64,000 nucleotides of DNA. Source: an uncultured bacterium. GTDB taxonomy: Bacteria; JAHJDO01. Positions 1 through 64,000 of this stretch are shown here, piece by piece. The notes beneath the pieces were generated by a model. The model was not told where the DNA came from. It worked only from the letters and a program-made list of their open reading frames with translations, and did no database searches. The stretch lies in assembly GCA_964437505.1 (NCBI GenBank), contig CAYTGU010000006.1, positions 5,400 to 69,399 on the forward strand. The letters are read 5' to 3'. How positions within the stretch are numbered: the first letter of the stretch is position 1; each line of letters opens with the position of its first letter. Position numbers and translations under genes: made by a program.

Positions 1-219
1 ATAAAGATTAAATTAGGAAGAAGAACCTTTCTTATTGATTCACGTCCAAGTGATGCGATAGCTTTGGCATTGCGTGCTGAGGTTCCTATTCTTGTTGATG
101 AGGAGGTAATTAAGCAAGCCACAACTGTTGATGTTACAGAAGTCGGAGACAAGACAAAAGATTTTGAAGGTCTTTTAAAGGATTTAAAAGTAGAGGACTT
201 TAGCAAGTACAGGATGTGA
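1..219 (+). CDS. Bifunctional nuclease family protein (DUF151), 3' part only
   Basis: Frame 1 reads IKIKLGRRTFLIDSRPSDAIALALRAEVPILVDEEV...KYRM*, stop TGA 217-219; DSRPSDAIALA is the DUF151 signature. Not in ORF track. Confidence 0.8.
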   Translation: MKIKLGRRTFLIDSRPSDAIALALRAEVPILVDEEVIKQATTVDVTEVGDKTKDFEGLLKDLKVEDFSKYRM

Positions 220-237
220 CAAAGAAAAGGAGATACA

Positions 238-1083
238 ATGAACATCGGGAATATACCTGTTATATCTGTTAAAGGCAGAACTTTGGCAGAGGCATGGGAG
301 AAGGCAGTGCTTGAGACATGGAATAAGGGTTTCCAGATAAAAACAGAATATGATAAAAAAGATGATCCTCCTAGCAGAGATTGTACAATGATAATGGTTG
401 TAGATGATCCCTTTGCTGAGCCGCGAATTCACCGCGCTTTTCCAGCGGGGCTTGAGGAGTTAGAGATCTACCGCCAGGAAGTAATAGAAGGTGTTCATGA
501 TCACTGGATTAGTCCCGAAGAAGGGAAATGGACATACACATATCACAAACGACTTTTTGCGTATGAAACAGAGGGCACAGAGATTAATCAGATAGATTAT
601 ATTGTAAATAAGTTAGCGCAGACTCCCTATAGCCGTAGAGCTCAGGCAATAACATGGAATCCTAAAACCGACCCGCCTACATATGATCCGCCATGTCTTC
701 AAAGATGCTGGTTTAGACTTTCAAGAAATGAGCATAAGAGATTAGTATTGAATATGAATACACATTGGCGTTCAAGAGATGGCTTTAAGGCTGCATTTAT
801 GAACATATTTGCCTTAACTGATCTACAGAAACTGATAGCTGTGCGTATAAGTAAGAAGGTTCATGAACAAGTTGTTGTTGGTAGGTATGCTGACATAACA
901 GACAGTTTTCATATCTATGGTTCGTATTTTAAACAATTTCAGGATTTTTTAAATACTGTAAAGAATCGCAGTTTTCAGGAGAGAACATGGACAAGCGAGT
1001 TCTGCGAGCCGTTCTTTGAAGAAGGAAGAAAAAGGCTTAAAGACGAATTGGATAAAGAGCAGAGTGCCGGAGGCCGGACTTGA
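238..1083 (+). CDS. thyA: Thymidylate synthase, archaeal/methanogen-like ThyA type
   Basis: YTYHKRL, SRRAQAITW, PPCLQ (catalytic Cys), RSRD, FMN, SFHIY motifs. Confidence 0.82.
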   Translation: MNIGNIPVISVKGRTLAEAWEKAVLETWNKGFQIKTEYDKKDDPPSRDCTMIMVVDDPFAEPRIHRAFPAGLEELEIYRQEVIEGVHDHWISPEEGKWTYTYHKRLFAYETEGTEINQIDYIVNKLAQTPYSRRAQAITWNPKTDPPTYDPPCLQRCWFRLSRNEHKRLVLNMNTHWRSRDGFKAAFMNIFALTDLQKLIAVRISKKVHEQVVVGRYADITDSFHIYGSYFKQFQDFLNTVKNRSFQERTWTSEFCEPFFEEGRKRLKDELDKEQSAGGRT

Positions 1084-1149
1084 ACCGGCATGAACTAAAA
1101 GTTCGAGGGATTTTAAGTCCCTTGCGTCTGCCAATTTCGCCACTCCGGC
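1065..1149 (-). tRNA. tRNA-Leu(TAA), CCA not encoded
   Basis: Reverse complement folds: acceptor GCCGGAG/CTCCGGC, anticodon arm AGGGA-CTTAAAA-TCCCT, long variable arm GAAC/GTTC, T arm GCCGG-TTCAAGT-CCGGC. Confidence 0.95.
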
Positions 1150-1158
1150 AGAAGTGTT

Positions 1159-1233
<75 letters not shown>

Positions 1234-1261
1234 GTACTATAGTTCCTAAATTGACGAAGTT

Positions 1262-1290
1262 ATGATAGCTATTTTAGCAGTTTCAGTCAA
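1262..1290 (-). promoter_or_regulatory. sigma70-type promoter for the tRNA-Cys/tRNA-Leu pair
   Basis: Minus strand TTGACT-17 bp-TATCAT, 28 bp upstream of tRNA-Cys. Confidence 0.7.
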
Positions 1291-1297
1291 TAAGTAA

Positions 1298-1326
1298 TTG
1301 AAGCAGTATAAAGTGTATGCTATCAT
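1298..1326 (+). promoter_or_regulatory. sigma70-type promoter for rpmE, back-to-back with the tRNA promoter
   Basis: TTGAAG-17 bp-TATCAT, 35 bp upstream of the rpmE ATG. Confidence 0.55.
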
Positions 1327-1361
1327 TGTCTTGAATTGAAACAAAATAAGGAAAAAGCATT

Positions 1362-1559
1362 ATGAAAAAAGGTATTCATCCCGAATATTATGAAACTACC
1401 GTTACATGCGCCTGTGGAGAGGTTATTCACACGCGTTCTACAAGGAAAAATATCAGAGTAGAGATTTGTTCAAAGTGTCATCCTTTTTATACAGGCAAAC
1501 AAAGGTTTGTTGATAGTGCTGGAAGAGTTGAAAAGTTTAAGAAAAAATATAATCTCTGA
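1362..1559 (+). CDS. rpmE: 50S ribosomal protein L31 (zinc-binding type)
   Basis: [12 protein letters not shown]...[16 protein letters not shown]. Confidence 0.97.
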
Positions 1560-1571
1560 GTGAGAAAGTTC

Positions 1572-1620
1572 AAATTCGAAGCACGAAGCACTAAATACGA
1601 AACAATATCAAATGCACAAA
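1572..1620 (+). repeat. Solo heptamer-period repeat arm
   Basis: AAATTCG AAGCACG AAGCACT AAATACG AAACAA TATCAAAT: four 7-mers plus AAACAA, the same layout as the arms around the gene at 20280. Confidence 0.55.
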
Positions 1621-1637
1621 GAAGAAGATGTTAAATT

Positions 1638-4205
1638 ATGACAGGTAAATGGCATAAAGATTGGCCTGTGTTAAAAGATTATGACTCTCAGCATCTTCGA
1701 CGAGTTGCTCTGCCTCTGGGAGGTATCGGAACAGGTACAGTATCGCTCGGTGGACGTGGTGACTTGAGGGATTGGGAAATTGTCAATCAACCAAGTAAAG
1801 GATTCAAGCCAGCATGTGCTTTTTTTGCTCTGTACGCTAAGACGACAAAGGGTAACGTTGTAACCCGGGCGCTTGAAGGTGCGATTGATCCAGAGGATTA
1901 TGAAGGTGCTTCTGGTTGTACGATTCCAAACCATAGTTTACCGCGTTTCCAGAATTGTTCTTTTGCCGCAACATATCCCTTTGGACAGGTATTTCTGTCA
2001 GATCCTGAGCTACCGCTTGAGGTGCGGATCGAAGCATTCAATCCTCTAATCCCGGGGGATTCTGAAAATAGTGGTATTCCGGTTGCAGTTCTGCGTTATG
2101 TGTTGATTAATAAAACAAACAAACCGGTTGATGCCACAGTCTGCGGCAGTATGGAAAATTTTATCGGAAAGGACGGTATAAGTGGCAATTCTAAAAATAA
2201 TGCGAATGCTTTCCGAAGCGAATCAAACCCGAAATTACAAGGTATTTTTATGAATTCCGAGGGGGTTAATCCTCATTCTGAGCAGTTTGGTACTATGGCA
2301 CTGACCACCATCGAAGCTACAGGTATAAGCTATCGCACTGCCTGGCCTTCCTATAGCTGGGGTAATACAATACTTGATTTCTGGGATGACCTGAGTGATG
2401 ACGGAAGACTGGATGAAAGGGAATTACCGCAAGGCGTTGACAACCCTATATCTTCACTTGCTGTAGGCCTTAATATTTTACCAAAAAGCACAAAGTCTGT
2501 GACATTTCTCCTGACATGGCATTTCCCAAATCGTATGACGTGGACTCCTCAATCTAAGGATCAGAATCAGTCGAGTTGCTGCGAGGGAAGCAAGTGTTGT
2601 GAAGATAATAATCCAGACCGCATTGGGAACTACTACACGACAAAATATCAAGACGCCTGGGATGTAGCGGTGAAAACCTATCCGGTACTGCCGGAGCTCG
2701 AAGCTGATACGGTCAAGTTTGTCCGGGCTTTTTGCGAGGCTGATCTTCCAGTGGTCGTAAAAGAAGCGGCTCTGTTCAATCTCAGCACACTGCGCAGCCA
2801 GACCTGCTTCCGAACGGAAGATGGACGTTTCTACGGCTGGGAAGGCTGTAGCGATAAAGGCGGTTCCTGCTACGGATCATGTACTCATGTATGGAATTAC
2901 GAACAGGCAACGGCATTCCTGTTCGGTGAATTAGCAAAAAAGATGAGGGAGGTTGAATTTTTACATGCAACCGATGATCAAGGCTTGATGAGTTTCAGAG
3001 TTAATTTGCCAATAAATCGTGCATCAGAGTTGAAGCTTGCCGCAGCCGATGGGCAGTCGGGATGTTTTATGAAGCTATATCGGGACTGGCAACTCTCTGG
3101 CGATGATGAGATGTTGAGATCACTCTGGGATAAAGTTAAGAAGGCATTAGAGTTCTATTGGATTCCAGGTGGCTGGGATGCTGACATGGATGGCGTCATG
3201 GAGGGCTGCCAGCATAACACGATGGATGTAGAGTACTACGGTCCCAATCCACAGATGGGTACATGGTATCTTGGCGCTCTACGAGCTGTAGAGGAGATGG
3301 CGCGATACTTGGGCGACACGGAATTTTCTGCCACTTGCCGCAACCTTTTTAAAAATGGAAGCAGATGGATGGATCAGAACCTGTTCAATGAAGAATACTA
3401 CGAGCATGAGATACATCCGCCAGTTGATGAATTCGCGATCGCGCCAGGTCTGCGCTCCAGTATGGGAGGCAAAAACCTTGCTAATCCAGAACTGCAATTG
3501 GGCTCTGGATGTCTTGTAGATCAACTCGTCGGTCAATATATGTCTCATATCTGCGGATTGGGTTATCTGCTGGATAAGAACCATGTTCGCACTACTCTGC
3601 GGAGTGTTTTAAAATATAACTTCAAACAGAGCCTTTATAACCATTTTAACCATCTTCGCAGTTTCGCGCTTAATGAAGAATCGGCAATACTCATGGCAAC
3701 CTATCCTAAGGGACGTAAACCGAGACAACCATTTCCGTATTGCAACGAAGTAATGACCGGTTTCGAATACACTGCTGCAGTAGGGATGCTCTACGAAGGA
3801 CAAATTAAAGAAGGCCTGAAAGTGATACAAGCGACTCGCAATCGTTACGATGGGCGGAAGCGAAGTCCTTTTGATGAGGCGGAATGTGGACATCATTATG
3901 CGCGAGCTATGGCTTCGTGGGCTTCAGTATTAGCCTTAACCGGTTTTCAATATTCAGGAGTTGAAAAGAGCATGACATTCACCGCTAGCGACGGTGTTTA
4001 TTTCTGGTCAAATGGGTACGCTTGGGGGACATGCAAGCAAGAAACAGTTAATAAAGAAGTAAAGGTAAAGCTGACAGTGCTTCATGGTTCACTTAATCTC
4101 AAGCGATTTAAATTGACTGGCATGGGTTGCGTAGATTTTTCTAAGCAAAAGAACGTTGGCACAGGAAAAAGCCTTTCACTGGAATTGAAAGGCTCTGGAA
4201 AATAG
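1638..4205 (+). CDS. GH116-family glycoside hydrolase (GBA2-like), no signal peptide
   Basis: N-terminal PLGGIGTG...GDLRDW, FNPLIPGD..S.IP, FYGWEG, SCTHVWNY, HNTMD, NEVMTGFEY, FDEAECGHHYARAMASW. Confidence 0.85.
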   Translation: MTGKWHKDWPVLKDYDSQHLRRVALPLGGIGTGTVSLGGRGDLRDWEIVNQPSKGFKPACAFFALYAKTTKGNVVTRALEGAIDPEDYEGASGCTIPNHSLPRFQNCSFAATYPFGQVFLSDPELPLEVRIEAFNPLIPGDSENSGIPVAVLRYVLINKTNKPVDATVCGSMENFIGKDGISGNSKNNANAFRSESNPKLQGIFMNSEGVNPHSEQFGTMALTTIEATGISYRTAWPSYSWGNTILDFWDDLSDDGRLDERELPQGVDNPISSLAVGLNILPKSTKSVTFLLTWHFPNRMTWTPQSKDQNQSSCCEGSKCCEDNNPDRIGNYYTTKYQDAWDVAVKTYPVLPELEADTVKFVRAFCEADLPVVVKEAALFNLSTLRSQTCFRTEDGRFYGWEGCSDKGGSCYGSCTHVWNYEQATAFLFGELAKKMREVEFLHATDDQGLMSFRVNLPINRASELKLAAADGQSGCFMKLYRDWQLSGDDEMLRSLWDKVKKALEFYWIPGGWDADMDGVMEGCQHNTMDVEYYGPNPQMGTWYLGALRAVEEMARYLGDTEFSATCRNLFKNGSRWMDQNLFNEEYYEHEIHPPVDEFAIAPGLRSSMGGKNLANPELQLGSGCLVDQLVGQYMSHICGLGYLLDKNHVRTTLRSVLKYNFKQSLYNHFNHLRSFALNEESAILMATYPKGRKPRQPFPYCNEVMTGFEYTAAVGMLYEGQIKEGLKVIQATRNRYDGRKRSPFDEAECGHHYARAMASWASVLALTGFQYSGVEKSMTFTASDGVYFWSNGYAWGTCKQETVNKEVKVKLTVLHGSLNLKRFKLTGMGCVDFSKQKNVGTGKSLSLELKGSGK

Positions 4206-4243
4206 TATCTGAACACAGAATATTTATCTAAACAAGGTCTATT

Positions 4244-5302
4244 ATGCTGTTAGACAAATTAGATAGTATCAAAAAAAGGGGCAATGAACTCACTGAATTG
4301 ATGAGTGACCCTCAAGTTATAGCTAATAGGGACATGTATCAGAAGTATGCTAAGGAATATACTGATATAAAAGATATAATAAAGGAGTATGAGATATATA
4401 AGGAAATTTTGAACGACATATCAAAGAACAAGGAAATTCTCTCAAACCCCGCTGAAGAAAAAGATTTTCTGGAACTAGTTGAATCAGAGATAGCGGATTT
4501 AGGGGGCAAGAAAGACAAGGTAGAGGACAATCTTAGAACATTGCTGGATCCAGAGGCGCGCGATTGGAACAAAGATATTATTATGGAAATACGTGGTGGT
4601 GCTGGCGGAGATGAAGCTAGTCTTTTTGCTGAAGACCTATTTCGTATGTATAGCAAGTATGCTGAGAAAAAAGGGTGGAAGATTGAAATTCTCTCATCAC
4701 ATCTAAGGGAATTAGGCGGTTTTAGAGAGGTGATTTTCGCAGTAAAAGGAAAGAATGTTTATAGAAGATTGAGATTTGAGAGTGGAACGCATCGTGTTCA
4801 AAGGGTTCCTGTTACTGAGACCAGTGGTCGTATTCATACATCCACTGCTACTGTGGCAGTACTTCCTGAACCTGAAGATATTGAAGTTAAAATAAATCCG
4901 CAGGAATTAAAAATTGATACATTTAGAGCCTCAGGAGCTGGAGGTCAACATGTTAATAAAACAGACTCAGCAGTTAGAATAACCCATATACCAACGAATC
5001 TGGTTGTTGAGTGTCAGGACGAAAGGTCACAGCATAAAAACAGAGTTAAGGCAATGAGAGTATTAAGAGCCCGTTTACTGCATAAGGTGAAAAAAGATCA
5101 GCAGAAACAGATTTCTCAGGATAGAAAAAATCAGGTTGGCACAGGAGATAGAAGTGAAAAGATTCGCACGTATAATTTCTCCCAAGCACGAATTACAAAT
5201 CATCGTATAAATTTTACTTCTCATAATCTTCAGGCTTTTCTTCAAGGTGATATGGATGGATTAATAGAAGCTGAATTATCAGTGGGTTTTAAGCGAGATT
5301 GA
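4244..5302 (+). CDS. prfA: Peptide chain release factor 1
   Basis: HRVQRVPVTE (PxT), GAGGQHVN; between rpmE and prmC. Confidence 0.97.
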   Translation: MLLDKLDSIKKRGNELTELMSDPQVIANRDMYQKYAKEYTDIKDIIKEYEIYKEILNDISKNKEILSNPAEEKDFLELVESEIADLGGKKDKVEDNLRTLLDPEARDWNKDIIMEIRGGAGGDEASLFAEDLFRMYSKYAEKKGWKIEILSSHLRELGGFREVIFAVKGKNVYRRLRFESGTHRVQRVPVTETSGRIHTSTATVAVLPEPEDIEVKINPQELKIDTFRASGAGGQHVNKTDSAVRITHIPTNLVVECQDERSQHKNRVKAMRVLRARLLHKVKKDQQKQISQDRKNQVGTGDRSEKIRTYNFSQARITNHRINFTSHNLQAFLQGDMDGLIEAELSVGFKRD

Positions 5303-6165
5303 AGATTAAAGAATTAATTCTTCGCACAACAGATTATCTCACAAGGCATAATATTTCCTCTCCCCGTTTGGATGCAGAAATCTTACTGGCGTATGTCTTA
5401 AAAAAAGAAAGAATATTTCTATATCTTAATTGGGATAGCATTCTTAAAGAAGACACCCTGGACATTTTCAGGAAACTTGTTCTAAAAAGGTCGAAGCACA
5501 CACCTGTTGCATATTTAACAAGGCATAAAGAGTTTATGTCTGTTGATTTTGAAGTAAATGAAAAGGTATTGATTCCCAGGCCTGAGACTGAAGTATTAGT
5601 TGAAGCAGTATTATCCCGAATGCTTTCGGGACAACCAAATAGAGAATGGGTAGCAATTGATATAGGAACAGGTTGTGGGAATATAGCAGTTACTCTTGCC
5701 AAAAATCAGAATATCAGGATCTATGCTTCGGACATCTCAGAAGATGCATTGAACATCTCCATGAGAAATGCCAAAAACAGGAGAGTAGAGAAGTCAATAA
5801 GATTTCTTTGCGGAGACTTGTTCAAGGCATTTAATGGTCTCAACCTTGATAAAAAGATTGATTTTATTGTATCCAATCCTCCTTATGTTTCTTCAGCGGA
5901 TTTTGAAAAATTACCTATTGATATAAAGCAATTTGAACCTAGGATTGCTCTTGACGGTGGAGTTAGAGGTATGGATTTTTATCCTGAACTAATTAAAGGC
6001 GCAGCGGAATTTTTAAAACCACATGGATTTCTTCTTATGGAAATAGGATATGGACAGGTTGAAGAGGTTAAAAAACTTGTTTCCTTAAGTAAAGCATTCT
6101 TAGAGCCCAAAATTGTTATGGATTATGGGGGAATTGAGAGAGTAGTTATCTGCACGCGTTCTTGA
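5299..6165 (+). CDS. prmC: Release factor glutamine methyltransferase HemK/PrmC
   Basis: VLIPRPETE, DIGTGCG, SNPPY, EP..ALDGG; TTG start overlaps the prfA stop. Confidence 0.95.
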   Translation: MKIKELILRTTDYLTRHNISSPRLDAEILLAYVLKKERIFLYLNWDSILKEDTLDIFRKLVLKRSKHTPVAYLTRHKEFMSVDFEVNEKVLIPRPETEVLVEAVLSRMLSGQPNREWVAIDIGTGCGNIAVTLAKNQNIRIYASDISEDALNISMRNAKNRRVEKSIRFLCGDLFKAFNGLNLDKKIDFIVSNPPYVSSADFEKLPIDIKQFEPRIALDGGVRGMDFYPELIKGAAEFLKPHGFLLMEIGYGQVEEVKKLVSLSKAFLEPKIVMDYGGIERVVICTRS

Positions 6166-6190
6166 CATTGTGTGTTTCTTTCGGTACAAT
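6162..6190 (+). promoter_or_regulatory. sigma70 promoter for the pilus machinery operon
   Basis: TTGACA-17 bp-TACAAT overlapping the prmC stop; supports GTG 6220 as the downstream start. Confidence 0.75.
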
Positions 6191-6219
6191 TCGCACAACT
6201 GATTTTGGAGAAAGACAAA

Positions 6220-7932
6220 GTGGTAGAAGATAATAAAAAGTTTCTGGGAGAAATACTTCAAGACATAGGTTTGATCTCAGAAAAGCAGTTGGAAACTGCC
6301 TTAGCAGAGCAGCGACAAACAGGTGAAAGACTTGGGAATATACTGATAAAGCTTGGATATATAGATAATGAAGGACTTTGTAAGGCATTAGCTTCTCAGT
6401 TTGGGTTGAAGACGATAAATATATCTGAATATAATATTGCACAGGAAGTGATAGATAAAGTTCCTCAATCAGTTGCAAAAAAACATAAAATTATACCTTT
6501 GGAATTTGAAAATAATATTTTAACGATTGCTATGGCTAGTCCACTGAATCTTCTTGCGTTGGATAATCTAAGAATAGTGCTGAATTGCGAAGTTGAAGGA
6601 TTGTTAGCTACAGAAGAACAGATCGAAAGTTCCCTGGAAAGATATTATGGTGTCAGGGAAGAAACAATTGATAGCATGCTTCAAGAGTTGAGTGAACAGG
6701 ATATAGATTTTGTTGGTGGTGAAGTTGCAGAGGAAGAAGAAGAGATCTCGGATGAAGCACCAGTTATAAAACTGGTTAGTTTGCTAATACTGGAAGCACT
6801 TCGTGCCAGAGCAAGTGATATACATATTGAACCTCTAGAGGGGAGATTTAGGGTGCGCTACCGCGTAGATGGAGTATTACATGAAGTGCCTGCGCCGCCT
6901 AAAAGGCTGGAGAAATCAGTAATCTCCCGTATCAAGATTATGTCTGGTATGAACATTGCAGAAAAGAGACTTCCTCAGGATGGTAAAATAAGATTGTCCT
7001 TGTTAGGAAAAGATATTGACTTGCGTGTATCAGCTTTGCCTGCAATACATGGGGAAAGTGTTGTATTAAGAATCCTTGATAAGAGTAGTTTATTATTAGG
7101 CATGGCTGAACTGGGCTTCTTAGAAAAGGATATGAAAAAGTTTGAGTCGCTGATTGCATCACCTAATGGTATTATTCTTGTAACAGGTCCAACAGGTAGT
7201 GGTAAAACAACAACTCTTTATGCAGCTCTTAATAAGATAAATCAGCCGGACAGAAAATTGATAACAGTTGAGGAACCTGTTGAATACCAGTTAACAGGTA
7301 TCAATCAGGTTAATGTAAAAAGCGAGATTGGATTGACATTTGCTAGTGTTTTAAGATCTATGTTGAGACAGGCTCCTGATATTATAATGGTTGGAGAGAT
7401 TCGAGACGATGAAACAGCAGAGATTGCTATAAGATCTGCTTTAACAGGTCACCTTGTATTCTCCACGCTTCACACTAATGATGCTCCCAGCGCAGTAACA
7501 CGTCTTATTGATATGGGAATAAAGCCTTTCTTGGTGGCTTCGTCAATTCAGGCAGTTCTTGCACAGAGGTTGGTCAGAACAATCTGTCCAGAATGCAAAG
7601 AAGCATATACTCCAAGAAAAGATGAAATTTTACAAATAGAAAGAGCATTTAATAAAAAGGGTATGGGTAAAGTACAGTTCTATATAGGTAAAGGGTGTCC
7701 AAAGTGCTCTCAGACAGGTTATAAAGGGAGGATAGGTATTTTTGAATTACTCGTACTCAATAGCGAGATTCGCTCATTAATTCTTAAGAGAACATCAAGC
7801 GCAGAAATTAGAAAAAAGGCGTGTGAGCTTGGAATGAAGACCCTAAGGCAGGATGGTTTAGAAAAAGTTGTGATGGGAATGACTACACTTTCTGAGGTGG
7901 AACGAGTAACTCAAAAAGATGTAGAATTGTAA
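6220..7932 (+). CDS. PilB/GspE-family extension ATPase 1 with MshEN-like N-terminus
   Basis: LGEIL..GLI...QL..AL.EQ and RLGNILIKLG; GPTGSGKTTT; LRQAPDIIMVGEIRD; CPEC/CPKC. Start moved from track 6172 to GTG 6220 (GGAG RBS; promoter position). Confidence 0.92.
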   Translation: MVEDNKKFLGEILQDIGLISEKQLETALAEQRQTGERLGNILIKLGYIDNEGLCKALASQFGLKTINISEYNIAQEVIDKVPQSVAKKHKIIPLEFENNILTIAMASPLNLLALDNLRIVLNCEVEGLLATEEQIESSLERYYGVREETIDSMLQELSEQDIDFVGGEVAEEEEEISDEAPVIKLVSLLILEALRARASDIHIEPLEGRFRVRYRVDGVLHEVPAPPKRLEKSVISRIKIMSGMNIAEKRLPQDGKIRLSLLGKDIDLRVSALPAIHGESVVLRILDKSSLLLGMAELGFLEKDMKKFESLIASPNGIILVTGPTGSGKTTTLYAALNKINQPDRKLITVEEPVEYQLTGINQVNVKSEIGLTFASVLRSMLRQAPDIIMVGEIRDDETAEIAIRSALTGHLVFSTLHTNDAPSAVTRLIDMGIKPFLVASSIQAVLAQRLVRTICPECKEAYTPRKDEILQIERAFNKKGMGKVQFYIGKGCPKCSQTGYKGRIGIFELLVLNSEIRSLILKRTSSAEIRKKACELGMKTLRQDGLEKVVMGMTTLSEVERVTQKDVEL

Positions 7933-7945
7933 GGAGCAATATAAA

Positions 7946-9010
7946 ATGGAGATGAATGAACTGCTAAAAATCGTTGTAGACAGGAATGCTTCTGACATAC
8001 ACTTAGTAGTAGGGAAGCCTCCTGTTTTACGTATAGATGGAAGACTGGATGTTCTTGACTTTGAGGAGCTGAAAAACGAGGACACAGAGAAGTTAATGAA
8101 AAGTATTACCTCAGAACATCAGCAGCAAAAACTACAAGAGATGGGGGGAACAGATTTTGGTTTTTCTTTTGGGGATATAGCAAGATTCCGTGTAGCCATT
8201 TATAAAGAAAGAGGAAATACTTCAATTGCAATGAGACTCATTCCGATGAAACTTTTGACATTTGATGAGTTGGGATTATCTGAGCAAGTTAAACAGCTTA
8301 TGTATAGACCACGCGGACTGGTCCTTGTAACAGGACCAACCGGCTGTGGTAAGACAACAACACTTGCCACAATGATTGATTATATAGCGAGAAATAGAGA
8401 TACTCATATAATAACAATTGAAGATCCTATAGAGTATTACCATACTCATCATAATGGTGTTATGTCTCAGAGAGAGTTGGGTGTAGATGTTCCTTCGTTC
8501 TCTGAAGCTCTCACCAGAGCCCTAAGGCAGGATCCTGATGTTATAATGGTGGGAGAGATGAGGGATCTAGGTACAATGGAGGCTGCTATTTCAGCTGCGG
8601 AAACCGGGCATTTGGTATTAGCAACCTTGCATACAACAGGCGCTGCAGCCACAATTGACAGAATAGTTGACGCTTTTCCTACTGCGCAGCAGGAACAAAT
8701 AAGAACGCAATTATCTGAATCTCTTGTAGCAGTAATTTCTCAGCAATTAATTCCCAGAACCACAGGAGGAAGAATAGCATCTTATGAGATAATGGTAGCT
8801 ACTTCAGCTATAAAGAATCTAATAAGGGAGAAGAAGTCTTATCGAATAATCTCCTCTATTCAAACAGGGAAAAAGCTCGGCATGAAAACAATGGATGATG
8901 CTCTAACAGAGCTTTACAATAGCAAAACAATAAGCTACGAAGAGTATATTACACGTTGTTATAGTGTAGCAGATGCTGAAGTAAAGGCAGGAGAAAAGAA
9001 AAATGACTAG
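7946..9010 (+). CDS. pilT: Type IV pilus retraction ATPase PilT
   Basis: ASDIHL..G.PP..RIDG, GPTGCGKTTT, ALRQDPDVIMVGEMRD, AIKNLIRE. Confidence 0.93.
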   Translation: MEMNELLKIVVDRNASDIHLVVGKPPVLRIDGRLDVLDFEELKNEDTEKLMKSITSEHQQQKLQEMGGTDFGFSFGDIARFRVAIYKERGNTSIAMRLIPMKLLTFDELGLSEQVKQLMYRPRGLVLVTGPTGCGKTTTLATMIDYIARNRDTHIITIEDPIEYYHTHHNGVMSQRELGVDVPSFSEALTRALRQDPDVIMVGEMRDLGTMEAAISAAETGHLVLATLHTTGAAATIDRIVDAFPTAQQEQIRTQLSESLVAVISQQLIPRTTGGRIASYEIMVATSAIKNLIREKKSYRIISSIQTGKKLGMKTMDDALTELYNSKTISYEEYITRCYSVADAEVKAGEKKND

Positions 9011-10727
9011 CAAAAAGAAGCCTATTGGGCAGTTGTTGCTTGAGAAAGGACTAATAACACATGAGCAGTTAGAGCATGCTCTGAATGAGCAGCAAAAATC
9101 TAATGGCTTGCTTGGCAGAATTTTAGTAGATCTTGGTTTTGTGACAGAAGCAGACATCTTGTCTACATTAGGAGCACAAACTGGAATGCCTGCTGCAGAT
9201 TTATCTAAAATAAATATTCCCCCGGAAGTTTTGGAAAGGGTTTCAGCTCCAATTGCAAAAGTATATAAAATTATTCCTGTAAAAATAGAAGAGAATATTC
9301 TGTATATAGCTATGGCGGATCCTTTGAATATTAACGTCTTAGATGATTTGCGGTTCATGTTGGAATGTGAAGTAAGAGGCATGGTAAGCAATGAGAAAGA
9401 TATTGAGGAGGCTATTGCTAAATATTATGGAGAAAAAACAGAGACTGTTCAGGATGTCTTAAAGGATATGGAATCAGGAGCAATAGAAATCAAAGGAGGT
9501 ATTGATGAGACTGAGGAAGATATTCATGATGTAGCAACTCTTCAGGAGTTGGCGCATCAGGTTCCTGTAGTTAAATTGCTTAATTTAGTGCTTATTCAGG
9601 CAATAAAGGATAAGGCTAGTGATCTGCATTTTGAGCCATTTGAAGACCAATTTAAGATCAGATATCGTGTGGACGGGATGCTTTATGAGATGATCCCACC
9701 ACCTAGGCATTTGGCTTTAGCGGTAACTTCCAGAATTAAGGTTATGGCAGGAATGGATATTGCCGAAAGAAGATTGTCACAGGATGGAAGGATTGAGCTC
9801 AATATGGGTGGAAGAGAAGTAGACCTTCGTATATCAACTTTACCAACGCTTTACGGAGAAAGCGTTGTAATACGAATATTAGACAGAGGCTCTGTTATGC
9901 TCTCTCTGGACCAGGTAGGTTTTTTGGAAGAAGATCTAAAGCTATTAAGAGATTTAATAAAAAAACCTAATGGTATTATTCTTGTAACAGGCCCAACCGG
10001 ATGCGGCAAAACTACAACCCTTTATTCTGCTTTAAAGGAAATTAATTCTCCTGAGGACAAAATAATCACTACGGAAGACCCTGTTGAGTATAATTTAGCA
10101 GGTATTATACAAGTGCAAATAAGACCTCATATAGGTTTAACTTTTTCCAAGTGTCTCAGAAGTATATTAAGACAGGATCCTGATAAAATATTAGTAGGAG
10201 AGATCCGCGATCTGGAGACTGCGGAAATGTCTATTCAGGCTTCACTTACAGGACATTTAGTGCTGAGCACGTTACATACTAATGATGCAGCTGGTACAAT
10301 TGCCAGGCTTATTGATATGGATATTGAGCCTTTTCTTATAACCTCGACGCTAGAGGCTATTATTGCGCAAAGACTTGTTAGGAAAATATGTTCTAGTTGT
10401 AAAGAGGAGTATTCTCCAGATGAAGAAGAATTATCCTTGATTGGGCTCAAGCCGGAGGACGTGAAGGGCAAGAAATTTTATAGGGGCAAAGGATGTGAGG
10501 TATGCAACGGCATTGGATATAAGGGGCGAACAGGTATTTTGGAAATACTTGTTATTAACGACGAAATAAGAACTCTTATTGTTAATAAGGCAACTGCTGG
10601 TGATATTAGAAGCAAATCTCGCGAAAAAGGGATGTCAATGTTAAGAGAAGACGGACTGAAAAAAATATGGATGGGAATTACTACTATTGAGGAAGTAGCA
10701 AGAGAGACACAGGGAGTGGAGATATAG
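9003..10727 (+). CDS. PilB/GspE-family extension ATPase 2 with MshEN-like N-terminus
   Basis: IGQLLLEKGLI...QL..AL.EQ; GPTGCGKTTT; LRQDPDKILVGEIRD; CSSC/CEVC. Confidence 0.92.
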   Translation: MTSKKKPIGQLLLEKGLITHEQLEHALNEQQKSNGLLGRILVDLGFVTEADILSTLGAQTGMPAADLSKINIPPEVLERVSAPIAKVYKIIPVKIEENILYIAMADPLNINVLDDLRFMLECEVRGMVSNEKDIEEAIAKYYGEKTETVQDVLKDMESGAIEIKGGIDETEEDIHDVATLQELAHQVPVVKLLNLVLIQAIKDKASDLHFEPFEDQFKIRYRVDGMLYEMIPPPRHLALAVTSRIKVMAGMDIAERRLSQDGRIELNMGGREVDLRISTLPTLYGESVVIRILDRGSVMLSLDQVGFLEEDLKLLRDLIKKPNGIILVTGPTGCGKTTTLYSALKEINSPEDKIITTEDPVEYNLAGIIQVQIRPHIGLTFSKCLRSILRQDPDKILVGEIRDLETAEMSIQASLTGHLVLSTLHTNDAAGTIARLIDMDIEPFLITSTLEAIIAQRLVRKICSSCKEEYSPDEEELSLIGLKPEDVKGKKFYRGKGCEVCNGIGYKGRTGILEILVINDEIRTLIVNKATAGDIRSKSREKGMSMLREDGLKKIWMGITTIEEVARETQGVEI

Positions 10728-10730
10728 GAT

Positions 10731-11999
10731 ATGGCTGTTTACGCTTATGTGGCGATGAATAATCGCGGTAAAGAAGTAAATGGAACTGTTGAAGCAGAGA
10801 CTTCTACTTTAGCAATATCCCAGATAAGGGATATGGGCTATTTCCCTACGAAGGTTTATGAAAAGTCTCCTGCTTCTGCTACTTCAACGTCTGCCAAAAC
10901 AGCAAAGTCCGGCGGTTCTAGTATGAATATTCAGATTAAACTGCCAGGAATTGGTGATAGAATAAAGCCAAGTCAATTATCCGTTTTTGTCAGACAATTA
11001 GCAACCTTGCTTGGCGCGGGTCTTCCTTTGTTGAGGAGTCTTAATGTCCTGAGTGACCAAGCTAAACCTGGTATTATGAAAGAAACTCTCTCTCAGGTGG
11101 CTACAGATATTGAGGGAGGCGCTACATTTTCAGAGACACTTGCCAAACATCCTAAAAGCTTTTCAAAACTTTTTATTAATATGATAAAGGCTGGTGAAGT
11201 TGGCGGGATTTTAGAGGCGGTTTTGGAAAGGCTGGCTGAGTTTTCAGAGAAAGAAGAAGCATTAAAGAGAAAGATTAAGTCTGCTATGGTTTATCCTATA
11301 CTTGTTACCGTTGCAGCTGGTGGAATACTTACTTTTTTGATTATAGTAGTTATCCCAACCTTCAAAAAAATGTTTGAAGATTTCAACACAGAGTTGCCGG
11401 GCGCTACTGTAATGCTGTTAAAAATGTCAGATGTTTTCAAGGATTGGAAAAATGTTCTTGTTGTTCTCGGATCATTAGTGGGGCTATTTATACTATACAA
11501 GATTATCCGAAAGACACGAAAAGGAGCGTATTATTCAGATAAGCTTAAGTTGTATATTCCAGTTGTTGGGCCATTGATTAGAAAAACAGCTGTTGGGAGA
11601 TTTTCAAGGACATTTGCCACGCTGATCGGAAGCGGAGTTCCGATACTTCAAGCACTTACAATCGTAAAAGAAACATCAGGTAATGAAGTAATATCTCAAT
11701 CAATGGTGGCTGTTCATGATAGTATCAGAGAAGGAGAATCAATAGCAGGACCACTTCAAGCAAGTGGAATATTCCCCCCACTGGTTATTAATATGGTGGA
11801 TGTTGGTGAAGAAACAGGAGCATTAGATAAGATGCTGCTTAAAGTCGCAGAAGCATATGATCAAGAAGTAGATGCTGCAGTAGTAGCTTTGACAAGTATA
11901 ATAGAACCAATTATGATTGTAGGCATGGGGGTTGTCGTCGGGTTCATAGTTATTGCGTTATTCTTACCGTTAATTAAGCTGGCTACAGCGATTGTATAA
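10731..11999 (+). CDS. pilC: PilC/GspF inner-membrane platform protein
   Basis: RQLATLLGAGLPL, GEVGG.L...LERLA, YP, GEETGALD, EP; three TM segments. Confidence 0.92.
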   Translation: MAVYAYVAMNNRGKEVNGTVEAETSTLAISQIRDMGYFPTKVYEKSPASATSTSAKTAKSGGSSMNIQIKLPGIGDRIKPSQLSVFVRQLATLLGAGLPLLRSLNVLSDQAKPGIMKETLSQVATDIEGGATFSETLAKHPKSFSKLFINMIKAGEVGGILEAVLERLAEFSEKEEALKRKIKSAMVYPILVTVAAGGILTFLIIVVIPTFKKMFEDFNTELPGATVMLLKMSDVFKDWKNVLVVLGSLVGLFILYKIIRKTRKGAYYSDKLKLYIPVVGPLIRKTAVGRFSRTFATLIGSGVPILQALTIVKETSGNEVISQSMVAVHDSIREGESIAGPLQASGIFPPLVINMVDVGEETGALDKMLLKVAEAYDQEVDAAVVALTSIIEPIMIVGMGVVVGFIVIALFLPLIKLATAIV

Positions 12000-12005
12000 T
12001 GTAAT

Positions 12006-12078
12006 AGGGTTCAAAATATTGAACCCCTACAAAACAGGCATCAAAATCTATCTGTAGGGGCACAATATCTTGTGCCCT
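12006..12078. repeat. Doublet of GTAG-type REP palindromes in opposite orientation
   Basis: Minus copy GTAG-GGGTTCAA-TATT-TTGAACCC (12007-12030); plus copy GTAG-GGGCACAA-TATC-TTGTGCCC (12054-12077); both have perfect 8-bp stems. Confidence 0.8.
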
Positions 12079-12090
12079 TTAGAAAATATT

Positions 12091-13452
12091 ATGAATCCAA
12101 AAATTTTAGTTGTAGATGATGAACTAAATATGCGAAAGACCCTTTCTGGTATTCTTCTTCAGCAGGGCTATGATGTTAAAGTATGCGGGGATGGGAAAAA
12201 AGCTATAGAAATTTTAGATACCGAGCAATTCAATTTAATAATCACTGACATAAAGATGCCTCATATGGATGGAATGGCAATATTGTCTCTCCTCAGAAAG
12301 AAGAACATAGAAATACCTGTTATAATTATTACAGGGCATGCCACAGTGGATTCAGCAATTGATGCAGTAAAGCTTGGAGCTTATGATTATATAAGAAAAC
12401 CATACATGCCGGAGGAAATTCTTTTCTCTGTGCATAGAGCGGTAGAGCGTGAAAAACTGATAAGTGAAAATTTATATCTACATAATCAGCTGAAAGGAAA
12501 ATTTCGCTTTAAAGGATTAATAGGGAATAATAAGAAAATGCAGGATGTCTATCGACTGGCGCAAAAGGTCTCTAAAAGCAATGCTGCTATACTTATAAGG
12601 GGAGAGAGCGGGACAGGCAAAGAGTTGATAGCTAACGCAATTCACTATAACAGTCAGCGTAAAAATAATAAGTTTCTTGCTATAAATTGCGGAGCTTTAC
12701 CCGAGAACCTGTTGGAGAGCGAACTATTTGGCCATAAGAAAGGCGCGTTTACAGGCGCTATAAGTAGTAGAAAAGGAATATTTGAGGTAGCTGATAAAGG
12801 AACTATCTTTCTTGATGAAATAGGGGATCTTTCTTTAACTACGCAGATGAAATTATTGCGCGTTCTTCAGGATGGAGAATTTAGGGAAGTGGGAGGAACT
12901 CGGCAAATTAAGGTTGATGTGAGAATCATAAGCGCAACTAACAAGAATTTAGAAGATCGTATAAAGCAAGGTTTGTTCAGAGAGGATTTATATTATAGGA
13001 TAAATGTAATTGCTATTGATCTGCCTCCACTCAGGGAGAGGAAAGACGATATAGCTCTTTTGGTAAAGCATTTTTTAGAAAAGTATAATCCATTAAAATC
13101 TAAGGGGGGCACAGCTAAACGAATTTCCTCTGAAGCCATGAGTTTGCTAATAAACTTTGACTGGCCGGGCAATGTTAGAGAACTGGAAAATATAATTGAA
13201 CGCGCAGTAGCATTGCAGGAAGGCCCATGTATTCTTCCTGAGGATTTGCCTGTAGGGGTAGGTTTTCAACCTGCCCACATCCCAGCAGTTACAGGAGAGA
13301 ATTTTCATGAAGCGCGAACTGTCTTCGAAAAGAATTTTTTAATCAATATATTAAAAAAAACTAATAGAAATATATCCCTTGCCTCAAAGAAAGCTGGCAT
13401 AAGCAGACGCCATTTCTATGAGAAGATGAAATTATATGGAATCAAAAGATAA
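12091..13452 (+). CDS. sigma54-dependent response regulator (PilR/NtrC/AtoC type)
   Basis: KILVVDD, ITDIKMP, GESGTGKE, ESELFGH.KGAFTGA, FLDEIG, WPGNVRELEN, Fis-type HTH. Track start 12070 falls inside the REP; ATG 12091 preferred. Confidence 0.93.
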   Translation: MNPKILVVDDELNMRKTLSGILLQQGYDVKVCGDGKKAIEILDTEQFNLIITDIKMPHMDGMAILSLLRKKNIEIPVIIITGHATVDSAIDAVKLGAYDYIRKPYMPEEILFSVHRAVEREKLISENLYLHNQLKGKFRFKGLIGNNKKMQDVYRLAQKVSKSNAAILIRGESGTGKELIANAIHYNSQRKNNKFLAINCGALPENLLESELFGHKKGAFTGAISSRKGIFEVADKGTIFLDEIGDLSLTTQMKLLRVLQDGEFREVGGTRQIKVDVRIISATNKNLEDRIKQGLFREDLYYRINVIAIDLPPLRERKDDIALLVKHFLEKYNPLKSKGGTAKRISSEAMSLLINFDWPGNVRELENIIERAVALQEGPCILPEDLPVGVGFQPAHIPAVTGENFHEARTVFEKNFLINILKKTNRNISLASKKAGISRRHFYEKMKLYGIKR

Positions 13453-14569
13453 AGCATTTTCTCTGTTTTCACAAATTGCATATCTATTTATATTAACCGG
13501 GTTAGCTGTTTTTCTTATATACGTTGCTGTGATTGTATGGAAAGCTCCCATTCTTCGACACAGGGATTTTTTTATTGCAATTATCTTCTTTTCTCTGGGC
13601 TTGATTACCTTTGCCTACATATGGAAGATTATTCTTCAGCCGATATATAAGGGATTACGGACTACAGCTTTGAACAGTGGGTTTAAACCCACTGTTCAGG
13701 ACAATAGCCTGCAACCACTTATTAGCTCAAGGGAACAACTTAAAAAATGGTCTCAGGAATTGGAAAAAAGAGTAGAGGAGAGAACAGCAGAGCTAAAGAA
13801 ACTCAATAAGGAATTACTTGATACAGAGTTTGAGCTTATGGAAAGAGACAAGCTCTCTTCGATGGGAGAGATATCGGCAAAACTGGCGCATGAAATCAAG
13901 AATCCTCTGGCAATTATTAATAATGCGGCGTTTTTTCTCAAAAATGTCTTTAAGAAACCTGATCCTGAAGTATCAGAGCAAGTTGGAATTCTTTTTCAGG
14001 AAACAGATCGTATTAATAGGCTTATTGCTGATTTACTTCAGTTTTCCAGAATTTCGGTATCCAAGGATAAGGATGTGGACATGATTGATGTTAATGTGGT
14101 GCTTGATAATGCTATCATGTCTTTTGAATCTGTAGTGGCTGTCCTTACAATAGAGAAAAAATACGCTATAAGATTACCAAAAGTAAGAGCCAATTCGGAT
14201 CAGTTGAAACAGGTATTTTTGAATATAATTTCCAATGCTTATCAAGCTATGGAAAGCAGAGGACAGAGCACAGATGGCAGACTTACGGTACATACAGATG
14301 TTATAGAAGAGGCAGAAATAAAAATTATTTTCACTGATACAGGTTGCGGGATTGCGCCTGAGAATTTGCAGGAAATATTTACACCGTTTTTTTCGACAAA
14401 AGAGCCGGGAAAGGGGACAGGACTTGGTCTTTACATCTGTAAGTCCTTAATAAAAAGTCTTAATGGAGATATCTCTGTTCAATCTGAAGTTGGAAAGGGA
14501 ACTAGTTTTACCGTTAGTTTGCCAGTGAGAAAAACCGCACACACTTGGAAGGGAAAAGCACAAACTTAG
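13436..14569 (+). CDS. Membrane sensor histidine kinase (PilS-like position)
   Basis: Two N-terminal TMs; AHEIKNPL, QVFLNII.NA, DTGCGI, FTPFFSTK, GTGLGL. Confidence 0.92.
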   Translation: MESKDKAFSLFSQIAYLFILTGLAVFLIYVAVIVWKAPILRHRDFFIAIIFFSLGLITFAYIWKIILQPIYKGLRTTALNSGFKPTVQDNSLQPLISSREQLKKWSQELEKRVEERTAELKKLNKELLDTEFELMERDKLSSMGEISAKLAHEIKNPLAIINNAAFFLKNVFKKPDPEVSEQVGILFQETDRINRLIADLLQFSRISVSKDKDVDMIDVNVVLDNAIMSFESVVAVLTIEKKYAIRLPKVRANSDQLKQVFLNIISNAYQAMESRGQSTDGRLTVHTDVIEEAEIKIIFTDTGCGIAPENLQEIFTPFFSTKEPGKGTGLGLYICKSLIKSLNGDISVQSEVGKGTSFTVSLPVRKTAHTWKGKAQT

Positions 14570-14593
14570 GATTAAGTAGTAAGGATTAGGGGG

Positions 14594-14610
14594 TTGGCAT
14601 AAATGTTGCT
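14594..14610 (+). promoter_or_regulatory. sigma54 -24/-12 promoter of the pilin cluster
   Basis: TTGGCATAAATGTTGCT: GG (14596-7), 10 nt, GC (14608-9); 31 bp before the first pilin ATG and directly after a sigma54 activator/kinase pair. Confidence 0.8.
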
Positions 14611-14641
14611 TTATAGTAATATAGAAGAAAGGGAGGTGGAA

Positions 14642-14989
14642 ATGAAATTTAAAAAAGGATTTACACTTATTGAGCTTTTGGTTGTAATAGCGATTATTAC
14701 ATTGCTTGCTTCAATAGCAGTGCCCAATTATCTTAAACAGCTTGAGAAGACCAAGGTTGGAAAGGCAACAGCAGACATAATGCTCTTGAGAAAAAGCGTT
14801 GACTTGTTCAGAGCTAATCATGAAGGAACCCTTCCTGAGAGTCTTGGTGTTCTTGTGTCGGAGAAATATCTAAGCAAAGCAGTTCCTACTGATCCATGGG
14901 GAGGAAGCTATTCATATGTATCAACAGCCAGCAGTTACACAATAACTGATGGAAGCAGTAAGGGCATATCAGAGACGATTAATTTTTAA
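14642..14989 (+). CDS. GspG-like prepilin 1
   Basis: MKFKKG|FTLIELLVVIAII, DPWG; strong RBS GGGAGGTGG before ATG 14642 (track start 14603 is too early). Confidence 0.9.
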   Translation: MKFKKGFTLIELLVVIAIITLLASIAVPNYLKQLEKTKVGKATADIMLLRKSVDLFRANHEGTLPESLGVLVSEKYLSKAVPTDPWGGSYSYVSTASSYTITDGSSKGISETINF

Positions 14990-15000
14990 AGGAGGAGAAG

Positions 15001-15498
15001 ATGAGGAAAAGGACAGGATTTACACTTATTGAGCTTCTGGTCGTAATAGGCATCATTGTGCTTCTTGCAGGTATTGTAATGCCTAACTTCATGAAGCAGA
15101 TTGACAAGGCGAAGAAAACACGCGCAAGAGCGGACATTCACAGTGTTGAGAACGCTTTGGCAATGTATCAGACTGATTGGGGAACATATCCAGGTGATGG
15201 CATAGTAAATAGTGGAAGTGCAGATTTATCTGGTGATCCAGATGATAATATTACTGGAGCTGGTGAATTAAAAGATATGTTACAAACAGCTGGGACAAAT
15301 GGACGCGGACCATATCTTTCAAAGGATATTCCAAATGATCCTTATGGGACAGTATATAAATATAGAGCTTCGGGAGGCACTTCAACTGATTATACTAATC
15401 CGCTTAAAGAACGCAGTTATGACCTCTGGTCGTATGGTAAGGATAAGGCTGATGGCGGGGACGATGACATAGCGTGTTGGGATACTGGGACAAACTAA
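15001..15498 (+). CDS. GspG-like prepilin 2
   Basis: MRKRTG|FTLIELLVVIGII, YQTDWGTYP, DPYG..YKY, LWSYGKD...GG.DDI. Confidence 0.9.
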   Translation: MRKRTGFTLIELLVVIGIIVLLAGIVMPNFMKQIDKAKKTRARADIHSVENALAMYQTDWGTYPGDGIVNSGSADLSGDPDDNITGAGELKDMLQTAGTNGRGPYLSKDIPNDPYGTVYKYRASGGTSTDYTNPLKERSYDLWSYGKDKADGGDDDIACWDTGTN

Positions 15499-15500
15499 GA

Positions 15501-16067
15501 ATGAAGACGACAGACGACAGACCACAGACGACAGACCACGGTAAAAAACTATGGTCTAAAGTAGGTTTCACCGCTGTTGAGCTTATGATAGTGCTTGCAA
15601 TCATGGGTATTATGCTTGTTGCAGCAGTACCATCATTTGTCCAATTCACAAGAAATTCCAGGATTAAGAGCGGAGCGCAGATGGTTGTTTCCGCTCTTAG
15701 AACTGCGCGCAGTTATGCAATAACAAAAAGAAAAAACTGCATGGTCATTGTAGATACCACAATGAATGCAGTAAAGATCTATGAGAACGATACAGGAACA
15801 CTGAGTAACTGGAAAGTAATGCCAAAGACGATTGTAATTAGTCATGAAATTTCATCCGGATATCATCTTAATGTACCGTATCCTGACGATTCAGCGGCGG
15901 CAAGTGGAAGTTATACGTCAAAACCTACAGTCAAATTCAAACCAACAGGAGGAGCGACTATTGGTGGCACAATTCAGGTTAGTGATGACGATAAGACAAA
16001 TCCTGATACATCCTATATTACATGGACAAACATTACAGGTCGTGTGAGGACATCGCGTACGCCATGA
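15501..16067 (+). CDS. GspH/FimT-like minor pilin with repeat-encoded leader
   Basis: MKTTDDRPQTTDHGKKLWSKVG|FTAVELMIVLAI; L..ARSYAI..R; F.PTG, TGRV at the C-terminus. Confidence 0.85.
   Translation: MKTTDDRPQTTDHGKKLWSKVGFTAVELMIVLAIMGIMLVAAVPSFVQFTRNSRIKSGAQMVVSALRTARSYAITKRKNCMVIVDTTMNAVKIYENDTGTLSNWKVMPKTIVISHEISSGYHLNVPYPDDSAAASGSYTSKPTVKFKPTGGATIGGTIQVSDDDKTNPDTSYITWTNITGRVRTSRTP
15506..15557. repeat. Heptamer array plus one inverted unit inside the pilin leader
   Basis: GACGACA GACGACA GACCACA GACGACA GACCACG, then GTAAAAAAC TATGGTC T. Confidence 0.85.
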
Positions 16068-16083
16068 TAAGGGGACATAAAGA

Positions 16084-16539
16084 ATGTTTAGGATTTTGAG
16101 AATTAGAATTTTGAATTTGTTTCGGATTTGCTCTACTCGCGCTTTCAGCCTTCTTGAACTTGTTATTTCAATGGCTATTCTGTCTATCGCGCTTCTCGGA
16201 CTTATTCAAATGTTCCCTGTAGGTCTCAGGGCAAGCAAGCATGCAGGAGACTACACAATGATGACATTTCTTGGTCAGCAAAAAATGAGTGATATTGAGC
16301 AGAATAAATATGAAGATAATGAGTATATGAATGCCAATGATGTTAGTGATATTGATACGTCTTCGTCCTTGACTACTTCAGATCATTTTTTTGCTTCTCC
16401 AAATGAGAGTTTTTCATGGAGTTGCGTGGTTTCGACTCATAATGATATAGATAATTTGTATCACGCTACTTTAGCTATATACTGTAATGATAGAGGCGAT
16501 ACCAGAATTGAGGAATTTGTAACGAGTTATGTTAAGTGA
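16084..16539 (+). CDS. GspI/PilV-like minor pilin
   Basis: MFRILRIRILNLFRICSTRA|FSLLELVISMAILSIALLGL. Confidence 0.82.
   Translation: MFRILRIRILNLFRICSTRAFSLLELVISMAILSIALLGLIQMFPVGLRASKHAGDYTMMTFLGQQKMSDIEQNKYEDNEYMNANDVSDIDTSSSLTTSDHFFASPNESFSWSCVVSTHNDIDNLYHATLAIYCNDRGDTRIEEFVTSYVK
16087..16129 (-). repeat. Inverted copy of the 1572-type arm inside the pilin leader
   Basis: Reverse complement AAATCCGAAACAAATTCAAA matches 1593-1612 AAATACGAAACAATATCAAA at 17/20. Confidence 0.6.
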
Positions 16540-17260
16540 AATAAAAACAGACGACAGACGACAGACCACAGTAAAAAACCATGGTCCATGGTCTATTGTC
16601 CATGGTCTAAAAGGTAGTTCTGCTTTCACATTGATCGAAATGATGATCACAACAGCAGTTTTGGCTTTATTGATAACAGGCATTTATTCTGTTTTTAAAG
16701 GTGGTACCGATTCATGGACAAAGGGTAATGTAAGAATGGAGCGGTATCAGAACGCAAGAGCAATTCTGGGGATGATGTCAAGAGAGATCTCCTGCGCAAT
16801 GGTTAATGAGGCGAGAAAGATATATATGCTGGGAATAAATGACGATGGCACTCGGATAAAAACAGGCAGTAGCAGGGATGAACTGTTTTTTATTGCTCCT
16901 GTACACGAAACCAGTAGTTTGGGAACTGACGAGTCTGATATGTGTGAAATAGGCTACTGGACAAGAGGAGATACCGAGATTATGCGCCATTATACAGCTT
17001 CATCTGTGGATTTTGTTTATAAAAGTGGAGATAATAGCGATTCGCTTGGCGTAAAAGCAACAGATCTTCAATTTTATTATTACTATGACAATAATGATGC
17101 GGATTCTCAGGTAAACTGGGGTTCTAATGATTCGGATGCAGATACCTATTTATATACTTTGCCAAAAAAGATAACAATAGTTCTCAAAACAAGAGATGAA
17201 GAAGCGAGAGAAGATACTCAGACCTTTGAGACCACTGTATTTATGCCGGGAGCGGAATGA
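16529..17260 (+). CDS. GspJ/PilW-like minor pilin with repeat-encoded leader
   Basis: MLSEIKTDDRRQTTVKNHGPWSIVHGLKGSSA|FTLIEMMIT; AR.IL.MMSREIS.A. Confidence 0.85.
   Translation: MLSEIKTDDRRQTTVKNHGPWSIVHGLKGSSAFTLIEMMITTAVLALLITGIYSVFKGGTDSWTKGNVRMERYQNARAILGMMSREISCAMVNEARKIYMLGINDDGTRIKTGSSRDELFFIAPVHETSSLGTDESDMCEIGYWTRGDTEIMRHYTASSVDFVYKSGDNSDSLGVKATDLQFYYYYDNNDADSQVNWGSNDSDADTYLYTLPKKITIVLKTRDEEAREDTQTFETTVFMPGAE
16550..16608. repeat. Heptamer inverted-repeat hairpin inside the pilin leader
   Basis: GACGACA GACGACA GACCACA GTAAAAAAC CATGGTC CATGGTC TATTGTC CATGGTC T. Confidence 0.85.
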
Positions 17261-20211
17261 AAATCAAAAATCAATCTGGTATTGCTCTAATAATAGTTGT
17301 CTCCATTATGGCTGTTCTTGCCTCTATTGCTGCTGCTTTTTCATACAGCATGATAATGGACCAGCGCGCAGCAGCCAATTATATGAACGGGATAAAAGCG
17401 GACTATGTTGCAAAAGCAGGCATTCAGCACGCAATTGGCGTTCTAAAGAAGGATGGTGACCCGTCCAATAACGAATCAGGTGATTACTGTATGTATGAAG
17501 GATATGACTGGTATGGTGATGACTGGGGATATGATAGCACTTTGTTTGGAGGAGATACTGGTGGCGATGATTCAAATATAGATAACGATAGCTCTACTCT
17601 GACTCAGACTTCTGGATGTGGCAGTGGTTATGATTCTCGATGGGTATATCTGACAGATTCACAGGGGAAACTGATTGGAAGATACGCTGTTCTGGTTATT
17701 GATGAATCTGGCAAGGTAAATATAAATAGCGCAGGCGCAGGGCTCACATATGGGAACGAAGGCTGGACAACTGCTGAGATAAATCTTGGGCAGGTTTGCA
17801 GCGATATACTCTCCGATCAATCAAAGGCAGCAGATATCTTAAATATAATATACGGAACAGACGGTTGTTCCGGAATTGCTGATCATGATGACAATGCTGA
17901 CAGTGTCATCCTTAATAATGACGGAATAGATAATGATGGAGATGGAACAGCTGACGAAGGAGATGAGGGAGTAGATGATTCCGCAGAGTTTTATATTGCC
18001 AGGCCATACACTGCTTCCAGCGGTCTAAACGCTGATACGCCTTTTGTAACGATTGGGGAAGTCGTGTCTCTTGCCGGATTGAACAATTCAGATTATCAGT
18101 CATTATCTCCATATATCACAGCTTTTTCCTCTGACAAAAACCTCACGGATTCAGGGTTGGCACGGCTGAATATCAACGCTGTAAGCTCTGCAATGGAGTT
18201 GTATTCAGCTCTAAGGGATGCCTGCGAATATTGGGAAGGGACAGCAGCCTACTCAACAGCAGAGCTTGCTCAGATGGCAGTGAACATAATTGACTACAGA
18301 GACCGCGATAACGGCTCAACGCGAATTGATGTTGAAGATGATGCCGGCACTGTATTTACCCGATACGGCGTTGAAGGCATAAGAATAAATGAGGTAATGG
18401 TAAGGCCTGTGTTTAGGGAGGAAGCACCGGATCCACCCGACAGTAATGAGGGTACTGGCCTTGGATGGGAAGCACCTAATTGGACAAGTTCAGCTGTTGA
18501 TGATAGTGGTATATGGTCTTGGTCTAGTATTCCTGACGGCACATATAAAGTAAAAATTTATGGTTCAGGAAATGTGGATTACTGGATATATCCCAAGGTT
18601 AACGATTCGTGGTCAGGTGTGCATACAAAGGATTTACCTGATATCTCAACAGCAGATACAGTAATAATATCTGGTGGCGCAGGTGTATTTATGCTCAATG
18701 TTCGGGCTAATAATGATGATGATTACTGGTACCGTATTGAACTCTCCCAATCCCCTGACTGCGAGTATGTTGAGCTTGTAAATATTTCCGAAAATGCAAT
18801 TACAATGGACGGATGGCATCTGGAATTTCCAAATGGCCAGGTCGGCACTATTCCAAGCGGGACAAGTATCGCAAGAGGAGATACAGTGGTTCTTGCTATA
18901 GATAAAGACGATACATACGACAATGATGGCATCTGGCAGAATAATGCGGCAAATGGCATCTCTCTTCAAAAGTCAGTTAGCGATGGTCTTTTGGATTCTA
19001 CAACAGGCAAGTTTGATATAAACCAAGTCTATCAGCTCTCTTTTACGAATACGATTGAGGATGATATCCTCTGTGATACGGTTTTAGTAGATAGTCCTCT
19101 GCGTCTTTATGACGGACCCATCGCGCCAACCTCAGGCAATCCCGCGGGCCATATTGTTGATCAGGTTCTATGGGATAGTTCAATAATACAGGATAATGAT
19201 TTTCTCTCTATGGAAAGGAATGACCCGACTTATATGGGAGTAGATGAATTAAATGATTCAGGCATCTTTGACAGCTGGCTTATATGTGCAGATTCGGACA
19301 GAGGAACTCCAACATACGAAAACAACAATAATTCTCCAACTGTAAATATTAAGGTAAAAAACTCTCCATTTGCAAACATAGGGGAGATAGCGGATGTATC
19401 ATTCAGCGGAGAGGAATGGGTGAACATAGGAAATAGTTCACATGGTGAAAATATAATAAGGAATATTGCAGACAGGATCACTGTCTCAGGAAGACGGCTT
19501 GATGCGGAGTTTGGGGTCCATACAGGTTCAAACTGGGACTCTTCTCCAGAGGTAATACCAACATCAGAGGTAGCGCGTTCTACAAATCCCGGAGATCTTT
19601 ACTGGTTCAAGGCAACCGCTTCAGCAAGTTCAACAGAGGACACATGGACATGGTACACAACAATAGACAGATTTGAGGCAGATACATACATCATGTACGT
19701 TTACGGAAGAGAAGGCGGGACAATGAGAGTGAGAGTAGGCAATGATACTGCAATTATTACTCCAAGCTCAGATTATGGTGCTAGGTTTGGGCAGGTTGTT
19801 ATATCAGATACTACTTTGAATGTCGCTCTTCTGTCTCCAGATGTTAGTTCAGACTCAACATACTTTGATTATATTCTCCTTACACCAGCGTCAAAGACTT
19901 ATGGAAGATTGAATATAAATACAGCTGGCTATACTGTTCTTCAGTCACTTAAGGGAATAGGGACTGATACAGCAGAGAAGATTACGGCTGATACTCCATT
20001 TCGTAGTATTGGGGAGCTTGTTACTGCTCCAACAGCATCTATAGGAACTACGAATTTCCAACCAATTTCAAATCTCATTACAACAAAATCCAATGTATTC
20101 AAGATAATCTGCACAGGCCAGTCAATTCTGGATAAGAATGGTGACGGGACTTTTGATACAGACGACGAGGTGCTCGGGGAGAGGAAGATCACAGTTATTT
20201 ATGAGAGATAA
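17257..20211 (+). CDS. Very large GspK/PilX-like minor pilin (984 aa)
   Basis: MKIKNQSG|IALIIVVSIMAVL (no Glu5, typical of the K/X class); DESGKVNINSA, RLNINA, lamin-tail-like RINEVM...EYVELVN, HhH-like GRLNINTA...LQSLKGIG. Confidence 0.8.
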   Translation: MKIKNQSGIALIIVVSIMAVLASIAAAFSYSMIMDQRAAANYMNGIKADYVAKAGIQHAIGVLKKDGDPSNNESGDYCMYEGYDWYGDDWGYDSTLFGGDTGGDDSNIDNDSSTLTQTSGCGSGYDSRWVYLTDSQGKLIGRYAVLVIDESGKVNINSAGAGLTYGNEGWTTAEINLGQVCSDILSDQSKAADILNIIYGTDGCSGIADHDDNADSVILNNDGIDNDGDGTADEGDEGVDDSAEFYIARPYTASSGLNADTPFVTIGEVVSLAGLNNSDYQSLSPYITAFSSDKNLTDSGLARLNINAVSSAMELYSALRDACEYWEGTAAYSTAELAQMAVNIIDYRDRDNGSTRIDVEDDAGTVFTRYGVEGIRINEVMVRPVFREEAPDPPDSNEGTGLGWEAPNWTSSAVDDSGIWSWSSIPDGTYKVKIYGSGNVDYWIYPKVNDSWSGVHTKDLPDISTADTVIISGGAGVFMLNVRANNDDDYWYRIELSQSPDCEYVELVNISENAITMDGWHLEFPNGQVGTIPSGTSIARGDTVVLAIDKDDTYDNDGIWQNNAANGISLQKSVSDGLLDSTTGKFDINQVYQLSFTNTIEDDILCDTVLVDSPLRLYDGPIAPTSGNPAGHIVDQVLWDSSIIQDNDFLSMERNDPTYMGVDELNDSGIFDSWLICADSDRGTPTYENNNNSPTVNIKVKNSPFANIGEIADVSFSGEEWVNIGNSSHGENIIRNIADRITVSGRRLDAEFGVHTGSNWDSSPEVIPTSEVARSTNPGDLYWFKATASASSTEDTWTWYTTIDRFEADTYIMYVYGREGGTMRVRVGNDTAIITPSSDYGARFGQVVISDTTLNVALLSPDVSSDSTYFDYILLTPASKTYGRLNINTAGYTVLQSLKGIGTDTAEKITADTPFRSIGELVTAPTASIGTTNFQPISNLITTKSNVFKIICTGQSILDKNGDGTFDTDDEVLGERKITVIYER

Positions 20212-20220
20212 TGGGAAAAC

Positions 20221-20686
20221 AATTTCTAATTTCCAATTTTAAATTATTAATCAAGTCTTTAATGCTTTAATTTTTAATTATGAATTATGATCTAGAAGAA
20301 AGAACAGCGAAATTTGGGGAAAAGATTATTATGCTTTCGAAAAAAATTCCTCAAAGTACAATAACTTCGCCTATTACTTCTCAATTGATAAGATCAGGCA
20401 CAAGTCCTGGAGCAAACTACTGCGAAGCAACAGGTGCAAGTTCAAAGAAAGACTTTAAAAACAAGATACATATTTGTAAAAAAGAAATTCAAGAGACAAA
20501 GTACTGGTTAAGAATGCTGACGATAGCTTATCCTGAGGTTAAAGGTGAAGCAAGAAAATTATGGAAAGAAGCGCAGGAGTTAACATTGATATTTGCAAAG
20601 ATTATCTCAACTCTGGATAAGAGAAAATAAATAGAAATTATAAAATTAGTAATTGATTGAAAATTAGAAATTTAAAATTAATAATT
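20221..20686. other. Four-helix-bundle cassette bounded by 34-bp imperfect inverted heptamer arms
   Basis: Left 20221-20254 AATTTCT AATTTCC AATTTTA AATTATT AATCAA; reverse complement of right 20653-20686 AATTATT AATTTTA AATTTCT AATTTTC AATCAA (26/34 identical, though very AT-rich). Confidence 0.65.
20280..20630 (+). CDS. Four helix bundle protein (23S rRNA IVP / bAvd-like, TIGR02436 type)
   Basis: YDLEERT.KF, SQLIRSGTSPGANYCEA..A.SKKDF.NKI.ICKKE..ET.YWL, EA.EL..IF. Confidence 0.9.
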   Translation: MNYDLEERTAKFGEKIIMLSKKIPQSTITSPITSQLIRSGTSPGANYCEATGASSKKDFKNKIHICKKEIQETKYWLRMLTIAYPEVKGEARKLWKEAQELTLIFAKIISTLDKRK

Positions 20687-20718
20687 CATGTGTAGGGTTA
20701 CGGGTTTTGGAGTTTAGT

Positions 20719-21808
20719 ATGGATCAGTTAAAACACAGATTAAATGTATTGAGAAAGAACCTGGATCACGCAAAGGTGTATCTTTGACTACTCCAAGAAG
20801 ATTGAAGAAATAAAGCAGTTAGAAGAAGAGACTTCAAAGCCGGACTTCTGGACAGATAACAAAAAAGCCACAGGTATCATAAAACAGATCAAAATCCTAA
20901 AAGATATTATCACGCCTCTTAATAACCTTGTCAAAGAAACAAATAATGCGTTAGAACTGGTTGAGCTCGCTTTGTCAGAGAAGGATAACTCAATCTCTTC
21001 TGAAATTGCCGCAGAGCTTGAGAAGCTGGAAGAAGAGTATAAAAGTTTTGAATTAAAATTAACTTTAAGCGGAGAGTATGACGGAAATAATGCTATTATG
21101 ACCATTCATTCAGGCGCAGGAGGAACAGAAGCGTGCGATTGGGTAGAGATGCTGCTGAAAATGTATGTCAAGTGGGCGGAGAAAAGAGGTTTTAAAACGG
21201 AAATCGCAGATATTCTGGCTGGTGAAGAAGCTGGTATAAAAACCGTGACAATTATGATTAAGGGTGATTATGCGTACGGCTATCTGCGTTCTGAAATAGG
21301 TGTACACAGACTTGTAAGAATATCTCCGTTTGATGCGAATAAAAGAAGACATACCTCATTCTGTTCAGTTGATGTGATTGCAGAAGTGGAGGACGAGGCT
21401 GATGTTGAGATCAAGGAAGATGACCTGAGAATTGATACTTACCGCGCAAGCGGTCATGGAGGACAGCATATCAATACCACTGACTCTGCTGTGCGTATAA
21501 CACATCTGCCTACAGGCATAGTTACTCAATGTCAGAATGAACGCTCTCAGCTCAAAAACAAGTCAACGGCAATGAAGGTTCTGAAAGCCAGGCTGGTTGA
21601 ACACCGCATGCGAAAGAAGGAAGAAGAGATGCAGAAATACAATAAAGATAAGAAGAAGATAGAATGGGGCTCCCAGATTCGTTCTTATGTATTTCAGCCG
21701 TATACACTTGTTAAGGATCATAGGACAGGCGCTGAAGTAGGAAATATTCAGGCGGTCATGGATGGGGATATAGACAAGTTTATAGAAGCATTCTTAAAGA
21801 TAAAGTAG
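20719..21808 (+). CDS. prfB: Peptide chain release factor 2, +1 programmed frameshift (about 362 aa)
   Basis: ORF1 from ATG 20719 to CTT TGA C (20782-20788); the +1 frame from GAC 20786 runs into the track ORF at 20972; VRISPFD (SPF) and GGQ present. Confidence 0.95.
20773..20788 (+). promoter_or_regulatory. prfB autoregulatory frameshift site
   Basis: Internal SD-like AGGTG, TAT, then CTT TGA C. Confidence 0.93.
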
Positions 21809-21821
21809 TATCCCTTTTCTA

Positions 21822-21850
21822 TTGCGTGTCTATATGCTGTATGTTAGAAT
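21822..21850 (+). promoter_or_regulatory. Possible sigma70 promoter with extended -10
   Basis: TTGCGT-17 bp-TAGAAT preceded by TG-T. Confidence 0.45.
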
Positions 21851-21865
21851 TTATTCAGAGGCGAT

Positions 21866-22471
21866 ATGAAACATAATTTATTGGTTTTTATTTCAAGTGT
21901 CATTTTTATTGTATTGGGGTTTTGTCAGCATGTTTTTGCTGTTGGCAAGATTGAGACGTTTGTAAGAGATCATCCTGTAGGAGTCTTTTTTTCAATTATG
22001 GGACCTGTAGTAGGTGCTTTATTTATTTATTGGATGGTTCATCACATATTCCGCCTTGGCAAAGCAGAAATGGATGTTGTTAAAGAAAAAATAGAACGAT
22101 CGAAGAAAGATGAAGAAAAACACGAATTATTCACTAAAATTCCTGAAGGCAATATTGAACGAGGTCTCTCCCTGCCTTCTGTCAGATTAATTGCCAGAAG
22201 TCAGCATGGGTTTTTAAAAGAGTACAAATTAGGCGCTAATAAAGAGTTTTTTATTGGAAGGAGCGATACCTGCAATATTGGGATTAAAGAGATCAGAGTA
22301 TCCAGGGTTCATGCAAAAATCAGGCCTGAAAAAGAGGGATACATTCTCTATGACTTGGTTAGTAAGGGAGGAACCATTGTTAACGGCATAAAGATAAAGA
22401 GATATCGTCTCAGACATAATGATAGAATTGGAATAGGATATACAGAAATAACATTCAAGATAGAGGTATAA
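21866..22471 (+). CDS. Membrane-anchored FHA-domain protein
   Basis: Two hydrophobic N-terminal segments; FIGRS, VSRVHA.I, DLVSKGGT.VNG, L..NDRI.IG. Confidence 0.85.
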   Translation: MKHNLLVFISSVIFIVLGFCQHVFAVGKIETFVRDHPVGVFFSIMGPVVGALFIYWMVHHIFRLGKAEMDVVKEKIERSKKDEEKHELFTKIPEGNIERGLSLPSVRLIARSQHGFLKEYKLGANKEFFIGRSDTCNIGIKEIRVSRVHAKIRPEKEGYILYDLVSKGGTIVNGIKIKRYRLRHNDRIGIGYTEITFKIEV

Positions 22472-22490
22472 TTATAGTGGAGGTAAGAAC

Positions 22491-23360
22491 ATGTTTGAAG
22501 GGTCAATAGTTGCAATAGTTACACCATTTGAAGATGGCAAGATTGATGAACGCAGGTTATCAGAACTTATTGAGTTTCATATTTCAGAGGGCACAAGCGC
22601 AATTCTTCCATGTGGATGTACAGGAGAGGCAGCTACACTTACCCATAAAGAACAGGAATACATGATAAAATTAGTTATTGGTATTGTTAATAAGAGAGTT
22701 CCTGTGATTGCCGGAACAGGTTCAAATAGTACTGAAGAAGCTCTGGCACTTACAAAATCGGCTAAAGAGGCTGGAGCAGATGGAGCCTTGCTGATTACTC
22801 CATACTATAATAAACCAACTCCAAGAGGGCAGTATTTGCATTATGAGAAGATAGCTAAGGCGGTGGATATTCCTGTTATACTGTATAATGTGCCTTCCAG
22901 AACAGGTATAAGCATTCTGCCCAGGACCATTGCGGAGCTTTCAAAGATTGATAATATTGTGGGTATAAAGGAAGCAAGCGGGAGCCTGGACCAGGTCAGT
23001 GCTATAATAGATCTGTGTGATATAACTGTTCTTTCAGGAGATGATGCGTTAACCCTGCCTATGATGGTGCTTGGAGCAAAGGGAGTAATCTCAGTTGCAG
23101 CGAATATAGTTCCAAAGCGTATGGCTATGATGGTGAAGAATTTTATGGCTGGCAACTTAGAAGAATCCAGAAAAATTCATTTCAGCCTGTTTCCGCTGTT
23201 TAAGGCATTATTCTATGAAACAAATCCAATCCCTGTAAAAACAGCTCTTGGAATGATGGGCAGGATAACTCCCGAATTAAGACTGCCTCTTTGTGAGATA
23301 GAAAATGAGAACAGGGAAAGATTAAGAAAGGTACTGACTGATACGGGGGTTTTGTCATGA
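22491..23360 (+). CDS. dapA: 4-hydroxy-tetrahydrodipicolinate synthase
   Basis: GCTGE, PYYNKP, LYNVPSRTG, GIKEAS, ETNPIPVK; followed by dapB. Confidence 0.96.
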   Translation: MFEGSIVAIVTPFEDGKIDERRLSELIEFHISEGTSAILPCGCTGEAATLTHKEQEYMIKLVIGIVNKRVPVIAGTGSNSTEEALALTKSAKEAGADGALLITPYYNKPTPRGQYLHYEKIAKAVDIPVILYNVPSRTGISILPRTIAELSKIDNIVGIKEASGSLDQVSAIIDLCDITVLSGDDALTLPMMVLGAKGVISVAANIVPKRMAMMVKNFMAGNLEESRKIHFSLFPLFKALFYETNPIPVKTALGMMGRITPELRLPLCEIENENRERLRKVLTDTGVLS

Positions 23361-24130
23361 TTAATGTAATTGTTAATGGTGCGTGCGGAAAAATGGGAAA
23401 GAGAATAATTGCTCTCTTATCCATGCAGAAAGATTTGCGTCTTTTTGGAGCGGTTGAGATTTTATCTCATCCTGATATAGGGAAAGATGTTGGCGTAAAG
23501 GTAACCTCCTCTGTTAAGGACATTATAAAGGATGCAGATGTTGTAGTTGATTTCTCATCTGCAGAGGGAGCTCTTGCATCTGCCGGAGTCTGTGCAAAGC
23601 ATAAGAAAGCGCTAATTATTGGCACTACTGGATTGAGCGTTGAAGCGTTATCTGAGATAAAAAGCATCTCTCGTATAGTTCCCTGTCTTGTTTCTTCAAA
23701 TATGAGTGTTGGTATTAATCTTTTGAGTAGGCTTGTTGAGCAGACGTCAAGCATATTAGGAGATGAATACGACGTGGAGATTATAGAGGCGCATCATAGG
23801 TTTAAGAAGGATGCTCCAAGTGGTACGGCAAAAACTCTTGCTGAAATTATTTCGAAGGTAAAAGGTAAGCAGCTTAAGGATGTGGCTACCTACGGCAGAG
23901 AAGGACTGGTTGGAGAAAGAAAGCTAAATGAGATTGGAATACATGCTGTTAGAGCAGGCGATATAGTTGGAGAACATACGGTTATATTTGCAGGAGCTGG
24001 CGAAAGAATAGAACTCAAGCATATTGCAAGCACAAGGGATACATTTGCGCAGGGAGTTATTAAAGCAATAAAATTCATTAGTACCCAAAGAGCAGGACTC
24101 TATGATATGAAGGATGTGCTGGGGGTTTAA
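23357..24130 (+). CDS. dapB: 4-hydroxy-tetrahydrodipicolinate reductase
   Basis: GACGKMG, IGTTG, N.S.GIN, EAHHRFKKDAPSGTA, R.GDIVGEH. Confidence 0.96.
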   Translation: MINVIVNGACGKMGKRIIALLSMQKDLRLFGAVEILSHPDIGKDVGVKVTSSVKDIIKDADVVVDFSSAEGALASAGVCAKHKKALIIGTTGLSVEALSEIKSISRIVPCLVSSNMSVGINLLSRLVEQTSSILGDEYDVEIIEAHHRFKKDAPSGTAKTLAEIISKVKGKQLKDVATYGREGLVGERKLNEIGIHAVRAGDIVGEHTVIFAGAGERIELKHIASTRDTFAQGVIKAIKFISTQRAGLYDMKDVLGV

Positions 24131-24131
24131 A

Positions 24132-24614
24132 GTGTGTATATATTTAAGTCTTGGTTCAAATATAGGAAAGCGCAAGGCAAGTATTCAGAAAGCTGTTCGG
24201 CTCTTGTCTCAAAATCCGCGGATTGATGTCAAGAAGTGTTCTTCATTTTATGAAACAAGTCCTGTCGGCGTGGAGAAGCAACCGTGGTTTGTGAACTGCG
24301 CAGTTGAAGTTGAGACAGATATTGAGCCTAAAGACTTATTGAAAATTATTAAAGATATTGAGCTTTCCATGGGAAGAAAAAGTTCATTTGTTGGAGCCCC
24401 TCGGGAAATAGACATAGATATAGTTTTTTTTAAGAATATTGTTTTGAATGAACAGGTTTTGAAAATTCCTCATTCTCAAGCGCACAGGAGAGCGTTTGTG
24501 TTGGCTCCTTTAGCTGAGATTATTGAGGATTTGATACATCCTGTTCTTGGAAAGTCTGTGAAACAGTTGCTGGATGAGATAACAGAAGAACAAATTGTTA
24601 GGAAAATGAAATAG
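24132..24614 (+). CDS. folK: 2-amino-4-hydroxy-6-hydroxymethyldihydropteridine diphosphokinase
   Basis: YLSLGSNIG, YET.P, F.N, PREIDIDI, IPH...R.FVL.PL. GTG 24132 preferred over track 24114. Confidence 0.93.
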   Translation: MCIYLSLGSNIGKRKASIQKAVRLLSQNPRIDVKKCSSFYETSPVGVEKQPWFVNCAVEVETDIEPKDLLKIIKDIELSMGRKSSFVGAPREIDIDIVFFKNIVLNEQVLKIPHSQAHRRAFVLAPLAEIIEDLIHPVLGKSVKQLLDEITEEQIVRKMK

Positions 24615-25280
24615 ATGCTAGAGGGTAAATATATTGTTATTGAAGGCACTATTGGTGTAGGAAAGACATCTCTTGCCAGAGAGCTCTCAAGAGAGATTAA
24701 CGGGAAACTGGTTCTTGAGAAAAGTGAAGAAAACCCATTTCTGGAGAAGTTTTATGCGAATGCAGAAGAATATGCCTTTCAAGCGCAGATTTTCTTTCTT
24801 CTCTCAAGATATAGCCAGCAGCAAAAAATATTGCAGAGAGAGCTTTTTAAAAGGGCTGTTGTGTGTGACTATTTATTCACAAAGGATAGAATATTTGCAT
24901 ATCTTAATCTTAATGAGGATGAATTGGGATTATATAATCATCTTGAACCTCTGCTTGCCAAGAGGATTCCTGCACCCGATTTAGTAATATATCTTCAGGC
25001 ATCTACCTCAGTTTTAATTCAACGCATAAAAAATAGAGGAAAGCAATATGAGATGGAAATTTCCGAGAAATACATAGAAGAGCTTAATAAAGCGTATAAC
25101 CATTTCTTTTTTCTATATAAAGACAGCCCGCTGCTTTTTGTGGATACTGACCAGATAGATTTTGTTCATAGCAAGATAGACCTTAATGATTTGATTAAAA
25201 CAATAAAAGACATGCGAGGAGGTACTCAATATTATAAGCCTGTTTCCTCAGATATATTTATAGAAAGGACATTATCATGA
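24615..25280 (+). CDS. Deoxynucleoside kinase family protein
   Basis: IVIEGTIGVGKTSL, NPFL..FY, Q.FFL.SR, PDLVIYL, RI..RG..YE. Confidence 0.9.
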   Translation: MLEGKYIVIEGTIGVGKTSLARELSREINGKLVLEKSEENPFLEKFYANAEEYAFQAQIFFLLSRYSQQQKILQRELFKRAVVCDYLFTKDRIFAYLNLNEDELGLYNHLEPLLAKRIPAPDLVIYLQASTSVLIQRIKNRGKQYEMEISEKYIEELNKAYNHFFFLYKDSPLLFVDTDQIDFVHSKIDLNDLIKTIKDMRGGTQYYKPVSSDIFIERTLS

Positions 25281-26071
25281 AAAAAACAGCTGTAGTAATT
25301 CGGGACATGAAAGGGACAAAAAAGATTGTTGCTCTTACTTCTTACAGTTATTGGATGACAACTATTATTAATCAGGCAGATATTGATTTAATTCTTGTTG
25401 GTGATTCACTTGCATCTGTGATGCTCGGGTACAAGGATACTATACCGGTAACAATGGATGAAATGATACATCATACCAAAGCTGTATCAAGAGCCAAGCC
25501 TGATTCACTGATTGTCGCAGATATGCCGTTTATGTCGTATCAGGTAAGTTCGGAGCAAGCGGTTGAAAATGCGGGCAGGTTTATAAAAGAAGCAGGAGCT
25601 GAGGCAGTTAAGCTGGAAGGGGGAAAGCAGATAGAAGATGCTGTATATAGGATTGTTCAGGCAGGAATTCCGGTATTAGGTCATATAGGACTGACTCCTC
25701 AATCAATTCATCAGATCGGGGGATATAGAGTTCAGGGAAGGGATTCTGCGAAAGCTAAGAATCTCGTTGAAGATGCTTTGCTGCTTGAAGAAACAGGGGC
25801 TTTTGCTGTTGTTCTTGAATGTGTTCCATACTCGCTCGCAAAGGACATAACAAAAAAACTTCATATCCCGACTATTGGGATTGGGGCAGGTCCGTACTGT
25901 GATGGACAAATATTAGTGATACACGATATGCTTGGCCTAAAAACAGGACACGTTCCAAAATTTGTTAAGCAGTATTCCAATCTAACAGAACCTATCGCAA
26001 AAGCGCTTGAGGCCTATAAAAAAGATGTACATGCAGGAAAATTCCCTGATAAAGAGCATAGTTACGAATGA
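25277..26071 (+). CDS. panB: 3-methyl-2-oxobutanoate hydroxymethyltransferase
   Basis: ILVGDSL, DMPFMSY, VKLEGG, GHIGLTPQ, TIGIGAG..CDGQ.LV..D.LG. Confidence 0.97.
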   Translation: MKKTAVVIRDMKGTKKIVALTSYSYWMTTIINQADIDLILVGDSLASVMLGYKDTIPVTMDEMIHHTKAVSRAKPDSLIVADMPFMSYQVSSEQAVENAGRFIKEAGAEAVKLEGGKQIEDAVYRIVQAGIPVLGHIGLTPQSIHQIGGYRVQGRDSAKAKNLVEDALLLEETGAFAVVLECVPYSLAKDITKKLHIPTIGIGAGPYCDGQILVIHDMLGLKTGHVPKFVKQYSNLTEPIAKALEAYKKDVHAGKFPDKEHSYE

Positions 26072-26910
26072 AGATTGTTAAAACTGTAGGCCACATGCAG
26101 CAATTATCCAAGGGAATAAGACATCATAATAAGAGCATTGGTTTTGTTCCAACAATGGGGTATCTTCACGACGGACATTTGAGTCTTATACATAGAGTAA
26201 GAAAGGACTGTGATGTTGTAGTTGTGAGTATATTTGTGAATCCAACGCAGTTTGCCCCGGGAGAGGATTTAAAGAAATACCCGAGAGATTTTGATATGGA
26301 CAGGAAACTGGCAAAAAGAGCAGGAGCGGATATCATTTTTTATCCGGATGCGAAACATATTTATACTAAGGGTTTTTCTGCATTTATTGATGTTGAAAAT
26401 CTGGATAAAGTCTGGGAAGGGAAAACAAGACCTGCACATTTTAGAGGAGTATGCACTGTTGTCGGGAAACTTTTCAACATTGTGAATCCGGATATTGCTT
26501 ATTTTGGACAGAAAGATGCTCAACAAGCCGCAATCATTAAAAGGATGGTGAAAGACCTGAATTTTAACGTGAGTATTGTTGTTGCGCCAACTGTCAGAGA
26601 AAAGGATGGTTTGGCAATGAGTTCAAGAAATAAATATTTATCTTCTGAGGAAAGAAAGGCAGCTTTGGTATTATACAGATCTTTACAGGAAGCAGATGGA
26701 ATGATAAAAAACGGAGAAAAAAAATCTGATAATGTGTTAGAACGCATGAGAGATGTAATAAAGAAAGAAAAGCTGGCGCATTTGGATTATGTTGGGATAG
26801 TCAATCAGGAGGATTTTTCGCCTGTTTCTGAGATTTTAAAAACCAGTTTAATTATAATCGCCTGTCGCATAGGCAAAACACGGCTTATAGACAATTTTTT
26901 GCTGATGTGA
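26068..26910 (+). CDS. panC: Pantoate-beta-alanine ligase
   Basis: FVPTMGYLHDGH, SIFVNPTQF, RP.HF.GV, FGQKD.QQ, GLAMSSRN, RLIDN. Confidence 0.97.
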   Translation: MKIVKTVGHMQQLSKGIRHHNKSIGFVPTMGYLHDGHLSLIHRVRKDCDVVVVSIFVNPTQFAPGEDLKKYPRDFDMDRKLAKRAGADIIFYPDAKHIYTKGFSAFIDVENLDKVWEGKTRPAHFRGVCTVVGKLFNIVNPDIAYFGQKDAQQAAIIKRMVKDLNFNVSIVVAPTVREKDGLAMSSRNKYLSSEERKAALVLYRSLQEADGMIKNGEKKSDNVLERMRDVIKKEKLAHLDYVGIVNQEDFSPVSEILKTSLIIIACRIGKTRLIDNFLLM

Positions 26911-26950
26911 TAGCATAACGGGAAATTTTTGGATAAAAATAAGGGGTTTT

Positions 26951-27808
26951 ATGATGCAAGTTTATATTGATGGAAAATTCTTTCCGCAGTCAAAGGCAAA
27001 TGTTTCCGTATATGACCACGGATTTTTATATGGGGACGGAGTTTTTGAGGGGATCAGGATCTATAATGACAATATATTTATGCTGGATGAACATATAAAC
27101 AGGCTTTATGATTCTGCAAAGGCAATCAAATTAATAATTCCATTATCAAAGGTAGAATTAAGAAATGCTGTTACACAAACTCATAAAGTTAACGGATTGA
27201 AGGATGGATATATAAGATTGATAGTAACAAGAGGCGTAGGGGATCTGGGTATTGATCCAGGAAAGTGCCCTAAACCATCAATTATCATCATTGTTAACAA
27301 AATAACTCTTTATCCGGGAGAACTTTATAAGAAAGGAATGGAGATCATAACTGCATCTACGCAAAGAACGCCTGTCAGCGCTCTGAATCCTCAGATAAAA
27401 TCCATGAATTATCTGAATAACATCCTTGCCAAGATTGAGGCGGTAAATGCCGGTGCTAACGAAGCGCTAATGCTGAATTCCTCCGGCAATGTTGTTGAAT
27501 GCAGCGGGGATAATATATTTATATACAGAAATGGTACTCTTATCACTCCGCCTACATCCATTGGTGCATTGGATGGGATTACAAGGGGAATAGTTATAAA
27601 GATTGCTAAGCAGGAAGGCTTGAAGGTTGAAGAACTTATTTTTTCGAGATATGAAGTATATACTTCTGATGAATGTTTCTTAACCGGAACAGCAGCTGAA
27701 ATTATCCCTGTAATAAAACTTGATGGAAGAGAAATAGGAAACGGAAAACCCGGAAAAATCACAGCGCTTCTAATAAACAAGTTCAAGAAATTTACCGGAG
27801 AGAAATAG
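26951..27808 (+). CDS. ilvE: Branched-chain amino acid aminotransferase
   Basis: DHGFLYGDGVFEGIR, IKSMNYL (PLP Lys), ECSGDNIF, L.GITR, FLTGTAAE. Confidence 0.92.
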   Translation: MMQVYIDGKFFPQSKANVSVYDHGFLYGDGVFEGIRIYNDNIFMLDEHINRLYDSAKAIKLIIPLSKVELRNAVTQTHKVNGLKDGYIRLIVTRGVGDLGIDPGKCPKPSIIIIVNKITLYPGELYKKGMEIITASTQRTPVSALNPQIKSMNYLNNILAKIEAVNAGANEALMLNSSGNVVECSGDNIFIYRNGTLITPPTSIGALDGITRGIVIKIAKQEGLKVEELIFSRYEVYTSDECFLTGTAAEIIPVIKLDGREIGNGKPGKITALLINKFKKFTGEK

Positions 27809-27809
27809 C

Positions 27810-28301
27810 ATGCTCTGTCAGATTTGTGAGGAACAGGAGGCAACGGTTCATTACACGGAAATTCTCAATAACAAAGCAGTAGAGCTGCATCTATGTGAAG
27901 ATTGTGCCAAAAAAAAAGAGATAATAGATCAATCCGGGAATTTTTCTATGGCGGATTTGGTTAAAGGGCTTACAGGTTTTGTAGAGACAGAAGACGGGGA
28001 GGCAAATCTGAAGTGTGATAATTGTGGTCTTTTGTTTTCGGATTTTAGAAAGACGGGACGTTTTGGCTGCAGCAGGTGTTATAAAACGTTCCAAGCTGAA
28101 CTGGAACCGCTGATAAAGAGGATTCACGGCAGCACAAAACATGTTGGCAGTGTCGTGCCGGCTAAGTATGCTAAAGAAACTCAGACTTTATCAAAGATTG
28201 AAAAGCTGAAGGTAGAAATGGAAAAGGCTGTTCAGCAGGAAGCGTTTGAGAAGGCGGCAAAGATTCGTGACCAGATAAAAAAGCTTGAAAAAGGAATTTA
28301 A
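27810..28301 (+). CDS. mcsA: McsA (protein arginine kinase activator)
   Basis: CQIC, HLCEDCA, CDNCG, GRFGCSRCY, H.G..P, UVR motif EAFEKAAKIRDQI. Confidence 0.92.
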   Translation: MLCQICEEQEATVHYTEILNNKAVELHLCEDCAKKKEIIDQSGNFSMADLVKGLTGFVETEDGEANLKCDNCGLLFSDFRKTGRFGCSRCYKTFQAELEPLIKRIHGSTKHVGSVVPAKYAKETQTLSKIEKLKVEMEKAVQQEAFEKAAKIRDQIKKLEKGI

Positions 28302-28303
28302 TA

Positions 28304-29371
28304 ATGTCTATTGATAAGTTGGTTGGACAGATTGCCGGCTGGCTGCAGAAGGAAGGGCCTCTGTCAGACATAGTTGTGAGCAGCAGAGTAAGACTTGCAA
28401 GGAATTATGATCTGATACCTTTTCCTCATCGCGCTAATAAGGAGCAGCTCAGAGAAGTAATATCAAAGACAGAGAAAGCTATAAAGAATAGTAAGTATTT
28501 AAAAAACACCTCAATTATAGACATGTCGGATTTAACAGATATAGATATCCAGTTTCTGGTGGAAAAACACCTTATAAGCCAGGAGTTTGGAAAGCCAAAA
28601 TCAGAACGGATATTAGTAGTCAGTGATAGAGAGATTATTAGTATAATGGTTAATGAAGAGGATCATTTGCGGCTTCAATGCATACAGTCCGGTTTACAGC
28701 TATTAGATAGCTGGAGATTGATCAATCAGGCAACATTAGAGCTTGAATCGCAAGTGGAATTTGCCTTTTCTAAGACATGGGGATACTTGACATCGTGTCC
28801 TACTAATGTTGGAACAGGTATGAGAGCATCGGTTTTGATCCATCTTCCTGCATTAGTAATTACCAAGCAGATAGGAAAAGTCCTGCAAGCAGTTGCCAAG
28901 CTGGGTATTGCAATTAGAGGGCTTTATGGAGAGGGGACTGAAGCGTATGGAAATTTCTTTCAAATATCTAATCAGGTTACTCTGGGATATAGCGAGGAGG
29001 ACATAATAAATAATATTGAATCTGTAGTAAAACAAGTCGTTGGTTATGAGGAGAATGCCAGGACACTAATGATAAAAGAAGATAAAAAAGTGATAGAAGA
29101 TAAGATTTGGCGCGCGTATGGAGTACTTTCGAATGTTAGAATCATTGATTTTCAGGAGACTTTAAACTTGTTGTCTCTTCTGCGATTAGGAATTGGATTG
29201 AAGATGATAGGCAAAATAGATAGAATATTAGTCAATAGAATGTTTATTATTACACAACCAGCGTATCTTCAAAAATTAGAAGGGAAAAAACTAGAGCCTT
29301 ATGAGCGTGATATAGCAAGAGCAAACCTTATTAGGAAAAATTTAGAAAAAGGGGAAAATAAAGATGTTTAG
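28304..29371 (+). CDS. mcsB: Protein arginine kinase McsB
   Basis: SSRVRLARN, MVNEEDHLR, YLTSCPTNVGTGMRAS, RGLYGEG, FQISNQ.TLG. Confidence 0.95.
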   Translation: MSIDKLVGQIAGWLQKEGPLSDIVVSSRVRLARNYDLIPFPHRANKEQLREVISKTEKAIKNSKYLKNTSIIDMSDLTDIDIQFLVEKHLISQEFGKPKSERILVVSDREIISIMVNEEDHLRLQCIQSGLQLLDSWRLINQATLELESQVEFAFSKTWGYLTSCPTNVGTGMRASVLIHLPALVITKQIGKVLQAVAKLGIAIRGLYGEGTEAYGNFFQISNQVTLGYSEEDIINNIESVVKQVVGYEENARTLMIKEDKKVIEDKIWRAYGVLSNVRIIDFQETLNLLSLLRLGIGLKMIGKIDRILVNRMFIITQPAYLQKLEGKKLEPYERDIARANLIRKNLEKGENKDV

Positions 29372-31838
29372 CAGATTTACAGAAAGAGCAAAACGTGTAG
29401 TTATAATGGCAAAGGAAGAAGCTACTCGCATGAATCATCCGCAGGTTGGAACAGAACATATTTTACTTGGTCTTCTCAGAGTGGGTAGTGGAGTAGCTCT
29501 GGCAGTAATTGAAAAATTGGGTATAGATTCAAAAAAGATAAGAGTAGAGATAGAGAAAAAAGTACAAACAGGTTCTCCTACACTAATACTTGGAGAGATG
29601 CCTTTAACTCCACAAGCCAAGAGAGTTTTAGAGATTGCTCTTGAGGAAGCGGCTGCACTTGGACATAATTATGTTGGGACAGAACATATATTTCTTGGCT
29701 TAATTCGTGAAAAAGAAGGAATCGCGGCTCAGGTTCTTGAACAAATGGGACTTAATTTGGAAAAGGTAAGAGCTGAAATAATGGGCCTTCTCGGTGGCGA
29801 GCCTTTAAGCGCAACAGCAGGTCATGCAGGATCGGGAGTGACTGGAGCGAAGACTAATAAGACACCTGCGCTTGATGCATTTGGCACTAATCTTACAAAG
29901 CTTGCAGTTGACGGAAAACTTGATCCTGTTATAGGGAGAAAGGATGAAATAGAGAGAGTAATCCATATATTAAGCAGGAGGAAAAAGAATAATCCTGTTC
30001 TTTTAGGAGATGCGGGAGTTGGTAAAACAGCTATTGTAGAGGGATTGGCTCAGCAAATAATTGCTGGGAATGTTCCTGATTCCATTAAGGGAGAAAGGCT
30101 CATAACCCTTGATTTAGCTTCTATGGTTGCAGGGACAAAATATCGCGGTCAGTTTGAGGAAAGAATTAAGGCTCTTATGACAGAGATAAAAAAATCGGAT
30201 GATGTAATATTGTTTATTGATGAAATACATAATTTAGTAGGTGCAGGTGCTGCAGAAGGAGCAATAGATGCTTCCAGTATACTAAAACCTGCTTTAGCCA
30301 GAGGAGATATTCAGTGTATTGGAGCAACAACTGTAGATGAGTACAGAAAATACATTGAAAAAGACGCTGCTCTGGAAAGGCGTTTTCAAACAATTATGGT
30401 TGAAGCTCCGTCTGTAAAGGAAACAATAGGGATATTGAAGGGATTAAGAGATAAGTATGAAGCATATCATAGAGTAAGGATAGCAGATGAAGCATTGGAG
30501 TCTGCGGCTAAACTATCTGATCGTTACATAACTGATAGATTTTTACCGGATAAGGCGATAGATGTCATAGATGAAGCCGGTGCAAAGGTTCGGCTATCAG
30601 TCACGACTGCGCCTTTGGATGTAAAAAAACTTGAAAAACAAGTAAATGAGGTTAAAAAGGAAAAGGAAGCAGCTATTAAAGCACAGGATTTTGAAAAAGC
30701 GGCAGAATTAAGAGATCAGGAGAAAAAGCTGAAGGCTGAACTCTCTAGTCAGCAGAAGAATTGGAAGCAGTCGGATAAAAAAACATCAGCTGTAGTAACC
30801 ACTGATGTAATTGCAGAGATTGTGTCCAAGTGGACAGGGATACCAATTCAGAGACTTCAGGAAGCGGAGGCTAAAAAGCTTCTCAAGATGGAAGAGGCTC
30901 TGCATAAGCGTGTTATTGGACAGGATGAACCAATAGAATCAATCAGCAGGGCAATAAGACGTTCACGATCGGGGTTGAAAGATCCAAAAAGACCTGTTGG
31001 TTCATTTATTTTTCTGGGACCTACAGGAGTAGGAAAAACTGAACTTGCAAAGACATTAGCGGAGTTTTTATTTGGAGATAGAGATGCTCTTATACGTCTT
31101 GATATGTCAGAGTACATGGAGAAATTTGCTATATCAAGGCTTATCGGGGCTCCTCCTGGGTATGTAGGTTATGAGGAAGGGGGGCTGCTTACTGAAAAAG
31201 TAAGAAGACGGCCATACTCTGTGGTTCTTCTTGATGAGATAGAAAAAGCGCATCCTGATGTCTTCAATATACTCTTACAGGTATTTGACGATGGCAGATT
31301 GACAGACAGTTTAAATCATACTGTGGATTTTAGAAATACAGTATTAATTATGACATCAAACATTGGCACACGCGATATAAAGCGCGGATCTTTGGGATTT
31401 CGCTCTTCGGATAAGAAACGTACGTATGAGGAAACTAAATCCAAACTTGTGAGTGAGGTTAAACAGGTGTTTAGACCGGAATTTATTAATAGATTGGACG
31501 AAGTAATAGTATTTCATGAGCTCACTAAAGATGAACTAAAAAAGATAGTGGATTTGATGTTAGGTGGTATATATTCCCATCTCGAATCAGATAGAATCAA
31601 ATTACACATTGCTTCTCAGGCAAAGGATTTCCTTATCGAAAAAGGCTATGACCCTGTTTATGGAGCAAGACCTCTCCGAAGAGCTATACAGCGTTATATT
31701 GAAGACCCTCTCTCTGAGGAAATATTAAGGAGAAAAATTCCCAAGGGCTCCACAATAGAGGTTGTTCAAAAAGGAGATAAGCTGGATTTTAGTATAAAAA
31801 AACGGAAGGCTGCTGGAAACACAAAGGGGAAAGGATAA
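29364..31838 (+). CDS. clpC: ATP-dependent Clp protease ATP-binding subunit ClpC
   Basis: Double Clp-N repeats, [11 protein letters not shown] linker, [27 protein letters not shown]. Confidence 0.96.
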
Positions 31839-32365
31839 TGTCAAAAAAACTCTGCGCAAGTATTTTTCTTTTTTCGCTTTGTATTCTATCTTCAACCTGT
31901 CATGCAGCAGACGAGCTAAAGATAGGTTATGTAAATTTCTCTGTGCTGTTTGAAGGTTATTACAAGACAGAAAAAGCAGAGGCTGACTTGAAAAAAGAAG
32001 CGGACAAGAAACAAGAAAGGATAAAAGAAATTCGGGAAGAGATTAATAATATTCGAAAGAAGCTTGGATCAGGTGTGTTAAAGCAAGAAGAAAAAGATAA
32101 ACAGAAAGGAGTTCTCGAACAAAAGGTTCTTCAATTGAATAGAGTTATTAGAGAAAGCAAAAGAGAACTGGAAGTTAAAAGAGAAAAAGCCGTTAGGGAA
32201 ATTATAAAGGACATAGAGACTGTGATTAAAGAATATTCAGAAAAAAAGGGATATACTCTGGTAATTGGGAATCGTGATCTATTATATGTGGATAAAAAAT
32301 TGGACATTACAAAGCACATAGAAGATTTATTGAAGAAAAAAGAAATGAAGAAAAACAGAAAATAA
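31838..32365 (+). CDS. skp: OmpH/Skp periplasmic chaperone
   Basis: Signal peptide, KIGYVN, coiled coil, YTLV...LLY....DIT; precedes lipid A genes. Confidence 0.85.
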
Positions 32366-32379
32366 TAAAAGGGAAGATT

Positions 32380-33663
32380 ATGCAATTACAGACAACAATA
32401 AGTAATGAAGCGATTTGCGAAGGTATTGGCTTGCATACAGGAAATAAAACAACCATTTGTTTTAAACCTGCGGATGAAAATACAGGCATAAAATTTATAA
32501 GAAAGGATTTGCCAGAGAGACCCATAGTTAAAGCGGATATTGGTGGAGTTGTTGATACAGCCAGAGGGACTTCACTAGGTAAAAGCGATATAAAAGTGCA
32601 TACTGTGGAGCACGTGCTTGCAGCAGCAGCAGGTTTAGGGATTGATAATATGTTGGTTGAACTCAGCAGCAATGAGCCTCCTGTAGTTGATGGAAGCGCC
32701 TTACCATTTATAGAGGCGTTGGAGGGGGCAAAGCTTGTGCAGCAAAAAGCGCCTAGGAAGTTTTTTGAGGTAAAGGAGCCTGTTTGGGTTTCCGAAAATG
32801 GTTCTTCTTTGGTTGCTTTGCCATCAAAAGATTTTCGAATCTCATTTACTATTGACTATAATCATCCTGTGCTTAATTCCCAATTCGCATCAGTTATAAT
32901 TACCCCTGAATCTTTCAAGGAAGAAATAGCCTCTGCAAGAACATTCTGTTTTCTGGAAGAGGTGGAGATGTTGCAAAAAGAAGGGCTCATAAAAGGTGGC
33001 AGTTTAGAGAATGCTGTTGTTATAGGGGACGAAGCTCTTCTTAACGATAAATTGAGGTTTGAAAACGAGTTTGTTATGCATAAGATACTTGATTTAATGG
33101 GCGATCTGTATTTGCTGGGACAGCCAATAAAAGCGCATGTTATTTCAATAAAAAGTGGGCACTCTTTAAATATAGAGCTTGTTAAAAAACTTAAAAAAAT
33201 GGAAGAGCTGGTGGATGACGACGATACGGAGACAAAAACCAGTTTAGACATAGATGAGATAAAAAAGATTCTTCCGCACAGATATCCATTTTTACTTGTT
33301 GACAGGATAATAAAGATTGAAGAAGATAAAAAAATAGTAGGGATTAAGAATGTTACTGCCAATGAAATTTTTTTTCAGGGACACTTTCCAGGCTATCCAA
33401 TAATGCCCGGTGTGCTAATTGTTGAGGCAATGGCGCAGGTAGGCGGGATTCTGTTATTAAGAAAAAAAGAGAATAGAGGAAAGACGCCATTTTTTGCTAA
33501 GATGGATAATGTCAAATTAAGACGACCTGTCAGACCAGGAGATCAACTTGTTATAGAGGTTGAGGTAATTAAGGCAAAGAGCAGAGTTGGTAGGGTAATG
33601 GCAAAGGCTTCTGTTGACGGTGAGATAGTATGCGAAGCAGAATTAACATCAATCGTACAATAA
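32380..33663 (+). CDS. lpxC: Bifunctional LpxC/FabZ
   Basis: [29 protein letters not shown], then [32 protein letters not shown]. Confidence 0.95.
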
Positions 33664-33676
33664 AGGATAATAGAAA

Positions 33677-34447
33677 ATGACAATTCATAATACAGCCGTT
33701 ATTTCTCCAAGCGCTAAGATTTCTAAAGGTGTAAAAATTGGACCGTGGAGTGTTATAGGAGAAAATGTCGAAATAGGGGAGGGGACAGAAATTGGTTCTA
33801 ATGTCGTAATAGACGGCTGGACAACTATAGGTAAGAACAATAAGATATCTCCTGGCGCAGTTATTGGGACGGCTCCACAGGATGTAAAATATACAGATGC
33901 GCGTACATACGTTAAAATAGGCAACGGGAATATTATAAGAGAATATGTTACAATTAATAGAGCAACGGAGCCAGACACAGAAACGGTGGTGGGGAATAAT
34001 AATTTTTTTATGGCATATACACACATCGCACATAATTGTAAGGTAGGTAATAATGTTATAATGGTTAATTATACAGCATTATCCGGACATACTGTGTTAG
34101 AAAATGGATGTGTATTGTCCGGTCTGGTAGGCATTCATCAGGGGGCAAGGGTTGGTAAATTCGCTATAGTAGGAGGATTATCTAAGGTGGTTAAGGATAT
34201 TCCTCCATTTGCAAGGGCAGATGGACATCCTACAAGGATATATGGACTGAATACTATAGGGTTAACAAGAAAAAACATCCCTGCTCCAGTTATAGAAAAA
34301 CTTAAAAAGGCTTATAAAATCTTGTTTAGATCTGGCATGAATACTAGTCAGGCTTTAGCAAAGATTGAAGAAGATATCCCTTTGATAGATGAAATACAAT
34401 ATCTTATAAATTTTATTAAAACATCGGATAGAGGTATATGTAAATGA
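33677..34447 (+). CDS. lpxA: UDP-N-acetylglucosamine acyltransferase
   Basis: Hexapeptide repeats, PQD.KY, IREYVTI.R, HIAHNC, VHQ-like IHQ, GLN..GL.R. Confidence 0.93.
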   Translation: MTIHNTAVISPSAKISKGVKIGPWSVIGENVEIGEGTEIGSNVVIDGWTTIGKNNKISPGAVIGTAPQDVKYTDARTYVKIGNGNIIREYVTINRATEPDTETVVGNNNFFMAYTHIAHNCKVGNNVIMVNYTALSGHTVLENGCVLSGLVGIHQGARVGKFAIVGGLSKVVKDIPPFARADGHPTRIYGLNTIGLTRKNIPAPVIEKLKKAYKILFRSGMNTSQALAKIEEDIPLIDEIQYLINFIKTSDRGICK

Positions 34448-35262
34448 AGGATGTAATAACCAGTTCTAGGATTGGCTTGATCTCTGGAAAAGGAAAGTTT
34501 CCCATCATTTTAGCGCAAGAAGCTAAGAGAAGGGGCATGAAGGTAGTTGCTATTGCGTTAAAAGAGGCAACAAACGCCGAGTTGGAAAACTATGTAGATA
34601 AAATATATTGGATCAGTATTGGAGAGATGGAAAAAGGTTTAGATGTTTTAGTCAAAGAAGATTTAAAGGAAGTTTTCATGGTAGGGAAGGTAGAAAAGAG
34701 CCTGCTGTTTAAAAATATTTCAAGGGACGGTATGATATCTAATCTTATTAAATCTGCAGCTGATAAATTAGATAATACACTGCTAAAGGCAATATCAAAT
34801 AAACTGGCTGAATTAGATATAGAATTGTTGGATTCTACTATACTTATTAGGCCTCTTATACCTCAAAGAGGCATACTTACAGAAAGAAAGCCTACACAAG
34901 CAGAGATGGATGATGTTAATTTTGGTCAGAAAATAGCCAAATCGATTGCTGCTCTATATATAGGACAAACAGTTATTGTAAAAGATAAGGCTATCCTGGC
35001 AGTAGAGGCGATAGAGGGTACTGATCAGACAATTAAGCGGGCCGGCATGTATTGTAAAAAGGGTATAGTTATGGTTAAAGTCAGCTGGCCTGATCAGGAT
35101 ATGCGTCTTGATGTTCCCACGATTGGTACTGATACAATCAAACTTTTAAAAGAAGTCAATGCATCTGTAATAGCTATAGAAGCGCAGAAAACCATCATTC
35201 TAGATATAGAAGAATCCGTTAATACAGCAAACCGCGCTGGAATCTGCATGGTTGCGTTCTAA
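34444..35262 (+). CDS. lpxI: UDP-2,3-diacylglucosamine pyrophosphatase LpxI
   Basis: IGLISG.G.FP, IGQTVIV, AVEAIEGTD..I.R, K...P.QD.R.DVPTIG. Confidence 0.9.
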   Translation: MKDVITSSRIGLISGKGKFPIILAQEAKRRGMKVVAIALKEATNAELENYVDKIYWISIGEMEKGLDVLVKEDLKEVFMVGKVEKSLLFKNISRDGMISNLIKSAADKLDNTLLKAISNKLAELDIELLDSTILIRPLIPQRGILTERKPTQAEMDDVNFGQKIAKSIAALYIGQTVIVKDKAILAVEAIEGTDQTIKRAGMYCKKGIVMVKVSWPDQDMRLDVPTIGTDTIKLLKEVNASVIAIEAQKTIILDIEESVNTANRAGICMVAF

Positions 35263-36749
35263 TGTGTTAAAGCATAAGCAATAATATTTGTGGCAAGTTT
35301 TATACTGTCCGGATATTTTATCCCAAGCCTGATAGGATAAGATACAACATTCTGCCATCCCCAGGCCAAATCATATTTACTATAAACCAGTACAATATTC
35401 CCTCCTATACTGATCCCTTCAAGATACGGCAAATCTGATGCATTAATCAGACGAGCATGGTCAGTATATTTGACCGATTTAATATCATGTATAGTTCCAT
35501 AGATAGGATGAGTTGCGGAAATCCGGGTTAATTTTTTATCAGGGAATATATTTTTAACATGATGTCTAAAGGATGAGTCAAACGCTTTCATCCCTGTTCT
35601 ATTATCAACAAGCAGAAATCCTCCTCTGGTTAAATATTTTCTAAGATTGTTACACTCCTGATCTGAAAGGACAAACTCTCCATGGCCAGTCATATATAAA
35701 AATGGATATGTAAACAGGTTGGAATTTGTTAATGTTATTTCTTTTGGGTGCAAACTTACTTCGCATGATGTGCTATTGGCAAGTTCTCTCAACAGATTAG
35801 AGAGACGGGATAAAGAAGGATCCCAGTATCCACTGTGTTTGATTTGAGCAATAAAGAATTCAGACAATTCTTTTTCCTTAGGAGATTTATAGAGACGCTG
35901 AACACTTAGATATTCTCCAACAGGATAAAAGCTTAAGATGTAAGCAATGATATTATCCCCCATTTTTAGAGAGTCTGAAATAGAATATCTTTTTCCATAA
36001 TTGTGAGTATGTCCTGACCATCCGCAGCTAAGATCGTATACGGATAGAAATAATGCTGTGCGTGAGCCAATATCAATTCCGTAGAGAACTGGTTCTGACT
36101 GAAAATATTTTTTGTCAATCTTCATACGCACTCTCTCTATAGTATGAAGCGTCCTATAAACAGGATGATCAAGCGGTAGTTTATATAGAGGTCTATCAGG
36201 AAACATTTCTCCAATTAATTTGGTGAAGGATTGTCTAATTTCATTCCTTCCGCAGCAGCAGTCGCAAATTAATGTGCCTCCGCTCTCCAGATACCTCCGA
36301 AGAGATACAACTTCTTTTTTATCAAACGAAAATGAGAGATGTCCTGTAATATAGAGAATCGGACAATCCTTTGGACTGATTACAGGAGTTTTTTGAACAT
36401 AGGAGGAGAGAGAGAGCCGTGAAGTTTTATACTGAACTTTAAGTGTCTTTTTAATATGTCTTAATAGACCGTAGTCATCACTCCAGTCGCTAAGCCATTG
36501 TTTATTTACGCCATATTTGATCTTTACAAGAAGTACAGGTGGAGAAGGTGGTCGTTTTTTTTCAGTTCTGCGCAAAGGAGCAACAGGCAGTGGCAATGGA
36601 GGAAAAGATTCTCCTCCTGCACGTCTGTGAGCCTTTGCTTTAGGAGGTGGACCGCACACATCCAGAACTTTTTCTTCCTGCGCTAGCGAATAAGAAGAGA
36701 AAAATACTAAGAGAATACTTAAGATTATGAATTGAGATTTCTTTATCAT
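35259..36749 (-). CDS. Exported protein with two DUF4159-like domains
   Basis: Signal peptide, Pro-rich linker, two repeats of P.LY.TGH..F......LR.YL..GG.L..D, HP.Y, DL..GW. Only long minus-strand CDS; its stop overlaps the lpxI stop. Confidence 0.75.
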   Translation of the reverse strand: MIKKSQFIILSILLVFFSSYSLAQEEKVLDVCGPPPKAKAHRRAGGESFPPLPLPVAPLRRTEKKRPPSPPVLLVKIKYGVNKQWLSDWSDDYGLLRHIKKTLKVQYKTSRLSLSSYVQKTPVISPKDCPILYITGHLSFSFDKKEVVSLRRYLESGGTLICDCCCGRNEIRQSFTKLIGEMFPDRPLYKLPLDHPVYRTLHTIERVRMKIDKKYFQSEPVLYGIDIGSRTALFLSVYDLSCGWSGHTHNYGKRYSISDSLKMGDNIIAYILSFYPVGEYLSVQRLYKSPKEKELSEFFIAQIKHSGYWDPSLSRLSNLLRELANSTSCEVSLHPKEITLTNSNLFTYPFLYMTGHGEFVLSDQECNNLRKYLTRGGFLLVDNRTGMKAFDSSFRHHVKNIFPDKKLTRISATHPIYGTIHDIKSVKYTDHARLINASDLPYLEGISIGGNIVLVYSKYDLAWGWQNVVSYPIRLGIKYPDSIKLATNIIAYALTH

Positions 36750-36857
36750 GTTAAACCTCTTTTATGCATGCATTATACACAAAATCTTAACAAATAAAAC
36801 TTTCTATTGTCTTATGTTTTTGATACAATCGCTGTTGTCGATATTATAAAGGGATAT

Positions 36858-37469
36858 ATGATTTTATTGCAGGTCTTTGTTCTGCTTCTTGCGGTGGTAA
36901 TACACGAGGTTGCCCATGGTTGGGTAGCTTACAAATGCGGAGACTCTACTGCCAGAGATATGGGAAGGCTTACGCTTAATCCTATTCCTCATATTGATCT
37001 TAATATGACCATAATAATGCCTATTTTTATATATATAATGTCAGGGGGAAGAGCTATATTTGGAGGCGCAAAACCAGTTCCTATTAATCCTAATAATTTC
37101 AGGAACCCTAAAAGAGATATGATCCTCGTTTCCCTTGCCGGATGTGTGGCGAATTTTTTAACTGCAATTTTATTTGCGCTTCTTATAAGATTGGGAATTG
37201 CAAAAATAATACCTGCTTTCACTATGTTGTGTATGTATGGTGTGCTGATAAACATTCTTTTAGGTGTATTTAATCTTATTCCAATACCTCCGTTAGATGG
37301 CTCAAAAGTATTAATGTCAGTTTTGCCACGCAGGCAGATGATGAGTTATCTAAAATTTGAGAGATTTGGGATTATTCTGGTAATGCTCTTTTTTTACTTC
37401 GGTTTTCGTTTTCTTTATAGTAACGTTATCGGGCCTTTAGCCTCTCTAATGATTGGTGGAGTATTATGA
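36858..37469 (+). CDS. Site-2 protease family (M50) intramembrane metalloprotease
   Basis: IHEVAHG, GRLTLNP..H.D, AKPVPINP, FNLIPIPPLDGS. Start uncertain (36807 TTG or 36858 ATG). Confidence 0.9.
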   Translation: MILLQVFVLLLAVVIHEVAHGWVAYKCGDSTARDMGRLTLNPIPHIDLNMTIIMPIFIYIMSGGRAIFGGAKPVPINPNNFRNPKRDMILVSLAGCVANFLTAILFALLIRLGIAKIIPAFTMLCMYGVLINILLGVFNLIPIPPLDGSKVLMSVLPRRQMMSYLKFERFGIILVMLFFYFGFRFLYSNVIGPLASLMIGGVL

Positions 37470-38464
37470 AGAAGAGAATTTTAACAGGGGATAGACCGAC
37501 AGGACAGTTGCACATTGGACACCTTTTGGGAGCTTTGCAAGATCGTGTAGCGCTTCAGGATGAATATGATACCTTTGTAATAATTGCTGATGTGCAAGCA
37601 TTAACTGATAATTTTAAGGATCCACAAAAAGTGCGAAGCAACGTTTTCGAGGTTGCAGTTGATAATCTTGCCGTTGGTATTGACCCAGACAAATCAACTA
37701 TTTTTATTCAGTCTCTAATTCCTGAAATAGCAGAACTGACTATTTTTTATTCTAATTTGGTTACGATTGCCAGATTAGAGAGAAATCCAACCGTTAAAGA
37801 AGAGATTAAACAAAAAAAGGATTTATTTGGCGATAGCGTGACATTTGGGTTTTTGGGATATCCAGTTAGTCAGGCAGCAGACATTACTGCGTTTCAGGCT
37901 GATTTGGTACCAGTAGGTGATGATCAATTGCCTCAAATTGAGTTAGCGAGAGAAATTGTTAGAAAATTTAACCAGATTTACGGGCAAACACTAAAGGAGC
38001 CGGAACCCAGAATAGGCAGGTTTCCCAGAGTTAAGGGACTGGATGGAAATAAAATGAGCAAGAGTTTGAATAATGCTATATATCTGGCTGACTCTCCTGA
38101 AATAATTGAAAAGAAAATTCTTTCAGCAATAACTGATACAGAAAAGATTCGTCTTAAGGATAAAGGTCATCCGGATATTTGCACAGTATATCATTATCAC
38201 GAAATGTTTAGTGCTGAAGAATTAGAGATAATTAAAACTGAATGTAAAAAGGGAGATAGAGGCTGTGTCCAATGTAAAAAGCAATTAGCTCAAAAAATAA
38301 TTAAAATATTGTCTCCAATCCGAGAAAAGAGGTTATACTATCAAGAGAAAAGAAAACTAGTTGAGGAAATTTTATATGAAGGAACTAAGAAAGCGAGGCA
38401 GGTTGCGAAAGCTACTATGTCAGAGGTTAGAGAAGCAATGAAACTATACAGTGGAGTATCTTAA
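37466..38464 (+). CDS. trpS: Tryptophan--tRNA ligase
   Basis: TGDRPTG.LHIGH, YPVSQAADI, VPVGDDQ, KMSKS. Confidence 0.96.
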   Translation: MKKRILTGDRPTGQLHIGHLLGALQDRVALQDEYDTFVIIADVQALTDNFKDPQKVRSNVFEVAVDNLAVGIDPDKSTIFIQSLIPEIAELTIFYSNLVTIARLERNPTVKEEIKQKKDLFGDSVTFGFLGYPVSQAADITAFQADLVPVGDDQLPQIELAREIVRKFNQIYGQTLKEPEPRIGRFPRVKGLDGNKMSKSLNNAIYLADSPEIIEKKILSAITDTEKIRLKDKGHPDICTVYHYHEMFSAEELEIIKTECKKGDRGCVQCKKQLAQKIIKILSPIREKRLYYQEKRKLVEEILYEGTKKARQVAKATMSEVREAMKLYSGVS

Positions 38465-39532
38465 ATGAATATTGATAAATTGAGAAAAACAATAGATGAA
38501 GTAGATGAGGAGATTTTGAGCCTGTTAAATCAAAGAGCAAAAACAGCAGTGGCTATTGGCAAAGAAAAGCAAAAAAAGCGATTAAAAACACACGACAGGA
38601 TTCGTGAGGAGAAGATTCTAAAAGAACTTGTTTTAGGGAATAAGGGGCCTTTATCAAAAAAAATGATTATTGCTGTATATCGGGAAATACTATCTGTATG
38701 CCGCGGTTTGCAGTCCTCCATTAAAGTAGCATATTTGGGTCCAAAAGCTTCTAATGCCTATCTTGCTGTAAGGAAGAGATTTGGAGCAGCTGTTGGTTTT
38801 ATTCCTGTTAATACTATTTTTGATGTTTTTAGAGAAGTTGAAAAGGACAAAGCTCAGTTTGGACTTGTTCCTGTTGAAAACTCCACAGAGGGAATAATTT
38901 CCTATACGTTAGATATGTTTTTTAACTCTGAACTTAAGATATCTGGAGAAGTGAGTCTGCCTATTACTCATAATTTGTTAGCAAAAGGTTCTAAAAAGGA
39001 AATTAAACGTGTATATTCTCATCCGCAGGCTCTGGCACAGTGTAGAACATGGATAAGTAATAATCTGGACTCTGTCCAATTTATAGAAACAGCCAGTACT
39101 GCGGAGGCGGCAAAGCTGGCATCTCAGTCAAAACAGAACGGAGCAATAGCCAATGAACTTGCTGCTGAAATATACAATTTAAACGTATTAGAACAGCGTA
39201 TTGAAGATTCAGAAACTAATCTGACACGTTTTCTTGTGATTAGTAAGAATATTAGTGAAAAATGCGAGCAGATGAAGACTTCTATTATGTTCTTTGTAAA
39301 GGATGAACCTGGATCGCTTTATAATATGCTTGAGATTTTTAAAAGACATAATATTAATTTAACAAAGATTGAATCACGGCCGTCCAAGCAGAAAGCATGG
39401 GAGTATATCTTCTTTATTGACTTCAAAGGGTACTGGAAGGATAAAAAGATGGAAGTTGCACTAAAAGAATTAGAGAAAAAGTGTATTTCTTTGAAAGTGC
39501 TGGGTTCATATCCTGTTGACACTGCTGTCTAA
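38465..39532 (+). CDS. pheA: Chorismate mutase/prephenate dehydratase (P-protein)
   Basis: LRK.ID.VD..IL.LLN.RA; VPVENS.EG; SHPQALAQC; N.TRF; ACT domain with IESRPS. Confidence 0.94.
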   Translation: MNIDKLRKTIDEVDEEILSLLNQRAKTAVAIGKEKQKKRLKTHDRIREEKILKELVLGNKGPLSKKMIIAVYREILSVCRGLQSSIKVAYLGPKASNAYLAVRKRFGAAVGFIPVNTIFDVFREVEKDKAQFGLVPVENSTEGIISYTLDMFFNSELKISGEVSLPITHNLLAKGSKKEIKRVYSHPQALAQCRTWISNNLDSVQFIETASTAEAAKLASQSKQNGAIANELAAEIYNLNVLEQRIEDSETNLTRFLVISKNISEKCEQMKTSIMFFVKDEPGSLYNMLEIFKRHNINLTKIESRPSKQKAWEYIFFIDFKGYWKDKKMEVALKELEKKCISLKVLGSYPVDTAV

Positions 39533-39572
39533 ATTTGCTAAAAGGCGAGTACTTCTGTAAGGAAGAACACAC

Positions 39573-40352
39573 ATGTATGCGGAAAGAACATACCAGCAAT
39601 TAGTAAAAGAGGATGATTTAGTGGTAACTAGAGTAATTGTTAAGGAAACAGAACTCTTCATTAAAGCATGCGTAGACTTAGAAGAAGAAGCTTTAGATTC
39701 TCTACTGAAACATCGTAAATACATAGAGGATTATATAAATCAGGACCCTTTATTTGAGACAGCATTGTCTTCATATGCTCCAAGTGATGATGCTCCTGGG
39801 ATAGTAAAAGAAATGGCTGTGCAGGCAGGTAAGGTTAATGTTGGTCCTATGGCATCAGTTGCCGGCGCAATTGCGGAATATGTTGGAAAGGATCTTACTG
39901 AATTTAGTGACGAGCTTATCATAGAAAATGGCGGCGATGTGTATATAGATAGTAAGAGAACAAGAAATGTTTGTATTTTTGCAGGAGAGTCCATTTTTAG
40001 TAAAGACATAAAAATTAAAATAGAATCTCAACACATGCCAATAGGTGTCTGTACATCAAGCGGTTCAGTAGGACATTCTATGAGTTTTGGAGCGGCAGAT
40101 GCAGTGACTGTTTTATCTAAGTCAGCGGTCTTTGCAGATGCGACAGCTACAGCCGTAGCGAATATGGTAGAAACAGAGGAAGATGTGGAAAGGATTTTGA
40201 ATTTTTCAAGAAAAATCCACAATCTTAACGGAGTAATTATCATAAAAAATAATACTCTAGGCGCATGGGGAGATTTTTATATTGAAAGGGGGGGAGAAAT
40301 AGAGTGCCAAAAGTCAGGGTACGAAAAGATGAACCAATTGATAAAGCACTGA
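39573..40352 (+). CDS. UPF0280 / ApbE-like family protein
   Basis: YAERTY, VKETEL, VGPMASVAGAIA, ENGGD, GVCTSSG.VGHS.SFG.ADAV. Confidence 0.85.
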   Translation: MYAERTYQQLVKEDDLVVTRVIVKETELFIKACVDLEEEALDSLLKHRKYIEDYINQDPLFETALSSYAPSDDAPGIVKEMAVQAGKVNVGPMASVAGAIAEYVGKDLTEFSDELIIENGGDVYIDSKRTRNVCIFAGESIFSKDIKIKIESQHMPIGVCTSSGSVGHSMSFGAADAVTVLSKSAVFADATATAVANMVETEEDVERILNFSRKIHNLNGVIIIKNNTLGAWGDFYIERGGEIECQKSGYEKMNQLIKH

Positions 40353-40501
40353 GACGGCTAAAAAGGAAGATGGATAAAGAGGGTATAATAAAACAGATAA
40401 GACAACTTGAACATTTCGAGAAACCGTCTCAAAAGAAGCGCAGGAAAATGCTTAAAGCCAAGAAAGACGCTTACAATAAAAGTAGAAAGAAGGATCAGTA
40501 G
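40304..40501 (+). CDS. rpsU: 30S ribosomal protein S21
   Basis: MPKVRVRKDEPIDKALRRLKR, EHFEKPSQKKRRK; GTG start with strong SD. Confidence 0.93.
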   Translation: MPKVRVRKDEPIDKALRRLKRKMDKEGIIKQIRQLEHFEKPSQKKRRKMLKAKKDAYNKSRKKDQ

Positions 40502-40503
40502 TA

Positions 40504-41190
40504 ATGAGTCTATTTTTTCTTATCATTACTATAGCCTTAATCTTCTTGATTTGGGAGATTGCATCGGTTGCTCTTTCAATTACAGGGTTGGCGCATGACA
40601 AGGCTCGCTTTCAGGCTCTTTCTGCCTTAACAGGAACAGGTTTTACAACAAGAGATTCAGAGCTTATAGTTAGTCATCGTCAAAGACGAGCAATCGTAAT
40701 GGGCTTAATGATTATTGGGAATATTGGTATTATACTGATTCTTTCAAATATTATTGTTTCTAAGACTACGGTGTATTTATTTGTAAAACTGGGCATTCTT
40801 TTTACATTGCTGTTTTTTTTATATAAGATTACCTCTTATAAAGGATTGATGCGTAAGTTAAAGAGCAAGATAGAGGATAAATTGCTTGCAAGTTCTGTGT
40901 TTGAAAAAAGAGCAATAGAAGAAATTCTTAATTTAGCTCAGGGATATGGTGTTGTAGAATTAAATCTAAAAGAAAATTTTCCTTATATCGGACATACACT
41001 TGCAGAGTCGCCTTTAAGAGATAAAGATATATTAGTTTTAGCAATAAAAAGAGATCAGACAACTATTCCTGCACCAAAAGGTCAGAGAAAAATGCAGATA
41101 GATGATACATTGATTTGTTATGGTAAATTGGCCAGCATGAAAGAACTAATTAGTAAGCAAAAATCAAAAAGAGGGATAAAAGTTGGATAG
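40504..41190 (+). CDS. Membrane protein with channel-pore-like segment and TrkA-C (RCK_C) domain
   Basis: ARFQALSALTGTGFTT..SE; C-terminal IGHTLAES.LR...ILVLAIKR......P......D.LI.YG. Confidence 0.8.
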   Translation: MSLFFLIITIALIFLIWEIASVALSITGLAHDKARFQALSALTGTGFTTRDSELIVSHRQRRAIVMGLMIIGNIGIILILSNIIVSKTTVYLFVKLGILFTLLFFLYKITSYKGLMRKLKSKIEDKLLASSVFEKRAIEEILNLAQGYGVVELNLKENFPYIGHTLAESPLRDKDILVLAIKRDQTTIPAPKGQRKMQIDDTLICYGKLASMKELISKQKSKRGIKVG

Positions 41191-42388
41191 GCTGGACTTA
41201 ATAAAGGATCTATCAATTACCAATGATACAAAGATGGTTCTGTTGGTTCTTGACGGGCTTGGAGGGCTGGGTTTAGAACCGGGAGGAAAGACAGAGCTGG
41301 AAACAGCAAATACCCCTAATCTTGATTTGCTTGCAGAATCAGCTGCATTGGGAATAACTGATCCTATAATGCAGGGAATAACTCCTGGAAGCGGGCCCGC
41401 GCATCTTGGGCTTTTTGGATATGATCCGATCAAATACAGAATAGGCAGAGGAGCTCTCGCAGCTGCAGGGATAGGATTTAACATGCAGGAAAACGACTTA
41501 GCAGCTAGAATTAATTTTGCTACAGCTGATGATAGTGGACTGATAACAGATCGCAGAGCTGGTCGTATTGCGACGGATGAAAGCTCTCAGTTATGTACCT
41601 TGTTAGCTAAAATAGAAATCAGAAACGTTAAAATATTTGTAAAACCAGTAAAAGAACATCGCGCAGTAGTAATATTTAGAGGAGATAGCTTATCAGATAA
41701 ACTATCGGATTCTGATCCTCAGAAAACAGGTGTGCAAGCTAAAGAGGTAGTTGCTTTAGCTGATGGGGCTAAAACTACAGCTGTTTTTGTGAATGAGTTT
41801 ATTCACAAAGCTCAAAGTATATTAGCTGATAAACATCCGGCAAATACGGTATTATTAAGAGGTTTTGCAAAAACGCCGAGCTTGCCGCAGATGAAGAATG
41901 TATACAAGCTGAATGCTGCTGCTATTGCAAGTTATCCAATGTATAAAGGACTTGCTCGATTTGTTGGCATGGAGATACTTCAGACAGGTCCAACAATAAG
42001 AGAAGAATTCGAGACGTTAAAAACCAGTTTTAACGAATATGATTTCTTCTTTATACATATAAAGGCAACCGACAGTTCCGGAGAGGACGGTAATTTTGCC
42101 AAGAAGGTGAAGGTTATAGAAGAAGTTGATAAGAATTTAGCGCTTATTACTTCTCTTAATCCTGATGTTCTGGTCGTAACAGGCGATCATTCCACACCTG
42201 CTGCCCTGAAATCACACAGCTGGCATCCTGTTCCCTTTTTACTGTATTCAAAATACTGCAGATTTGATAATGCAAAACATTTTGGAGAAACATATTGTTC
42301 TAAAGGAACGCTGGGAAGATTCCCGGCTGTTGATATAATGTCTTTAATGCTGGCTAATTCATTAAGATTAACTAAATACGGAGCATAG
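41183..42388 (+). CDS. apgM: 2,3-BPG-independent phosphoglycerate mutase, archaeal ApgM type
   Basis: LLVLDGLG, TELE.A.TPNLD, PGSGPAHL, H.K.TD..G.DG, TGDHSTP, HSWHPVP. Confidence 0.9.
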   Translation: MDRLDLIKDLSITNDTKMVLLVLDGLGGLGLEPGGKTELETANTPNLDLLAESAALGITDPIMQGITPGSGPAHLGLFGYDPIKYRIGRGALAAAGIGFNMQENDLAARINFATADDSGLITDRRAGRIATDESSQLCTLLAKIEIRNVKIFVKPVKEHRAVVIFRGDSLSDKLSDSDPQKTGVQAKEVVALADGAKTTAVFVNEFIHKAQSILADKHPANTVLLRGFAKTPSLPQMKNVYKLNAAAIASYPMYKGLARFVGMEILQTGPTIREEFETLKTSFNEYDFFFIHIKATDSSGEDGNFAKKVKVIEEVDKNLALITSLNPDVLVVTGDHSTPAALKSHSWHPVPFLLYSKYCRFDNAKHFGETYCSKGTLGRFPAVDIMSLMLANSLRLTKYGA

Positions 42389-42392
42389 AATT

Positions 42393-43346
42393 ATGAAAGT
42401 TTTAATTACGGGAATCACCGGTTTTGTAGGCAGTCACCTTGCTGATTATACATTAGCAAAAGAGAATGTTGAAGTATATGGAACTATAAGGTGGCGTAGT
42501 AAAACAGAGAACATTGAGCATATAAAGGATAAACTTCATTTGATTCAGTGTAATCTTAATGATGCTTCGTCTGTAAATGATTTAATTGTAGACATAAAAC
42601 CAGATAAGATATTTCACTTGGCTGCGCAAAGTTTTGTGCCCACTTCATGGAACAGTCCGGCAGAAACCCTGACCTCAAATATTATTGGAGAATTAAACAT
42701 ATTTGAAGCCATTAGAAGGGCAAAGATTAATCCATGGATGCAGATTGCAGGTTCCTCAGAAGAATATGGTATGGTTTATCCTGATGAGACTCCCATAAAA
42801 GAGACAAACCCATTGAGACCGCTGAGCCCCTATGGAGTAAGTAAGGTTGGGCAGGATTTGCTGGCTTATCAGTACTATATGAGTTATAAGCTTAATGTTG
42901 TAAGAACCAGGGCTTTCAACCACACAGGACCAAGAAGAGGAGATGTTTTTGTTTGTTCGGAGTTTGCAAAGCGGATAGCAGAAATAGAAAAAGGACACAA
43001 GGAACCTATGATTCTTGTGGGAAATCTTGATGCTCAACGTGATTTTACAGACGTACGCGATATAGTAAAAGCCTACTGGCTGGGATTGGAAAAATGCGAG
43101 CCGGGGGAAGTTTATAACATATGTACAGGCAAAGCATATAAGATTAGCGAAGTTCTGGATATACTGATTAGTTTGTCAAATGCAAAAATAAAGGTAGGGA
43201 AAGATCCTGCAAAGATGAGACCTTCAGATGTTCCATATCTTGGCGGGGACAGCACTAAGTTCAGAGAAGCAACCGGATGGAACCCAGAGATTCCTTTTGA
43301 GAGAACATTAACAGACCTGTTGAATTACTGGCGAGAGAAGGTTTGA
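42393..43346 (+). CDS. GDP-mannose 4,6-dehydratase / Rmd-like NAD-dependent SDR
   Basis: LITGITGFVGSHL, HLAAQSFV, GSSEEYG, SPYGVSK, FNHTGPRR, GNLD..RDF.DVRD. Confidence 0.88.
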   Translation: MKVLITGITGFVGSHLADYTLAKENVEVYGTIRWRSKTENIEHIKDKLHLIQCNLNDASSVNDLIVDIKPDKIFHLAAQSFVPTSWNSPAETLTSNIIGELNIFEAIRRAKINPWMQIAGSSEEYGMVYPDETPIKETNPLRPLSPYGVSKVGQDLLAYQYYMSYKLNVVRTRAFNHTGPRRGDVFVCSEFAKRIAEIEKGHKEPMILVGNLDAQRDFTDVRDIVKAYWLGLEKCEPGEVYNICTGKAYKISEVLDILISLSNAKIKVGKDPAKMRPSDVPYLGGDSTKFREATGWNPEIPFERTLTDLLNYWREKV

Positions 43347-43361
43347 TAATTGGTATACTAA

Positions 43362-44105
43362 GTGAGTATCCAAACCACAGAAGCAATTGTTCTTAGAAGC
43401 ATAAATTTCGCAGAATCCAGTAAAATCGTTACATTCTATTCCCCTCAATTCGGCAAGATAAAAGGCATTGCAAAAGGTGTCAGAAGCGCAAAAAACAAGT
43501 TTGGCAGCAGCCTGGAGATATTCAGCCTCGTTACTTTGGTCTTTTATCAGAAGAAAACAGATATTCAGCTTATCAACCAATGCGATCTGGAAAATCCGTT
43601 TTTAAATATACGCAATGACCTGATAAGAACAGCTTATGCTTCATATTTTATAGAACTTATCAATAAAACTACTGAAGGGGATCAAGATAGCGAACAGATT
43701 TTTAACTTAGTTCTTAATGCATTAATTACATTAGAAACTACTAATGTGGAGCCGGAAGTTCTTGCGCATTTTTTTGAGGTCAGGCTTTTAGAAATGCTTG
43801 GATGCATGCCTGTTTTTGATAGGTGTGTGAATTGTGGGGGAAAGATAGTCAACGGGAAATTCAGCTGCAGGCTTGGAGGTATCCTTAATAATGAATGCTG
43901 GGGGGCAGATGAAAGCGCTCTTAGGGTATCTCTAGGCACTATACTGACTATACAGCATTTACAGGCATCTGATTTCCCTGCACTTTCCCGTTTGAAACTC
44001 AATAAATTATCTAGCAAAGAGCTTAAACTAGTGCTAGAATCCTATATAAAATATACGTTGGTTAAAAGCATAAACTCACTAAGTTTTTTAGAGAAAATAA
44101 CGTAG
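43362..44105 (+). CDS. recO: DNA repair protein RecO
   Basis: EAIVLR..NF.E..KIVT.Y....GKI..IAKG.R; P.FDRCVNCG; usual neighbour of glyQ. Confidence 0.92.
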   Translation: MSIQTTEAIVLRSINFAESSKIVTFYSPQFGKIKGIAKGVRSAKNKFGSSLEIFSLVTLVFYQKKTDIQLINQCDLENPFLNIRNDLIRTAYASYFIELINKTTEGDQDSEQIFNLVLNALITLETTNVEPEVLAHFFEVRLLEMLGCMPVFDRCVNCGGKIVNGKFSCRLGGILNNECWGADESALRVSLGTILTIQHLQASDFPALSRLKLNKLSSKELKLVLESYIKYTLVKSINSLSFLEKIT

Positions 44106-44152
44106 ATGCTTAAAGTATAGAGGATTGAAGAAAAAGACGAGGGAGTAATAAA

Positions 44153-44590
44153 ATGCCAGATGTTTTTATAATCATGGGAAAGACAAAGACAAAAAAGTCA
44201 GCAACTATTAGAGCGTTAACTGGGGTATTCCATGGAAAAGATTGGAAAGTAGCAACTCAGAACGAAACTATTGATATTTTTGTGCAGGTACGCGCCTTAC
44301 AAGAGGCAAAAATTAGTCCTAAGAATTTCATAAGACAGCGAAATGGCTCTCTAAATATTTTAGTGTGCTTATGGATTTCTAAAGGAAATGGACAACCTGA
44401 TGGAGACACTTATATCAAAGCTTTTCTTAAGGCAAGATGGAATATTAAAGAGATTGTGGTTCTTGGAACTGAAAAATTACCATATGATTTACCGCAAGAC
44501 ACGCCTAAGCCGAAATTCATCCACGATTCGCAAAATCGGCCAGCTAATTGGATAGCTTCTCAAGTTAGAGGATGGTGGAGATGGTTATGA
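44153..44590 (+). CDS. Hypothetical protein with degenerate P-loop-like N-terminus
   Basis: 145 aa, GGGAG RBS; VFIIMGKTKTKKSATIRALTG. Confidence 0.65.
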   Translation: MPDVFIIMGKTKTKKSATIRALTGVFHGKDWKVATQNETIDIFVQVRALQEAKISPKNFIRQRNGSLNILVCLWISKGNGQPDGDTYIKAFLKARWNIKEIVVLGTEKLPYDLPQDTPKPKFIHDSQNRPANWIASQVRGWWRWL

Positions 44591-45210
44591 GAAAAAACAT
44601 AATTTTATTATCTTTTATTCTAGTGTCGGTGGTTGTGTATGGCATAAGTGCCGATGAAATAATTACTGTTAGTATTTTTTTTGGTATATGTACCGTTTGT
44701 GCAATTGTAGCTATTCTATTCGGTATTAGACGTAAGCAAAAGACAAAAGAGGAGAAGGGTGAATTTATAGAAAATAAAGAAATAGCAAAAGAGCGACCAT
44801 CAGAACGCATAGCTAACGCTTATGTTAAGAAGAACGGGATAGAGGTTAAAATAACATCATCTTTGGGTCTTTCAACTTTCATCTTCATCATCATTGTACT
44901 TATCCTTGTGCTTTCAATAAGGTTATACTTAGTGGATCCATTGGAGAGTGTGGACACAGACAAGCTTCTGAACCTTGTCTGTTTGATATTAATTATACTA
45001 TGCCCATTAGCTTGGTTACTTGAGAAATTGATTGGTCCTTGTACAATAGCTAGAGTGACTGGAGCTTGTCCATATTGTGGTACCATGCTTACTATTACTT
45101 GTGGTAGGAGTAGAATTAAATTTCCCTATTCCTTCACTTGTGAGGTCTGTAGGGAATTGATTATTCTCAAAGAAGAGAAATTCTTTAAGAAAGATGATAT
45201 AGTAATCTAA
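44572..45210 (+). CDS. Hypothetical membrane protein with C-terminal zinc ribbon
   Basis: About four TM segments; CPYCG...CEVC. Start may be 44581 or 44587. Confidence 0.65.
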   Translation: MVEMVMRKNIILLSFILVSVVVYGISADEIITVSIFFGICTVCAIVAILFGIRRKQKTKEEKGEFIENKEIAKERPSERIANAYVKKNGIEVKITSSLGLSTFIFIIIVLILVLSIRLYLVDPLESVDTDKLLNLVCLILIILCPLAWLLEKLIGPCTIARVTGACPYCGTMLTITCGRSRIKFPYSFTCEVCRELIILKEEKFFKKDDIVI

Positions 45211-45231
45211 AGAAGTATTAACAAAAAGCAG

Positions 45232-45519
45232 GTGGGGAATATGGGAGAAGGAAAACAATTTGATTGGATTCTGGAAAGGGGAAAGTGTAAAGTTGCAACT
45301 AACGCATGTGTCCAAAATAAGAAACGAGTCTGTACTCTTTATATTGTTGATGAAATAAATGAAAGGACGCTTGATGAACACTTCATGATCCAGAATTTAT
45401 CACTCTCAAAATTTACTAAATACATAAAAGGAACTTTCTCAAAAGCAGAAACCCATGAGATAAATAAACTCTTTTATAAAATCGTTGCGTCACTAGATGA
45501 AATGGGAAAAGATGACTAA
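45232..45519 (+). CDS. Hypothetical protein
   Basis: 95-aa ORF co-oriented with its neighbours; no motif recognised. Confidence 0.45.
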   Translation: MGNMGEGKQFDWILERGKCKVATNACVQNKKRVCTLYIVDEINERTLDEHFMIQNLSLSKFTKYIKGTFSKAETHEINKLFYKIVASLDEMGKDD

Positions 45520-45602
45520 ATGCAAGAATGTTAAGAATGCATCAAATCTTTATCAGACAAATTAGAAAGAATAATACGAAAATGATATTGCATACCAAAC
45601 AT

Positions 45603-45670
45603 CTGGATTCCCCGATTAAATCGGAGAATGACAAGCAAGATTGCCACGGGACTTTGTCTCTCGCAATGAC
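45603..45670. repeat. Two adjacent palindromic repeats ending in AATGAC (RPE/dRS3-like)
   Basis: ATTCCCCGAT-TAA-ATCGGAGAAT-GAC (45607-45632) and ATTGC...GCAAT-GAC (45640-45670). Confidence 0.65.
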
Positions 45671-45696
45671 CGGTGATGAATAAAAAAGAGAAATAA

Positions 45697-46518
45697 ATGA
45701 CAAGAGAAATACAGAAAATAGAAGTTCAAGGAGCAAAAATTCGTCTCATATCTAAAAATGGGAAGGATTATATTTCTCTAACTGATATGATCAAGTCATT
45801 CGGAGATGAAACTATAATTTACAACTGGATGCGTAACGGAAATACTATCGAATTTCTTGGCATTTGGGAACAAATTAATAATCCAGATTTTAAACCTGTC
45901 GAATTCGATAGGTTTAAAAGTGAATCCGGGCTCAATCGATTTGCTATGTCTCCCAAAAAATGGACAGAAGCGACAAAGGCTATAGGAATTTTTTCAAAAT
46001 CTGGTCGTTATGGCGGCGGGACTTATGCTCATAAAGACATTGCTTTTGAATTCGGTTCTTGGCTAAGTCCAGAATTTAAACTTTATCTGATTACAGAATT
46101 CCAACGATTAAAAGAAGAAGAAAATAAAACAAAAAAATTAGAATGGAATCTTCAACGTACATTGGCTAAAATTAATTATAGAATTCATACCGATGCAATA
46201 AAAGAGAAATTGATTCCAGCTAAATTGTCAAAAGATCAAATTAATTTTATTTACGCTAACGAGGCAGATGTTTTAAATATGGCTCTATTTGGTAAAACAG
46301 CCAAAGAGTGGAGAGGAAAAAATCCTAATAAAACTGGTAATATTCGAGACTATGCAACCATAGAACAACTTGTTATATTAACGAATTTAGAGAGCATTAA
46401 TGCGATGCTTATTCAACAAAATTTTGACCAAAAAGGGAGATTGCAAAAATTAAATGAGTTAGCAATATCACAAATGAAGTCTTTATTAAGCAACCAAAAT
46501 ATTAGAAAATTAAAATAA
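45697..46518 (+). CDS. KilA-N domain DNA-binding protein
   Basis: DYISLTDM, NWMRN..TIEFLG.WE...NP.F, SGRYGGGTYAHKDIAFEF.SWLSPEFKLYLI.EFQRLK. Confidence 0.9.
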   Translation: MTREIQKIEVQGAKIRLISKNGKDYISLTDMIKSFGDETIIYNWMRNGNTIEFLGIWEQINNPDFKPVEFDRFKSESGLNRFAMSPKKWTEATKAIGIFSKSGRYGGGTYAHKDIAFEFGSWLSPEFKLYLITEFQRLKEEENKTKKLEWNLQRTLAKINYRIHTDAIKEKLIPAKLSKDQINFIYANEADVLNMALFGKTAKEWRGKNPNKTGNIRDYATIEQLVILTNLESINAMLIQQNFDQKGRLQKLNELAISQMKSLLSNQNIRKLK

Positions 46519-46538
46519 AAATTTTAGAATAAAAAATC

Positions 46539-47378
46539 ATGACTTTTCAAGAGATCATATCAGCACTTAGTAAATATTGGGCTAAACATGGTTGTGTAAT
46601 TGCCCAGCCCTATGATCTTGAGGTTGGGGCAGGGACTTTCAGTCCTTATACTTTTTTGAGAGTGCTTGATGAAAAGCAGTGGAAGACTGCCTATGTTCAG
46701 CCGTCCAGAAGGCCTACAGACGGAAGGTATGGAGAAAACCCAAACAGACTTGGCCGCTATTATCAGTATCAGGTAATATTGAAACCTTCTCCTGATAATG
46801 TGCAGGACATATATCTGGACAGTCTTAAAGAACTGGGTATAGATCTCTCTAAACACGATATAAGGTTTGTTGAGGATGACTGGGAATCTCCAACACTTGG
46901 TGCAACAGGGCTCGGCTGGGAGGTTTGGCTTGACGGCATGGAAATAACGCAGTTTACGTATTTTCAACAGGTTGGAGGAGTTGAGCTAAATCCTGTATCA
47001 GTTGAGCTGACTTACGGGCTGGAGCGGATTGCAATGTATCTTCAGGAAAAAGACAATGTCTTTGATATTGATTGGACAAGTGAGTTTAAATATGGAGATG
47101 TTTACAGGGATAATGAAAAAGAGTTTTCTGTATATAACTTTGAGAAGGCTGATACAAAAATGCAGTTTAAACTTTTTAATATGTATGAAAAAGAAGCAAA
47201 AAAGTTGATAGAAGAAAAACTAGTTCTTCCTGCCTACGATTATACATTGAAATGTTCTCACTCCTTTAATGTTCTAGACGCGAGAGGAATTATAGGTGTG
47301 GCAGAAAGAGCCAAATTCATACAGAGAGTGAGAAAACTGGCTTGTATGTGCGCAAGAGCTTATCTGGAGAAAGAATGA
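46539..47378 (+). CDS. glyQ: Glycine--tRNA ligase alpha subunit
   Basis: [48 protein letters not shown]. Confidence 0.98.
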
Positions 47379-49474
47379 AGAATTTATTGCTTGAGATAGG
47401 TGTAGAGGAATTACCCGCTTCATATGTTAGTTCAGCGAGAGATGATATTACTAAAATTGCCTCTGAGAAGTTAAAGGAGGTAGGACTAAAATCTTTAGAA
47501 CCACACTGCTTAGGAACTCCCAGAAGGCTTGTTCTTTTCATTGAAGACCTAAGTGAAAAGCAGGATAGCAAGGAACTAAAAGTTCAGGGACCGCCTCATG
47601 ATAAAGCGTTTGATAAGGATAATAAACCAATGCCGGCCGCAATTGGTTTTGCTAAGAAATTTGGGCTGAGTGTCAATGCCTTAAAAATAGAAGAGACGAA
47701 ATCAGGGAAATATGTTTTTGCCGAGAAGATTGAGAAGGGGAAGCCAACCAATGAACTGCTCAGGGAGCTACTTCCAAATCTAATAAAAAGCATACCTTTT
47801 CCAAAAACTATGAGATGGGATGATTCGGATGTCAGATTTGCGCGGCCAATAAGGTGGTTGATGTGTTTGTATGGAAAAGATATAATCTCTGTTAAATTTG
47901 GAAAACTTGAAGCAGGTAATATAACTTATGGACATCGTTTTCTTGCGCCTGAGGCAATAAAGATCAAAAGCGCAGATATTGACGAATATAAAAAAAATTT
48001 GAAGGATGCTTTTGTTATTGTTGATCAGCATGAAAGAAAAAAAGAGATAAAGCGAAAATTAGTCTCTATTTTAAATAAGTATAATGGAAGCTCTGATCCT
48101 GATTTTGATATAACACTTTTGGATACAGTAACTGATTTAGTTGAATATCCAAATGTGCTGCAAGGAACTTTCCCTGAAGCATTCCTAAAGGTTCCGGATG
48201 TTGCGCTTGAGGCGGCAATGAAGTCGCATCAGAAATATTTTCCTGTAAAAGATAAACAAGGTTTACTTACTAACAAGTTCGTTTTTATCTCCAACATGAA
48301 GGGTAGCGAAGATAATATCATAAGAGGCAACGAGCGTGTTCTTAATGCGCGGCTTGCTGATGCCAAATTCTTCTGGGATGAGGACAGAAAAACAAGTTTA
48401 AAAGAACGCGCAAAACAGATAATGGAGGCAAAGAATGTTCATCAGTTTGGAACATTGCCTAAAAGAATTAGAGCAATAGAAAGATTAGCGAAAGTGGTAA
48501 ATAAGAATGTGCATGCAGACAAAACGATACTTAAGAAAGTATGCATGTTATGTAAAGCTGATTTAGGGACTCATATGGTTGAAGAGTTCCCTGAACTTCA
48601 GGGAGAAATAGGTGGAGAATATGCAAGGGAGGGGAATGTCCCTGAAGAAGTTAGTTCAGGCATATCCTGTCATTATTATCCACGGTTTGCAGATGATAAA
48701 CTTCCGAACACAAAGGAGGGAAGTGTGGTTTCTATCTCTGATAAAATGAATGCAATTGTGTCTCATGTTATTGGAAATGGGAATGCAATAACCGGCTCAG
48801 GCGATAAATTCGCCTTAAGAAGGCAGGCAATAGGAATTCTTAGAATAATTCTTGAAAGAGAATATGACATTAATCTTGAGAATATAATTAATGAGTGCAT
48901 AAAACTTTATAAAATCAGTGAAGATGAGCATGAGAAGGTTTTTCGACTGGTCGTTGATTTCTTTAAACAAAGATTGAAAAATTATCTTCTAAGCATTGGA
49001 CAGTATAGATATGATTTTATTGACGCAGTTATTAATACTTCTTCTTTTGAACCTACAAAAAAATATGAGATTTTGGAGGCGCTTTCTGATGTTAGCAGGG
49101 GTGATAACTTTGAATCAATAACAACCTCTTTCAAGCGCATTTCCAATATCCTGAAACAGGCAAGAGAAAAGGGAATAAGATTTATTTATTTTAACAAGAG
49201 AAAACTTGTTGAACCTGAAGAAAAGGAGCTTGCTAAAAAGTTTTTAGATATCAGTAAAAGCGTAAATAAATTAATAAAAAACAAAGACTACTCTAATGCA
49301 TTTAGCCAGATCATAAGTATGAGAAAACCTTTAGATGATTTTTTTGATAAGGTTATGGTAATGGATGAAAATCATGATTTAAGAAACAACCGCCTCGCAT
49401 TTCTGCAGGAGATAGAGAACATGTTTCTGCAGCTTGCTAATTTCTCGTATGTTGTAACGGAGAAAAACAGGTAA
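47375..49474 (+). CDS. glyS: Glycine--tRNA ligase beta subunit
   Basis: [40 protein letters not shown]...MV.EFPELQG, LR.NRL. ATG 47375 overlaps the glyQ stop (ATGA). Confidence 0.95.
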
Positions 49475-49506
49475 AAAAAGATATAGAGGAATGGGTCTAG
49501 ATTGAT

Positions 49507-50667
49507 ATGACAAAAAACTTATTAATAACAAATTGCAGACTTTTTAATTCACCACAAAACGAGAAGTCTGTAGAAATTCTTGTCAAAGACGGTACGATTA
49601 CGCAGATTGGTAAAATCAAGAAAAATCCTGCCTGCGAGAATATTCTTGATGCTCAGGACAGGGTAATAGCTCCCGGTTTTATTGATGTGCATATTCAAGG
49701 TGCTGGTGGTGCTTCTGTGCTGGATGGGACAATAGAATCGCTGCAAACCATATCACAGATCTGTGCGCGTTTTGGAACCACAAGTTTTCTCGCAACCACT
49801 GTATTTAAACCTAATATGCGCAATAGATGGCTGGAAGTTGCCGCAGAAGCTGTTGGCTCTGATCTTGGAGGCGCTCATTTACTCGGGATGCATCTTGAGG
49901 GTCCTTTTATTTCTTTGGAGAAAAAAGGCATGATTTTACCTAATTGTATATGTGCTCCGTCTTTGCGTATTTTCAATGAAATACAGAGTATTGCAGGAAC
50001 TAATCTTAAGATGATGACAATCGCACCGGAATTTAACGGAAGCCTAGACATTATTCGTAAGCTTGTTGATTCTAAAATAATCGCCTCGTTTGGTCATTCT
50101 AATGCTTCATATAATGAGACACTCAAAGGAATTGATGCTGGTATTTCACATGTTACTCACTTGTTTAATGCAATGGGCTCTTTCCACCATCGTGCTCCAG
50201 GACCGCTTTTGGCTATTTTTGAAACAGAAAAAATCAGTGTTCAAATTATTCCGGATGGTGTTCATTTTCACCCCGGTGTGTTGAAATACCTGTTTAAAAT
50301 AATAGGCGGAGATCGCTGTATAGCGATTACAGACGGGATGCAGTCGACAGGTCTTCCGGACGGAATCTATCTTTATGACGGACTTGAATATGAATCAAAG
50401 GGTGGAATAACAAGATATCATGACGGCACATTAATAGGTACTTCTCTGAATTTATCTCAATTGGTGCTAAAGCTTAAGGAGTTTACCAATGCTTCTCTTG
50501 ATGTTGCAATAAAGACAGTGACTGAAAACCCGGCAAAACTTCTTGGTATTGAAAACAAGAAGGGAAGTATTGCTGTTGGTAAGGATGCTGATCTGATTAT
50601 ACTGGACAATGATTGTTCTGTTTGGGCAACGGTTGTGGAAGGCAAAATTGTGTTTCAAAAATCATAA
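49507..50667 (+). CDS. nagA: N-acetylglucosamine-6-phosphate deacetylase
   Basis: PGFIDVHIQG, HLEGPF, GHS.A, THLFNAM, DG.H, ITD, NPA..LG, G.I..GKDAD. Confidence 0.9.
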   Translation: MTKNLLITNCRLFNSPQNEKSVEILVKDGTITQIGKIKKNPACENILDAQDRVIAPGFIDVHIQGAGGASVLDGTIESLQTISQICARFGTTSFLATTVFKPNMRNRWLEVAAEAVGSDLGGAHLLGMHLEGPFISLEKKGMILPNCICAPSLRIFNEIQSIAGTNLKMMTIAPEFNGSLDIIRKLVDSKIIASFGHSNASYNETLKGIDAGISHVTHLFNAMGSFHHRAPGPLLAIFETEKISVQIIPDGVHFHPGVLKYLFKIIGGDRCIAITDGMQSTGLPDGIYLYDGLEYESKGGITRYHDGTLIGTSLNLSQLVLKLKEFTNASLDVAIKTVTENPAKLLGIENKKGSIAVGKDADLIILDNDCSVWATVVEGKIVFQKS

Positions 50668-50679
50668 CATTTTTAAATC

Positions 50680-50752
50680 GGGGCAGTAGCTCAGTTGGGA
50701 GAGCATCACGTTCGCAACGTGGGGGTCGAGGGTTCAAATCCCTTCTGCTCCA
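50680..50752 (+). tRNA. tRNA-Ala(CGC), CCA not encoded
   Basis: GGGGCAG/CTGCTCC acceptor with G3:U70; anticodon arm TCACG-TTCGCAA-CGTGG; T arm GAGGG-TTCAAAT-CCCTT. Confidence 0.93.
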
Positions 50753-50777
50753 CTCATAAACGCAGAAGATCAAAATC

Positions 50778-50888
50778 ATGGAATGGGTAAATTCTAATTA
50801 CAGGCTTCCAATCAAATCATGGTGCGGGGATATTGAAAAGGAAGCAATGGCTCAGGCCATTGGGAGTAATAAAGGGTTAACGTTATAA
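50778..50888 (+). pseudogene. Probable N-terminal remnant of an RtcB RNA ligase
   Basis: MEWVNSNYRLPIKSWCGDIEKEAMAQAI, then unrelated residues and a stop; PIKSWC..IE..A..QA resembles bacterial RtcB N-termini (recalled similarity, not searched). Confidence 0.5.
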
Positions 50889-50909
50889 AAAAACAGGAGG
50901 AATAAAACT

Positions 50910-51905
50910 ATGATCGGAGAAGGAATAACAGCGATAAATGAAAAAGTTAAGAAAGAAAGCGTATTTGTTCAAAGCTTAACTGCGGAGATAGGGAAAGTAA
51001 TTATAGGTCAGCAGTATCTTGTTGATAGACTCATGGTAGGGCTTCTGGCAAACGGACATATATTGGTGGAAGGAGTTCCAGGCCTTGCCAAGACAACAGC
51101 AATAAAGACATTATCACAGGCAATAAAAACAAAGTTTCAAAGGATACAGTTCACGCCTGATCTTCTACCCGCAGATTTAATCGGGACACTGGTCTATAAT
51201 CCGAAGGACGGAAATTTCACAACAAAAAAAGGACCCGTATTTTCTAATATCATTCTGGCAGACGAGATAAACAGAGCTCCTGCAAAGGTTCAAAGCGCTC
51301 TTCTGGAAGCGATGCAGGAAAGACAGGTTACAATCGGCGAGAATACATTTAAGCTGGACGATCCTTTTCTTGTTATGGCCACACAGAATCCAATAGAGCA
51401 GGAGGGGACTTATCCTCTGCCTGAAGCACAGATAGACAGATTCATGCTTAAGATAAATATAACGTATCCGAATATGGAAGAAGAACATAAAATACTAAAA
51501 ATGATGAGCTATACGGATAAGAAGATAGAAGTATCTCAAGTTATCGATCCGGCGGATATTATTAAAGCACGTTCCGTAGTTGATGAGATATATATGGATG
51601 AAAAGATAGAGAAGTACATTCTTGACATTGTCTTTGCCACAAGGGATCCAAAGAAATATAAATTGGATGAGCTCAGCGGTCTTATTCAATACGGCGCTTC
51701 TCCACGCGCAAGTATATATTTGACTATTGCTTCAAAAGCCTATGCTTTTATTCAGGGCAGAGGTTATGTTACTCCGCAGGATGTTAAATCTATCGGACAG
51801 GATGTTCTGAGACATCGTGTAATTATAAGTTATGAAGCAGAAGCAGAGGAAAAGACGTCAGAGCATATCATTAAAAAAATATTTGATGAGATAGAAGTCC
51901 CGTAA
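50910..51905 (+). CDS. MoxR-family AAA+ ATPase
   Basis: EGVPGLAKT, RIQFTPDLLPAD, DEINRAPAKVQSALLEAM, ATQNPIE.EGTYPLPEAQ.DRF, GASPRA. Confidence 0.95.
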   Translation: MIGEGITAINEKVKKESVFVQSLTAEIGKVIIGQQYLVDRLMVGLLANGHILVEGVPGLAKTTAIKTLSQAIKTKFQRIQFTPDLLPADLIGTLVYNPKDGNFTTKKGPVFSNIILADEINRAPAKVQSALLEAMQERQVTIGENTFKLDDPFLVMATQNPIEQEGTYPLPEAQIDRFMLKINITYPNMEEEHKILKMMSYTDKKIEVSQVIDPADIIKARSVVDEIYMDEKIEKYILDIVFATRDPKKYKLDELSGLIQYGASPRASIYLTIASKAYAFIQGRGYVTPQDVKSIGQDVLRHRVIISYEAEAEEKTSEHIIKKIFDEIEVP

Positions 51906-51907
51906 AG

Positions 51908-52786
51908 ATGATACCCAAAGAAATTTTAAAACAAGTTCGCCGTATTCAGATAACTACTTCCCGTATGGTTACTGACGTGTTTGCAGGTCAGTACCAAAGT
52001 GTTTTTAAGGGAAGCGGGATGGAGTTTGACGAAGTCAGAGAGTATCAGCCGGGAGACGAGATACGCAGTATTGACTGGAATGTTACTGCCAGAACTGGGC
52101 ATCCTTATATCAAGAAATTCGTAGAGGAAAGAGAATTAACCGTTATGCTGCTTTTGGATATGTCTCTTTCATGCTCTTTCGGGACAGTAAAACAGCTGAA
52201 AAGCAGGCTTGCTGTGGAACTTTGTTCACTTCTTGCGTTTTCAGCAATACAGAACAATGACAGAGTAGGTCTGATTATTTTTACGGACAGAATTGAAAAG
52301 TTTGTTCCTCCAAGAAAAGGATTGAGCCATGTTCTGCGCGTTATCAGAGAAGCGCTTTATTTTAAACCAAAAGGGAGCGGGACAAACATAAAAGCGGCTC
52401 TGGAATATCTTGGTAAAGTTACAACCCGCAAAACAGTTACTTTTATTATTTCGGATTTTTATGATCCTGCCTTTAAAAAAGATCTTTCTATTACAAATAA
52501 ACGTCACGATACCATAGCTGTAACAATAACCGACCCATTGGAGATAGAACTTCCAAACATTGGCATTATAAAACTGGATGATCCGGAAACAGGAGAAAGC
52601 CGCTTAATAGATACTTCCAGAGCCGCTTTAAGAAAAGATTATCATAAAAACTCGCTTCAAAGATTTCATGAAAGGAAAAAACTGTTTCAATCCATAAATG
52701 TAGATAGTATTGATATCCGAACAGATATACCTTATTCAAAAACATTAATTGCTTTTTTCAAGATGAGAGAAAGACGGATACATTAA
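51908..52786 (+). CDS. DUF58 protein (VWA-like, MoxR-associated)
   Basis: G.GMEF.EVREYQPGD.IR.IDWNVTAR, EERE, D.S.S, ISDF. Confidence 0.92.
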   Translation: MIPKEILKQVRRIQITTSRMVTDVFAGQYQSVFKGSGMEFDEVREYQPGDEIRSIDWNVTARTGHPYIKKFVEERELTVMLLLDMSLSCSFGTVKQLKSRLAVELCSLLAFSAIQNNDRVGLIIFTDRIEKFVPPRKGLSHVLRVIREALYFKPKGSGTNIKAALEYLGKVTTRKTVTFIISDFYDPAFKKDLSITNKRHDTIAVTITDPLEIELPNIGIIKLDDPETGESRLIDTSRAALRKDYHKNSLQRFHERKKLFQSINVDSIDIRTDIPYSKTLIAFFKMRERRIH

Positions 52787-53428
52787 ATGAGAAATTATTT
52801 TAAAAGCAGTATTTGTTTTTCAATTGTTCTACTATCTTTATTAGTCACTTCTGCTGCTGTTTGTAAGCCTGCGGAAAATCAAAAACATCCAATAACGGTT
52901 CAGTCAAAAGCTGCATCAGATATTCGAGACATAGAAGGCCCTGTTAATTTACGCCGAAAATGGCCGATATACACAATAATCATATCAGTCGTAGTAGTTT
53001 TGCTTATTATCGGATTATTAGTGTATTTTTTGAGAAAGAAGAAGAAAAAGAAGTCCGATATTTCTCCACGGAGACCGGCTCACGAATTGGCCTATGAGAT
53101 GCTGGAAAATTTAAAAAAGAAGAATTTAATTAAACAGCATAAGATCAAACAGTACTATATCGAATTATCGCTTATTGCAAGACACTATCTTGAAAACAGG
53201 TTTGATATAAAAGCGCCTGAAATGACTACGGAAGAATTTTTGCTTAAGATTAAGGAGTCTAAAGAATTGTTCAGCAGACATAGAGAATCATTAAAGGCGT
53301 TTTTATCGCATTGCGATATGGTTAAGTTTGCTAAATATGGACCGAATGAATCGGAAATCGATTTGAGCTTTCAGTCTGCAAAAAAGCTTGTGGATCAGAC
53401 TAAGATAGAAGTAAAGCAGGGGAAATAA
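52787..53428 (+). CDS. Bat-operon membrane protein (DUF4381-like)
   Basis: Signal peptide, IRDIEGP, one TM, EMTTEE, D.VKFAK. Confidence 0.7.
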   Translation: MRNYFKSSICFSIVLLSLLVTSAAVCKPAENQKHPITVQSKAASDIRDIEGPVNLRRKWPIYTIIISVVVVLLIIGLLVYFLRKKKKKKSDISPRRPAHELAYEMLENLKKKNLIKQHKIKQYYIELSLIARHYLENRFDIKAPEMTTEEFLLKIKESKELFSRHRESLKAFLSHCDMVKFAKYGPNESEIDLSFQSAKKLVDQTKIEVKQGK

Positions 53429-54423
53429 TGACTTTTAGAAATCCATGGGTTTTAACATTCTTGCTACTGCTTATCCCTTTTGTTATTTACACAAAAAGAA
53501 AAGTTAAGTCTCCCGGTTTCAGATTTTCATCAGGGAATTTCCTGCATGGTCTTGGAAGCTCCGCTAAATTAAAGCTGGCGCAGAATCTTATTCTTCTGAG
53601 AGCAGCAGCGATTTTCTTTGTGATAATTGCATTGGCAAGACCCCAGTCGCCTATAGAAGAATCCAAAATTCAAACCGAGGGAATTGATATTGTTTTAGCC
53701 GTTGACTGCTCAACCAGTATGCTTGCAGAAGATTTCAAACTAAATGGGAAAAGACAGAATAGGCTTGAAGCGGTAAAGGATGTAGTAAAAAACTTTATTG
53801 AAGGACGGCAGAATGACAGGATTGCCCTTATTGCGTTTGCTGGGAAAGCGTATGCTGTTTGTCCCTTGACGCTTGATTACAGCTGGCTGCTTCAGAATCT
53901 AAAAAGAGTAGAAACAGGCATGATTAAGGACGGCACAGCTATTGGTTCCGGTTTGGCCTCATCCTTAAACAGGCTCAAAGACACAGAGGCCAAAAGCAAA
54001 ATAGTCATCCTGCTTACTGACGGCAGGAATAACGCAGGAAAAATATCCCCTTTAACCGCTTCAGAAGCGGCTAAGGCTTTAAAGATAAAGGTATATACAA
54101 TTGGCGCTGGCACAAAGGGGCTTGCTCCGTATCCCATGAAGGATTTTTATGGGAATACGGTCTATCGTAACGTAAAAATTGATATTGATGAGGATACTCT
54201 TCGCAAAATTGCTGAAGAGACAAAAGCTAAATACTTTAGGGCTACAGATACAAAGAGTTTGAGAAGCATATACAAGGAAATAGATAAACTAGAGAAAACC
54301 CCAATGGAGGAAAAGGGATATCTGGAATACAATGAGCTGTTTTTAAAATTTTTAATTCTGGGAATGATTTTTCTTTTTCTAGAGATTATATTAGGAAATA
54401 CCATCTTAAGGAAAATGCCGTGA
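53428..54423 (+). CDS. batA: VWA-domain protein BatA
   Basis: IALARPQ, DCSTSM (MIDAS), DRIALIAFAG, GTAIG.GL, LLTDG.NN.G. Confidence 0.88.
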   Translation: MTFRNPWVLTFLLLLIPFVIYTKRKVKSPGFRFSSGNFLHGLGSSAKLKLAQNLILLRAAAIFFVIIALARPQSPIEESKIQTEGIDIVLAVDCSTSMLAEDFKLNGKRQNRLEAVKDVVKNFIEGRQNDRIALIAFAGKAYAVCPLTLDYSWLLQNLKRVETGMIKDGTAIGSGLASSLNRLKDTEAKSKIVILLTDGRNNAGKISPLTASEAAKALKIKVYTIGAGTKGLAPYPMKDFYGNTVYRNVKIDIDEDTLRKIAEETKAKYFRATDTKSLRSIYKEIDKLEKTPMEEKGYLEYNELFLKFLILGMIFLFLEIILGNTILRKMP

Positions 54424-55430
54424 TAAGGTTTGCTCAGTTAAATTTAGTTTATCTTTTGTGGTTGGTTCCCATATTAGCACTATTCTATATCTGGAGTTTC
54501 AGGAAGCATAGAAAAATTCTTCGGCGTTTTGCGGAGGAGTCGCTTCTGAATGAGTTAACTCTGTCTCTGGATATGAGAAAGAGGAGATTTAAAACAGTGC
54601 TCATCATTACAGCGGTATTACTCGGTCTTTTTTCTCTAATGAGACCGCAGTGGGGTTTCCACTGGGAAAAGGTAAAAAGGAAAGGGATTGATATATTAAT
54701 AGCCATAGATACCTCAAAAAGTATGCTGGCTGATGATGTAAAGCCCAACAGACTTGAGCGCTCAAAATTAGCAGTAAAGGATATGATTAAAAAGCTTAAC
54801 GGCGATAGAATCGGCTTAGTAGCTTTTGCAGGAGACGCATTTCTTCAATGTCCTTTAACGGTTGACTACAGTGGTTTTATGCTTTCTCTCGACAGCCTTG
54901 CCACAGATACGATACAAAAAGGCGGAACATCTATATCATCTGCGATAATGGAAGCTATAAAGGTTTATAAAAAAGAACAGAAAAAATATAAGATTCTGGT
55001 GCTTATAACAGATGGCGAAGATCATACAGGAGATCCTGTAAAGATGGCAAAGGATGCAAAAAAAGAAGGCGTAAAGATATTCTGTATCGGAATAGGTACT
55101 AAAGAAGGAGAGCTTATTCCCGTTACAAATAAAGACGGAGGAAAGAATTTTCTCAAAGACAAGGCAGGCAATGCAGTCAAAACACGTTTAGATGAGCCCA
55201 CTCTTCAAAAAATCGCTTTGGATACAGGAGGATGTTATGTGCGAAGCAGTGGGGCGGATTTCGGGCTGGATTTGATCTATGAGCAGAAACTGTCAAAAAT
55301 AAAGAAAAAAGAATTCAAAGAAAAAATGATCCGCCGTTTTGAAGAAAGATTTCAAATCCCTCTTGCAATATGTTTACTGCTGTTATTATTAGAGCCTTTT
55401 ATAAGTGAGAGAAAAAAGAGAAGAATATAA
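54420..55430 (+). CDS. batB: VWA-domain protein BatB
   Basis: RPQWG, D.SKSMLA.D..P.RLE, FAG.AF.Q.PLT.D, ITDGEDH, IG...G..IP. Confidence 0.88.
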   Translation: MIRFAQLNLVYLLWLVPILALFYIWSFRKHRKILRRFAEESLLNELTLSLDMRKRRFKTVLIITAVLLGLFSLMRPQWGFHWEKVKRKGIDILIAIDTSKSMLADDVKPNRLERSKLAVKDMIKKLNGDRIGLVAFAGDAFLQCPLTVDYSGFMLSLDSLATDTIQKGGTSISSAIMEAIKVYKKEQKKYKILVLITDGEDHTGDPVKMAKDAKKEGVKIFCIGIGTKEGELIPVTNKDGGKNFLKDKAGNAVKTRLDEPTLQKIALDTGGCYVRSSGADFGLDLIYEQKLSKIKKKEFKEKMIRRFEERFQIPLAICLLLLLLEPFISERKKRRI

Positions 55431-55432
55431 AA

Positions 55433-56290
55433 ATGAAAAACACAAAACAGGTTAGTAAATTTGTTATTTACAATTTATTACTTGTTGCTGTTTTCTTACC
55501 ACTGTTCACTTGCTCTGCCTTTGCGGAGAGCAGTGCAGGTGTAGTGAAAAAGGCTAATAAGCTGTATAAAAACAAAAAATACGACGAGGCGTTAAAGGAA
55601 TACGACAGGGCATTAACAAAATCTCCGGATTCTGCAGTTGTGAATTTCGATATAGGCGCAGCTCAGTATAAAAAAGGTGATTTTGAGAAGGCGCTTGGCT
55701 CCTTTACAAAAGCATTAATATCAGAAGACGGGAAACTTGAATCTAAGACAAATTACAATATTGGAAACAGTAAATATAAACAGGGGGTACTTAAGGAAAA
55801 TACCGATCTGTCTTCTGCTATAAGTTTATTAAAAGACTCGCTTGCCTATTATAAGAGAGTGATAGAACTGGATGAAAAGAATAAGGATGCTAAATTCAAT
55901 CATAGATTTGTGGAAAAGAAACTAAAAGAATTGTTGGATAAACAGAAAAAACAGCAAAAACAAGACGATAAAGAAGATAAAGAGAAAAACCAGAAGGATA
56001 AGCAAGAACAGCAAAAGCAGAATAAGCAGCAATCCGAAAATAAAAAGCAAAAGAGCAAAGAAGAAAAAGAGTCTGGTTCTAATAATGAGAAAAGAAAGCA
56101 AGAACAAACAGGAAAGGAACAGAAACAGGGCAGTGAATCTCAAAAACAAAAAGCTGAAAAGTCTAAAGAAATGTCTGAGAAGGAAGCAAAGATGCTTTTA
56201 GAGGGGTACAGGCATGAAGAGGAATTAAAAGATAAACTCAAAAAAATAAAACAACAGGGTCATTATCCTGAAGTGTTAAAGGACTGGTGA
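55433..56290 (+). CDS. batC: TPR protein BatC with Q/K/E-rich linker
   Basis: TPRs (A...Y..AL, YN.GN..Y), low-complexity region, C-terminal KDW. Confidence 0.82.
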   Translation: MKNTKQVSKFVIYNLLLVAVFLPLFTCSAFAESSAGVVKKANKLYKNKKYDEALKEYDRALTKSPDSAVVNFDIGAAQYKKGDFEKALGSFTKALISEDGKLESKTNYNIGNSKYKQGVLKENTDLSSAISLLKDSLAYYKRVIELDEKNKDAKFNHRFVEKKLKELLDKQKKQQKQDDKEDKEKNQKDKQEQQKQNKQQSENKKQKSKEEKESGSNNEKRKQEQTGKEQKQGSESQKQKAEKSKEMSEKEAKMLLEGYRHEEELKDKLKKIKQQGHYPEVLKDW

Positions 56291-58119
56291 TGGAACAGAG
56301 AACAGAGAACAGATCACAGATCACAAGTCTTAAATTAAGGGCTAATTTGCTTTTTGTTTTTTTGTCTGTCGTCTATTGTCTATCGTCTGTTATCTGCTTT
56401 GCAAAGGATATAAGATTTGAAGCTTCTGTTGACAGAAACAAGGTTTCTTTGGGCAGCGCTATCACTCTCAATCTTACTTTTTACGGCACTCGGGGTATGT
56501 CTGCGCCAAAACTTCCTAAAATAGATGGATTTCAATCCCGATATAAAGGACCTTCAACAAGAATGTCGATGGTCAACGGAAAGGTTTCCAGTTCGATAAC
56601 ACATATATATACGCTTATTCCTATGCGTGTCGGAAAATTCAGAATTGGTCCTTTATCGTTCAAATATAAGAAAAAGTCTTATACTTCGAAAGAGATAACT
56701 ATTGAGGTTGTAGAGAGCGATGTTAATGAGCCTGAGGGGACGCAGTCCCTTTCCAGAAAAGCATCTTTGGGCGATAATGTTTTTTTAAAGATGTATGTTC
56801 CGAAGCAGGATGTATATTTAAACCAGATTGTTCCCTTAACCATAAAACTGTATGTCACGAGACTTACACTAAGAGATATAGAATATCCGGTATTTTCGCA
56901 TAACGGCTTCTCAGTAGACAAGTTTGCCAAGCCGGCGCAATACAGGGAAATTTTAAACGGCAAGGAATATGAGGTAATAGAATTCAAAACAAATATTTTC
57001 GGGATAAGGACAGCTAAACTGGCGTTAGGACCTGCGCAGCTTAAATGCAATCTACTTGTTAATCGGAGAAGACAGAGAAACTATTCTATGTTTGATAGCT
57101 TTTTTGGAGAGAGAGAGATTTATCCTCTGAGTTTAAAGTCTAAGGAGATCCAAATAACGGTCAATGATCTTCCTGAAGAGGGGAAGCCTGAAGGTTTCAG
57201 CGGAGCTGTTGGAGACTTTACGTTTGATTTAAAAGCTGAGCCAAAAGAAGTTAATGTCGGGGATCCGATCACACTGAAGATGGTTATAAAAGGCAGAGGC
57301 AATTTCGCGACAGTAACCTGCCCAAAACTTGACTCTAACCAGCACTTCAAGATTTATGATCCTGAAGTAAAACAAGAAGATGGAGTAAAAACATTTGAGC
57401 AGATATTAATGCCTGATACAGATACTGTAAAAGAAATCCCCGAAATTACATTCAGCTGTTTTGACACAGAAAGAAAGGCTTACCGCACAATATCAAAAGG
57501 GCCTGTTCCAATAAAAGTAACAAAATCTAAGAAGGAAGATGGGTTAAGAATAGTAGAGTCTTCTCAAACTGCTCTGAGGTATGTTAAAAGGGAAACATTA
57601 GGCAGAGATATTGTATATATTAAGGATGAACCTGGTAAACTGATAAGAAAACAGACGTATCTTTACAAAAACAGGACGTTTTTGGCCGTTCAGATACTGC
57701 CGTTTATTATATTTATATTGCTGTCTGTTATTCACAAACGAACTGAAAAATTGAGAACAGATCTGCGATATGCTCGGAATTTGCGCGCATACAAAAAGGC
57801 GAAACGCGGAATTAAGAAAGCAAAGCATCTTCTTAGCAGTGAAAAGACACAGGAATTTTATGATTGCATATTAAAAACATTAAAGGAATATCTGGGGAAT
57901 AAACTGCATATTACCCATGGTGGAATAACCTCGGATATTGTTGACGGAGTTTTAAGACATAAAGCAATAAATAAAGAGGTATTAAAAACTTTGGATGATA
58001 TTTTTAAGGAGTGCGATATTACAAGATACGCTCTTTTGGAACGCAGCAGTAAAGAAACGAATAGCCTCTTTTGGAAAGTCAAAAAAGTTATTAAGCTTCT
58101 GGAGAAAGAAAGACTATGA
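56287..58119 (+). CDS. batD: BatD family protein
   Basis: ASVDR..V.LG, S.VNG, P.F.GAVG.F, .G.GN, F..YDP; position in the Bat operon. Confidence 0.85.
   Translation: MMEQRTENRSQITSLKLRANLLFVFLSVVYCLSSVICFAKDIRFEASVDRNKVSLGSAITLNLTFYGTRGMSAPKLPKIDGFQSRYKGPSTRMSMVNGKVSSSITHIYTLIPMRVGKFRIGPLSFKYKKKSYTSKEITIEVVESDVNEPEGTQSLSRKASLGDNVFLKMYVPKQDVYLNQIVPLTIKLYVTRLTLRDIEYPVFSHNGFSVDKFAKPAQYREILNGKEYEVIEFKTNIFGIRTAKLALGPAQLKCNLLVNRRRQRNYSMFDSFFGEREIYPLSLKSKEIQITVNDLPEEGKPEGFSGAVGDFTFDLKAEPKEVNVGDPITLKMVIKGRGNFATVTCPKLDSNQHFKIYDPEVKQEDGVKTFEQILMPDTDTVKEIPEITFSCFDTERKAYRTISKGPVPIKVTKSKKEDGLRIVESSQTALRYVKRETLGRDIVYIKDEPGKLIRKQTYLYKNRTFLAVQILPFIIFILLSVIHKRTEKLRTDLRYARNLRAYKKAKRGIKKAKHLLSSEKTQEFYDCILKTLKEYLGNKLHITHGGITSDIVDGVLRHKAINKEVLKTLDDIFKECDITRYALLERSSKETNSLFWKVKKVIKLLEKERL
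56293..56396. repeat. Heptamer inverted-repeat pair inside the BatD signal peptide
   Basis: GAACAGA x3, TCACAGA, TCACAAG ... TCTGTCG TCTATTG TCTATCG TCTGTTA TCTG; the right arm's reverse complement contains GACGACAGA as in the pilin leaders. Confidence 0.75.
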
Positions 58120-58910
58120 TACTCCTAAAGTGTAACAAACTATTGTATGTCCCGCTTTTTATTATCGGAATTTTTTATACGTCTTGCTCAATTCTGTCAG
58201 CAGAACAGAAAAACTCTCATAGCGAAAAATACATATTCTATAACGCAAATAATTTTTATAAACAAGTTGAATACGCTAAAGCTATTGAACAATATGAACA
58301 AATACTTGGAAGAGGAGCTGAAAGCGGTAATTTGTATTATAATCTGGCAAATTCTTATCTAAAAGAAGGCGCTTTAGGTAAGGCTATTTTGAATTATGAA
58401 AGAGCGAGAAAACTAATCCCCAGAGATAAGGATTTGGAGTCTAATTACCAGTATGCCAGCTCATTAATGACTAACAGTATCGCAGAACCCAAAATACCAT
58501 GGTTTATAAAACTGGCTGATAAATTTTACGGACAATTTACTCTTAATGAAATAACTGTTCTTCTGAGTATAATCTGCGCGCTTATTTTTTTGATTCTGGC
58601 TATGAGAATTTTTTTCAGGGCTGACGGACTTAGAAAGTATTCACTGTTCTCGGTGTTTATTCTCATATTGTTTTTCATTGCAGGTTCTTTTTCGTTTCAC
58701 GAAAGAGTATATTCTCTTGGCAAGGAAGCAATTGTTGTGGTAAAAAAGACAGAGACTAAATTTAGCCCATTTGACAGAGCAACTACACACTTTACTCTTT
58801 ATGAAGGAGCAAAGGTTTATGTTCTTCTGACAGAGGATGACTGGAACAAAATAAAACGTGCCGATAAAAAGATTGGATGGGTTAAGAAAACAAGTTTGGA
58901 GGTAATATAA
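58116..58910 (+). CDS. batE: TPR/SH3 protein BatE
   Basis: YYNLAN.Y...G.LG.AILNYERA..L.P.D; TM segments; C-terminal SH3-like LYEG.KV...W.KI..GWV. Confidence 0.85.
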   Translation: MILLKCNKLLYVPLFIIGIFYTSCSILSAEQKNSHSEKYIFYNANNFYKQVEYAKAIEQYEQILGRGAESGNLYYNLANSYLKEGALGKAILNYERARKLIPRDKDLESNYQYASSLMTNSIAEPKIPWFIKLADKFYGQFTLNEITVLLSIICALIFLILAMRIFFRADGLRKYSLFSVFILILFFIAGSFSFHERVYSLGKEAIVVVKKTETKFSPFDRATTHFTLYEGAKVYVLLTEDDWNKIKRADKKIGWVKKTSLEVI

Positions 58911-58914
58911 ATAG

Positions 58915-59193
58915 ATGCAAAAAGCACGGTTGCATGTATGTTTTTCAGGGATGGTTCAGGGAGTAGGATTCAGGTTTACTGTAAGAAGAATTGCCGGGCA
59001 GTATGAAGTTACAGGTTTTGTTAAAAATCTTTTAAACGGAGATGTAGAGGTGGCGGCAGAAGGCGATAGGGAAGTCGTTGAAAGCTTTATTGATGCTATA
59101 TGTAATAGTTCTCTTTGCGATTATATGAGAAATATAGAAAGAGAATGGGAGCCTGCTACAGAAGAATATAATGGGTTTGAAATTAGATTTTAA
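58915..59193 (+). CDS. acyP: Acylphosphatase
   Basis: G.VQGVGFR, GFVKNL.NGDVEV.AEG, F.IR. Confidence 0.92.
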   Translation: MQKARLHVCFSGMVQGVGFRFTVRRIAGQYEVTGFVKNLLNGDVEVAAEGDREVVESFIDAICNSSLCDYMRNIEREWEPATEEYNGFEIRF

Positions 59194-59204
59194 AGAGGAT
59201 TTAG

Positions 59205-59786
59205 GTGACTGATAATATATATTCACATAGAGCTGTGTTTTTAGATAGAGATGGAACAGTTAATACAGAGGTTGATTATCTAAACAGCATAAAAGATTTG
59301 AGGCTCATCAGGAACACTGCAAAGGCTATTCGATTTTTAAATCAGAATAAGATTAAAGTTATTATTGTTACCAATCAGTCAGGTATTAGCCGGGGTCTGT
59401 TCTCCATAGACGATTTAGATAATATGCATAATGAATTAAAGAGGAGACTGCGCAGGAAGGGCGCTTATATAGACGCAATATATTATTGCCCGCATCATCC
59501 TGATGATGAATGCTCTTGTAGAAAACCTAAGAAAGGAATGTTTAAACTGGCTGCAAAGGATTTTGATTTAAAACTCAATAAATGTTACATTATAGGAGAT
59601 AAATTAACAGATATTAAAGCTGCCCATAATATATTTGCAAAGGGCATACTGGTAAAAACAGGTTATGGAGGAACAGAAGTGAACAGGATAGAAAAAGAGG
59701 GTATTACCCCTGAACATATTGCAGATGATCTGTATGATGCAGTAAAATGGATAATAAAGAATATAAGCAGAGGGAAAAATGAGTGA
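59205..59786 (+). CDS. gmhB: D-glycero-D-manno-heptose 1,7-bisphosphate phosphatase
   Basis: FLDRDGT, TNQSG, CPHHP...C.CRKP, IGDK..D; next to heptose kinase and transferase. Confidence 0.88.
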   Translation: MTDNIYSHRAVFLDRDGTVNTEVDYLNSIKDLRLIRNTAKAIRFLNQNKIKVIIVTNQSGISRGLFSIDDLDNMHNELKRRLRRKGAYIDAIYYCPHHPDDECSCRKPKKGMFKLAAKDFDLKLNKCYIIGDKLTDIKAAHNIFAKGILVKTGYGGTEVNRIEKEGITPEHIADDLYDAVKWIIKNISRGKNE

Positions 59787-60771
59787 TTTAGCTGGTATTG
59801 CTAAAGATTTAAGCGGTAAAAAAGTACTTAGCATTGGAGATATGATATGTGATGAGTATATATACGGGGAAGTTTCACGCATATCAAGGGAAGCTCCTGT
59901 GTTGATTTTAAAATTTGATTCAAACATATTCAGGGTCGGAGGAGCAGCAAATGCGATATCCAACCTAAAAGCATTAGGTGCAAGAGTCTATCCCGTTGGT
60001 GTGGTAGGCAAAGATAATGCTGGGGACGAGGTTATTTCCTTTCTCGGGAAAATGAGGGTGGATGTAGACGGGATTATTGTTGATAAAGACTGTTCAACAA
60101 TTACAAAAACGCGGATTATGGCAGGTAGTTACCATACAGCAAAGCAGCAGGTTATACGAGTAGATAAAGAAAAGAACTTTCGCATAAATTCAATTAGTGA
60201 AACAAAGATGCTTACTTATCTTGATGAAGTGCTGGATACCATGGACGCTGTGCTTATTTCAGATTACGGATACGGGACTGTTTCAAAAGCTGTGTATTCT
60301 GCAATATCTAAATATGCAAGAGAGAAGAAACTTGTTCTGGTTGTTGATTCTAGGTATGGGTTGCTTAACTATAAGAATGCAACAGCAGTGACCCCGAATG
60401 AGACAGAAGTTGAAGATATTTTTCATTGCAGTATTAATGGAGAAAAATCCCTGTGCAGCATAGCAGAGAGGCTTAAGTCTGAGATAAAGTGCGAGAATGC
60501 TATCATAACGCGAGGTAGTAAAGGTATGATGTTATTGGATAAACGTAATAAAAGCACATTTATACCAATACATGGAACTACAGACGTGGTTGATGTTACC
60601 GGGGCAGGGGATACGGTTTCTGCTGTAGTAACTCTGGCTCTTTCAGCAGGAGCAAGCGCAGTTGAGGCTGCAAGACTGGCAAATTATGCCGGCAGTATTG
60701 TCGTTATGAAAACAGGCGCAGCTACAGCCACACAAAAAGAGTTGGTGGATGTTGTAATAAAAAAGTCATGA
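59779..60771 (+). CDS. Heptose-7-phosphate kinase (HldE/RfaE domain I, PfkB family)
   Basis: GD...DEY..G.V.RISREAPV, GGAANA, SDYG.G, TPN..E, DVTGAGDT. Confidence 0.9.
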   Translation: MSDLAGIAKDLSGKKVLSIGDMICDEYIYGEVSRISREAPVLILKFDSNIFRVGGAANAISNLKALGARVYPVGVVGKDNAGDEVISFLGKMRVDVDGIIVDKDCSTITKTRIMAGSYHTAKQQVIRVDKEKNFRINSISETKMLTYLDEVLDTMDAVLISDYGYGTVSKAVYSAISKYAREKKLVLVVDSRYGLLNYKNATAVTPNETEVEDIFHCSINGEKSLCSIAERLKSEIKCENAIITRGSKGMMLLDKRNKSTFIPIHGTTDVVDVTGAGDTVSAVVTLALSAGASAVEAARLANYAGSIVVMKTGAATATQKELVDVVIKKS

Positions 60772-61238
60772 AAGTTTGCGAACTAGCTAAACTCCCCAAT
60801 CTGATAGAAAAACTTAAAAAAGATAAAAAAAAAATAGTTTTTGCAAACGGCTGCTTTGACGTTCTTCACGTAGGTCATATCAGATATCTTGAAGGAGCAA
60901 AATCTTTAGGAGATATACTAATTGTGGGTATAAATAGTGATAAATCTGAATTGCAATTAAAAGGGACCGGAAGACCTGTTATGCCTGGGGAAGACAGAAT
61001 AGAGATTGTAGCAGCTTTAGAGTGCGTGAATTATGTAGTGCTTTTTTCAGATCCTACTGTAGAAAATTTGTTGAGAATTATAAAACCGGCAATACATGCA
61101 AAAGGAACAGATTATACAGCTGAGACTGTTCCGGAACGGGATATTGTTCTTTCCTATGGGGGTCAGGTTGCAATAACCGGAGATAGAAAAGATCATTCAA
61201 CAACCGATATAATATCAAAAATTCAACAACAGTTTTGA
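60768..61238 (+). CDS. Heptose-1-phosphate adenylyltransferase (HldE/RfaE domain II)
   Basis: NGCFD.LHVGH.RYL..AK.LGD.L.VG.NSD.S, KG.DY, STT.II. Confidence 0.9.
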   Translation: MKVCELAKLPNLIEKLKKDKKKIVFANGCFDVLHVGHIRYLEGAKSLGDILIVGINSDKSELQLKGTGRPVMPGEDRIEIVAALECVNYVVLFSDPTVENLLRIIKPAIHAKGTDYTAETVPERDIVLSYGGQVAITGDRKDHSTTDIISKIQQQF

Positions 61239-61245
61239 CTATGAA

Positions 61246-62175
61246 ATGAATTCCTCCATTATAGTCCTTGTAGGACCTACGGGTATAGGTAAAAGTAAAG
61301 TTGCCATAACGCTTTCTACTTTCTTGCCTTCAGAAATTGTATCAGCCGATTCGATGCAGATATATAAATACATGAATATCGGAACGGCAAAACCGTCAAG
61401 AGAAGAGAGACGAGCAGTTACACATCACATGATAGATATTGTTTATCCTGATCAATATTTCAGTGCAGGGGAATATGCGAAAATTGCGAGAGATAAAATA
61501 AATAGAATTATTGAATCAGGCAAAACTCCAATACTTGTCGGAGGATCGGGTTTATATATAAGAGCTGTAATTGACGGTCTTTTCTCTGAACCTGTGGTCA
61601 AAGAAACTATTAAAAAAAAAGTAAGAACTCAGCTGGCTAATAATGGTTCTCATTATCTGCATGTAGAACTTAAAAAAGTTGATCCTGTGTCTGCATCGAG
61701 GATTCATCCGAATGACTGGAGAAGAATAATCAGAGCTCTGGAAGTTTTTCTCTCAACAGGAGAGACTATTTCAAGTCTTCAGAGTAAAGCTAAGACAGAC
61801 TCTATAGATTGCCAATATTGTACAATAGGTCTTAAGACGGAACGTAAGAATCTTTATAGGAGGATTGAGAGCAGAGTGGATTCAATGTTTGAAAGAGGGC
61901 TTATGAGAGAGGTTAGGAATCTTATAAAAAGAGGATATAGCCAAGATCTTTTGCCTATGCAGAGTTTGGGATATAGAGAAGTTTTGGGATATATAAATAG
62001 ACATTATAGTCTTGATGAAGCAAAAGCACTCATCAAGCGGAATACTCGCCATTTTGCGAAAAGACAGATGACCTGGTTCAACAGGGATCCCAGAACTGAG
62101 TGGATAGAAACAAGTAATGTAGATAAAGAAGTTGATTTAATTTGTCATAAAATTCTCAAACTAGCAGGATTATGA
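61246..62175 (+). CDS. miaA: tRNA dimethylallyltransferase
   Basis: GPTGIGKS, SADSMQIY..M.IGTAKP, VGGSGLYI, TR.FAKRQ.TWF. Confidence 0.96.
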   Translation: MNSSIIVLVGPTGIGKSKVAITLSTFLPSEIVSADSMQIYKYMNIGTAKPSREERRAVTHHMIDIVYPDQYFSAGEYAKIARDKINRIIESGKTPILVGGSGLYIRAVIDGLFSEPVVKETIKKKVRTQLANNGSHYLHVELKKVDPVSASRIHPNDWRRIIRALEVFLSTGETISSLQSKAKTDSIDCQYCTIGLKTERKNLYRRIESRVDSMFERGLMREVRNLIKRGYSQDLLPMQSLGYREVLGYINRHYSLDEAKALIKRNTRHFAKRQMTWFNRDPRTEWIETSNVDKEVDLICHKILKLAGL

Positions 62176-62180
62176 GAAAT

Positions 62181-62209
62181 TTGACACAGCACATAAAATT
62201 TAATATCAT
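62181..62209 (+). promoter_or_regulatory. sigma70 promoter for the aromatic-pathway operon
   Basis: TTGACA-17 bp-TATCAT. Confidence 0.7.
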
Positions 62210-62260
62210 ACCACTGATTTAGTAGTTTAATTATGGAGTCTGTATAAAGGAGACTGCAAT

Positions 62261-63061
62261 ATGTCCAGATTAGGAAAGAGTATACGTTTAGAGAGGATAA
62301 TTAACAGGAATACTGGAAGAACTGTTATTGTGCCAATGGATCATGGTGTAACCGTAGGACCGATCAAGGGAATTGAAAACATGAGAGATATGGTAAATGA
62401 CATTTCTGAAGGCGGTGCAAATGCAGTTTTAGGACATGTTGGTCTTCCCAAACATGGTCATAGACAACAGGGTAAAGATATAGGATTAATTCTACATCTT
62501 TCCGGTAGTACTGTGTGGAGTCCTGATCCAAATGCAAAGGTGCTGGTGAACACAGTTGAAAATGCTTTAAAAATGGGTGCGGATGGAGTGTCTGTACATA
62601 TAAATATTGGTGCTGAGAATGAGGCAGAGATGCTAAGGGATCTTGGTAGTGTCAGTGTTGCATGTATGAACTGGGGTGTGCCTCTTCTTGCAATGATGTA
62701 TACGCGCGGTAAAAAGATCAAGAGTGAGTCGGATGTTGAAGGAGTTAAACATGCGGCAAGAATCGCTGCAGAATTAGGAGCAGATATTGTTAAGGTTACA
62801 TATACTGGTTCAAAGAAAACTTTTTCCGAGGTTGTTGGAGGATGTCCGATACCGGTAGTTATTGCAGGCGGAGAAAAGGCGTCTAATGACAGTGAAGTAC
62901 TTGAAAATGTTAAAAACTCATTGGAAGCGGGTGGAGCAGGGGTTTCTATTGGAAGAAATGCGTTTCAGCATAGACATCCCAAAAAAATGGTTGAAGCAAT
63001 ATGTAAAATTGTGCATGAAGATGTCTCTGTTAAAGAAGCGTTAGTAATTCTCAATTCTTAA
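62261..63061 (+). CDS. 2-amino-3,7-dideoxy-D-threo-hept-6-ulosonate synthase (MJ0400-type DhnA aldolase)
   Basis: IVPMDHG, AMMYTRG, GADIVK (Schiff-base Lys), VIAGG, GRN.FQ; assignment rests on the adjacent DHQ synthase II. Confidence 0.85.
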
Positions 63062-63076
63062 TTAAAGGAATAAATA

Positions 63077-64000
63077 ATGAAACAAGTTTGGGTAGATGCA
63101 AGACCATGGAATAAAGAGATTGTTATTGCAGCTTTGGAATGCGGAGCAGACCTTGTTGTTGTTGATAAAGGATTTTCCGGAAAAGTAAAGGAACTGGGTA
63201 AAATACAAACTGTTTCCGAGGATGGAGACCTGCGAATAGGCAAGGATGTTGTGCAAATAGAAATTAAGAGAAAAGAGGATGAAATCAAAGCAGCAACGAT
63301 ACATAATAAATGGATAGTCATTAAGACGCATGATTGGAAGATTATTCCTCTGGAAAATCTTATTGCCCAAACAAAAGGGTTGATAGCAGAAGTTAAGAAT
63401 TTACAAGAAGCAGAAGCAGCCTTAAATACCCTTGAGAAAGGAGTAGATGGTGTTTTATTGGATATAAGGAAACCTGCTGAATTGAGAAAAGTGATTAAGC
63501 AGCTAAAAATAGAAAGCGTCCTTCTGTCTCTTAAGGCAATAAAGATCAAGTCTGTAAAGTCATTAGGCGTTGGAGATAGGGTTTGTGTAGATACATGTAC
63601 CAATATGACTATTGGGGAAGGAATGCTGGTTGGCAATACAAGCTCAGGCATGTTTCTCGTGCATTCAGAGTCAATAGAAAATCCGTATGTTGATCAAAGG
63701 CCTTTCCGTGTAAATGCAGGAGGAGTGCATGCATATGTAATGGTTACAGACGGAAAAACAAGATATCTTTCGGATCTTAAAGCAGGGGATAAGGCGTTAA
63801 CTGTAAACTGGGAAGGGAAGACACAAGAGGTGATTGTTGGCAGAATAAAGATTGAGAAAAGACCCATGCTTCTCGTAGAAGGAACCTGTGGCAAACAGAA
63901 GGTATCACTTGTCCTTCAAAACGCAGAAACGGTAAGATTAATGACTTCAAAAGGCAAACCAGTTTCTGTTGTCAGCTTGAAATCCGGAGATGAAGTGCTT
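63077..64000 (+). CDS. 3-dehydroquinate synthase II (MJ1249 type), runs off the window end
   Basis: Own translation: DWKIIPLENLIA, GDRVCVDTC, GEGMLVG..S.GMFLVHSE, RPFRVNAGGVHAY, KTRYLS.L..GD, KIEKRPM, LQNAET. Absent from the ORF track. Confidence 0.92.
   Translation, partial: MKQVWVDARPWNKEIVIAALECGADLVVVDKGFSGKVKELGKIQTVSEDGDLRIGKDVVQIEIKRKEDEIKAATIHNKWIVIKTHDWKIIPLENLIAQTKGLIAEVKNLQEAEAALNTLEKGVDGVLLDIRKPAELRKVIKQLKIESVLLSLKAIKIKSVKSLGVGDRVCVDTCTNMTIGEGMLVGNTSSGMFLVHSESIENPYVDQRPFRVNAGGVHAYVMVTDGKTRYLSDLKAGDKALTVNWEGKTQEVIVGRIKIEKRPMLLVEGTCGKQKVSLVLQNAETVRLMTSKGKPVSVVSLKSGDEVL

Follow-up and report, generated by a model that had tools for sequence, protein, structure and literature searches.

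The window analysed here, a stretch of 64,000 nt from an uncultured bacterium, carries a compact element of 466 nt (20221-20686; this and all features below lie on the forward strand) between a gene for a 984-aa T2SS-K-like protein and prfB. Its sole ORF (20280-20630) encodes a basic, Avd-like four-helix-bundle (4HB) protein of 116 aa and is framed by tandem heptamers. The left arm (20221-20255; AATTTCT AATTTCC AATTTTA AATTATT AATCAAG) begins 10 nt past the stop codon (20209-20211) of the upstream gene. It is followed by a conserved A/T-rich sub-terminal leader (20256-20279), which reaches to the 4HB start codon, lacks a Shine-Dalgarno sequence, is near-identical in locus L011 and has a counterpart in the arms-only copies of L088. 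The right arm (20634-20686; core 20656-20686, ATTGAAA ATTAGAA ATTTAAA ATTAATA ATT) is the inverted complement of the left one, and complementarity between these AATTTCT-type arms amounts to 94% over 17 nt or 79% over 24 nt. A sigma-70-like site (TTGAAA-17-AATAAT, 20657-20685) inside the right arm points to prfB; it is the one good match in the arm region, where the number of such sites is not above that of shuffles. A second, unrelated heptamer run (20695-20715; GGGTTAC GGGTTTT GGAGTTT) lies between the element and the prfB ATG (20719), and runs are found at the same relative place in L011 (GGGTTTA GAATTTA GGATTTA) and L010 (GGATTTT GGATTTA). This run may be the leftover of an older array, and its GGAG could serve as ribosome-binding site of prfB.

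An earlier note on this DNA had assigned the protein to the Avd-related family TIGR02436/PF05635, and profile matches as well as a predicted model bear this out. It scores 54.8 bits against PF05635 (cut-off 33.8; E 1.2e-14) and 78.8 bits against TIGR02436 (cut-off 24), and matches PDB 2RLD with an E value of 7e-13. The AF2 single-sequence model (pLDDT 79) is matched by Foldseek to 2RLD (TM 0.75-0.80), 2GSC (0.77) and Avd (4DWL, 0.71-0.75), and the RxxxSxxxNxxE motif (PMC3936711) is present in the ORF as R-SGT-S-PGA-N-YC-E. Solved relatives of the family are pentamers (PMC3936711, citing Lin et al. 2006), with five chains each in 2RLD and 2GSC. Clustered at 50% identity, the family falls into at least 7,500 groups of proteins from bacteria and possibly archaea, while PADLOC and PHROGs gave no match for the 4HB protein. 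Like Avd (PDB 4DWL, 8UB7), which is pentameric and known to bind RNA and a reverse transcriptase, it is small and basic, and its predicted fold is homologous. Unlike in Avd systems, however, neither a reverse transcriptase nor a template/variable repeat pair nor a target gene lies near the gene, whose sequence belongs to the non-DGR branch of TIGR02436. A diversity-generating retroelement was rejected as a candidate since the 64 kb contain no RVT domain and the sole repeats found are the heptamer arms. The absence of a transposase, integrase or reverse transcriptase, claimed before, was confirmed for the 61 reading frames of the window that were compared with Pfam.

Relatives differ in the presence of this element, as the earlier note had supposed. 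In L091, a syntenic relative with 68% aa identity, only 6 nt (TAG-GCATTG-ATG) separate the 984-aa gene from prfB, compared to 507 nt in the window, and no target-site duplication is visible at this filled/empty junction. L093 is likewise without arrays in two orthologous prepilin leaders. L011 carries the same element with 86% nt identity over 467 nt; the 2.5-kb flanks on either side show no similarity to those of the window by blastn or tblastx, and the similarity starts at 20221 and stops at 20686, which are the outer arm ends. In L010, the protein is identical to that of the window, with the arm units in a different order. The elements are furthermore better conserved than their orthologous flanks. 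To judge from these alignments, the 4HB gene and its arms (20221-20686) behave as one insertion, and because the empty site of L091 has no array, the arms came together with the gene. Arrays were all identical in the population contigs checked (3 independent contigs for the pseudopilin and 9 for the 4HB arrays, a small sampling), thus no ongoing activity was seen.

Period-7 arrays are found at further sites of the window. Scanned by sliding autocorrelation with a threshold of 12 matches in 14 and Markov-1 nulls, the 64 kb gave six period-7 arrays in total, where 0.4 +/- 0.7 were expected. The same scan found no arrays with periods of 4-6, 8 or 10-12 and two with period 9 (0.7 expected). Stricter settings left 3-4 period-7 arrays against 0.0 expected, and TRF picked out the same sites. 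All array sites begin 3-20 nt after the preceding stop codon, in line with the roughly 20 bp given in the earlier note, and lie at most 65 nt from a start codon, a distance for which 12.9% of the window qualifies (p ~ 5e-6 for six sites). Thus the claim that such arrays are commoner than in shuffles and located at gene starts holds in both the null scan and the position test. The list of six junctions from which it had started survived for the most part; the exception is the site given as 1572, a doubtful solo arm in the rpmE-GH116 spacer (1577-1604; CGAAGCA CGAAGCA CTAAATA CGAAACA), which is no better than chance. It consists of two perfect and two degenerate units. By a rough estimate from base composition, chance alone would give about seven heptamers with two perfect copies in 64 kb, and four were seen. 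A partner arm is absent as well and no fold was found (z +1.1), which leaves this arm unconfirmed. A CRISPR array was rejected, since it needs repeats of 23-50 nt with unique spacers, whereas the units here are 7 nt long and arranged head-to-tail. An Rfam scan of the window gave three tRNAs only and no rRNA. Metagenome contigs tend to end at the heptamer arrays.

The arrays had been taken for features of the junctions between genes. This does not apply to the sites at 15504, 16087, 16547 and 56293, which fall inside translated codons, namely the N-terminal leaders of three prepilin-type pseudopilins and the signal peptide of BatD. The first, arms-only hairpin module A (15504-15557), is built of (AGACGAC/AGACCAC)x5, the loop GGTAAAAAACT and ATGGTCT. 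Its translation gives the leader MKTTDDRPQTTDHGKKLWSKVG/F of a GspH-like pseudopilin (15501-16067), and the RNA hairpin of the module reaches z = -2.0 against shuffles; the L091 orthologue has another heptamer run (TATTAAG-type) and a 7-codon leader. The solo T-rich arm at 16087-16130 (AGGATTT TGAGAAT TAGAATT TTGAATT TGTTTCG) provides the leader MFRILRIRILNLFRICSTRA/F of a PilV/GspI-like pseudopilin (16084-16539), and its unit type agrees with the arms of the 4HB element. At the same junction, L091 has a strong array of this unit type in opposite orientation (GAATTCAAAATTCAAAATCCAAAATTAAAAATT) and L093 a plain leader, MKNIG/F; weak if taken alone, the arm is confirmed by this comparison. Module C (16547-16607), again an arms-only hairpin, comprises ACAGACG twice, ACAGACC, a loop and CATGGTC CATGGTC TATTGTC CATGGTC, and is translated within the 31-aa leader of a GspJ-like pseudopilin (16529-17260). 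Its RNA hairpin reaches z = -3.5 against shuffles. The L091 counterpart is shorter by net 21 nt, so that the reading frame is kept, and L093 has no array there. Modules A and C, both GACGACA hairpins, have a 26-nt core in common, which occurs twice in the window with 0 expected. The fourth translated module (56293-56396; arms 56293-56325 and 56362-56396) lies in the gene for BatD (56290-58119) and reads GAACAGA three times, TCACAGA, TCACA, a 36-nt spacer and TTGTCTG TCGTCTA TTGTCTA TCGTCTG TTATCTG. Translated as MEQRTENRSQIT...LSVVYCLSSVICFA, it supplies both the n-region and the h-region of the signal peptide. Its arrays are real, and its fold is not better than that of shuffles (z = -1.3). 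In the closest BatD orthologues (78-85% identical) the signal peptides are unrelated, while those of many other orthologues are array-like.

Arms-only copies align end-to-end with a filled copy at the same locus, keep the sub-terminal, non-array sequence of filled copies, and a half-deleted intermediate was found as well. The earlier notion of an element that is either filled or empty therefore stands insofar as both forms coexist and share their ends, but it did not carry over to the GACGACA/GAACAGA hairpins, to which no 4HB gene could be tied. Neither the window nor four other contexts inspected have such a gene near these hairpins, and an HMM scan of the fetched loci, including 16 IMG/VR loci with GACGACA-type arrays, gave no 4HB gene with arms of this kind. 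Searches with the peptide (TDDRRQT)n returned tiny spurious ORFs only, the 150 best representatives of the TIGR02436 family are free of a TDDR-type N-terminal extension, and viral contigs contained no exact match to the 23-nt hairpin core. Hairpins of the GACGACA type are linked to a 4HB gene only indirectly, through the GACAGAT repeats of the Coxiella intervening sequence (IVS; PMC4990558).

Inverted arms accompany other copies of the 4HB gene as well, as had been anticipated. We compared 84 homologues (about 59-83% aa identity) from Patescibacteria, Omnitrophota, Gammaproteobacteria, Bdellovibrionales, Ignavibacteria and one Bathyarchaeia MAG, and 93% of them have inverted-complementary flanks above the 99th percentile of controls; distant clades and cultured genomes behave likewise. 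Binning errors in MAGs could inflate the apparent phylogenetic breadth, the Bathyarchaeia match being an example. The flanks reach 16.2 of 21 matches at period 7 compared to 8.9 in controls, while periods 5 and 9 are near control and 6 and 8 raised only modestly; two or three distant clades have period 8 instead. Among 65 elements with both arms (median length 472 nt), 59 of 64 upstream and 49 of 62 downstream genes are co-directional; the median distance is 3 nt from the upstream stop to the arm and 6 nt from the arm to the downstream start. Arms within one element match better than arms across loci (17.7 vs 13.3, p < 5e-4). The units can be unrelated while period 7 is retained, for example GGTCGGA in Nostoc, AATCCCC/AATCGTA in Planktothrix, GGATGAA in Chlorohelix, and TTGGGTG and AAAAATC in L040, where three unit types stand next to each other; unit types track the clade of the gene and not the host. 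Cyanobacterial 4HB genes bear classical STRR-like arms, and in Xanthomonas GGGAATC array #15 adjoins the start of Xcc0516, a crystallised family member (supplement of PMC4692102). A role of the left arm as three-frame translation stop, with an open right arm, was rejected because the left arm closes all frames in 23% only and the right arm is, if anything, more closed.

The earlier proposal of an action through a DNA or RNA hairpin found no backing in the filled element. Across 80 arm pairs, mismatches are not biased to G·U-compatible changes (111 vs 124, p = 0.43), and the full element (20205-20725) folds no better than shuffles (z +0.7), and in the MFE structure the arms do not pair with each other. 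An RNA-stem function is thus unsupported for this A/T-rich copy.

Taken together, the window probably holds one complete copy of a foldback-type selfish element of the IVS/STRR type, along with several miniature ones. The complete copy is a promoter-less cassette in which a left array with about five units of 7 nt is followed by the leader, the 4HB gene and the inverted right array. It is inserted in sense orientation where only a few bases separate the stop codon of an operon gene from the following start codon, so that the host operon transcribes it. Gene-less copies, consisting of arms and sub-terminal bits of about 60-110 nt, would persist at other gene starts. They are read through if they land in or next to a dispensable N-terminal segment that is cleaved off, such as a prepilin leader or signal peptide, with an A/purine-rich arm giving the polar n-region and its complement the hydrophobic stretch. 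As the unit is 7 nt long, translated copies would survive only if the net length change keeps the frame. Of this reading, the data show the anatomy, the arrival as one block, the variable presence in relatives, the occurrence across phyla, how filled and empty copies are related, and the read-through. Placement at junctions, formerly attributed to targeting, could rather reflect survival. Concerning the mechanism, we would most confidently regard the arms as terminal repeats to which the protein binds, each subunit of a 4HB oligomer taking one 7-nt unit; solved relatives are pentameric and an arm has 5-8 units. With less confidence, the 4HB protein may be an Avd-like nucleic-acid-binding cofactor that recruits host polymerase, reverse transcriptase or recombination machinery, which would copy or move the cassette. 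Least confidently, arms sufficiently rich in G+C might form a transcript stem that is cut by RNase III, as in the 23S rRNA elements. Since the element encodes no catalytic protein and its filled/empty junction is without a visible target-site duplication, movement is deduced from the distribution of the element and not from a mechanism.

Several known systems resemble this arrangement in part. The IVS of 23S rRNA in Leptospira and Coxiella burnetii have an S23p/PF05635 ORF between terminal inverted repeats, and in Coxiella tandem GACAGAT x3-4 precedes the ORF, between stem and start codon; such IVS are transcribed within the host RNA and regarded as selfish and horizontally transferred (PMC4990558). 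Common to both are the protein family, the position of the ORF within inverted repeats and the lack of an encoded mobility enzyme. In contrast to rRNA IVS, the element described here sits in a polycistronic mRNA between a protein gene and prfB, its arms consist wholly of 7-nt units, are A/T-rich and have neither thermodynamic nor G·U support for a stem, and its gene-less derivatives are translated. STRR-type heptamers are known from cyanobacteria, as GGGAATC repeats from Xanthomonas (PMC4692102) and as TAACTGA repeats from Beggiatoaceae, cyanobacteria and Bacteroidota (PMC4679880). Like the arrays of the window, they are tandem 7-nt units, often in convergent hairpin pairs, located in short spacers between co-directional genes near start codons and patchy across phyla. 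Unlike STRR-type repeats as described, the repeats here are the arms of a gene cassette and of its deletion derivatives, and some are coding. Full-text literature searches gave no paper linking heptamer repeats to the TIGR02436 gene family. MITEs, foldback elements and REPINs with their RAYT transposases also have short non-autonomous inverted-repeat copies beside longer gene-bearing ones with the same ends, and they are likewise intergenic, multi-copy and polymorphic in presence; as here, short tandem units make up the inverted ends of foldback elements. Two marks of MITEs and DNA transposons, inverted repeats at the termini and presence/absence polymorphism between orthologous sites, were both found at the element. 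However, it differs from all these in having no transposase of a known family, no target-site duplication and a helical bundle of 116 aa as sole protein.

One might instead assume that nothing is mobile, with the arrays acting as cis-acting RNA hairpins of the host (stabilisers, RNase III sites or translational couplers) and the 4HB protein as a host RNA-binding regulator. The position exactly at cistron boundaries in sense orientation agrees with this assumption, and there is precedent: the hupS-hupL STRR hairpins were proposed to stabilise transcripts or couple translation (PMC2670836), the equivalent Coxiella stem is cut by RNase III (PMC4990558), and repeat regions of Xanthomonas are rearranged less than controls (PMC4692102). 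We nevertheless consider it unlikely. The same cassette recurs at 86% nt identity in unrelated contexts, the site is empty and the leaders are free of arrays in close relatives, the homologues are patchy across phyla at 60-83% aa identity, and elements are better conserved than orthologous flanks. In addition, the arms lack a G·U signature, and unit types follow the gene clade instead of the host, with three types side by side in L040.

In Neisseria, phase-variable CTCTT repeats lie in the leader-peptide codons of opa. The window arrays are similar in that the unit length is not a multiple of three and the repeats occupy signal-peptide codons of surface proteins, but they are imperfect, remain stable within the population and come with an inverted partner arm. 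That frame shifts by 7-nt slippage in the translated arrays switch the pseudopilins and BatD on and off, the 4HB flanks being a separate matter, is highly improbable to us. In its favour, a step of 7 nt does change the frame, leader codons of surface or secreted proteins hold three of the arrays, unit number varies between relatives and metagenome contigs tend to break at arrays. With 3-5 imperfect units the arrays are short, so slippage would be poor; population contigs from different samples (small sampling) revealed no differences in unit number, and relatives differ by net 21 nt with the frame kept. Like arrays furthermore occur in non-coding junctions and around 4HB genes in hundreds of genomes, and Rehm et al. 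(PMC4692102) found no bias towards surface genes. A rather improbable third scenario separates the two phenomena: polymerase slippage would create the arrays, with period 7 favoured by the footprint of the polymerase, and 4HB cassettes would recombine into pre-existing hairpins, for which the arrays would act as landing pads and not belong to the element. GACGACA-type arrays are indeed widespread without a nearby 4HB gene, the general excess of bacterial heptamers has been ascribed to slippage (PMC4692102, discussion), and arm units are re-ordered between L010 and the window around an identical protein. Yet the orthologous empty site of L091 has no array, the similarity between window and L011 ends at the outer arm ends, arms-only copies retain non-array sequence of filled copies, and arms match better within an element than between elements.

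A selfish foldback element of the IVS/STRR type invites a far broader proposal, which we put forward tentatively and regard as possible at best. TIGR02436 4HB genes with inverted 7-nt arrays might represent a very widespread, unrecognised class of mobile elements with no known transposase, in which an Avd-like oligomer reads the heptamers one unit per subunit and recruits host polymerase or reverse transcriptase. Bacterial heptamer repeats would then be non-autonomous offspring, occasionally domesticated as leader or signal peptides, and this offspring would include the cyanobacterial STRRs, GGGAATC of Xanthomonas, TAACTGA of Beggiatoa and the IVS stems in rRNA and RNase P RNA. If true, one testable explanation would cover the role of the rRNA IVS ORF, a puzzle since 1993, as well as cyanobacterial STRR and other bacterial heptamer repeats, a puzzle since about 1990. 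It would also account for thousands of small 4HB proteins scattered in operons, including CRISPR-Cas, DISARM and restriction-modification operons, and would imply that DNA can move with no recognisable transposase, in a way that revolves around a relative of Avd, the DGR cofactor. The arrays illustrate how an inverted repeat is co-opted as signal peptide, and they may account for the TIGR02436 family and GspH in lists of 'CRISPR-linked' genes. On the practical side, heptamer arrays break metagenome assemblies and create spurious small ORFs.

On comparison with related sequences, the four-helix-bundle (4HB; TIGR02436/PF05635, Avd-like) cassette of the window (20221-20686), in which two inverted heptamer arms surround a 116-aa gene, is an insertion. 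Scanning metagenomes with the 984-aa protein encoded upstream of it led to L091, a syntenic relative at 68% aa identity. There, the stop codon of the 984-aa gene homologue is followed by GCATTG and then by the prfB ATG, while the window carries 507 nt (20212-20718) at this junction. A genome scan furthermore revealed an unrelated MAG (L011) with an element that is 86% nucleotide-identical over 467 nt. The similarity coincides exactly with the extent of the cassette, from the outer end of the left arm (20221) to that of the right arm (20686), and the 2.5-kb flanks on each side have nothing in common between window and L011, even by tblastx. No target-site duplication was visible at the cassette. 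In a second relative (L094, 335-1064), the cassette is replaced after the 984-aa gene by two ORFs, one nucleotidyltransferase-like and the other small; read by eye, they are possibly an MNT/HEPN-like toxin-antitoxin pair. The site appears to be a hot spot of small selfish cassettes. In two pairs of loci from elsewhere (L078/L090 and L048/L072), the cassettes are 97% and 92% identical at the nucleotide level vs. 81-87% and 74-83% for the orthologous flanking genes, which hints at either recent exchange or strong constraint on the entire cassette. In the window, the cassette lies directly 5' of the start codon of prfB (20719-21808). The programmed +1 frameshift site of this gene is the classical TAT CTT TGA C (in-frame TGA at 20785-20787), and its sole Shine-Dalgarno-like sequence, GGAG (20709-20712), is part of a separate heptamer run.

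The earlier note had proposed that the element exists in a filled form (arms plus gene) and an empty form (arms only), and both were found. Loci with a filled copy also hold paired arrays of the same unit type that are separated by only 50-70 nt. At one of them (L088), a filled copy lies between two arms-only copies at neighbouring gene junctions, which align to its left arm, left sub-terminal, right sub-terminal and right arm segments, while another locus (L021) holds a half-deleted intermediate still encoding the first ~30 residues. The expected presence/absence differences among relatives were seen as well: besides the cassette site, where L091 has only GCATTG, there was gain or loss at each junction of the pseudopilin operon. 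At junction A (15504-15557), the heptamer run in L091 is of another kind (TATTAAG-type), while the module of the window is almost identical to the junction-C module of L091. At junction B (16087-16130), the leader in the fetched locus L093 is the canonical MKNIG|F, L091 carries GAATTCAAAATTCAAAATCCAAAATTAAAAATT, and the window an array of this unit type in opposite orientation; the simplest explanation is an ancestral hairpin from which the two lineages retained different arms. The inverted arm claimed at 16087, weak by itself, was validated through this comparison. At junction C (16547-16607), the module is short in L091 and longer in the window, and L093 lacks an array. No activity was seen in the present population, since the arrays were identical in all population contigs checked. 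In a more distant strain (L010), the 4HB protein is identical and the arm units are re-ordered.

Other copies of the 4HB gene have inverted arms, as predicted. We compared 84 homologues (59-83% aa identity) from Patescibacteria, Omnitrophota, Gammaproteobacteria, Bdellovibrionales, Ignavibacteria and one Bathyarchaeia MAG, and the inverted complementarity between the two flanks of the gene exceeds the 99th percentile of same-locus controls in 93% of them. Periodicity in the flanks is specific to 7 (16.2/21 matches vs. 8.9 in controls). Both arms were detected in 65 elements, which have a median length of 472 nt and arms of ~52-55 nt. Their neighbours are mostly co-directional (59/64 upstream genes, 49/62 downstream genes), with median distances of 3 nt from the end of the upstream gene to the arm and 6 nt from the arm to the start of the downstream gene. 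Arms within one element match better than arms across elements (p < 5e-4). The placement at junctions may reflect survival rather than targeting. Distant paralogues and cultured organisms follow the same plan with different units, including TTGGGTG, AAAAATC and CACTAGG; examples from cultures are Nostoc punctiforme (GGTCGGA), Planktothrix (AATCCCC/AATCGTA, resembling the classical STRR heptamers of cyanobacteria) and Chlorohelix (GGATGAA). Two or three distant 4HB clades show period 8, and 8-nt arm units were noticed at L062 (1-74 and 471-540) and L082 (~800-911 and 1326-1400; AACGAGTT; GGATTCTT-like). Cassettes often lie within defence operons (drmD-MmeI, helicase-methylase, cas2-cas1), and a cmr3-cmr2 location was reported by Zhang et al. 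(PMC3936711). A single-sequence phmmer search gave 7,582 clusters at 50% identity. MAG contamination may exaggerate the phylogenetic breadth.

The window itself is a housekeeping chromosome stretch of ~38% G+C with genes almost all on the plus strand. By BatD protein, the closest named relatives are Candidatus Omnitrophota MAGs, and identical copies of window proteins occur on contigs of several ENA, JGI and Logan samples. Gene neighbours of the arrays are rpmE, a GH116 glycosidase, prfA, prmC, three T2SS-E ATPases, a T2SS-F protein, a sigma-54 two-component pair and pseudopilins (two GspG-like and one each GspH-like, PilV/GspI-like and GspJ-like). The 984-aa T2SS-K-like protein, the 4HB gene and prfB with its CTT-TGA-C site come next in line, and a MoxR-BatA-BatD operon lies further downstream. 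A Pfam scan of 61 window reading frames found no reverse transcriptase, transposase or integrase. The three consecutive T2SS-E/PilB-PilT-type ATPase genes at 6172-10727, followed by T2SS-F, sigma-54 response regulator, histidine kinase and the five pseudopilins, are a large type IV pilus/T2SS-like locus.

What the earlier note had observed on the arrays was largely right. An autocorrelation scan of the window detected six period-7 arrays vs. 0.4 expected and essentially none of other periods, and TRF agreed. All sites lie ≤65 nt from a start codon (p ~5e-6) and begin 3-20 nt after the preceding stop, in line with the ~20 nt claimed. The GACGACA hairpins described at 15506 and 16550 have a core of 26 nt in common, ACAGACCAC[R]GTAAAA[R]AC[Y]ATGGTC (2 occurrences vs. 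0 expected), and their folds surpass those of shuffles (z -2.0 and -3.5). For the supposed hairpin at 56293, the BatD arrays (56293-56396) are genuine, but their fold is not significant against shuffles (z -1.3), while the solo arm at 1572 is indistinguishable from chance.

The arrays do lie near gene starts, but four of the supposed junction arrays fall within reading frames. In three pseudopilins (15501-17260) they are translated, giving the long leaders MKTTDDRPQTTDHGKKLWSKVG|F, MFRILRIRILNLFRICSTRA|F and MLSEIKTDDRRQTTVKNHGPWSIVHGLKGSSA|F, because prepilin profile matches begin only at residues 19-32 and no other start codon is available downstream of array A before the G|F cleavage site. 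Furthermore, module C differs between window and L091 by +28 and -7 nt, a net 21 nt or three units with the frame kept, which argues for translation of the pseudopilin arrays. The BatD signal peptide takes its polar half from one arm and its hydrophobic half from the other. BatD orthologues at 78-85% identity have signal peptides unrelated to that of the window, and many more distant ones have array-like N-termini, e.g. QKSKIKNQ...FWFVFLIFEFWILNL. Many Omnitrophota BatD homologues (P0002-P0070) likewise begin K/N/Q/S-rich and continue F/L/I/W-rich. This pattern of residues suggests that A-rich/T-rich inverted arms were repeatedly co-opted as signal peptides. In the fetched loci, a heptamer array ends ≤60 nt upstream of the prepilin cleavage motif in 5/18 cases vs. 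~2.5% expected. Heptamer modules directly before or inside prepilin leader codons also occur in CPR bacteria (L015 2251-2362, L062 ~560, L015 ~824).

Concerning the mechanism, the arms look like DNA-level terminal repeats rather than a selected RNA stem, because arm mismatches show no G·U bias and are mostly transversions, and the whole cassette RNA folds no better than shuffles. The sole cassette product is a basic Avd-like bundle, its solved relatives 2RLD and 2GSC have five chains each, and Avd binds RNA and reverse transcriptase in the DGR ribonucleoprotein (PMC10053308; PMC3936711). These properties lead to a working model: a protein oligomer would read the tandem units and recruit a host enzyme that copies or moves the cassette, operon read-through supplies expression, and RNase III processing might be added where the stem is strong enough.

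The nearest known systems to the cassette and its miniatures are rRNA intervening-sequence (IVS) elements and STRR-type heptamer hairpins. In the Coxiella IVS, three to four GACAGAT units precede the S23p ORF inside an RNase III stem (PMC4990558), and GGGAATC array #15 of Rehm et al. lies between bccP and Xcc0516, the crystallised family member, overlapping the Xcc0516 start (supplement, PMC4692102). Neither paper draws the heptamer-to-4HB connection. Judged from open-access full text, two points appear new: that rRNA IVS and STRR-type hairpins are two faces of one TIGR02436-centred cassette family, and that read-through of the miniature copies yields leader peptides. No 4HB gene matching the GACGACA/GAACAGA hairpins was found in the window or in the contexts inspected; that they belong to the same family is unproven, with shared architecture and the Coxiella example speaking for it. 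The interpretation of the earlier note is largely right in outline (filled/empty element, junctions, polymorphism), while mechanism and unity of all unit types are unproven.

Some further observations concern other loci and repeats. CRISPR-linked gene screens name both '23S rRNA IVP' and 'GspH' (PMC10910872, PMC3936711), and these entries might be artefacts of heptamer arrays mistaken for CRISPRs. At 44153-46518 of the window, its G+C minimum (0.344), three ORFs without Pfam match precede a KilA-N domain protein, whose gene start is overlapped by a 16-nt-period tandem repeat (45686-45723); the region is possibly what remains of a small phage or mobile element. Another kind of repeat at a gene start is the (GACA)n tetranucleotide run in the first codons of a 1018-aa T2SS-K-like homologue of a more distant relative (L092, 2108-2135). 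In another organism (L121, 1480-1680), the fliN-flhA junction is occupied by a long ACAGACG/ACAGATG/ACAGAAA array plus a short inverted arm; this array is annotated as a 70-aa 'protein' on seven contigs. Finally, three contigs of the pseudopilin operon (L116, L117 and L118) break off at arrays B and C or shortly before them; the arrays therefore fragment metagenome assemblies.

Follow-up and report, generated by a model that had tools for sequence, protein, structure and literature searches.

Heptamer repeat elements lying in frame within the predicted prepilin leaders of two minor pilin-like genes of a probable Omnitrophota bacterium

The pilin operon and its heptamer elements

We analysed a window of 64,000 nt of contiguous DNA from a bacterium that probably belongs to the Omnitrophota, an uncultured and possibly predatory phylum in which surface filaments are central to lifestyle (PMC10066038). 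Genes for three T2SSE proteins, T2SSF, two GspG, GspH and a GspK-like protein are present in it. The pilin operon of the window and its repeat elements are as follows (here and below, a slash in a peptide marks the predicted prepilin cleavage site):

14595..14610, + strand: sigma54-type promoter TGGCATAAATGTTGCT of the pilin operon, the only TGGCAY-N5-TTGCW match in the window
14603..14989, + strand: gspG-like major pseudopilin 1 (Pfam N_methyl and T2SSG)
15001..15498, + strand: gspG-like major pseudopilin 2 (Pfam T2SSG, E 3.9e-18; leader MRKRTG/FTLIE)
15501..16067, + strand: gspH-like minor pseudopilin, 188 aa (PF12019 GspH, E 3.1e-5, and N_methyl)
15506..15560, + strand: heptamer element copy 1, predicted to be translated within the 22-aa gspH leader (15501-15566)
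16084..16539, + strand: gspI-like minor pseudopilin (N_methyl)
16529..17260, + strand: gspJ-like minor pseudopilin, 243 aa (N_methyl only; its ATG overlaps the end of gspI)
16550..16611, + strand: heptamer element copy 2, predicted to be translated within the 32-aa gspJ leader (16529-16624)
17257..20211, + strand: gspK-like large minor pilin, 984 aa (Pfam LTD, HHH_3 and weak T2SSK_1st)

The promoter is preceded closely by genes for a sigma54 activator and a histidine kinase, and every orthologous locus has it conserved ahead of gspG1. The first gspG-like gene likely starts at the internal ATG 14642, which is preceded by the SD-like ggaggtggaa and would give MKFKKG/FTLIE; the leader of the second is short and of the ancestral type. 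The length of 188 aa for the gspH-like protein was also returned by independent gene callers in four samples. Assignment of 16529-17260 as GspJ comes from gene order and from PF11612 T2SSJ matches of its orthologues, one of them weak; among its 29 homologues the mature parts are conserved and the leaders unrelated. The gspI-like leader of 20 aa (MFRILRIRILNLFRICSTRA/FSLLE, 16084-16143) holds a different, AT-rich repeat at 16091-16127 that also occurs in other pilin leaders of the orthologous operons L125, L132 and L135, while the gspI orthologues of L130, L133 and L134 have the leaders MKNRA/F or MRNRA/F. The gspK-like leader is short in the window (MKIKNQSG/IALI), and its orthologues in L129 and L125 carry repeat elements. 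A crude motif scan of the window for a prepilin peptidase (peptidase A24) found none.

Both heptamer elements could be read directly. Copy 1 consists of five GACSACA direct units (GACGACA, GACGACA, GACCACA, GACGACA and GACCACG; 15506-15540), the spacer GTAAAAAAC (15541-15549), a single inverted unit TATGGTC (15550-15556) and TAAA. Copy 2 has three direct units (GACGACA, GACGACA and GACCACA; 16550-16570), the same spacer (16571-16579), four inverted units (CATGGTC, CATGGTC, TATTGTC and CATGGTC; 16580-16607) and again TAAA. The unit counts, spacer and TAAA given in a preliminary description of this DNA were exact to the base. In general terms, the element has GAYNACA heptamers repeated in its direct arm and YATGGTC heptamers, roughly complementary to them, repeated in its inverted arm, with an A-rich loop of 9 nt in between. 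The motif GACSACAGACSACA has six matches against 0.00 expected, which is above chance, and TRF reports period-7 arrays at both pilin sites. The spacer followed by an inverted unit occurs at two sites only in the 64 kb, both of them pilin leaders. The elements thus share with the STRR and long SSR classes tandem 7-nt units that recur at several loci beyond chance expectation. The tracts comprise 3-5 imperfect units, with at most two identical ones in succession (four in L139).

Leader peptides and orthologous operons

The gspH-like leader runs from ATG 15501 over 66 nt and 22 codons (MKTTDDRPQTTDHGKKLWSKVG/FTAVELM), with the mature Phe codon at 15567; that of the gspJ-like protein runs from ATG 16529 over 96 nt and 32 codons, with the mature Phe codon at 16625. 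PF07963 N_methyl matches both proteins, at G/FTAVE (15567) and A/FTLIE (16625), and both have the class III motif, G or A followed by F-x-x-x-E, and the hydrophobic helix. Neither has the short basic leader of about 5-8 residues, their 22 and 32 aa comparing with 3-8 aa in leaders without an insert. Reading the sequence confirmed two points of the preliminary description, namely that both repeats lie in frame between start codon and cleavage site and that none of the three ATGs inside the second repeat (16581, 16588 and 16602) shares the frame set by 16529. Its proposal that the repeats are translated is likewise supported, since there is no in-frame ATG, GTG or TTG in the window between either repeat and the cleavage site and since the frame is kept through the variants found in orthologues; an in-frame ATT at 16595 may serve as a rare start codon. 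Translation from the two ATGs would necessarily read through the repeats, and the long leaders would then be cleaved as a whole. Prepilin peptidase processes the leaders of type IVb pilins, which are 15-30 aa long, so that length alone does not preclude processing. In type IVb pilins, however, the long leader is a conserved feature of the family, whereas here it arises from lineage-specific repeat insertions into short leaders of the T2SS/T4a kind.

We consider it extremely improbable that the repeats are untranslated, with the true starts downstream, or that the genes are pseudogenes inactivated by insertion. The leaders are far longer than the T2SS/T4a norm and neither ATG has a good SD; moreover, the gspJ orthologues of L130 and L134 have proximal starts (MLG or MLA), making the element intercistronic there, and L125 and L129 have an in-frame ATG within the inverted arm. 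Yet the window offers no such start 3' of its repeats, a start still further downstream would cost the residues G-1, F+1 and E+5, and different species have preserved both the frame and its openness. Identity of the mature parts is 67-82% and no orthologue inspected has a disrupted frame, which disfavours the pseudogene idea.

The orthologous operons L125-L136 keep the synteny RR-HK-G-G-H-I-J-K-prfB, and comparison of 11 orthologous operons shows the leader-coding stretch of every pilin gene to be a hot spot for at least five families of small repeats. The predicted ancestral leaders are 3-8 aa long, and minimal versions include MANKRMSG/F, MKNRA/F, MLG/F and MRKRTG/F. GACNACA hairpins occupy the equivalent leader positions of gspH, I, J and K in L129, and in the major pilin gene gspG2 of L130 such a hairpin follows directly after a strong SD and ATG, which are the same as those of the window gene; in other genomes four further repeat families are found at these positions. 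Every leader region inspected in the 11 operons has an in-frame start, and the element copies in the orthologues, which are spread over six different pilin genes, are all in frame. The gspJ leaders compared measure 96, 96, 96, 75 and 63 nt, and differences in unit number are either multiples of 21 nt or offset by a second 7-nt change: relative to L129, the window leader has one direct unit fewer and 7 nt more (AAAAGGT) in its tail, while that of L127 lacks exactly three inverted units. Different genes read the element in different frames, all three being in use (GKKLWS, VKNHGPWS and RKKPWSMV), so that the unit of homology is the DNA and not the peptide.

It is therefore probable, in our judgement, that the copies represent tolerated, selection-filtered in-frame insertions of a dispersed repeat that extend a cleavable leader, rather than an on/off switch. 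The gspH start codon lies 2 nt past the stop of the gene before it and that of gspJ overlaps the end of gspI, and the copies sit directly 3' of the start codons in a tightly packed, translationally coupled operon driven by sigma54. With start codons coupled in this way, an insertion would survive only if it brought its own start or if it fell after the ATG, free of stops and in frame, and the copies that we observe would be the survivors of this filter. Class III leaders of 3-8 aa would through them have grown to 22 and 32 aa, and the extra peptide would presumably be removed with the leader by prepilin peptidase, leaving its sequence unconstrained and the insert neutral. Unit numbers may drift slowly, by slippage or by recombination between copies, with only frame-preserving changes retained. 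Selfish or slippage-derived repeats could in this manner inhabit coding DNA without cost in a part of the protein that is cut off, and translational coupling would then force the inserts to be in frame. For annotators of Omnitrophota MAGs, and of other genomes as rich in repeats, the implication is that very long and odd prepilin leaders or signal peptides are derived from repeats. Yet the striking concentration of copies in pilin leaders, together with an element in L137 that is base-identical in diverged flanks, could mean that the insert is selected for a function and not merely tolerated.

Unit-number stability and recombination between copies

The preliminary description had seen in the 7-nt unit a possible phase-variation switch, as gain or loss of one unit would shift the frame of the pilin. 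In such a switch, slipped-strand changes in the leader would reversibly turn gspH or gspJ off. The unit is indeed not a multiple of three and lies inside the reading frame, past the start codon and ahead of the mature protein, unit numbers do differ between species, and the Logan contig L002 stops at 16541, right at the margin of copy 2, possibly a sign of heterogeneity. There is also precedent in Neisseria opa, where non-triplet CTCTT repeats lie in the leader-coding region of surface proteins. The heptanucleotide SSRs of H. influenzae (PMC2651432) likewise place a non-triplet repeat between start codon and mature protein. Such contingency loci, however, have long perfect tracts, of 8-38 units in the documented heptanucleotide switches (PMC2651432), and ON and OFF length alleles both between and within strains, whereas the tracts here are short, imperfect and of invariant length. 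In seven assemblies of the same species (98.5-100% identity) the unit number is unchanged and the sole difference at the elements is the substitution C15523G; copy 1 is identical in L001-L004, L137 and L140, and copy 2 in L001, L139 and L141. Length variation across strains had been named beforehand as what the switch required, and with none among these assemblies, and with all inspected leaders of the 11 operons in the ON state, the claim was not borne out; we regard a switch as very unlikely. The element in gspH of L137 is identical in every base although its flanks are only about 77% identical to those of the window, and the L129 gspH element has retained its 5+1 architecture despite many substitutions, so that slippage is no faster than point mutation.

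Recombination between direct copies in neighbouring pilin leaders, deleting or reshuffling the minor-pilin genes between them, is a possibility that we consider less likely than not. The short contig L138 (ERZ27315627) consists of window positions 15213-15527 fused to 16549-18140 through 23 nt common to both, AGACGACAGACGACAGACCACAG, a 1044-bp deletion that removes gspH and gspI, and in L137 gspI is missing and a chimeric leader joins a gspI-type to a gspJ-type repeat. Against this, both candidates are short contigs of low coverage, the full gene set is kept in all 11 longer operons, and the sample that yielded L138 also yields an intact gspH-gspI segment (L142), so that the assembler may have made a false join across the repeat; L138 may be either a real recombinant or a misassembly. 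Its junction puts gspJ out of frame (MKTTDDRPQ followed by a stop), and the event would thus be a loss and not a swap. The operon is also mosaic between strains, L136 being 95% identical to the window up to 16314 and 75% beyond, but a search for mosaic breakpoints at the repeats located one clear breakpoint, that of L136, which falls inside gspI and away from them. The earlier suggestion that the shared repeats serve as recombination points is thus possibly supported, as L138 and L137 may be instances if they are not misjoins, while nothing suggests that cassette swapping is a function of the repeats. In either case, short repeats common to adjacent genes can yield contigs with deletions.

Dispersed copies, RNA structure and known repeat systems

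Two further features of the window are related to the pilin elements:

20220..20690, + strand: 23S_rRNA_IVP (S23p/bAvd-like four-helix-bundle) gene at 20280-20630 with its arms (PF05635, E 1.2e-14)
56290..56403, + strand: third member of the heptamer family, read as the signal peptide and N-terminal end of BatD (arms at 56293-56327, direct, and 56362-56396, inverted)

All three heptamer-family copies of the window are thus at ORF 5' ends, and close orthologues of BatD have other signal peptides. The arms of the S23p gene are inverted AT-rich heptamers at 20220-20277 and about 20640-20690, and comparison with L125, L127 and L130, which have empty sites, shows the whole element to be inserted; heptamer-armed genes of the S23p family are also present in the relatives L131, L135 and L099. 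An inverted stem enclosing a PF05635 ORF is therefore found at 20220-20690. The heptamers of the pilin copies resemble the arms of 23S-IVS (S23p) genes, but these copies enclose only a loop of 9 nt, without an ORF.

The elements might alternatively act as RNA. Where a minor-pilin cistron begins, the hairpin or the A/C-rich, unstructured direct arm would then tune translation or mRNA processing, for example as an RNase III site like that of 23S IVS stems, and set the low ratio of minor to major pilin. This would fit their position exactly at the cistron starts of a polycistronic sigma54 transcript and the pairing of their arms, which uses G.U wobble (GACGA with UGGUC) and is workable only in the sense RNA. 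It would fit as well with the heptamer-flanked S23p genes of the same genomes, with the GACAGAT heptamers at the RNase III site of the Coxiella IVS, and with L137, where the element is better conserved than its flanks. RNA folding z-scores, however, are weak and inconsistent, at -1.3 and -0.6 for the two window copies and between +0.9 and -3.1 for ten copies in orthologues, and for this reason we did not adopt a conserved structured RNA as the main explanation. The hairpin is moreover lost in L135 and L136 and amounts to only about 6 bp in copy 1, the element also occurs in a major pilin (gspG2 of L130) and in BatD, unrelated sequences fill the equivalent positions, and an Rfam search of 14000-21200 (E<=1) matched no family. 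We thus judge a regulatory RNA unlikely, and the label hairpin used in the preliminary description fits the elements only in part.

Beyond the window, many phyla have arrays of three GACNACA units, found on more than 120 contigs and for the most part between genes. Among 128 such arrays, nine are at ORF 5' ends in sense orientation and 15 in antisense, and 81 lie outside long ORFs, so that start codons are not targeted in general. A crude motif for a four-helix-bundle gene was found near arrays at two of 120 loci, and the link between the two is accordingly occasional. The core of the element, GACCACRGTAAAAAACYATGGTC, matched only the contig L137 in a scan of metagenomes, which yielded no further alleles. 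Comparison of filled and empty sites (gspG2 of L130 and the window, gspH of the window and L130) gave no convincing target-site duplication, and of the features of MITEs the inverted arms are present and no transposase was seen. A broader interpretation, to which we give little credence, is that IVS-like heptamer palindromes, in their full versions with an S23p/bAvd-type gene in the loop, have spread through the Omnitrophota and other phyla, and that a copy falling after a start codon can supply an N-terminal export sequence. The A/C-rich arm would then encode a polar n-region and the complementary T/G-rich arm a hydrophobic h-region, so that the palindromes would rewrite the leaders of prepilins and, as at 56290 in BatD, Sec signal peptides, and also provide homology for deletion and reshuffling of pilin genes. 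Were this true, new export signals and rearrangements of pilin operons could arise from palindromic repeats.

Several known systems offer parallels. Like the Rickettsia palindromic elements (RPE), the pilin elements are small palindromes dispersed in non-coding DNA and ORFs, with the reading frame preserved in the latter. Ogata and colleagues reportedly found in 2000 that RPE copies in ORFs stay in frame. In R. felis, 85 of 728 copies lie within ORFs (PMC1166351). RPE are, however, about 100-150 bp long, have no heptamers, differ in sequence and host phylum, and insert inside mature proteins, whereas the pilin and BatD elements lie in a cleaved leader or signal peptide. In the intervening sequence of Coxiella burnetii, the RNase III site contains GACAGAT heptamers, 2-3 in tandem and differing in number between strains (PMC4990558), and this heptamer is one base from a cyclic permutation of GACGACA. 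Where a 23S IVS contains an S23p ORF, inverted-repeat arms flank the gene, as they do at 20220-20690, but the pilin copies lie outside rRNA and inside coding sequence.

There is also a likeness in form to the heptanucleotide tandem repeats, for which over-representation and clustering next to start codons have been documented (PMC4679880, PMC4692102), with TAACTGA in Beggiatoaceae, Cyanobacteria and Bacteroidetes (PMC4679880) and GGGAATC in Xanthomonas (PMC4692102). The cyanobacterial STRR, TAACTGA and GGGAATC repeats share with the pilin elements a 7-nt unit, 2-6 mostly imperfect copies per site, many sites per genome, proximity to start codons and a patchy distribution across phyla, and they too sometimes form inverted pairs and occasionally overlap ORF ends. 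These repeats have been described as intergenic or as part of the 5'-UTR, and forward TAACTGA has stops in all frames, whereas the direct arm of the pilin elements lacks stops in every frame, has an inverted arm as its partner and would obligatorily be translated as an N-terminal export leader.

Repeat elements in two pilin leaders and a signal peptide

In both the gspH-like (15501-16067) and the gspJ-like (16529-17260) gene, direct heptamers, a spacer and inverted heptamers lie in the leader, between the start codon and the prepilin cleavage site (a slash in the peptides below). Re-reading the sequence recovered the unit counts, spacer and order that the preliminary description had assigned to these elements, here copies 1 and 2, and the ATGs at 16581, 16588 and 16602 within copy 2 are, as it held, all out of frame.

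Heptamer elements of the window, read from the sequence (all on the + strand)
15501: copy 1, ATG, followed directly by AA and then the direct units
15506-15540: copy 1, five direct units, GACGACA GACGACA GACCACA GACGACA GACCACG
15541-15549: copy 1, spacer GTAAAAAAC
15550-15556: copy 1, inverted unit TATGGTC, then TAAAGTAGGT
15567: copy 1, TTC codon of the mature pilin, after TAAAGTAGGT
16529: copy 2, ATG, then TTAAGTGAAATAAAAACA
16550-16570: copy 2, three direct units, GACGACA GACGACA GACCACA
16571-16579: copy 2, spacer GTAAAAAAC, identical to that of copy 1
16580-16607: copy 2, inverted units CATGGTC CATGGTC TATTGTC CATGGTC, then TAAAAGGTAGTTCTGCT
16625: copy 2, TTC codon of the mature pilin, after TAAAAGGTAGTTCTGCT
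56293-56396: third member of the heptamer family, in the BatD N-terminus (56290-56403)

The heptamer arrays at both leaders are far above chance expectation: the two-unit pattern matched six times against 0.00 expected, TRF found period-7 arrays at both sites, and within the window the spacer joined to the first inverted unit is confined to copies 1 and 2. As RNA, they are modest hairpins (folding z-scores of -1.3 and -0.6). The arms of the third member are GAGAACA/GATCACA (direct) and TGTCGTC/TATTGTC/TATCGTC (inverted), and its translation, MEQRTENRSQITSLKLRANLLFVFLSVVYCLSSVICFA/KD, provides the Sec signal peptide of BatD, the direct arm giving the polar start MEQRTENRSQIT and the inverted arm the hydrophobic core LSVVYCLSSVICFA. 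Signal peptides are unrelated among BatD orthologues that are 78-85% identical, and some are visibly built of AT-rich heptamer palindromes.

Both pilin repeats are probably translated in frame, as had been proposed: every leader region inspected has an upstream in-frame start and no stops, and from the repeat to the cleavage site of the window gspH and gspJ there is no in-frame ATG, GTG or TTG. A start downstream of the element is likewise absent in about a dozen other cases, so a functional pilin needs read-through of the element. Different genes read the element in different frames, all three being used (GKKLWS, VKNHGPWS, RKKPWSMV), and the encoded peptide is therefore not conserved, which would fit a segment discarded together with the leader.

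The pilin operon and its leaders among relatives

The window most likely derives from a Candidatus Omnitrophota bacterium, since almost every named relative of its BatD is so labelled. The pilin operon is preceded by genes for three T2SSE-family ATPases and a T2SSF platform protein, and for a histidine kinase and a sigma54-dependent response regulator; the operon itself follows a promoter conserved before gspG1 in all orthologous loci.

14595-14610, + strand: sigma54 promoter TGGCATAAATGTTGCT, the sole consensus match in the window, before gspG1
14603, + strand: start of the gspG1 ORF as called; the true start is probably the ATG at 14642

Its products are two major pseudopilins of GspG type, one GspH-like protein (PF12019), an N_methyl protein at each of the GspI and GspJ positions, and a GspK-like protein of 984 aa. 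The gspH ATG follows the gspG2 stop by 2 nt, and the final codons of gspI overlap the ATG of gspJ, so that translation is probably coupled at both junctions. Separately, prfB (RF2, 20719-21808) carries the classical +1 frameshift site, CTTTGAC, at 20782-20788, and prfA and prmC lie at 4244-6165.

Comparison of orthologous leaders, which the preliminary description had called for, separated short, ancestral-type leaders from repeat-filled ones. Among 29 GspJ-like homologues the mature parts are 60-100% identical (67-82% among near-full-length orthologues), whereas the leaders are wholly different, from MLG/FTLIE to 44 residues. Eleven orthologous operons, identical in gene order (11/11), were then compared in the DNA before each mature N-terminus. 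Short leaders were found for every pilin gene and are probably ancestral: MKFKKG/F and MRKRTG/F (the two GspG), MANKRMSG/F (GspH), MKNRA/F (GspI), MLG/F (GspJ) and MKIKNQSG/I (GspK). Other genomes have small repeat elements at these positions instead, and at least five kinds can be told apart.

Repeat elements at leader positions
Kind 1: GACNACA hairpin, in gspH, gspI, gspJ and gspK of operon L129 and in gspG2 of L130
Kind 2: AT-rich AAATTCAAAATT array, then a GC hairpin
Kind 3: TTTGAGAATTAGAATTTT/GGATTTCGGATTT type, which also forms the window's own 20-aa gspI leader
Kind 4: CCCCCTTTGAAGGGGG hairpin carrying its own ATG
Kind 5: GAGGG-rich palindrome

In L130 the hairpin of the major pilin gspG2 comes right after a strong Shine-Dalgarno and ATG. 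Copies 1 and 2 are thus one case of a lineage-wide habit; repeat-filled leaders are not peculiar to gspH and gspJ. The window gspI leader (16084-16143; 20 aa, versus 5 aa in L130, L133 and L134) is also repeat-derived, with an AT-rich GGATTTTGAGAATTAGAATTTTGAATTTG and a duplicated TGTTTMGGATTTG; starting at in-frame TTG codons could shorten it to 9 aa. This type of repeat recurs in leaders of gspK (L125), gspH (L132) and gspJ (L131, P0026).

Two further elements were seen in these operons. At ~2520-2590 of L135, a ~54-nt hairpin (CCGTTTAGAGAT...ATCTCTAACGG) lies in frame just past MSG/FT of the gspH orthologue, bordered on both sides by duplicated GGTTTCAC; it resembles the insertion of a MITE-type element, with target-site duplication, into the cleavage motif. 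An CCCCCTTTGAAGGGGGATTCAGGGGGATGTT element between gspI and gspJ (L130, 3440-3510; L134, 3430-3510) terminates in its own G-rich stretch and ATG, which appears to be the gspJ start (MLG/F); further copies precede gspG1 and prfB.

Unit number, reading frame and recombination

Gain or loss of one 7-nt unit had been proposed as a possible phase-variation switch, and the assemblies argue against it. Seven same-species contigs from different samples (98.5-100% identity) showed no unit-number change (7/7), their sole element difference being C15523G in contig L139. In L137 (JGI Ga0075121_1064978), from a relative with flanking genes only ~77% identical, the gspH leader element is 100% identical to that of the window; that of L129 has many substitutions yet retains five direct and one inverted unit, so slippage does not outpace point mutation. 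The window tracts are short and imperfect, against 8-38 perfect units in the heptanucleotide switches on record (PMC2651432). The gspJ leader is 96 nt in the window, L125 and L129, 75 nt in L127 and 63 nt in L135; relative to L129, the window has one direct unit fewer and an additional AAAAGGT in the tail, and the L127 element is short by exactly three inverted units. Purifying selection on a translated tract predicts just such frame-keeping sets of 7-nt changes.

The suggestion that the shared repeats serve as recombination points fared less clearly. Contig L138 (ERZ27315627 k141_148460) fuses window positions 15213-15527 to 16549-18140 through 23 nt common to copies 1 and 2, and so lacks 1044 bp holding gspH and gspI, leaving gspJ out of frame. 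In L137, gspI is absent and gspJ is fused to a repeat-derived leader that seems to be a chimera, part gspI-type and part gspJ-type repeat. Each contig may represent a genuine deletion or a low-coverage misjoin at the repeat; a separate 851-nt contig from the L138 sample (L142, ERZ27315627) has the gspH-gspI segment intact. In the 15946-16400 stretch, identity between operon L136 and the window falls from 95% (until about 16314) to about 75% (from 16387 onward); this recombination boundary inside gspI shows the pilin operon to be mosaic between strains. On sequence comparison this is the sole unambiguous mosaic breakpoint, and it lies away from the repeats.

Precedents and relation to S23p-bearing elements

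Several components are already documented: heptamers are over-represented in bacteria and clustered next to start codons (PMC4679880, PMC4692102), and palindromic repeats within ORFs are described for Rickettsia RPE (PMC1166351). Our literature search found no account of a heptamer palindrome recurrently occupying cleaved pilin leaders and signal peptides with its frame maintained through translational coupling.

Arrays of (GACNACA)x3 occur, mostly intergenically, in >120 contigs from Bacteroidota, Chloroflexota, Cyanobacteria, Omnitrophota, Planctomycetota and others. In Coxiella, the 23S IVS has 2-3 strain-variable GACAGAT heptamers at an RNase III site, before S23p (PMC4990558). At 20220-20690 of the window, a 23S_rRNA_IVP gene (PF05635, S23p/bAvd-like four-helix-bundle) lies between inverted heptamer arms, as an insertion whose site is empty in L125, L127 and L130. 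A PF05635 gene with such arms occupies another intergenic site in L131 (700-1200) and L135 (1050-1550), and in a further contig (L099) the arms around a gene of this family are GACNACA/TGTNGTC. Heptamer arms lacking the gene are found in L131 and L132, between gspK and prfB. The pilin-leader copies may be gene-less relatives of these elements, a link that we infer.

Follow-up and report, generated by a model that had tools for sequence, protein, structure and literature searches.

Our analysis suggests that the DNA between a gspK-like pseudopilin gene and prfB, in the stretch of 64,000 nucleotides examined here (the window), is probably one copy of a horizontally spreading cassette made of a promoter-less S23p/IVP gene and two inverted arrays of 7-nt units. 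In this interpretation, which we favor, the cassette is the counterpart, in protein-coding operons, of the IVSs of 23S rRNA and of STRR-type hairpins. The elements of the locus are the following.

17257..20211, + strand: upstream host gene, a GspK-like minor pseudopilin of 984 aa that has lamin-tail and HhH domains and closes the pilin cluster
20212..20220, + strand: left junction, tgggaaaac, the 9 nt from the gspK-like stop codon to the cassette
20221..20686, + strand: whole cassette of 466 bp (left arm, leader, four-helix-bundle ORF, trailer, right arm)
20221..20254, + strand: left arm, four AATTNNN heptamers and AATCAA
20255..20279, + strand: leader to the ATG, with more period-7 TAAT/AATT units
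20280..20630, + strand: ORF of 116 aa, a four-helix bundle of the S23p/IVP family (PF05635 and TIGR02436)
20631..20652, + strand: trailer past the stop codon, with AATT-type period-7 units
20653..20686, + strand: right arm, TTGATT and four NNNAATT heptamers, mirroring the left arm
20687..20718, + strand: right junction of 32 nt, with the three G-rich heptamers GGGTTAC GGGTTTT GGAGTTT, and with GGAG, the ribosome-binding site of prfB
20719..21808, + strand: downstream host gene prfB, encoding release factor 2; ATG at 20719 and +1 frameshift site, CTTTGAC, at 20782-20788

The original prediction described each arm as four AATT-NNN heptamers followed by AATCAA, 34 bp long and complementary to the other arm at 26 of 34 positions, and it placed further AATT-type units up to the start codon and past the stop. 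Re-reading the letters confirms this make-up. The left arm is composed of AATTTCT AATTTCC AATTTTA AATTATT AATCAA and the right arm of TTGATT GAAAATT AGAAATT TAAAATT AATAATT, each 34 nt long, with a complementarity of 76% to which G·U pairs would add two positions in RNA, and period-7 units fill both 20255-20279 and 20631-20652. When the register is shifted by 14 nt, 16 of 17 positions are complementary (20221-20237 with 20656-20672). Aligned as direct repeats, the two arms show a similarity of 79%, because AATT is its own complement and direct and inverted matches are confounded. Four successive AATTNNN units, with at most one mismatch, are found only in these two arms in the 64 kb (shuffled sequences lead one to expect 0.03), and the window holds a single copy of the cassette.

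The leader (20255-20279) lacks a Shine-Dalgarno-like motif and a predicted promoter, and neither promoter nor terminator is predicted for the ORF. Promoter-like matches are no more numerous across the cassette region than expected by chance; the sole match of the promoter scan in the arm, a sigma-70-like TTGAAA-17-AATAAT (20657-20685), lies inside the right arm and is aimed at prfB. A Shine-Dalgarno motif precedes 1 of 86 cassette ORFs and 14 of 144 crudely called starts of neighboring genes, a comparison that tells little. The search with Rfam returned three tRNAs only in the whole window and no family match in 20100-20800.

Comparison with relatives shows that the cassette was inserted where the gspK-like gene and prfB meet. 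The original prediction had asked whether relatives join these genes directly, and they do. In L093, L102 and L103, close relatives with a DapA about 89-96% identical to the window's, the gspK-like stop codon is joined to the prfB ATG by 6 nt (TAG-gcattg-ATG) where the window has 507 nt, and a metagenome contig of the same lake community joins 20204 straight to 20719; these empty sites and the filled one belong to lineages that differ elsewhere, and are not a before/after pair of one strain. Arms and ORF are both missing at the empty sites, and the left junction has no counterpart there. Other relatives have at the same junction either a different hairpin (L098, L100) or a toxin-antitoxin pair, MNT-HEPN (L094), and the final 13 nt of the right junction are common to the two hairpin-bearing alleles. 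A gene kept in place without its arms, which the original prediction had named, together with a fold no more stable than shuffled sequence, as what would refute it, was seen in no relative among those examined.

The family is large and its members are built alike. We examined 80 of the 160 loci found, with proteins 59-83% identical to the window's, mostly from MAGs of Patescibacteria, but also of Omnitrophota, Bathyarchaeia and other groups, and nearly all have the ORF between inverted AATT heptamer arrays like those of the window. Most of 85 related cassettes have an AATTTYN array 5' of the ORF, the inner unit being AATCAAT or AAACAAT, and in 96% of the 85 the inverted repeat around the ORF scores above the 99th percentile of controls at random positions. 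The commonest array has five phased units upstream (36 of 86), with four and a TTGATT-type unit downstream, and the number of heptamers per array ranges from 3 to 13. The leader is nearly identical in L009 and L011; relative to L009 the arm units of the window copy are scrambled, and its arms are degenerate.

About 100 different neighbor families or gene contexts surround these cassettes, and several loci have two copies. The cassette has the orientation of the upstream gene in 74 of 83 cases and of the downstream gene in 73 of 83 (88-89%), and the median gaps between its ORF and the neighbors, about 55-63 nt, leave little space beyond the arms. Its limits are sharp: the similarity with copies in other contexts (L011, L012, L038) begins at 20221 and stops at 20686, and metagenome contigs with other flanks match from 20216-20221 (most from exactly 20221) to 20686. 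Arms match best within their own element (median score of 41, against 30 between elements and 14 at random; p 1e-14), and their similarity follows that of the ORFs (Spearman 0.32; 0 of 300 permutations as high). These comparisons show that arms and ORF are inherited together as one unit, and that this unit occupies many unrelated intergenic sites, usually oriented like its neighbors. The proposal that the arms are terminal inverted repeats of a mobile cassette of about 470 bp is well supported by these limits, by the number of contexts and by the empty sites.

The strong compositional bias of the arms was recognized from the start as a possible source of chance matches. If one considers the window copy by itself, its 91% A+T, the self-complementary AATT, and a whole-region RNA fold that has no extra stability over shuffled controls, the comparison that had been recommended as a check (z +0.35), might all fit a chance product of AT-rich low-complexity DNA, or an ordinary promoter or UP-element. 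Yet the motif is confined to this place in the 64 kb, the same arms surround homologous ORFs at the 80 loci, and they are lost along with the ORF at empty sites. The reality of the arms rests on comparison with related loci, not on folding, and the comparative data already refute this reading, to which we attach practically no credence. What stands of the caveat is that the pairing of the window copy, taken alone, is marginal.

The ORF had been called a four-helix bundle, and this assignment holds: it matches PF05635 ("23S rRNA IVS protein"; E 1.2e-14, 54.8 bits, cut-off 33.8) and TIGR02436 ("four helix bundle protein"; E 3.1e-22, 78.8 bits, cut-off 24). The AF2 monomer model (pLDDT 95.9) predicts an up-down bundle with helices at 5-21, 29-51, 56-83 and 85-114, for which Foldseek returned 2RLD (E 3e-6, TM 0.79-0.84) and 2GSC (TM 0.82-0.84), with Avd (4DWL) also among the best PDB matches. 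The signature Q35, R38, T41, S42, G44, A45, N46, E69, E72 and W76 is kept even in relatives with 29-38% identity. Between the ORFs of the window and of L009 there are 24 nucleotide differences, all 24 synonymous, and the protein is shown to be under purifying selection. We know of no catalytic motif in the S23p/IVP family. Searches of PADLOC and PHROGs gave no match, no relatives were found in viral contigs, and a phage collection gave two partial matches only. Five chains are present in each of 2RLD, 2GSC and 4DWL, the relatives of solved structure, and Xcc0516 is described as a homopentamer (PMC4990558).

The assembled loci show that hairpin versions without the ORF also exist. We identified 17 of them, about 110 bp long and with the same arms, in 13 of 79 family loci. 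In two metagenomes the arm sequences reach 10-50 times the ORF's depth, and there are contigs in which leader and trailer are linked across 19-38 nt. Run X25, of unknown type, shows only the high depth of the arms.

The heptamer period extends further than the heptamer sequence. Arrays of 7-nt units whose sequence differs from AATTNNN also flank eleven distant members, which come from cultured Cyanobacteria, Chloroflexota and Bacteroidota. Both flanks have a lag of 7 as their best period in 70 of 85 close members (controls: 2 of 127) and in 10 of 11 distant ones (controls: 2 of 48). The Planktothrix member lies between (AATCCCC)6 (AATCGTA)4 and the reverse complement, and those of Nostoc, Anabaena, Euhalothece and Gloeocapsa have other heptamers. 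Our search of the literature found no link of S23p-type genes to heptamer arrays, the IVS of Coxiella excepted, and in the papers searched cyanobacterial STRRs were not tied to four-helix-bundle genes.

These results suggest the following scenario. In an Omnitrophota-like bacterium, the cassette entered the 6 nt that separate the gspK-like gene from prfB, where it would be transcribed by read-through from the host operon. Once single-stranded, as RNA or as DNA in replication, the arms may zip into a long A·U or A·T helix that closes exactly around the ORF. The machinery of spreading or processing probably recognizes this hairpin and not a fixed sequence, and in RNA the hairpin would be a natural substrate for RNase III, like the rRNA IVSs. 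We call the cassette mobile on grounds of distribution only. The 146 neighboring genes include no recurrent family of transposases, integrases or reverse transcriptases, the cassette's sole ORF is the four-helix bundle, with no transposase inside, and no excision product was found. No direct repeat of at least 3 nt spans the cassette ends, be it in the window, in L011, in L012 or in L038; a duplicated AATT or TA would hide inside the arms.

The arms might alternatively be chiefly an RNA device, in which RNase III cuts the stem, frees the mRNA of the bundle and parts the pilin and prfB messages as in 23S rRNA, the spread as DNA being secondary. The original prediction was close to this, since it suggested that pairing of the arms in the transcript could loop out the ORF as the IVS stem does. 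By analogy such a loop-out is plausible. The protein family and the anatomy are those of ORF-bearing IVSs, including the heptamers of Coxiella and its RNase III cut at the first repeat; the predicted fold has the trailer paired with the leader and the arms closing just at the ATG and the stop codon; and the co-orientation with the neighbors and an ORF for which no promoter or terminator is predicted speak for it too. A·U pairs being weak, raw duplex energy fails to part arms from random coding flanks, and the pairing was therefore evaluated against shuffled versions of the arms. Measured in this way, the arm-to-arm RNA duplexes of the family have a median z of -3.8. The duplex of the window copy is nevertheless marginal: it reaches -21.7 kcal/mol where dinucleotide shuffles give -14.8 +/- 3.9 (z -1.76), and 7 of 100 shuffles do as well. 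Single-arm folds are no better than shuffles. Over 75 loci the mismatches between arms comprise 97 G·U and 95 A·C, with no excess of wobble pairs, and selection for a sense-strand RNA helix is therefore not visible. Furthermore, the arm sequence itself is conserved across hosts beyond complementarity, as the scores between elements and at random indicate. A search of RNA runs found none with the window sequence, and the sequence of L024 was absent from the Rifle metatranscriptomes tried. The anatomy and the protein family agree with the proposed loop-out, but the whole-region fold, the duplex of the window copy and the mismatches lend it no clear support, and we regard a primarily RNA-level device as unlikely, if still worth considering.

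Another alternative takes the heptamer arrays as putative binding sites of a five-subunit ring, one 7-nt unit per subunit, in a two-part system resembling RAYT/REPIN where the protein would regulate, protect or mobilize its own cassette and the ORF-less hairpins. This would account for 7-nt arrays around family members in every lineage sampled, for ORF-less hairpins with the same arms in the same loci, and for five-unit upstream arrays being the commonest; it also fits the five-chained 2RLD, 2GSC and Avd, the last of which binds RNA in the DGR ribonucleoprotein. Yet the match of five units to five subunits is weakened because unit numbers vary so widely and similar proteins bear different heptamers. 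The Nostocales proteins L104, L109 and L114 align closely and are flanked by AGTAAAA, AATTCAA and GTCGGAG, which disfavors a sequence-specific reading, and we find this explanation quite improbable. Finally, known systems could have been at work: the fold is Avd-like, the promoter-less, co-oriented and tightly packed ORF recalls integron cassettes, and the MNT-HEPN pair at the same junction in L094 might point to a toxin-antitoxin or defense gene. However, neither a reverse transcriptase nor a template or variable repeat lies near the gene or its relatives, as a diversity-generating retroelement would have; the arms stand on both sides of the ORF, with no integrase or attC in the neighborhood of the window or among the relatives' neighbors; there is no partner gene; and PADLOC and PHROGs, as mentioned, gave no match. 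That one of these three known kinds of system explains the locus is very improbable. Nor is this a 23S rRNA IVS proper, since it lies between a pseudopilin gene and prfB in a window where Rfam detects no rRNA.

The horizontally spreading cassette that we favor may have broader implications. S23p/IVP genes are annotated by the thousands without a known function, and rRNA IVSs and STRR heptamers have each stayed unexplained for more than 30 years. All three share an architecture, a gene or bare loop between inverted 7-nt arrays, which spreads as a unit into operons across widely different bacteria, the small-genomed Patescibacteria among them. A bolder possibility, which we put forward tentatively and consider rather unlikely, is that IVS proteins and inverted 7-nt arrays are two halves of one widespread and undescribed class of hairpin elements, whose putative pentamer binds, protects, processes or mobilizes the hairpins, like RAYT on REPINs. 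The class would range over Patescibacteria, Omnitrophota, Cyanobacteria, Chloroflexota and Bacteroidota and, as rRNA IVSs, over Proteobacteria and spirochaetes. If true, this would give a function to the S23p family and to the cyanobacterial STRR repeats. Several questions become testable: the binding of arrays by the pentamer, the uncoupling of pilin and prfB cistrons by RNase III cuts in the mRNA arms, and the identity of the moving enzyme. For genome annotation, the lesson is that such short AT-rich arms mark the limits of insertions, not promoters or chance repeats.

The cassette shares features with several known elements. Like MITEs and other elements with terminal inverted repeats, it has such repeats at the exact limits of the unit, and its family occupies many unrelated sites and varies in presence between relatives. 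Correia and ERIC elements are MITE-like palindromic elements that are co-transcribed; Correia elements duplicate TA, whereas no target duplication was seen for the cassette. The resemblance to REPIN/RAYT systems lies in short, hairpin-forming, multi-copy intergenic repeats whose presence varies between relatives (REPINs: PMC3116915), and in a protein gene itself flanked by inverted repeats, the observation by which RAYTs were linked to REPs. But RAYT is an HUH transposase of known chemistry and the 116-aa bundle is without a known catalytic motif, and, unlike in REPIN/RAYT, the ORF-bearing form of the cassette is itself multi-copy and horizontally spread. Avd (4DWL, 8UB7) has the same four-helix-bundle fold as the cassette protein (TM about 0.75-0.8), and its family is pentameric, with Avd binding nucleic acid, but the sequence identity is only 12-17%.

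The closest parallels are with STRRs and with the IVSs of 23S rRNA. Cyanobacterial members of the family do bear units of the type CCCCAAT, the unit of STRR1, as well as others. STRRs are tandem heptamers of intergenic spacers, capable of forming hairpins and of unexplained function (PMC2670836), and the cassette has the same tandem 7-nt intergenic units with hairpin potential; the former were described as repeats only, in (heterocystous) cyanobacteria, whereas the host of the cassette is Omnitrophota-like and its unit is AATTNNN. STRRs are also reported within RNase P RNA, a structural RNA gene. As for IVSs with an ORF, they are known from Coxiella burnetii, Leptospira and Brucella, and in that of C. 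burnetii RNase III cuts a 28-bp terminal stem at the first repeat, and 3-4 tandem heptamers precede the S23p ORF (PMC4990558). IVSs lie in helix 45 or 25 of 23S rRNA and the cassette between two protein-coding genes of an operon; its arms, unlike theirs, are wholly made of heptamers; its ORF is under purifying selection while that of the Coxiella IVS is decaying; and RNase III excision is proven for IVSs but putative for the cassette. Both have the status of selfish elements and are similar in size (428 nt in Coxiella, 466 bp here; PMC4990558), both enclose an S23p/IVP four-helix-bundle ORF with a poor or absent Shine-Dalgarno motif between terminal inverted repeats, and both place ahead of it tandem heptamers whose number differs between strains.

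Our comparisons with related loci show an insertion: a unit with inverted heptamer arrays at its two ends that is distributed horizontally, carries a conserved protein gene and has ORF-less derivatives. The GspK-like gene, the cassette ORF and prfB are all on the + strand:

17257-20211, +: GspK-like pseudopilin, 984 aa, last gene of the pseudopilin cluster
20221-20254, +: left arm, AATTTCT AATTTCC AATTTTA AATTATT AATCAA
20280-20630, +: ORF, 116 aa, PF05635 and TIGR02436 matches above cut-offs
20653-20686, +: right arm, TTGATT GAAAATT AGAAATT TAAAATT AATAATT
20709-20712, +: GGAG of prfB, 6 nt 5' of its ATG
20719, +: ATG of prfB, with a +1 frameshift site CTTTGAC at 20782-20788

The original prediction of an ORF enclosed by arms was confirmed: both arms are 34 nt long and complementary at 26/34 positions, and AATT/TAAT units of period 7 extend through to the ATG and onward past the stop codon. 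A transcript could form G·U pairs at two further positions, and with the register offset by two units 16/17 positions are complementary. Four phased AATTNNN units (at most one mismatch) occur at just two places in the 64 kb, both of them arms, where 0.03 are expected. Owing to the self-complementarity of AATT, the arms are also 79% alike as direct repeats.

A direct join of gspK to prfB in relatives was one of the checks proposed, and it was found in three host relatives (L093, L102 and L103), in which the gspK-like stop, gcattg and the prfB ATG follow each other, a spacer of 6 nt against 507 nt in the window. The DapA of L102 and L103 is 89% identical to the window's, and L093 probably carries one with 96% identity. 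A contig of the same salt-lake community also joins 20204 to 20719 via gcattg. The cassette is thus an insertion that took the place of the 6-nt spacer, and none of the relatives examined has the four-helix-bundle gene in place without arms. The host itself is placed near Omnitrophota by a DapA 66-67% identical to those of named Omnitrophica MAGs, with a graded series of relatives at 85-99%. Its GspK-like minor pseudopilin is unusually long (1008-1028 aa in relatives) and has a lamin-tail domain (PF00932, just under cut-off) and a helix-hairpin-helix motif.

Other elements occupy the same junction. Two host relatives have a GGATTAA-heptamer hairpin of ~110 nt there (L098 2114-2228, L100 2014-2141; fold z -2.0), and the window has GGGTTAC GGGTTTT GGAGTTT at 20695-20715. 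The 13 nt directly ahead of the prfB ATG (ttttggagtttag) are common to the window, L098 and L100, so such an element may house the cassette or have lost a part to it. In L094 (353-1061) the gspK-like gene is followed by a nucleotidyltransferase (PF01909) and HEPN (PF05168) pair. The cassette relative L009 (~930-1029) has, after the cassette, a gene starting MSLTKINERGQLTIP in place of prfB, which looks AbrB/MazE-like by eye. For small selfish genes, the gspK-prfB junction is a hot spot.

The reading as a mobile cassette is supported by the empty sites, by copies in other contexts and by limits at 20221 and 20686, which are the predicted coordinates. Alignment with relatives in other contexts (L011, L012 and L038) shows similarity from AATTTCT (20221) to AATAATT (20686), and in metagenome contigs with other flanks the match starts at 20216-20221, mostly exactly at 20221, and ends at 20686. 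We fetched 80 related loci from species-representative genomes, nearly all with an AATTTYN array upstream, ending in AATCAAT or AAACAAT, and its reverse complement downstream. Of 85 cassettes, 96% had a flanking inverted repeat that scored above the 99th percentile of controls at random positions. Relative to the ATG the upstream arm typically covers about -50 to -5, and relative to the stop the downstream arm covers +1 to about +55; as the median gaps to neighbour genes are ~55-63 nt, the space between genes is filled by the cassette. The upstream gene is co-oriented with it in 74/83 cases and the downstream gene in 73/83. These neighbours belong to ~100 families, including glycosyltransferases, pilins, aminoacyl-tRNA synthetases, GAPDH and ribosomal protein S2, with no recurrent transposase, integrase or reverse transcriptase among them. 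Several loci have two cassette copies.

Arms and ORF are inherited as a unit. The median arm-match score is 41 within the same element, 30 between different elements and 14 at random, and arm similarity increases with ORF similarity (Spearman 0.32; 0/300 permutations as high). The copy in one Omnitrophota MAG (L038, 3001-3267), 83% identical over residues 27-115, is a decaying cassette in which the 5' part of the ORF is gone and both arms remain.

The encoded protein matches the profiles '23S rRNA-intervening sequence protein' (PF05635) and 'four helix bundle protein' (TIGR02436). Its AlphaFold model is a four-helix bundle (pLDDT 95.9), with the S23p-family pentamers 2RLD and 2GSC as top PDB matches, followed by the DGR protein Avd. 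A database search gave 7,687 relatives at E <= 1e-5; the best of them (67-85% identical) belong to Patescibacteria (Falkow-, Moran-, Giovannoni- and Parcubacteria), and one even to a Bathyarchaeia MAG. Between the window and L009 the ORFs have 24 nucleotide differences, 24/24 synonymous, so the protein is maintained. Whole arm units were gained, lost and reshuffled between the same two copies; since arms evolve in this way, the window's own arm pairing is only marginal. Because solved relatives are pentameric rings and Avd, the one member studied, binds nucleic acid, binding of the heptamer arrays by the protein would be the obvious hypothesis. It is weakened by the variable number of units and by closely aligning proteins that carry different heptamers.

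Cassette loci also contain ORF-less hairpins, in which the same two arrays, left and right, enclose a loop of 20-60 nt. A strict count gives 17 (median 110 bp) in 13/79 loci, with examples in Patescibacteria MAGs:

L088, 1334-1443 and 4686-4798: ORF-less AATT-arm hairpins, ~110 bp
L015, 2244-2360: ORF-less AATT-arm hairpin, ~110 bp
L045, 2543-2921: ORF-less AATT-arm hairpins, ~110 bp
L067, 2275-2412: ORF-less AATT-arm hairpin, ~110 bp
L073, 4035-4165: ORF-less AATT-arm hairpin, ~110 bp

The L088 and L045 hairpins have copies repeated within a few kb, those of L088 being near-identical and 3.3 kb apart; the 64-kb window has no ORF-less hairpin of AATT type. In two metagenomes (runs X25 and X21), assembler depth at 20233-20306 and 20640-20676 was 10-50x that of the ORF and host genes (in X25, 2344 vs 70-130), and arm-like sequence is thus far commoner than the cassette gene in these communities. 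Some contigs connect leader to trailer with just 19-38 nt between. Because the contigs are short, these joins and the arm depth are supporting evidence only.

No terminator was predicted around the cassette, and the scan upstream of the ORF gave no promoter-like match; the right arm has one sigma-70-like match oriented to prfB, in a region where matches are not above chance. The cassette probably lacks its own promoter and would be transcribed by read-through from the pilin operon. Its arms would zip into a hairpin enclosing the ORF, and this hairpin would be the feature recognised by processing enzymes (RNase III) or by a spreading mechanism. A long A·U helix would be a good RNase III substrate, and the originally proposed loop-out from the transcript, as in the 23S rRNA intervening sequence (IVS), is plausible by analogy, as would be an RNA function of the arms.

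In folding, the cassette region as a whole was no more stable than shuffles (z +0.35). The arm duplex has z -1.76 in the window copy and a median of -3.8 across the family against dinucleotide shuffles, and mismatched arm positions in 75 loci are G·U (97) about as often as A·C (95). The tests run do not show RNA constraint, and the sequencing runs searched gave no RNA reads of the window or, in the Rifle metatranscriptomes, of the related locus L024. Given these fold, duplex and G·U results, arm complementarity may be kept at the DNA level, by element copying or single-stranded-DNA hairpins.

The window has other heptamer arrays, of GACAGA/GACGACA type, and tRNA genes:

1065-1233, -: tRNA
15503-15560: GACGACA/GACCACA array
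16545-16610: ACAGACG, then CATGGTC x4 (fold z -3.5)
50680-50752, +: tRNA gene
56291-56400: (GAACAGA)x3 (TCACAGA)x2, ~35-nt loop, TGTCTGT CGTCTAT TGTCTAT CGTCTGT TATCTGC

The last is an inverted array pair without ORF (RNA fold -27.5 kcal/mol, z -1.2) that separates the ORF at 55433-56290 from the gene after it, and its unit is similar to GACAGAT, the Coxiella IVS heptamer. Two pseudopilin genes have the first two arrays at their 5' ends, in frame with the predicted leader peptides (MKTTDDRPQTTDHG... and MLSEIKTDDRRQTT...); these arrays are pilin leaders of an unusual kind or else hairpin elements overlapping mis-called start codons. The L091 GspK homologue begins similarly with ...RQTDRQTDRQ.... 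GC skew is positive in all 2-kb bins of the window, and the part that was annotated, which runs from the pilin cluster to dapB, is wholly on the + strand.

Eleven distant family members on plasmids of cultured organisms, 29-38% identical in alignment, extend the association. In 11/11, at least one flank has lag 7 as its best repeat period, and in 10/11 both flanks do; both-flank values are 70/85 in the close family and 2/127 and 2/48 in controls. The units differ: AATCCCC and AATCGTA in Planktothrix, GTCGGAG in Nostoc punctiforme, AGTAAAA in Nostoc and Anabaena, AATTCAA in N. flagelliforme, CACTGGT in Euhalothece, ATTTTAG in Gloeocapsa and ATGAAGG in Chlorohelix. CCCCAAT is STRR1. Bernardetia arrays are direct, not inverted. 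In eight loci (L104, L106, L107, L108, L110, L112, L113 and L114) genes annotated 'four helix bundle protein' lie inside operons, each flanked by 7-nt arrays. Such sites include DISARM/restriction-modification genes and two RND subunit genes: the gene lies between cas2 and cas1 in Nostoc and Anabaena, before cas1 in Pseudanabaena, between DrmD (DISARM) and an MmeI-type enzyme in Planktothrix, a helicase and an N6-methylase in Chlorohelix, a DUF1156 and a Swt1-HEPN protein in Gloeocapsa, and RND pump adaptor and permease genes in Chondrinema, and adjoins TnsA and XisH/XisI in N. punctiforme. It is this cross-phylum tie of the four-helix-bundle family to 7-nt arrays that merits follow-up.

Among known systems, the cassette is not a proven transposon: no transposase was found among neighbour genes, and no target duplication of 3 nt or more at the cassette ends in the window, L011, L012 and L038, where the arms would mask a duplicated AATT or TA. 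Literature searches found no paper linking four-helix-bundle genes with heptamer arrays, Coxiella aside. The Coxiella IVS is 428 nt long; RNase III cuts its 28-bp terminal stem, and 3-4 tandem heptamers, variable in number between strains, stand ahead of its S23p ORF (PMC4990558). The cassette has this design of an ORF-bearing rRNA IVS, with arms, heptamers and an S23p ORF, but does not belong to that class, not being in rRNA. The STRR are hairpin-forming heptamer repeats of cyanobacteria with unexplained function (PMC2670836), also reported from inside the gene for RNase P RNA. By likeness to both, the best name for the element is an IVS-like, STRR-like heptamer-armed cassette.
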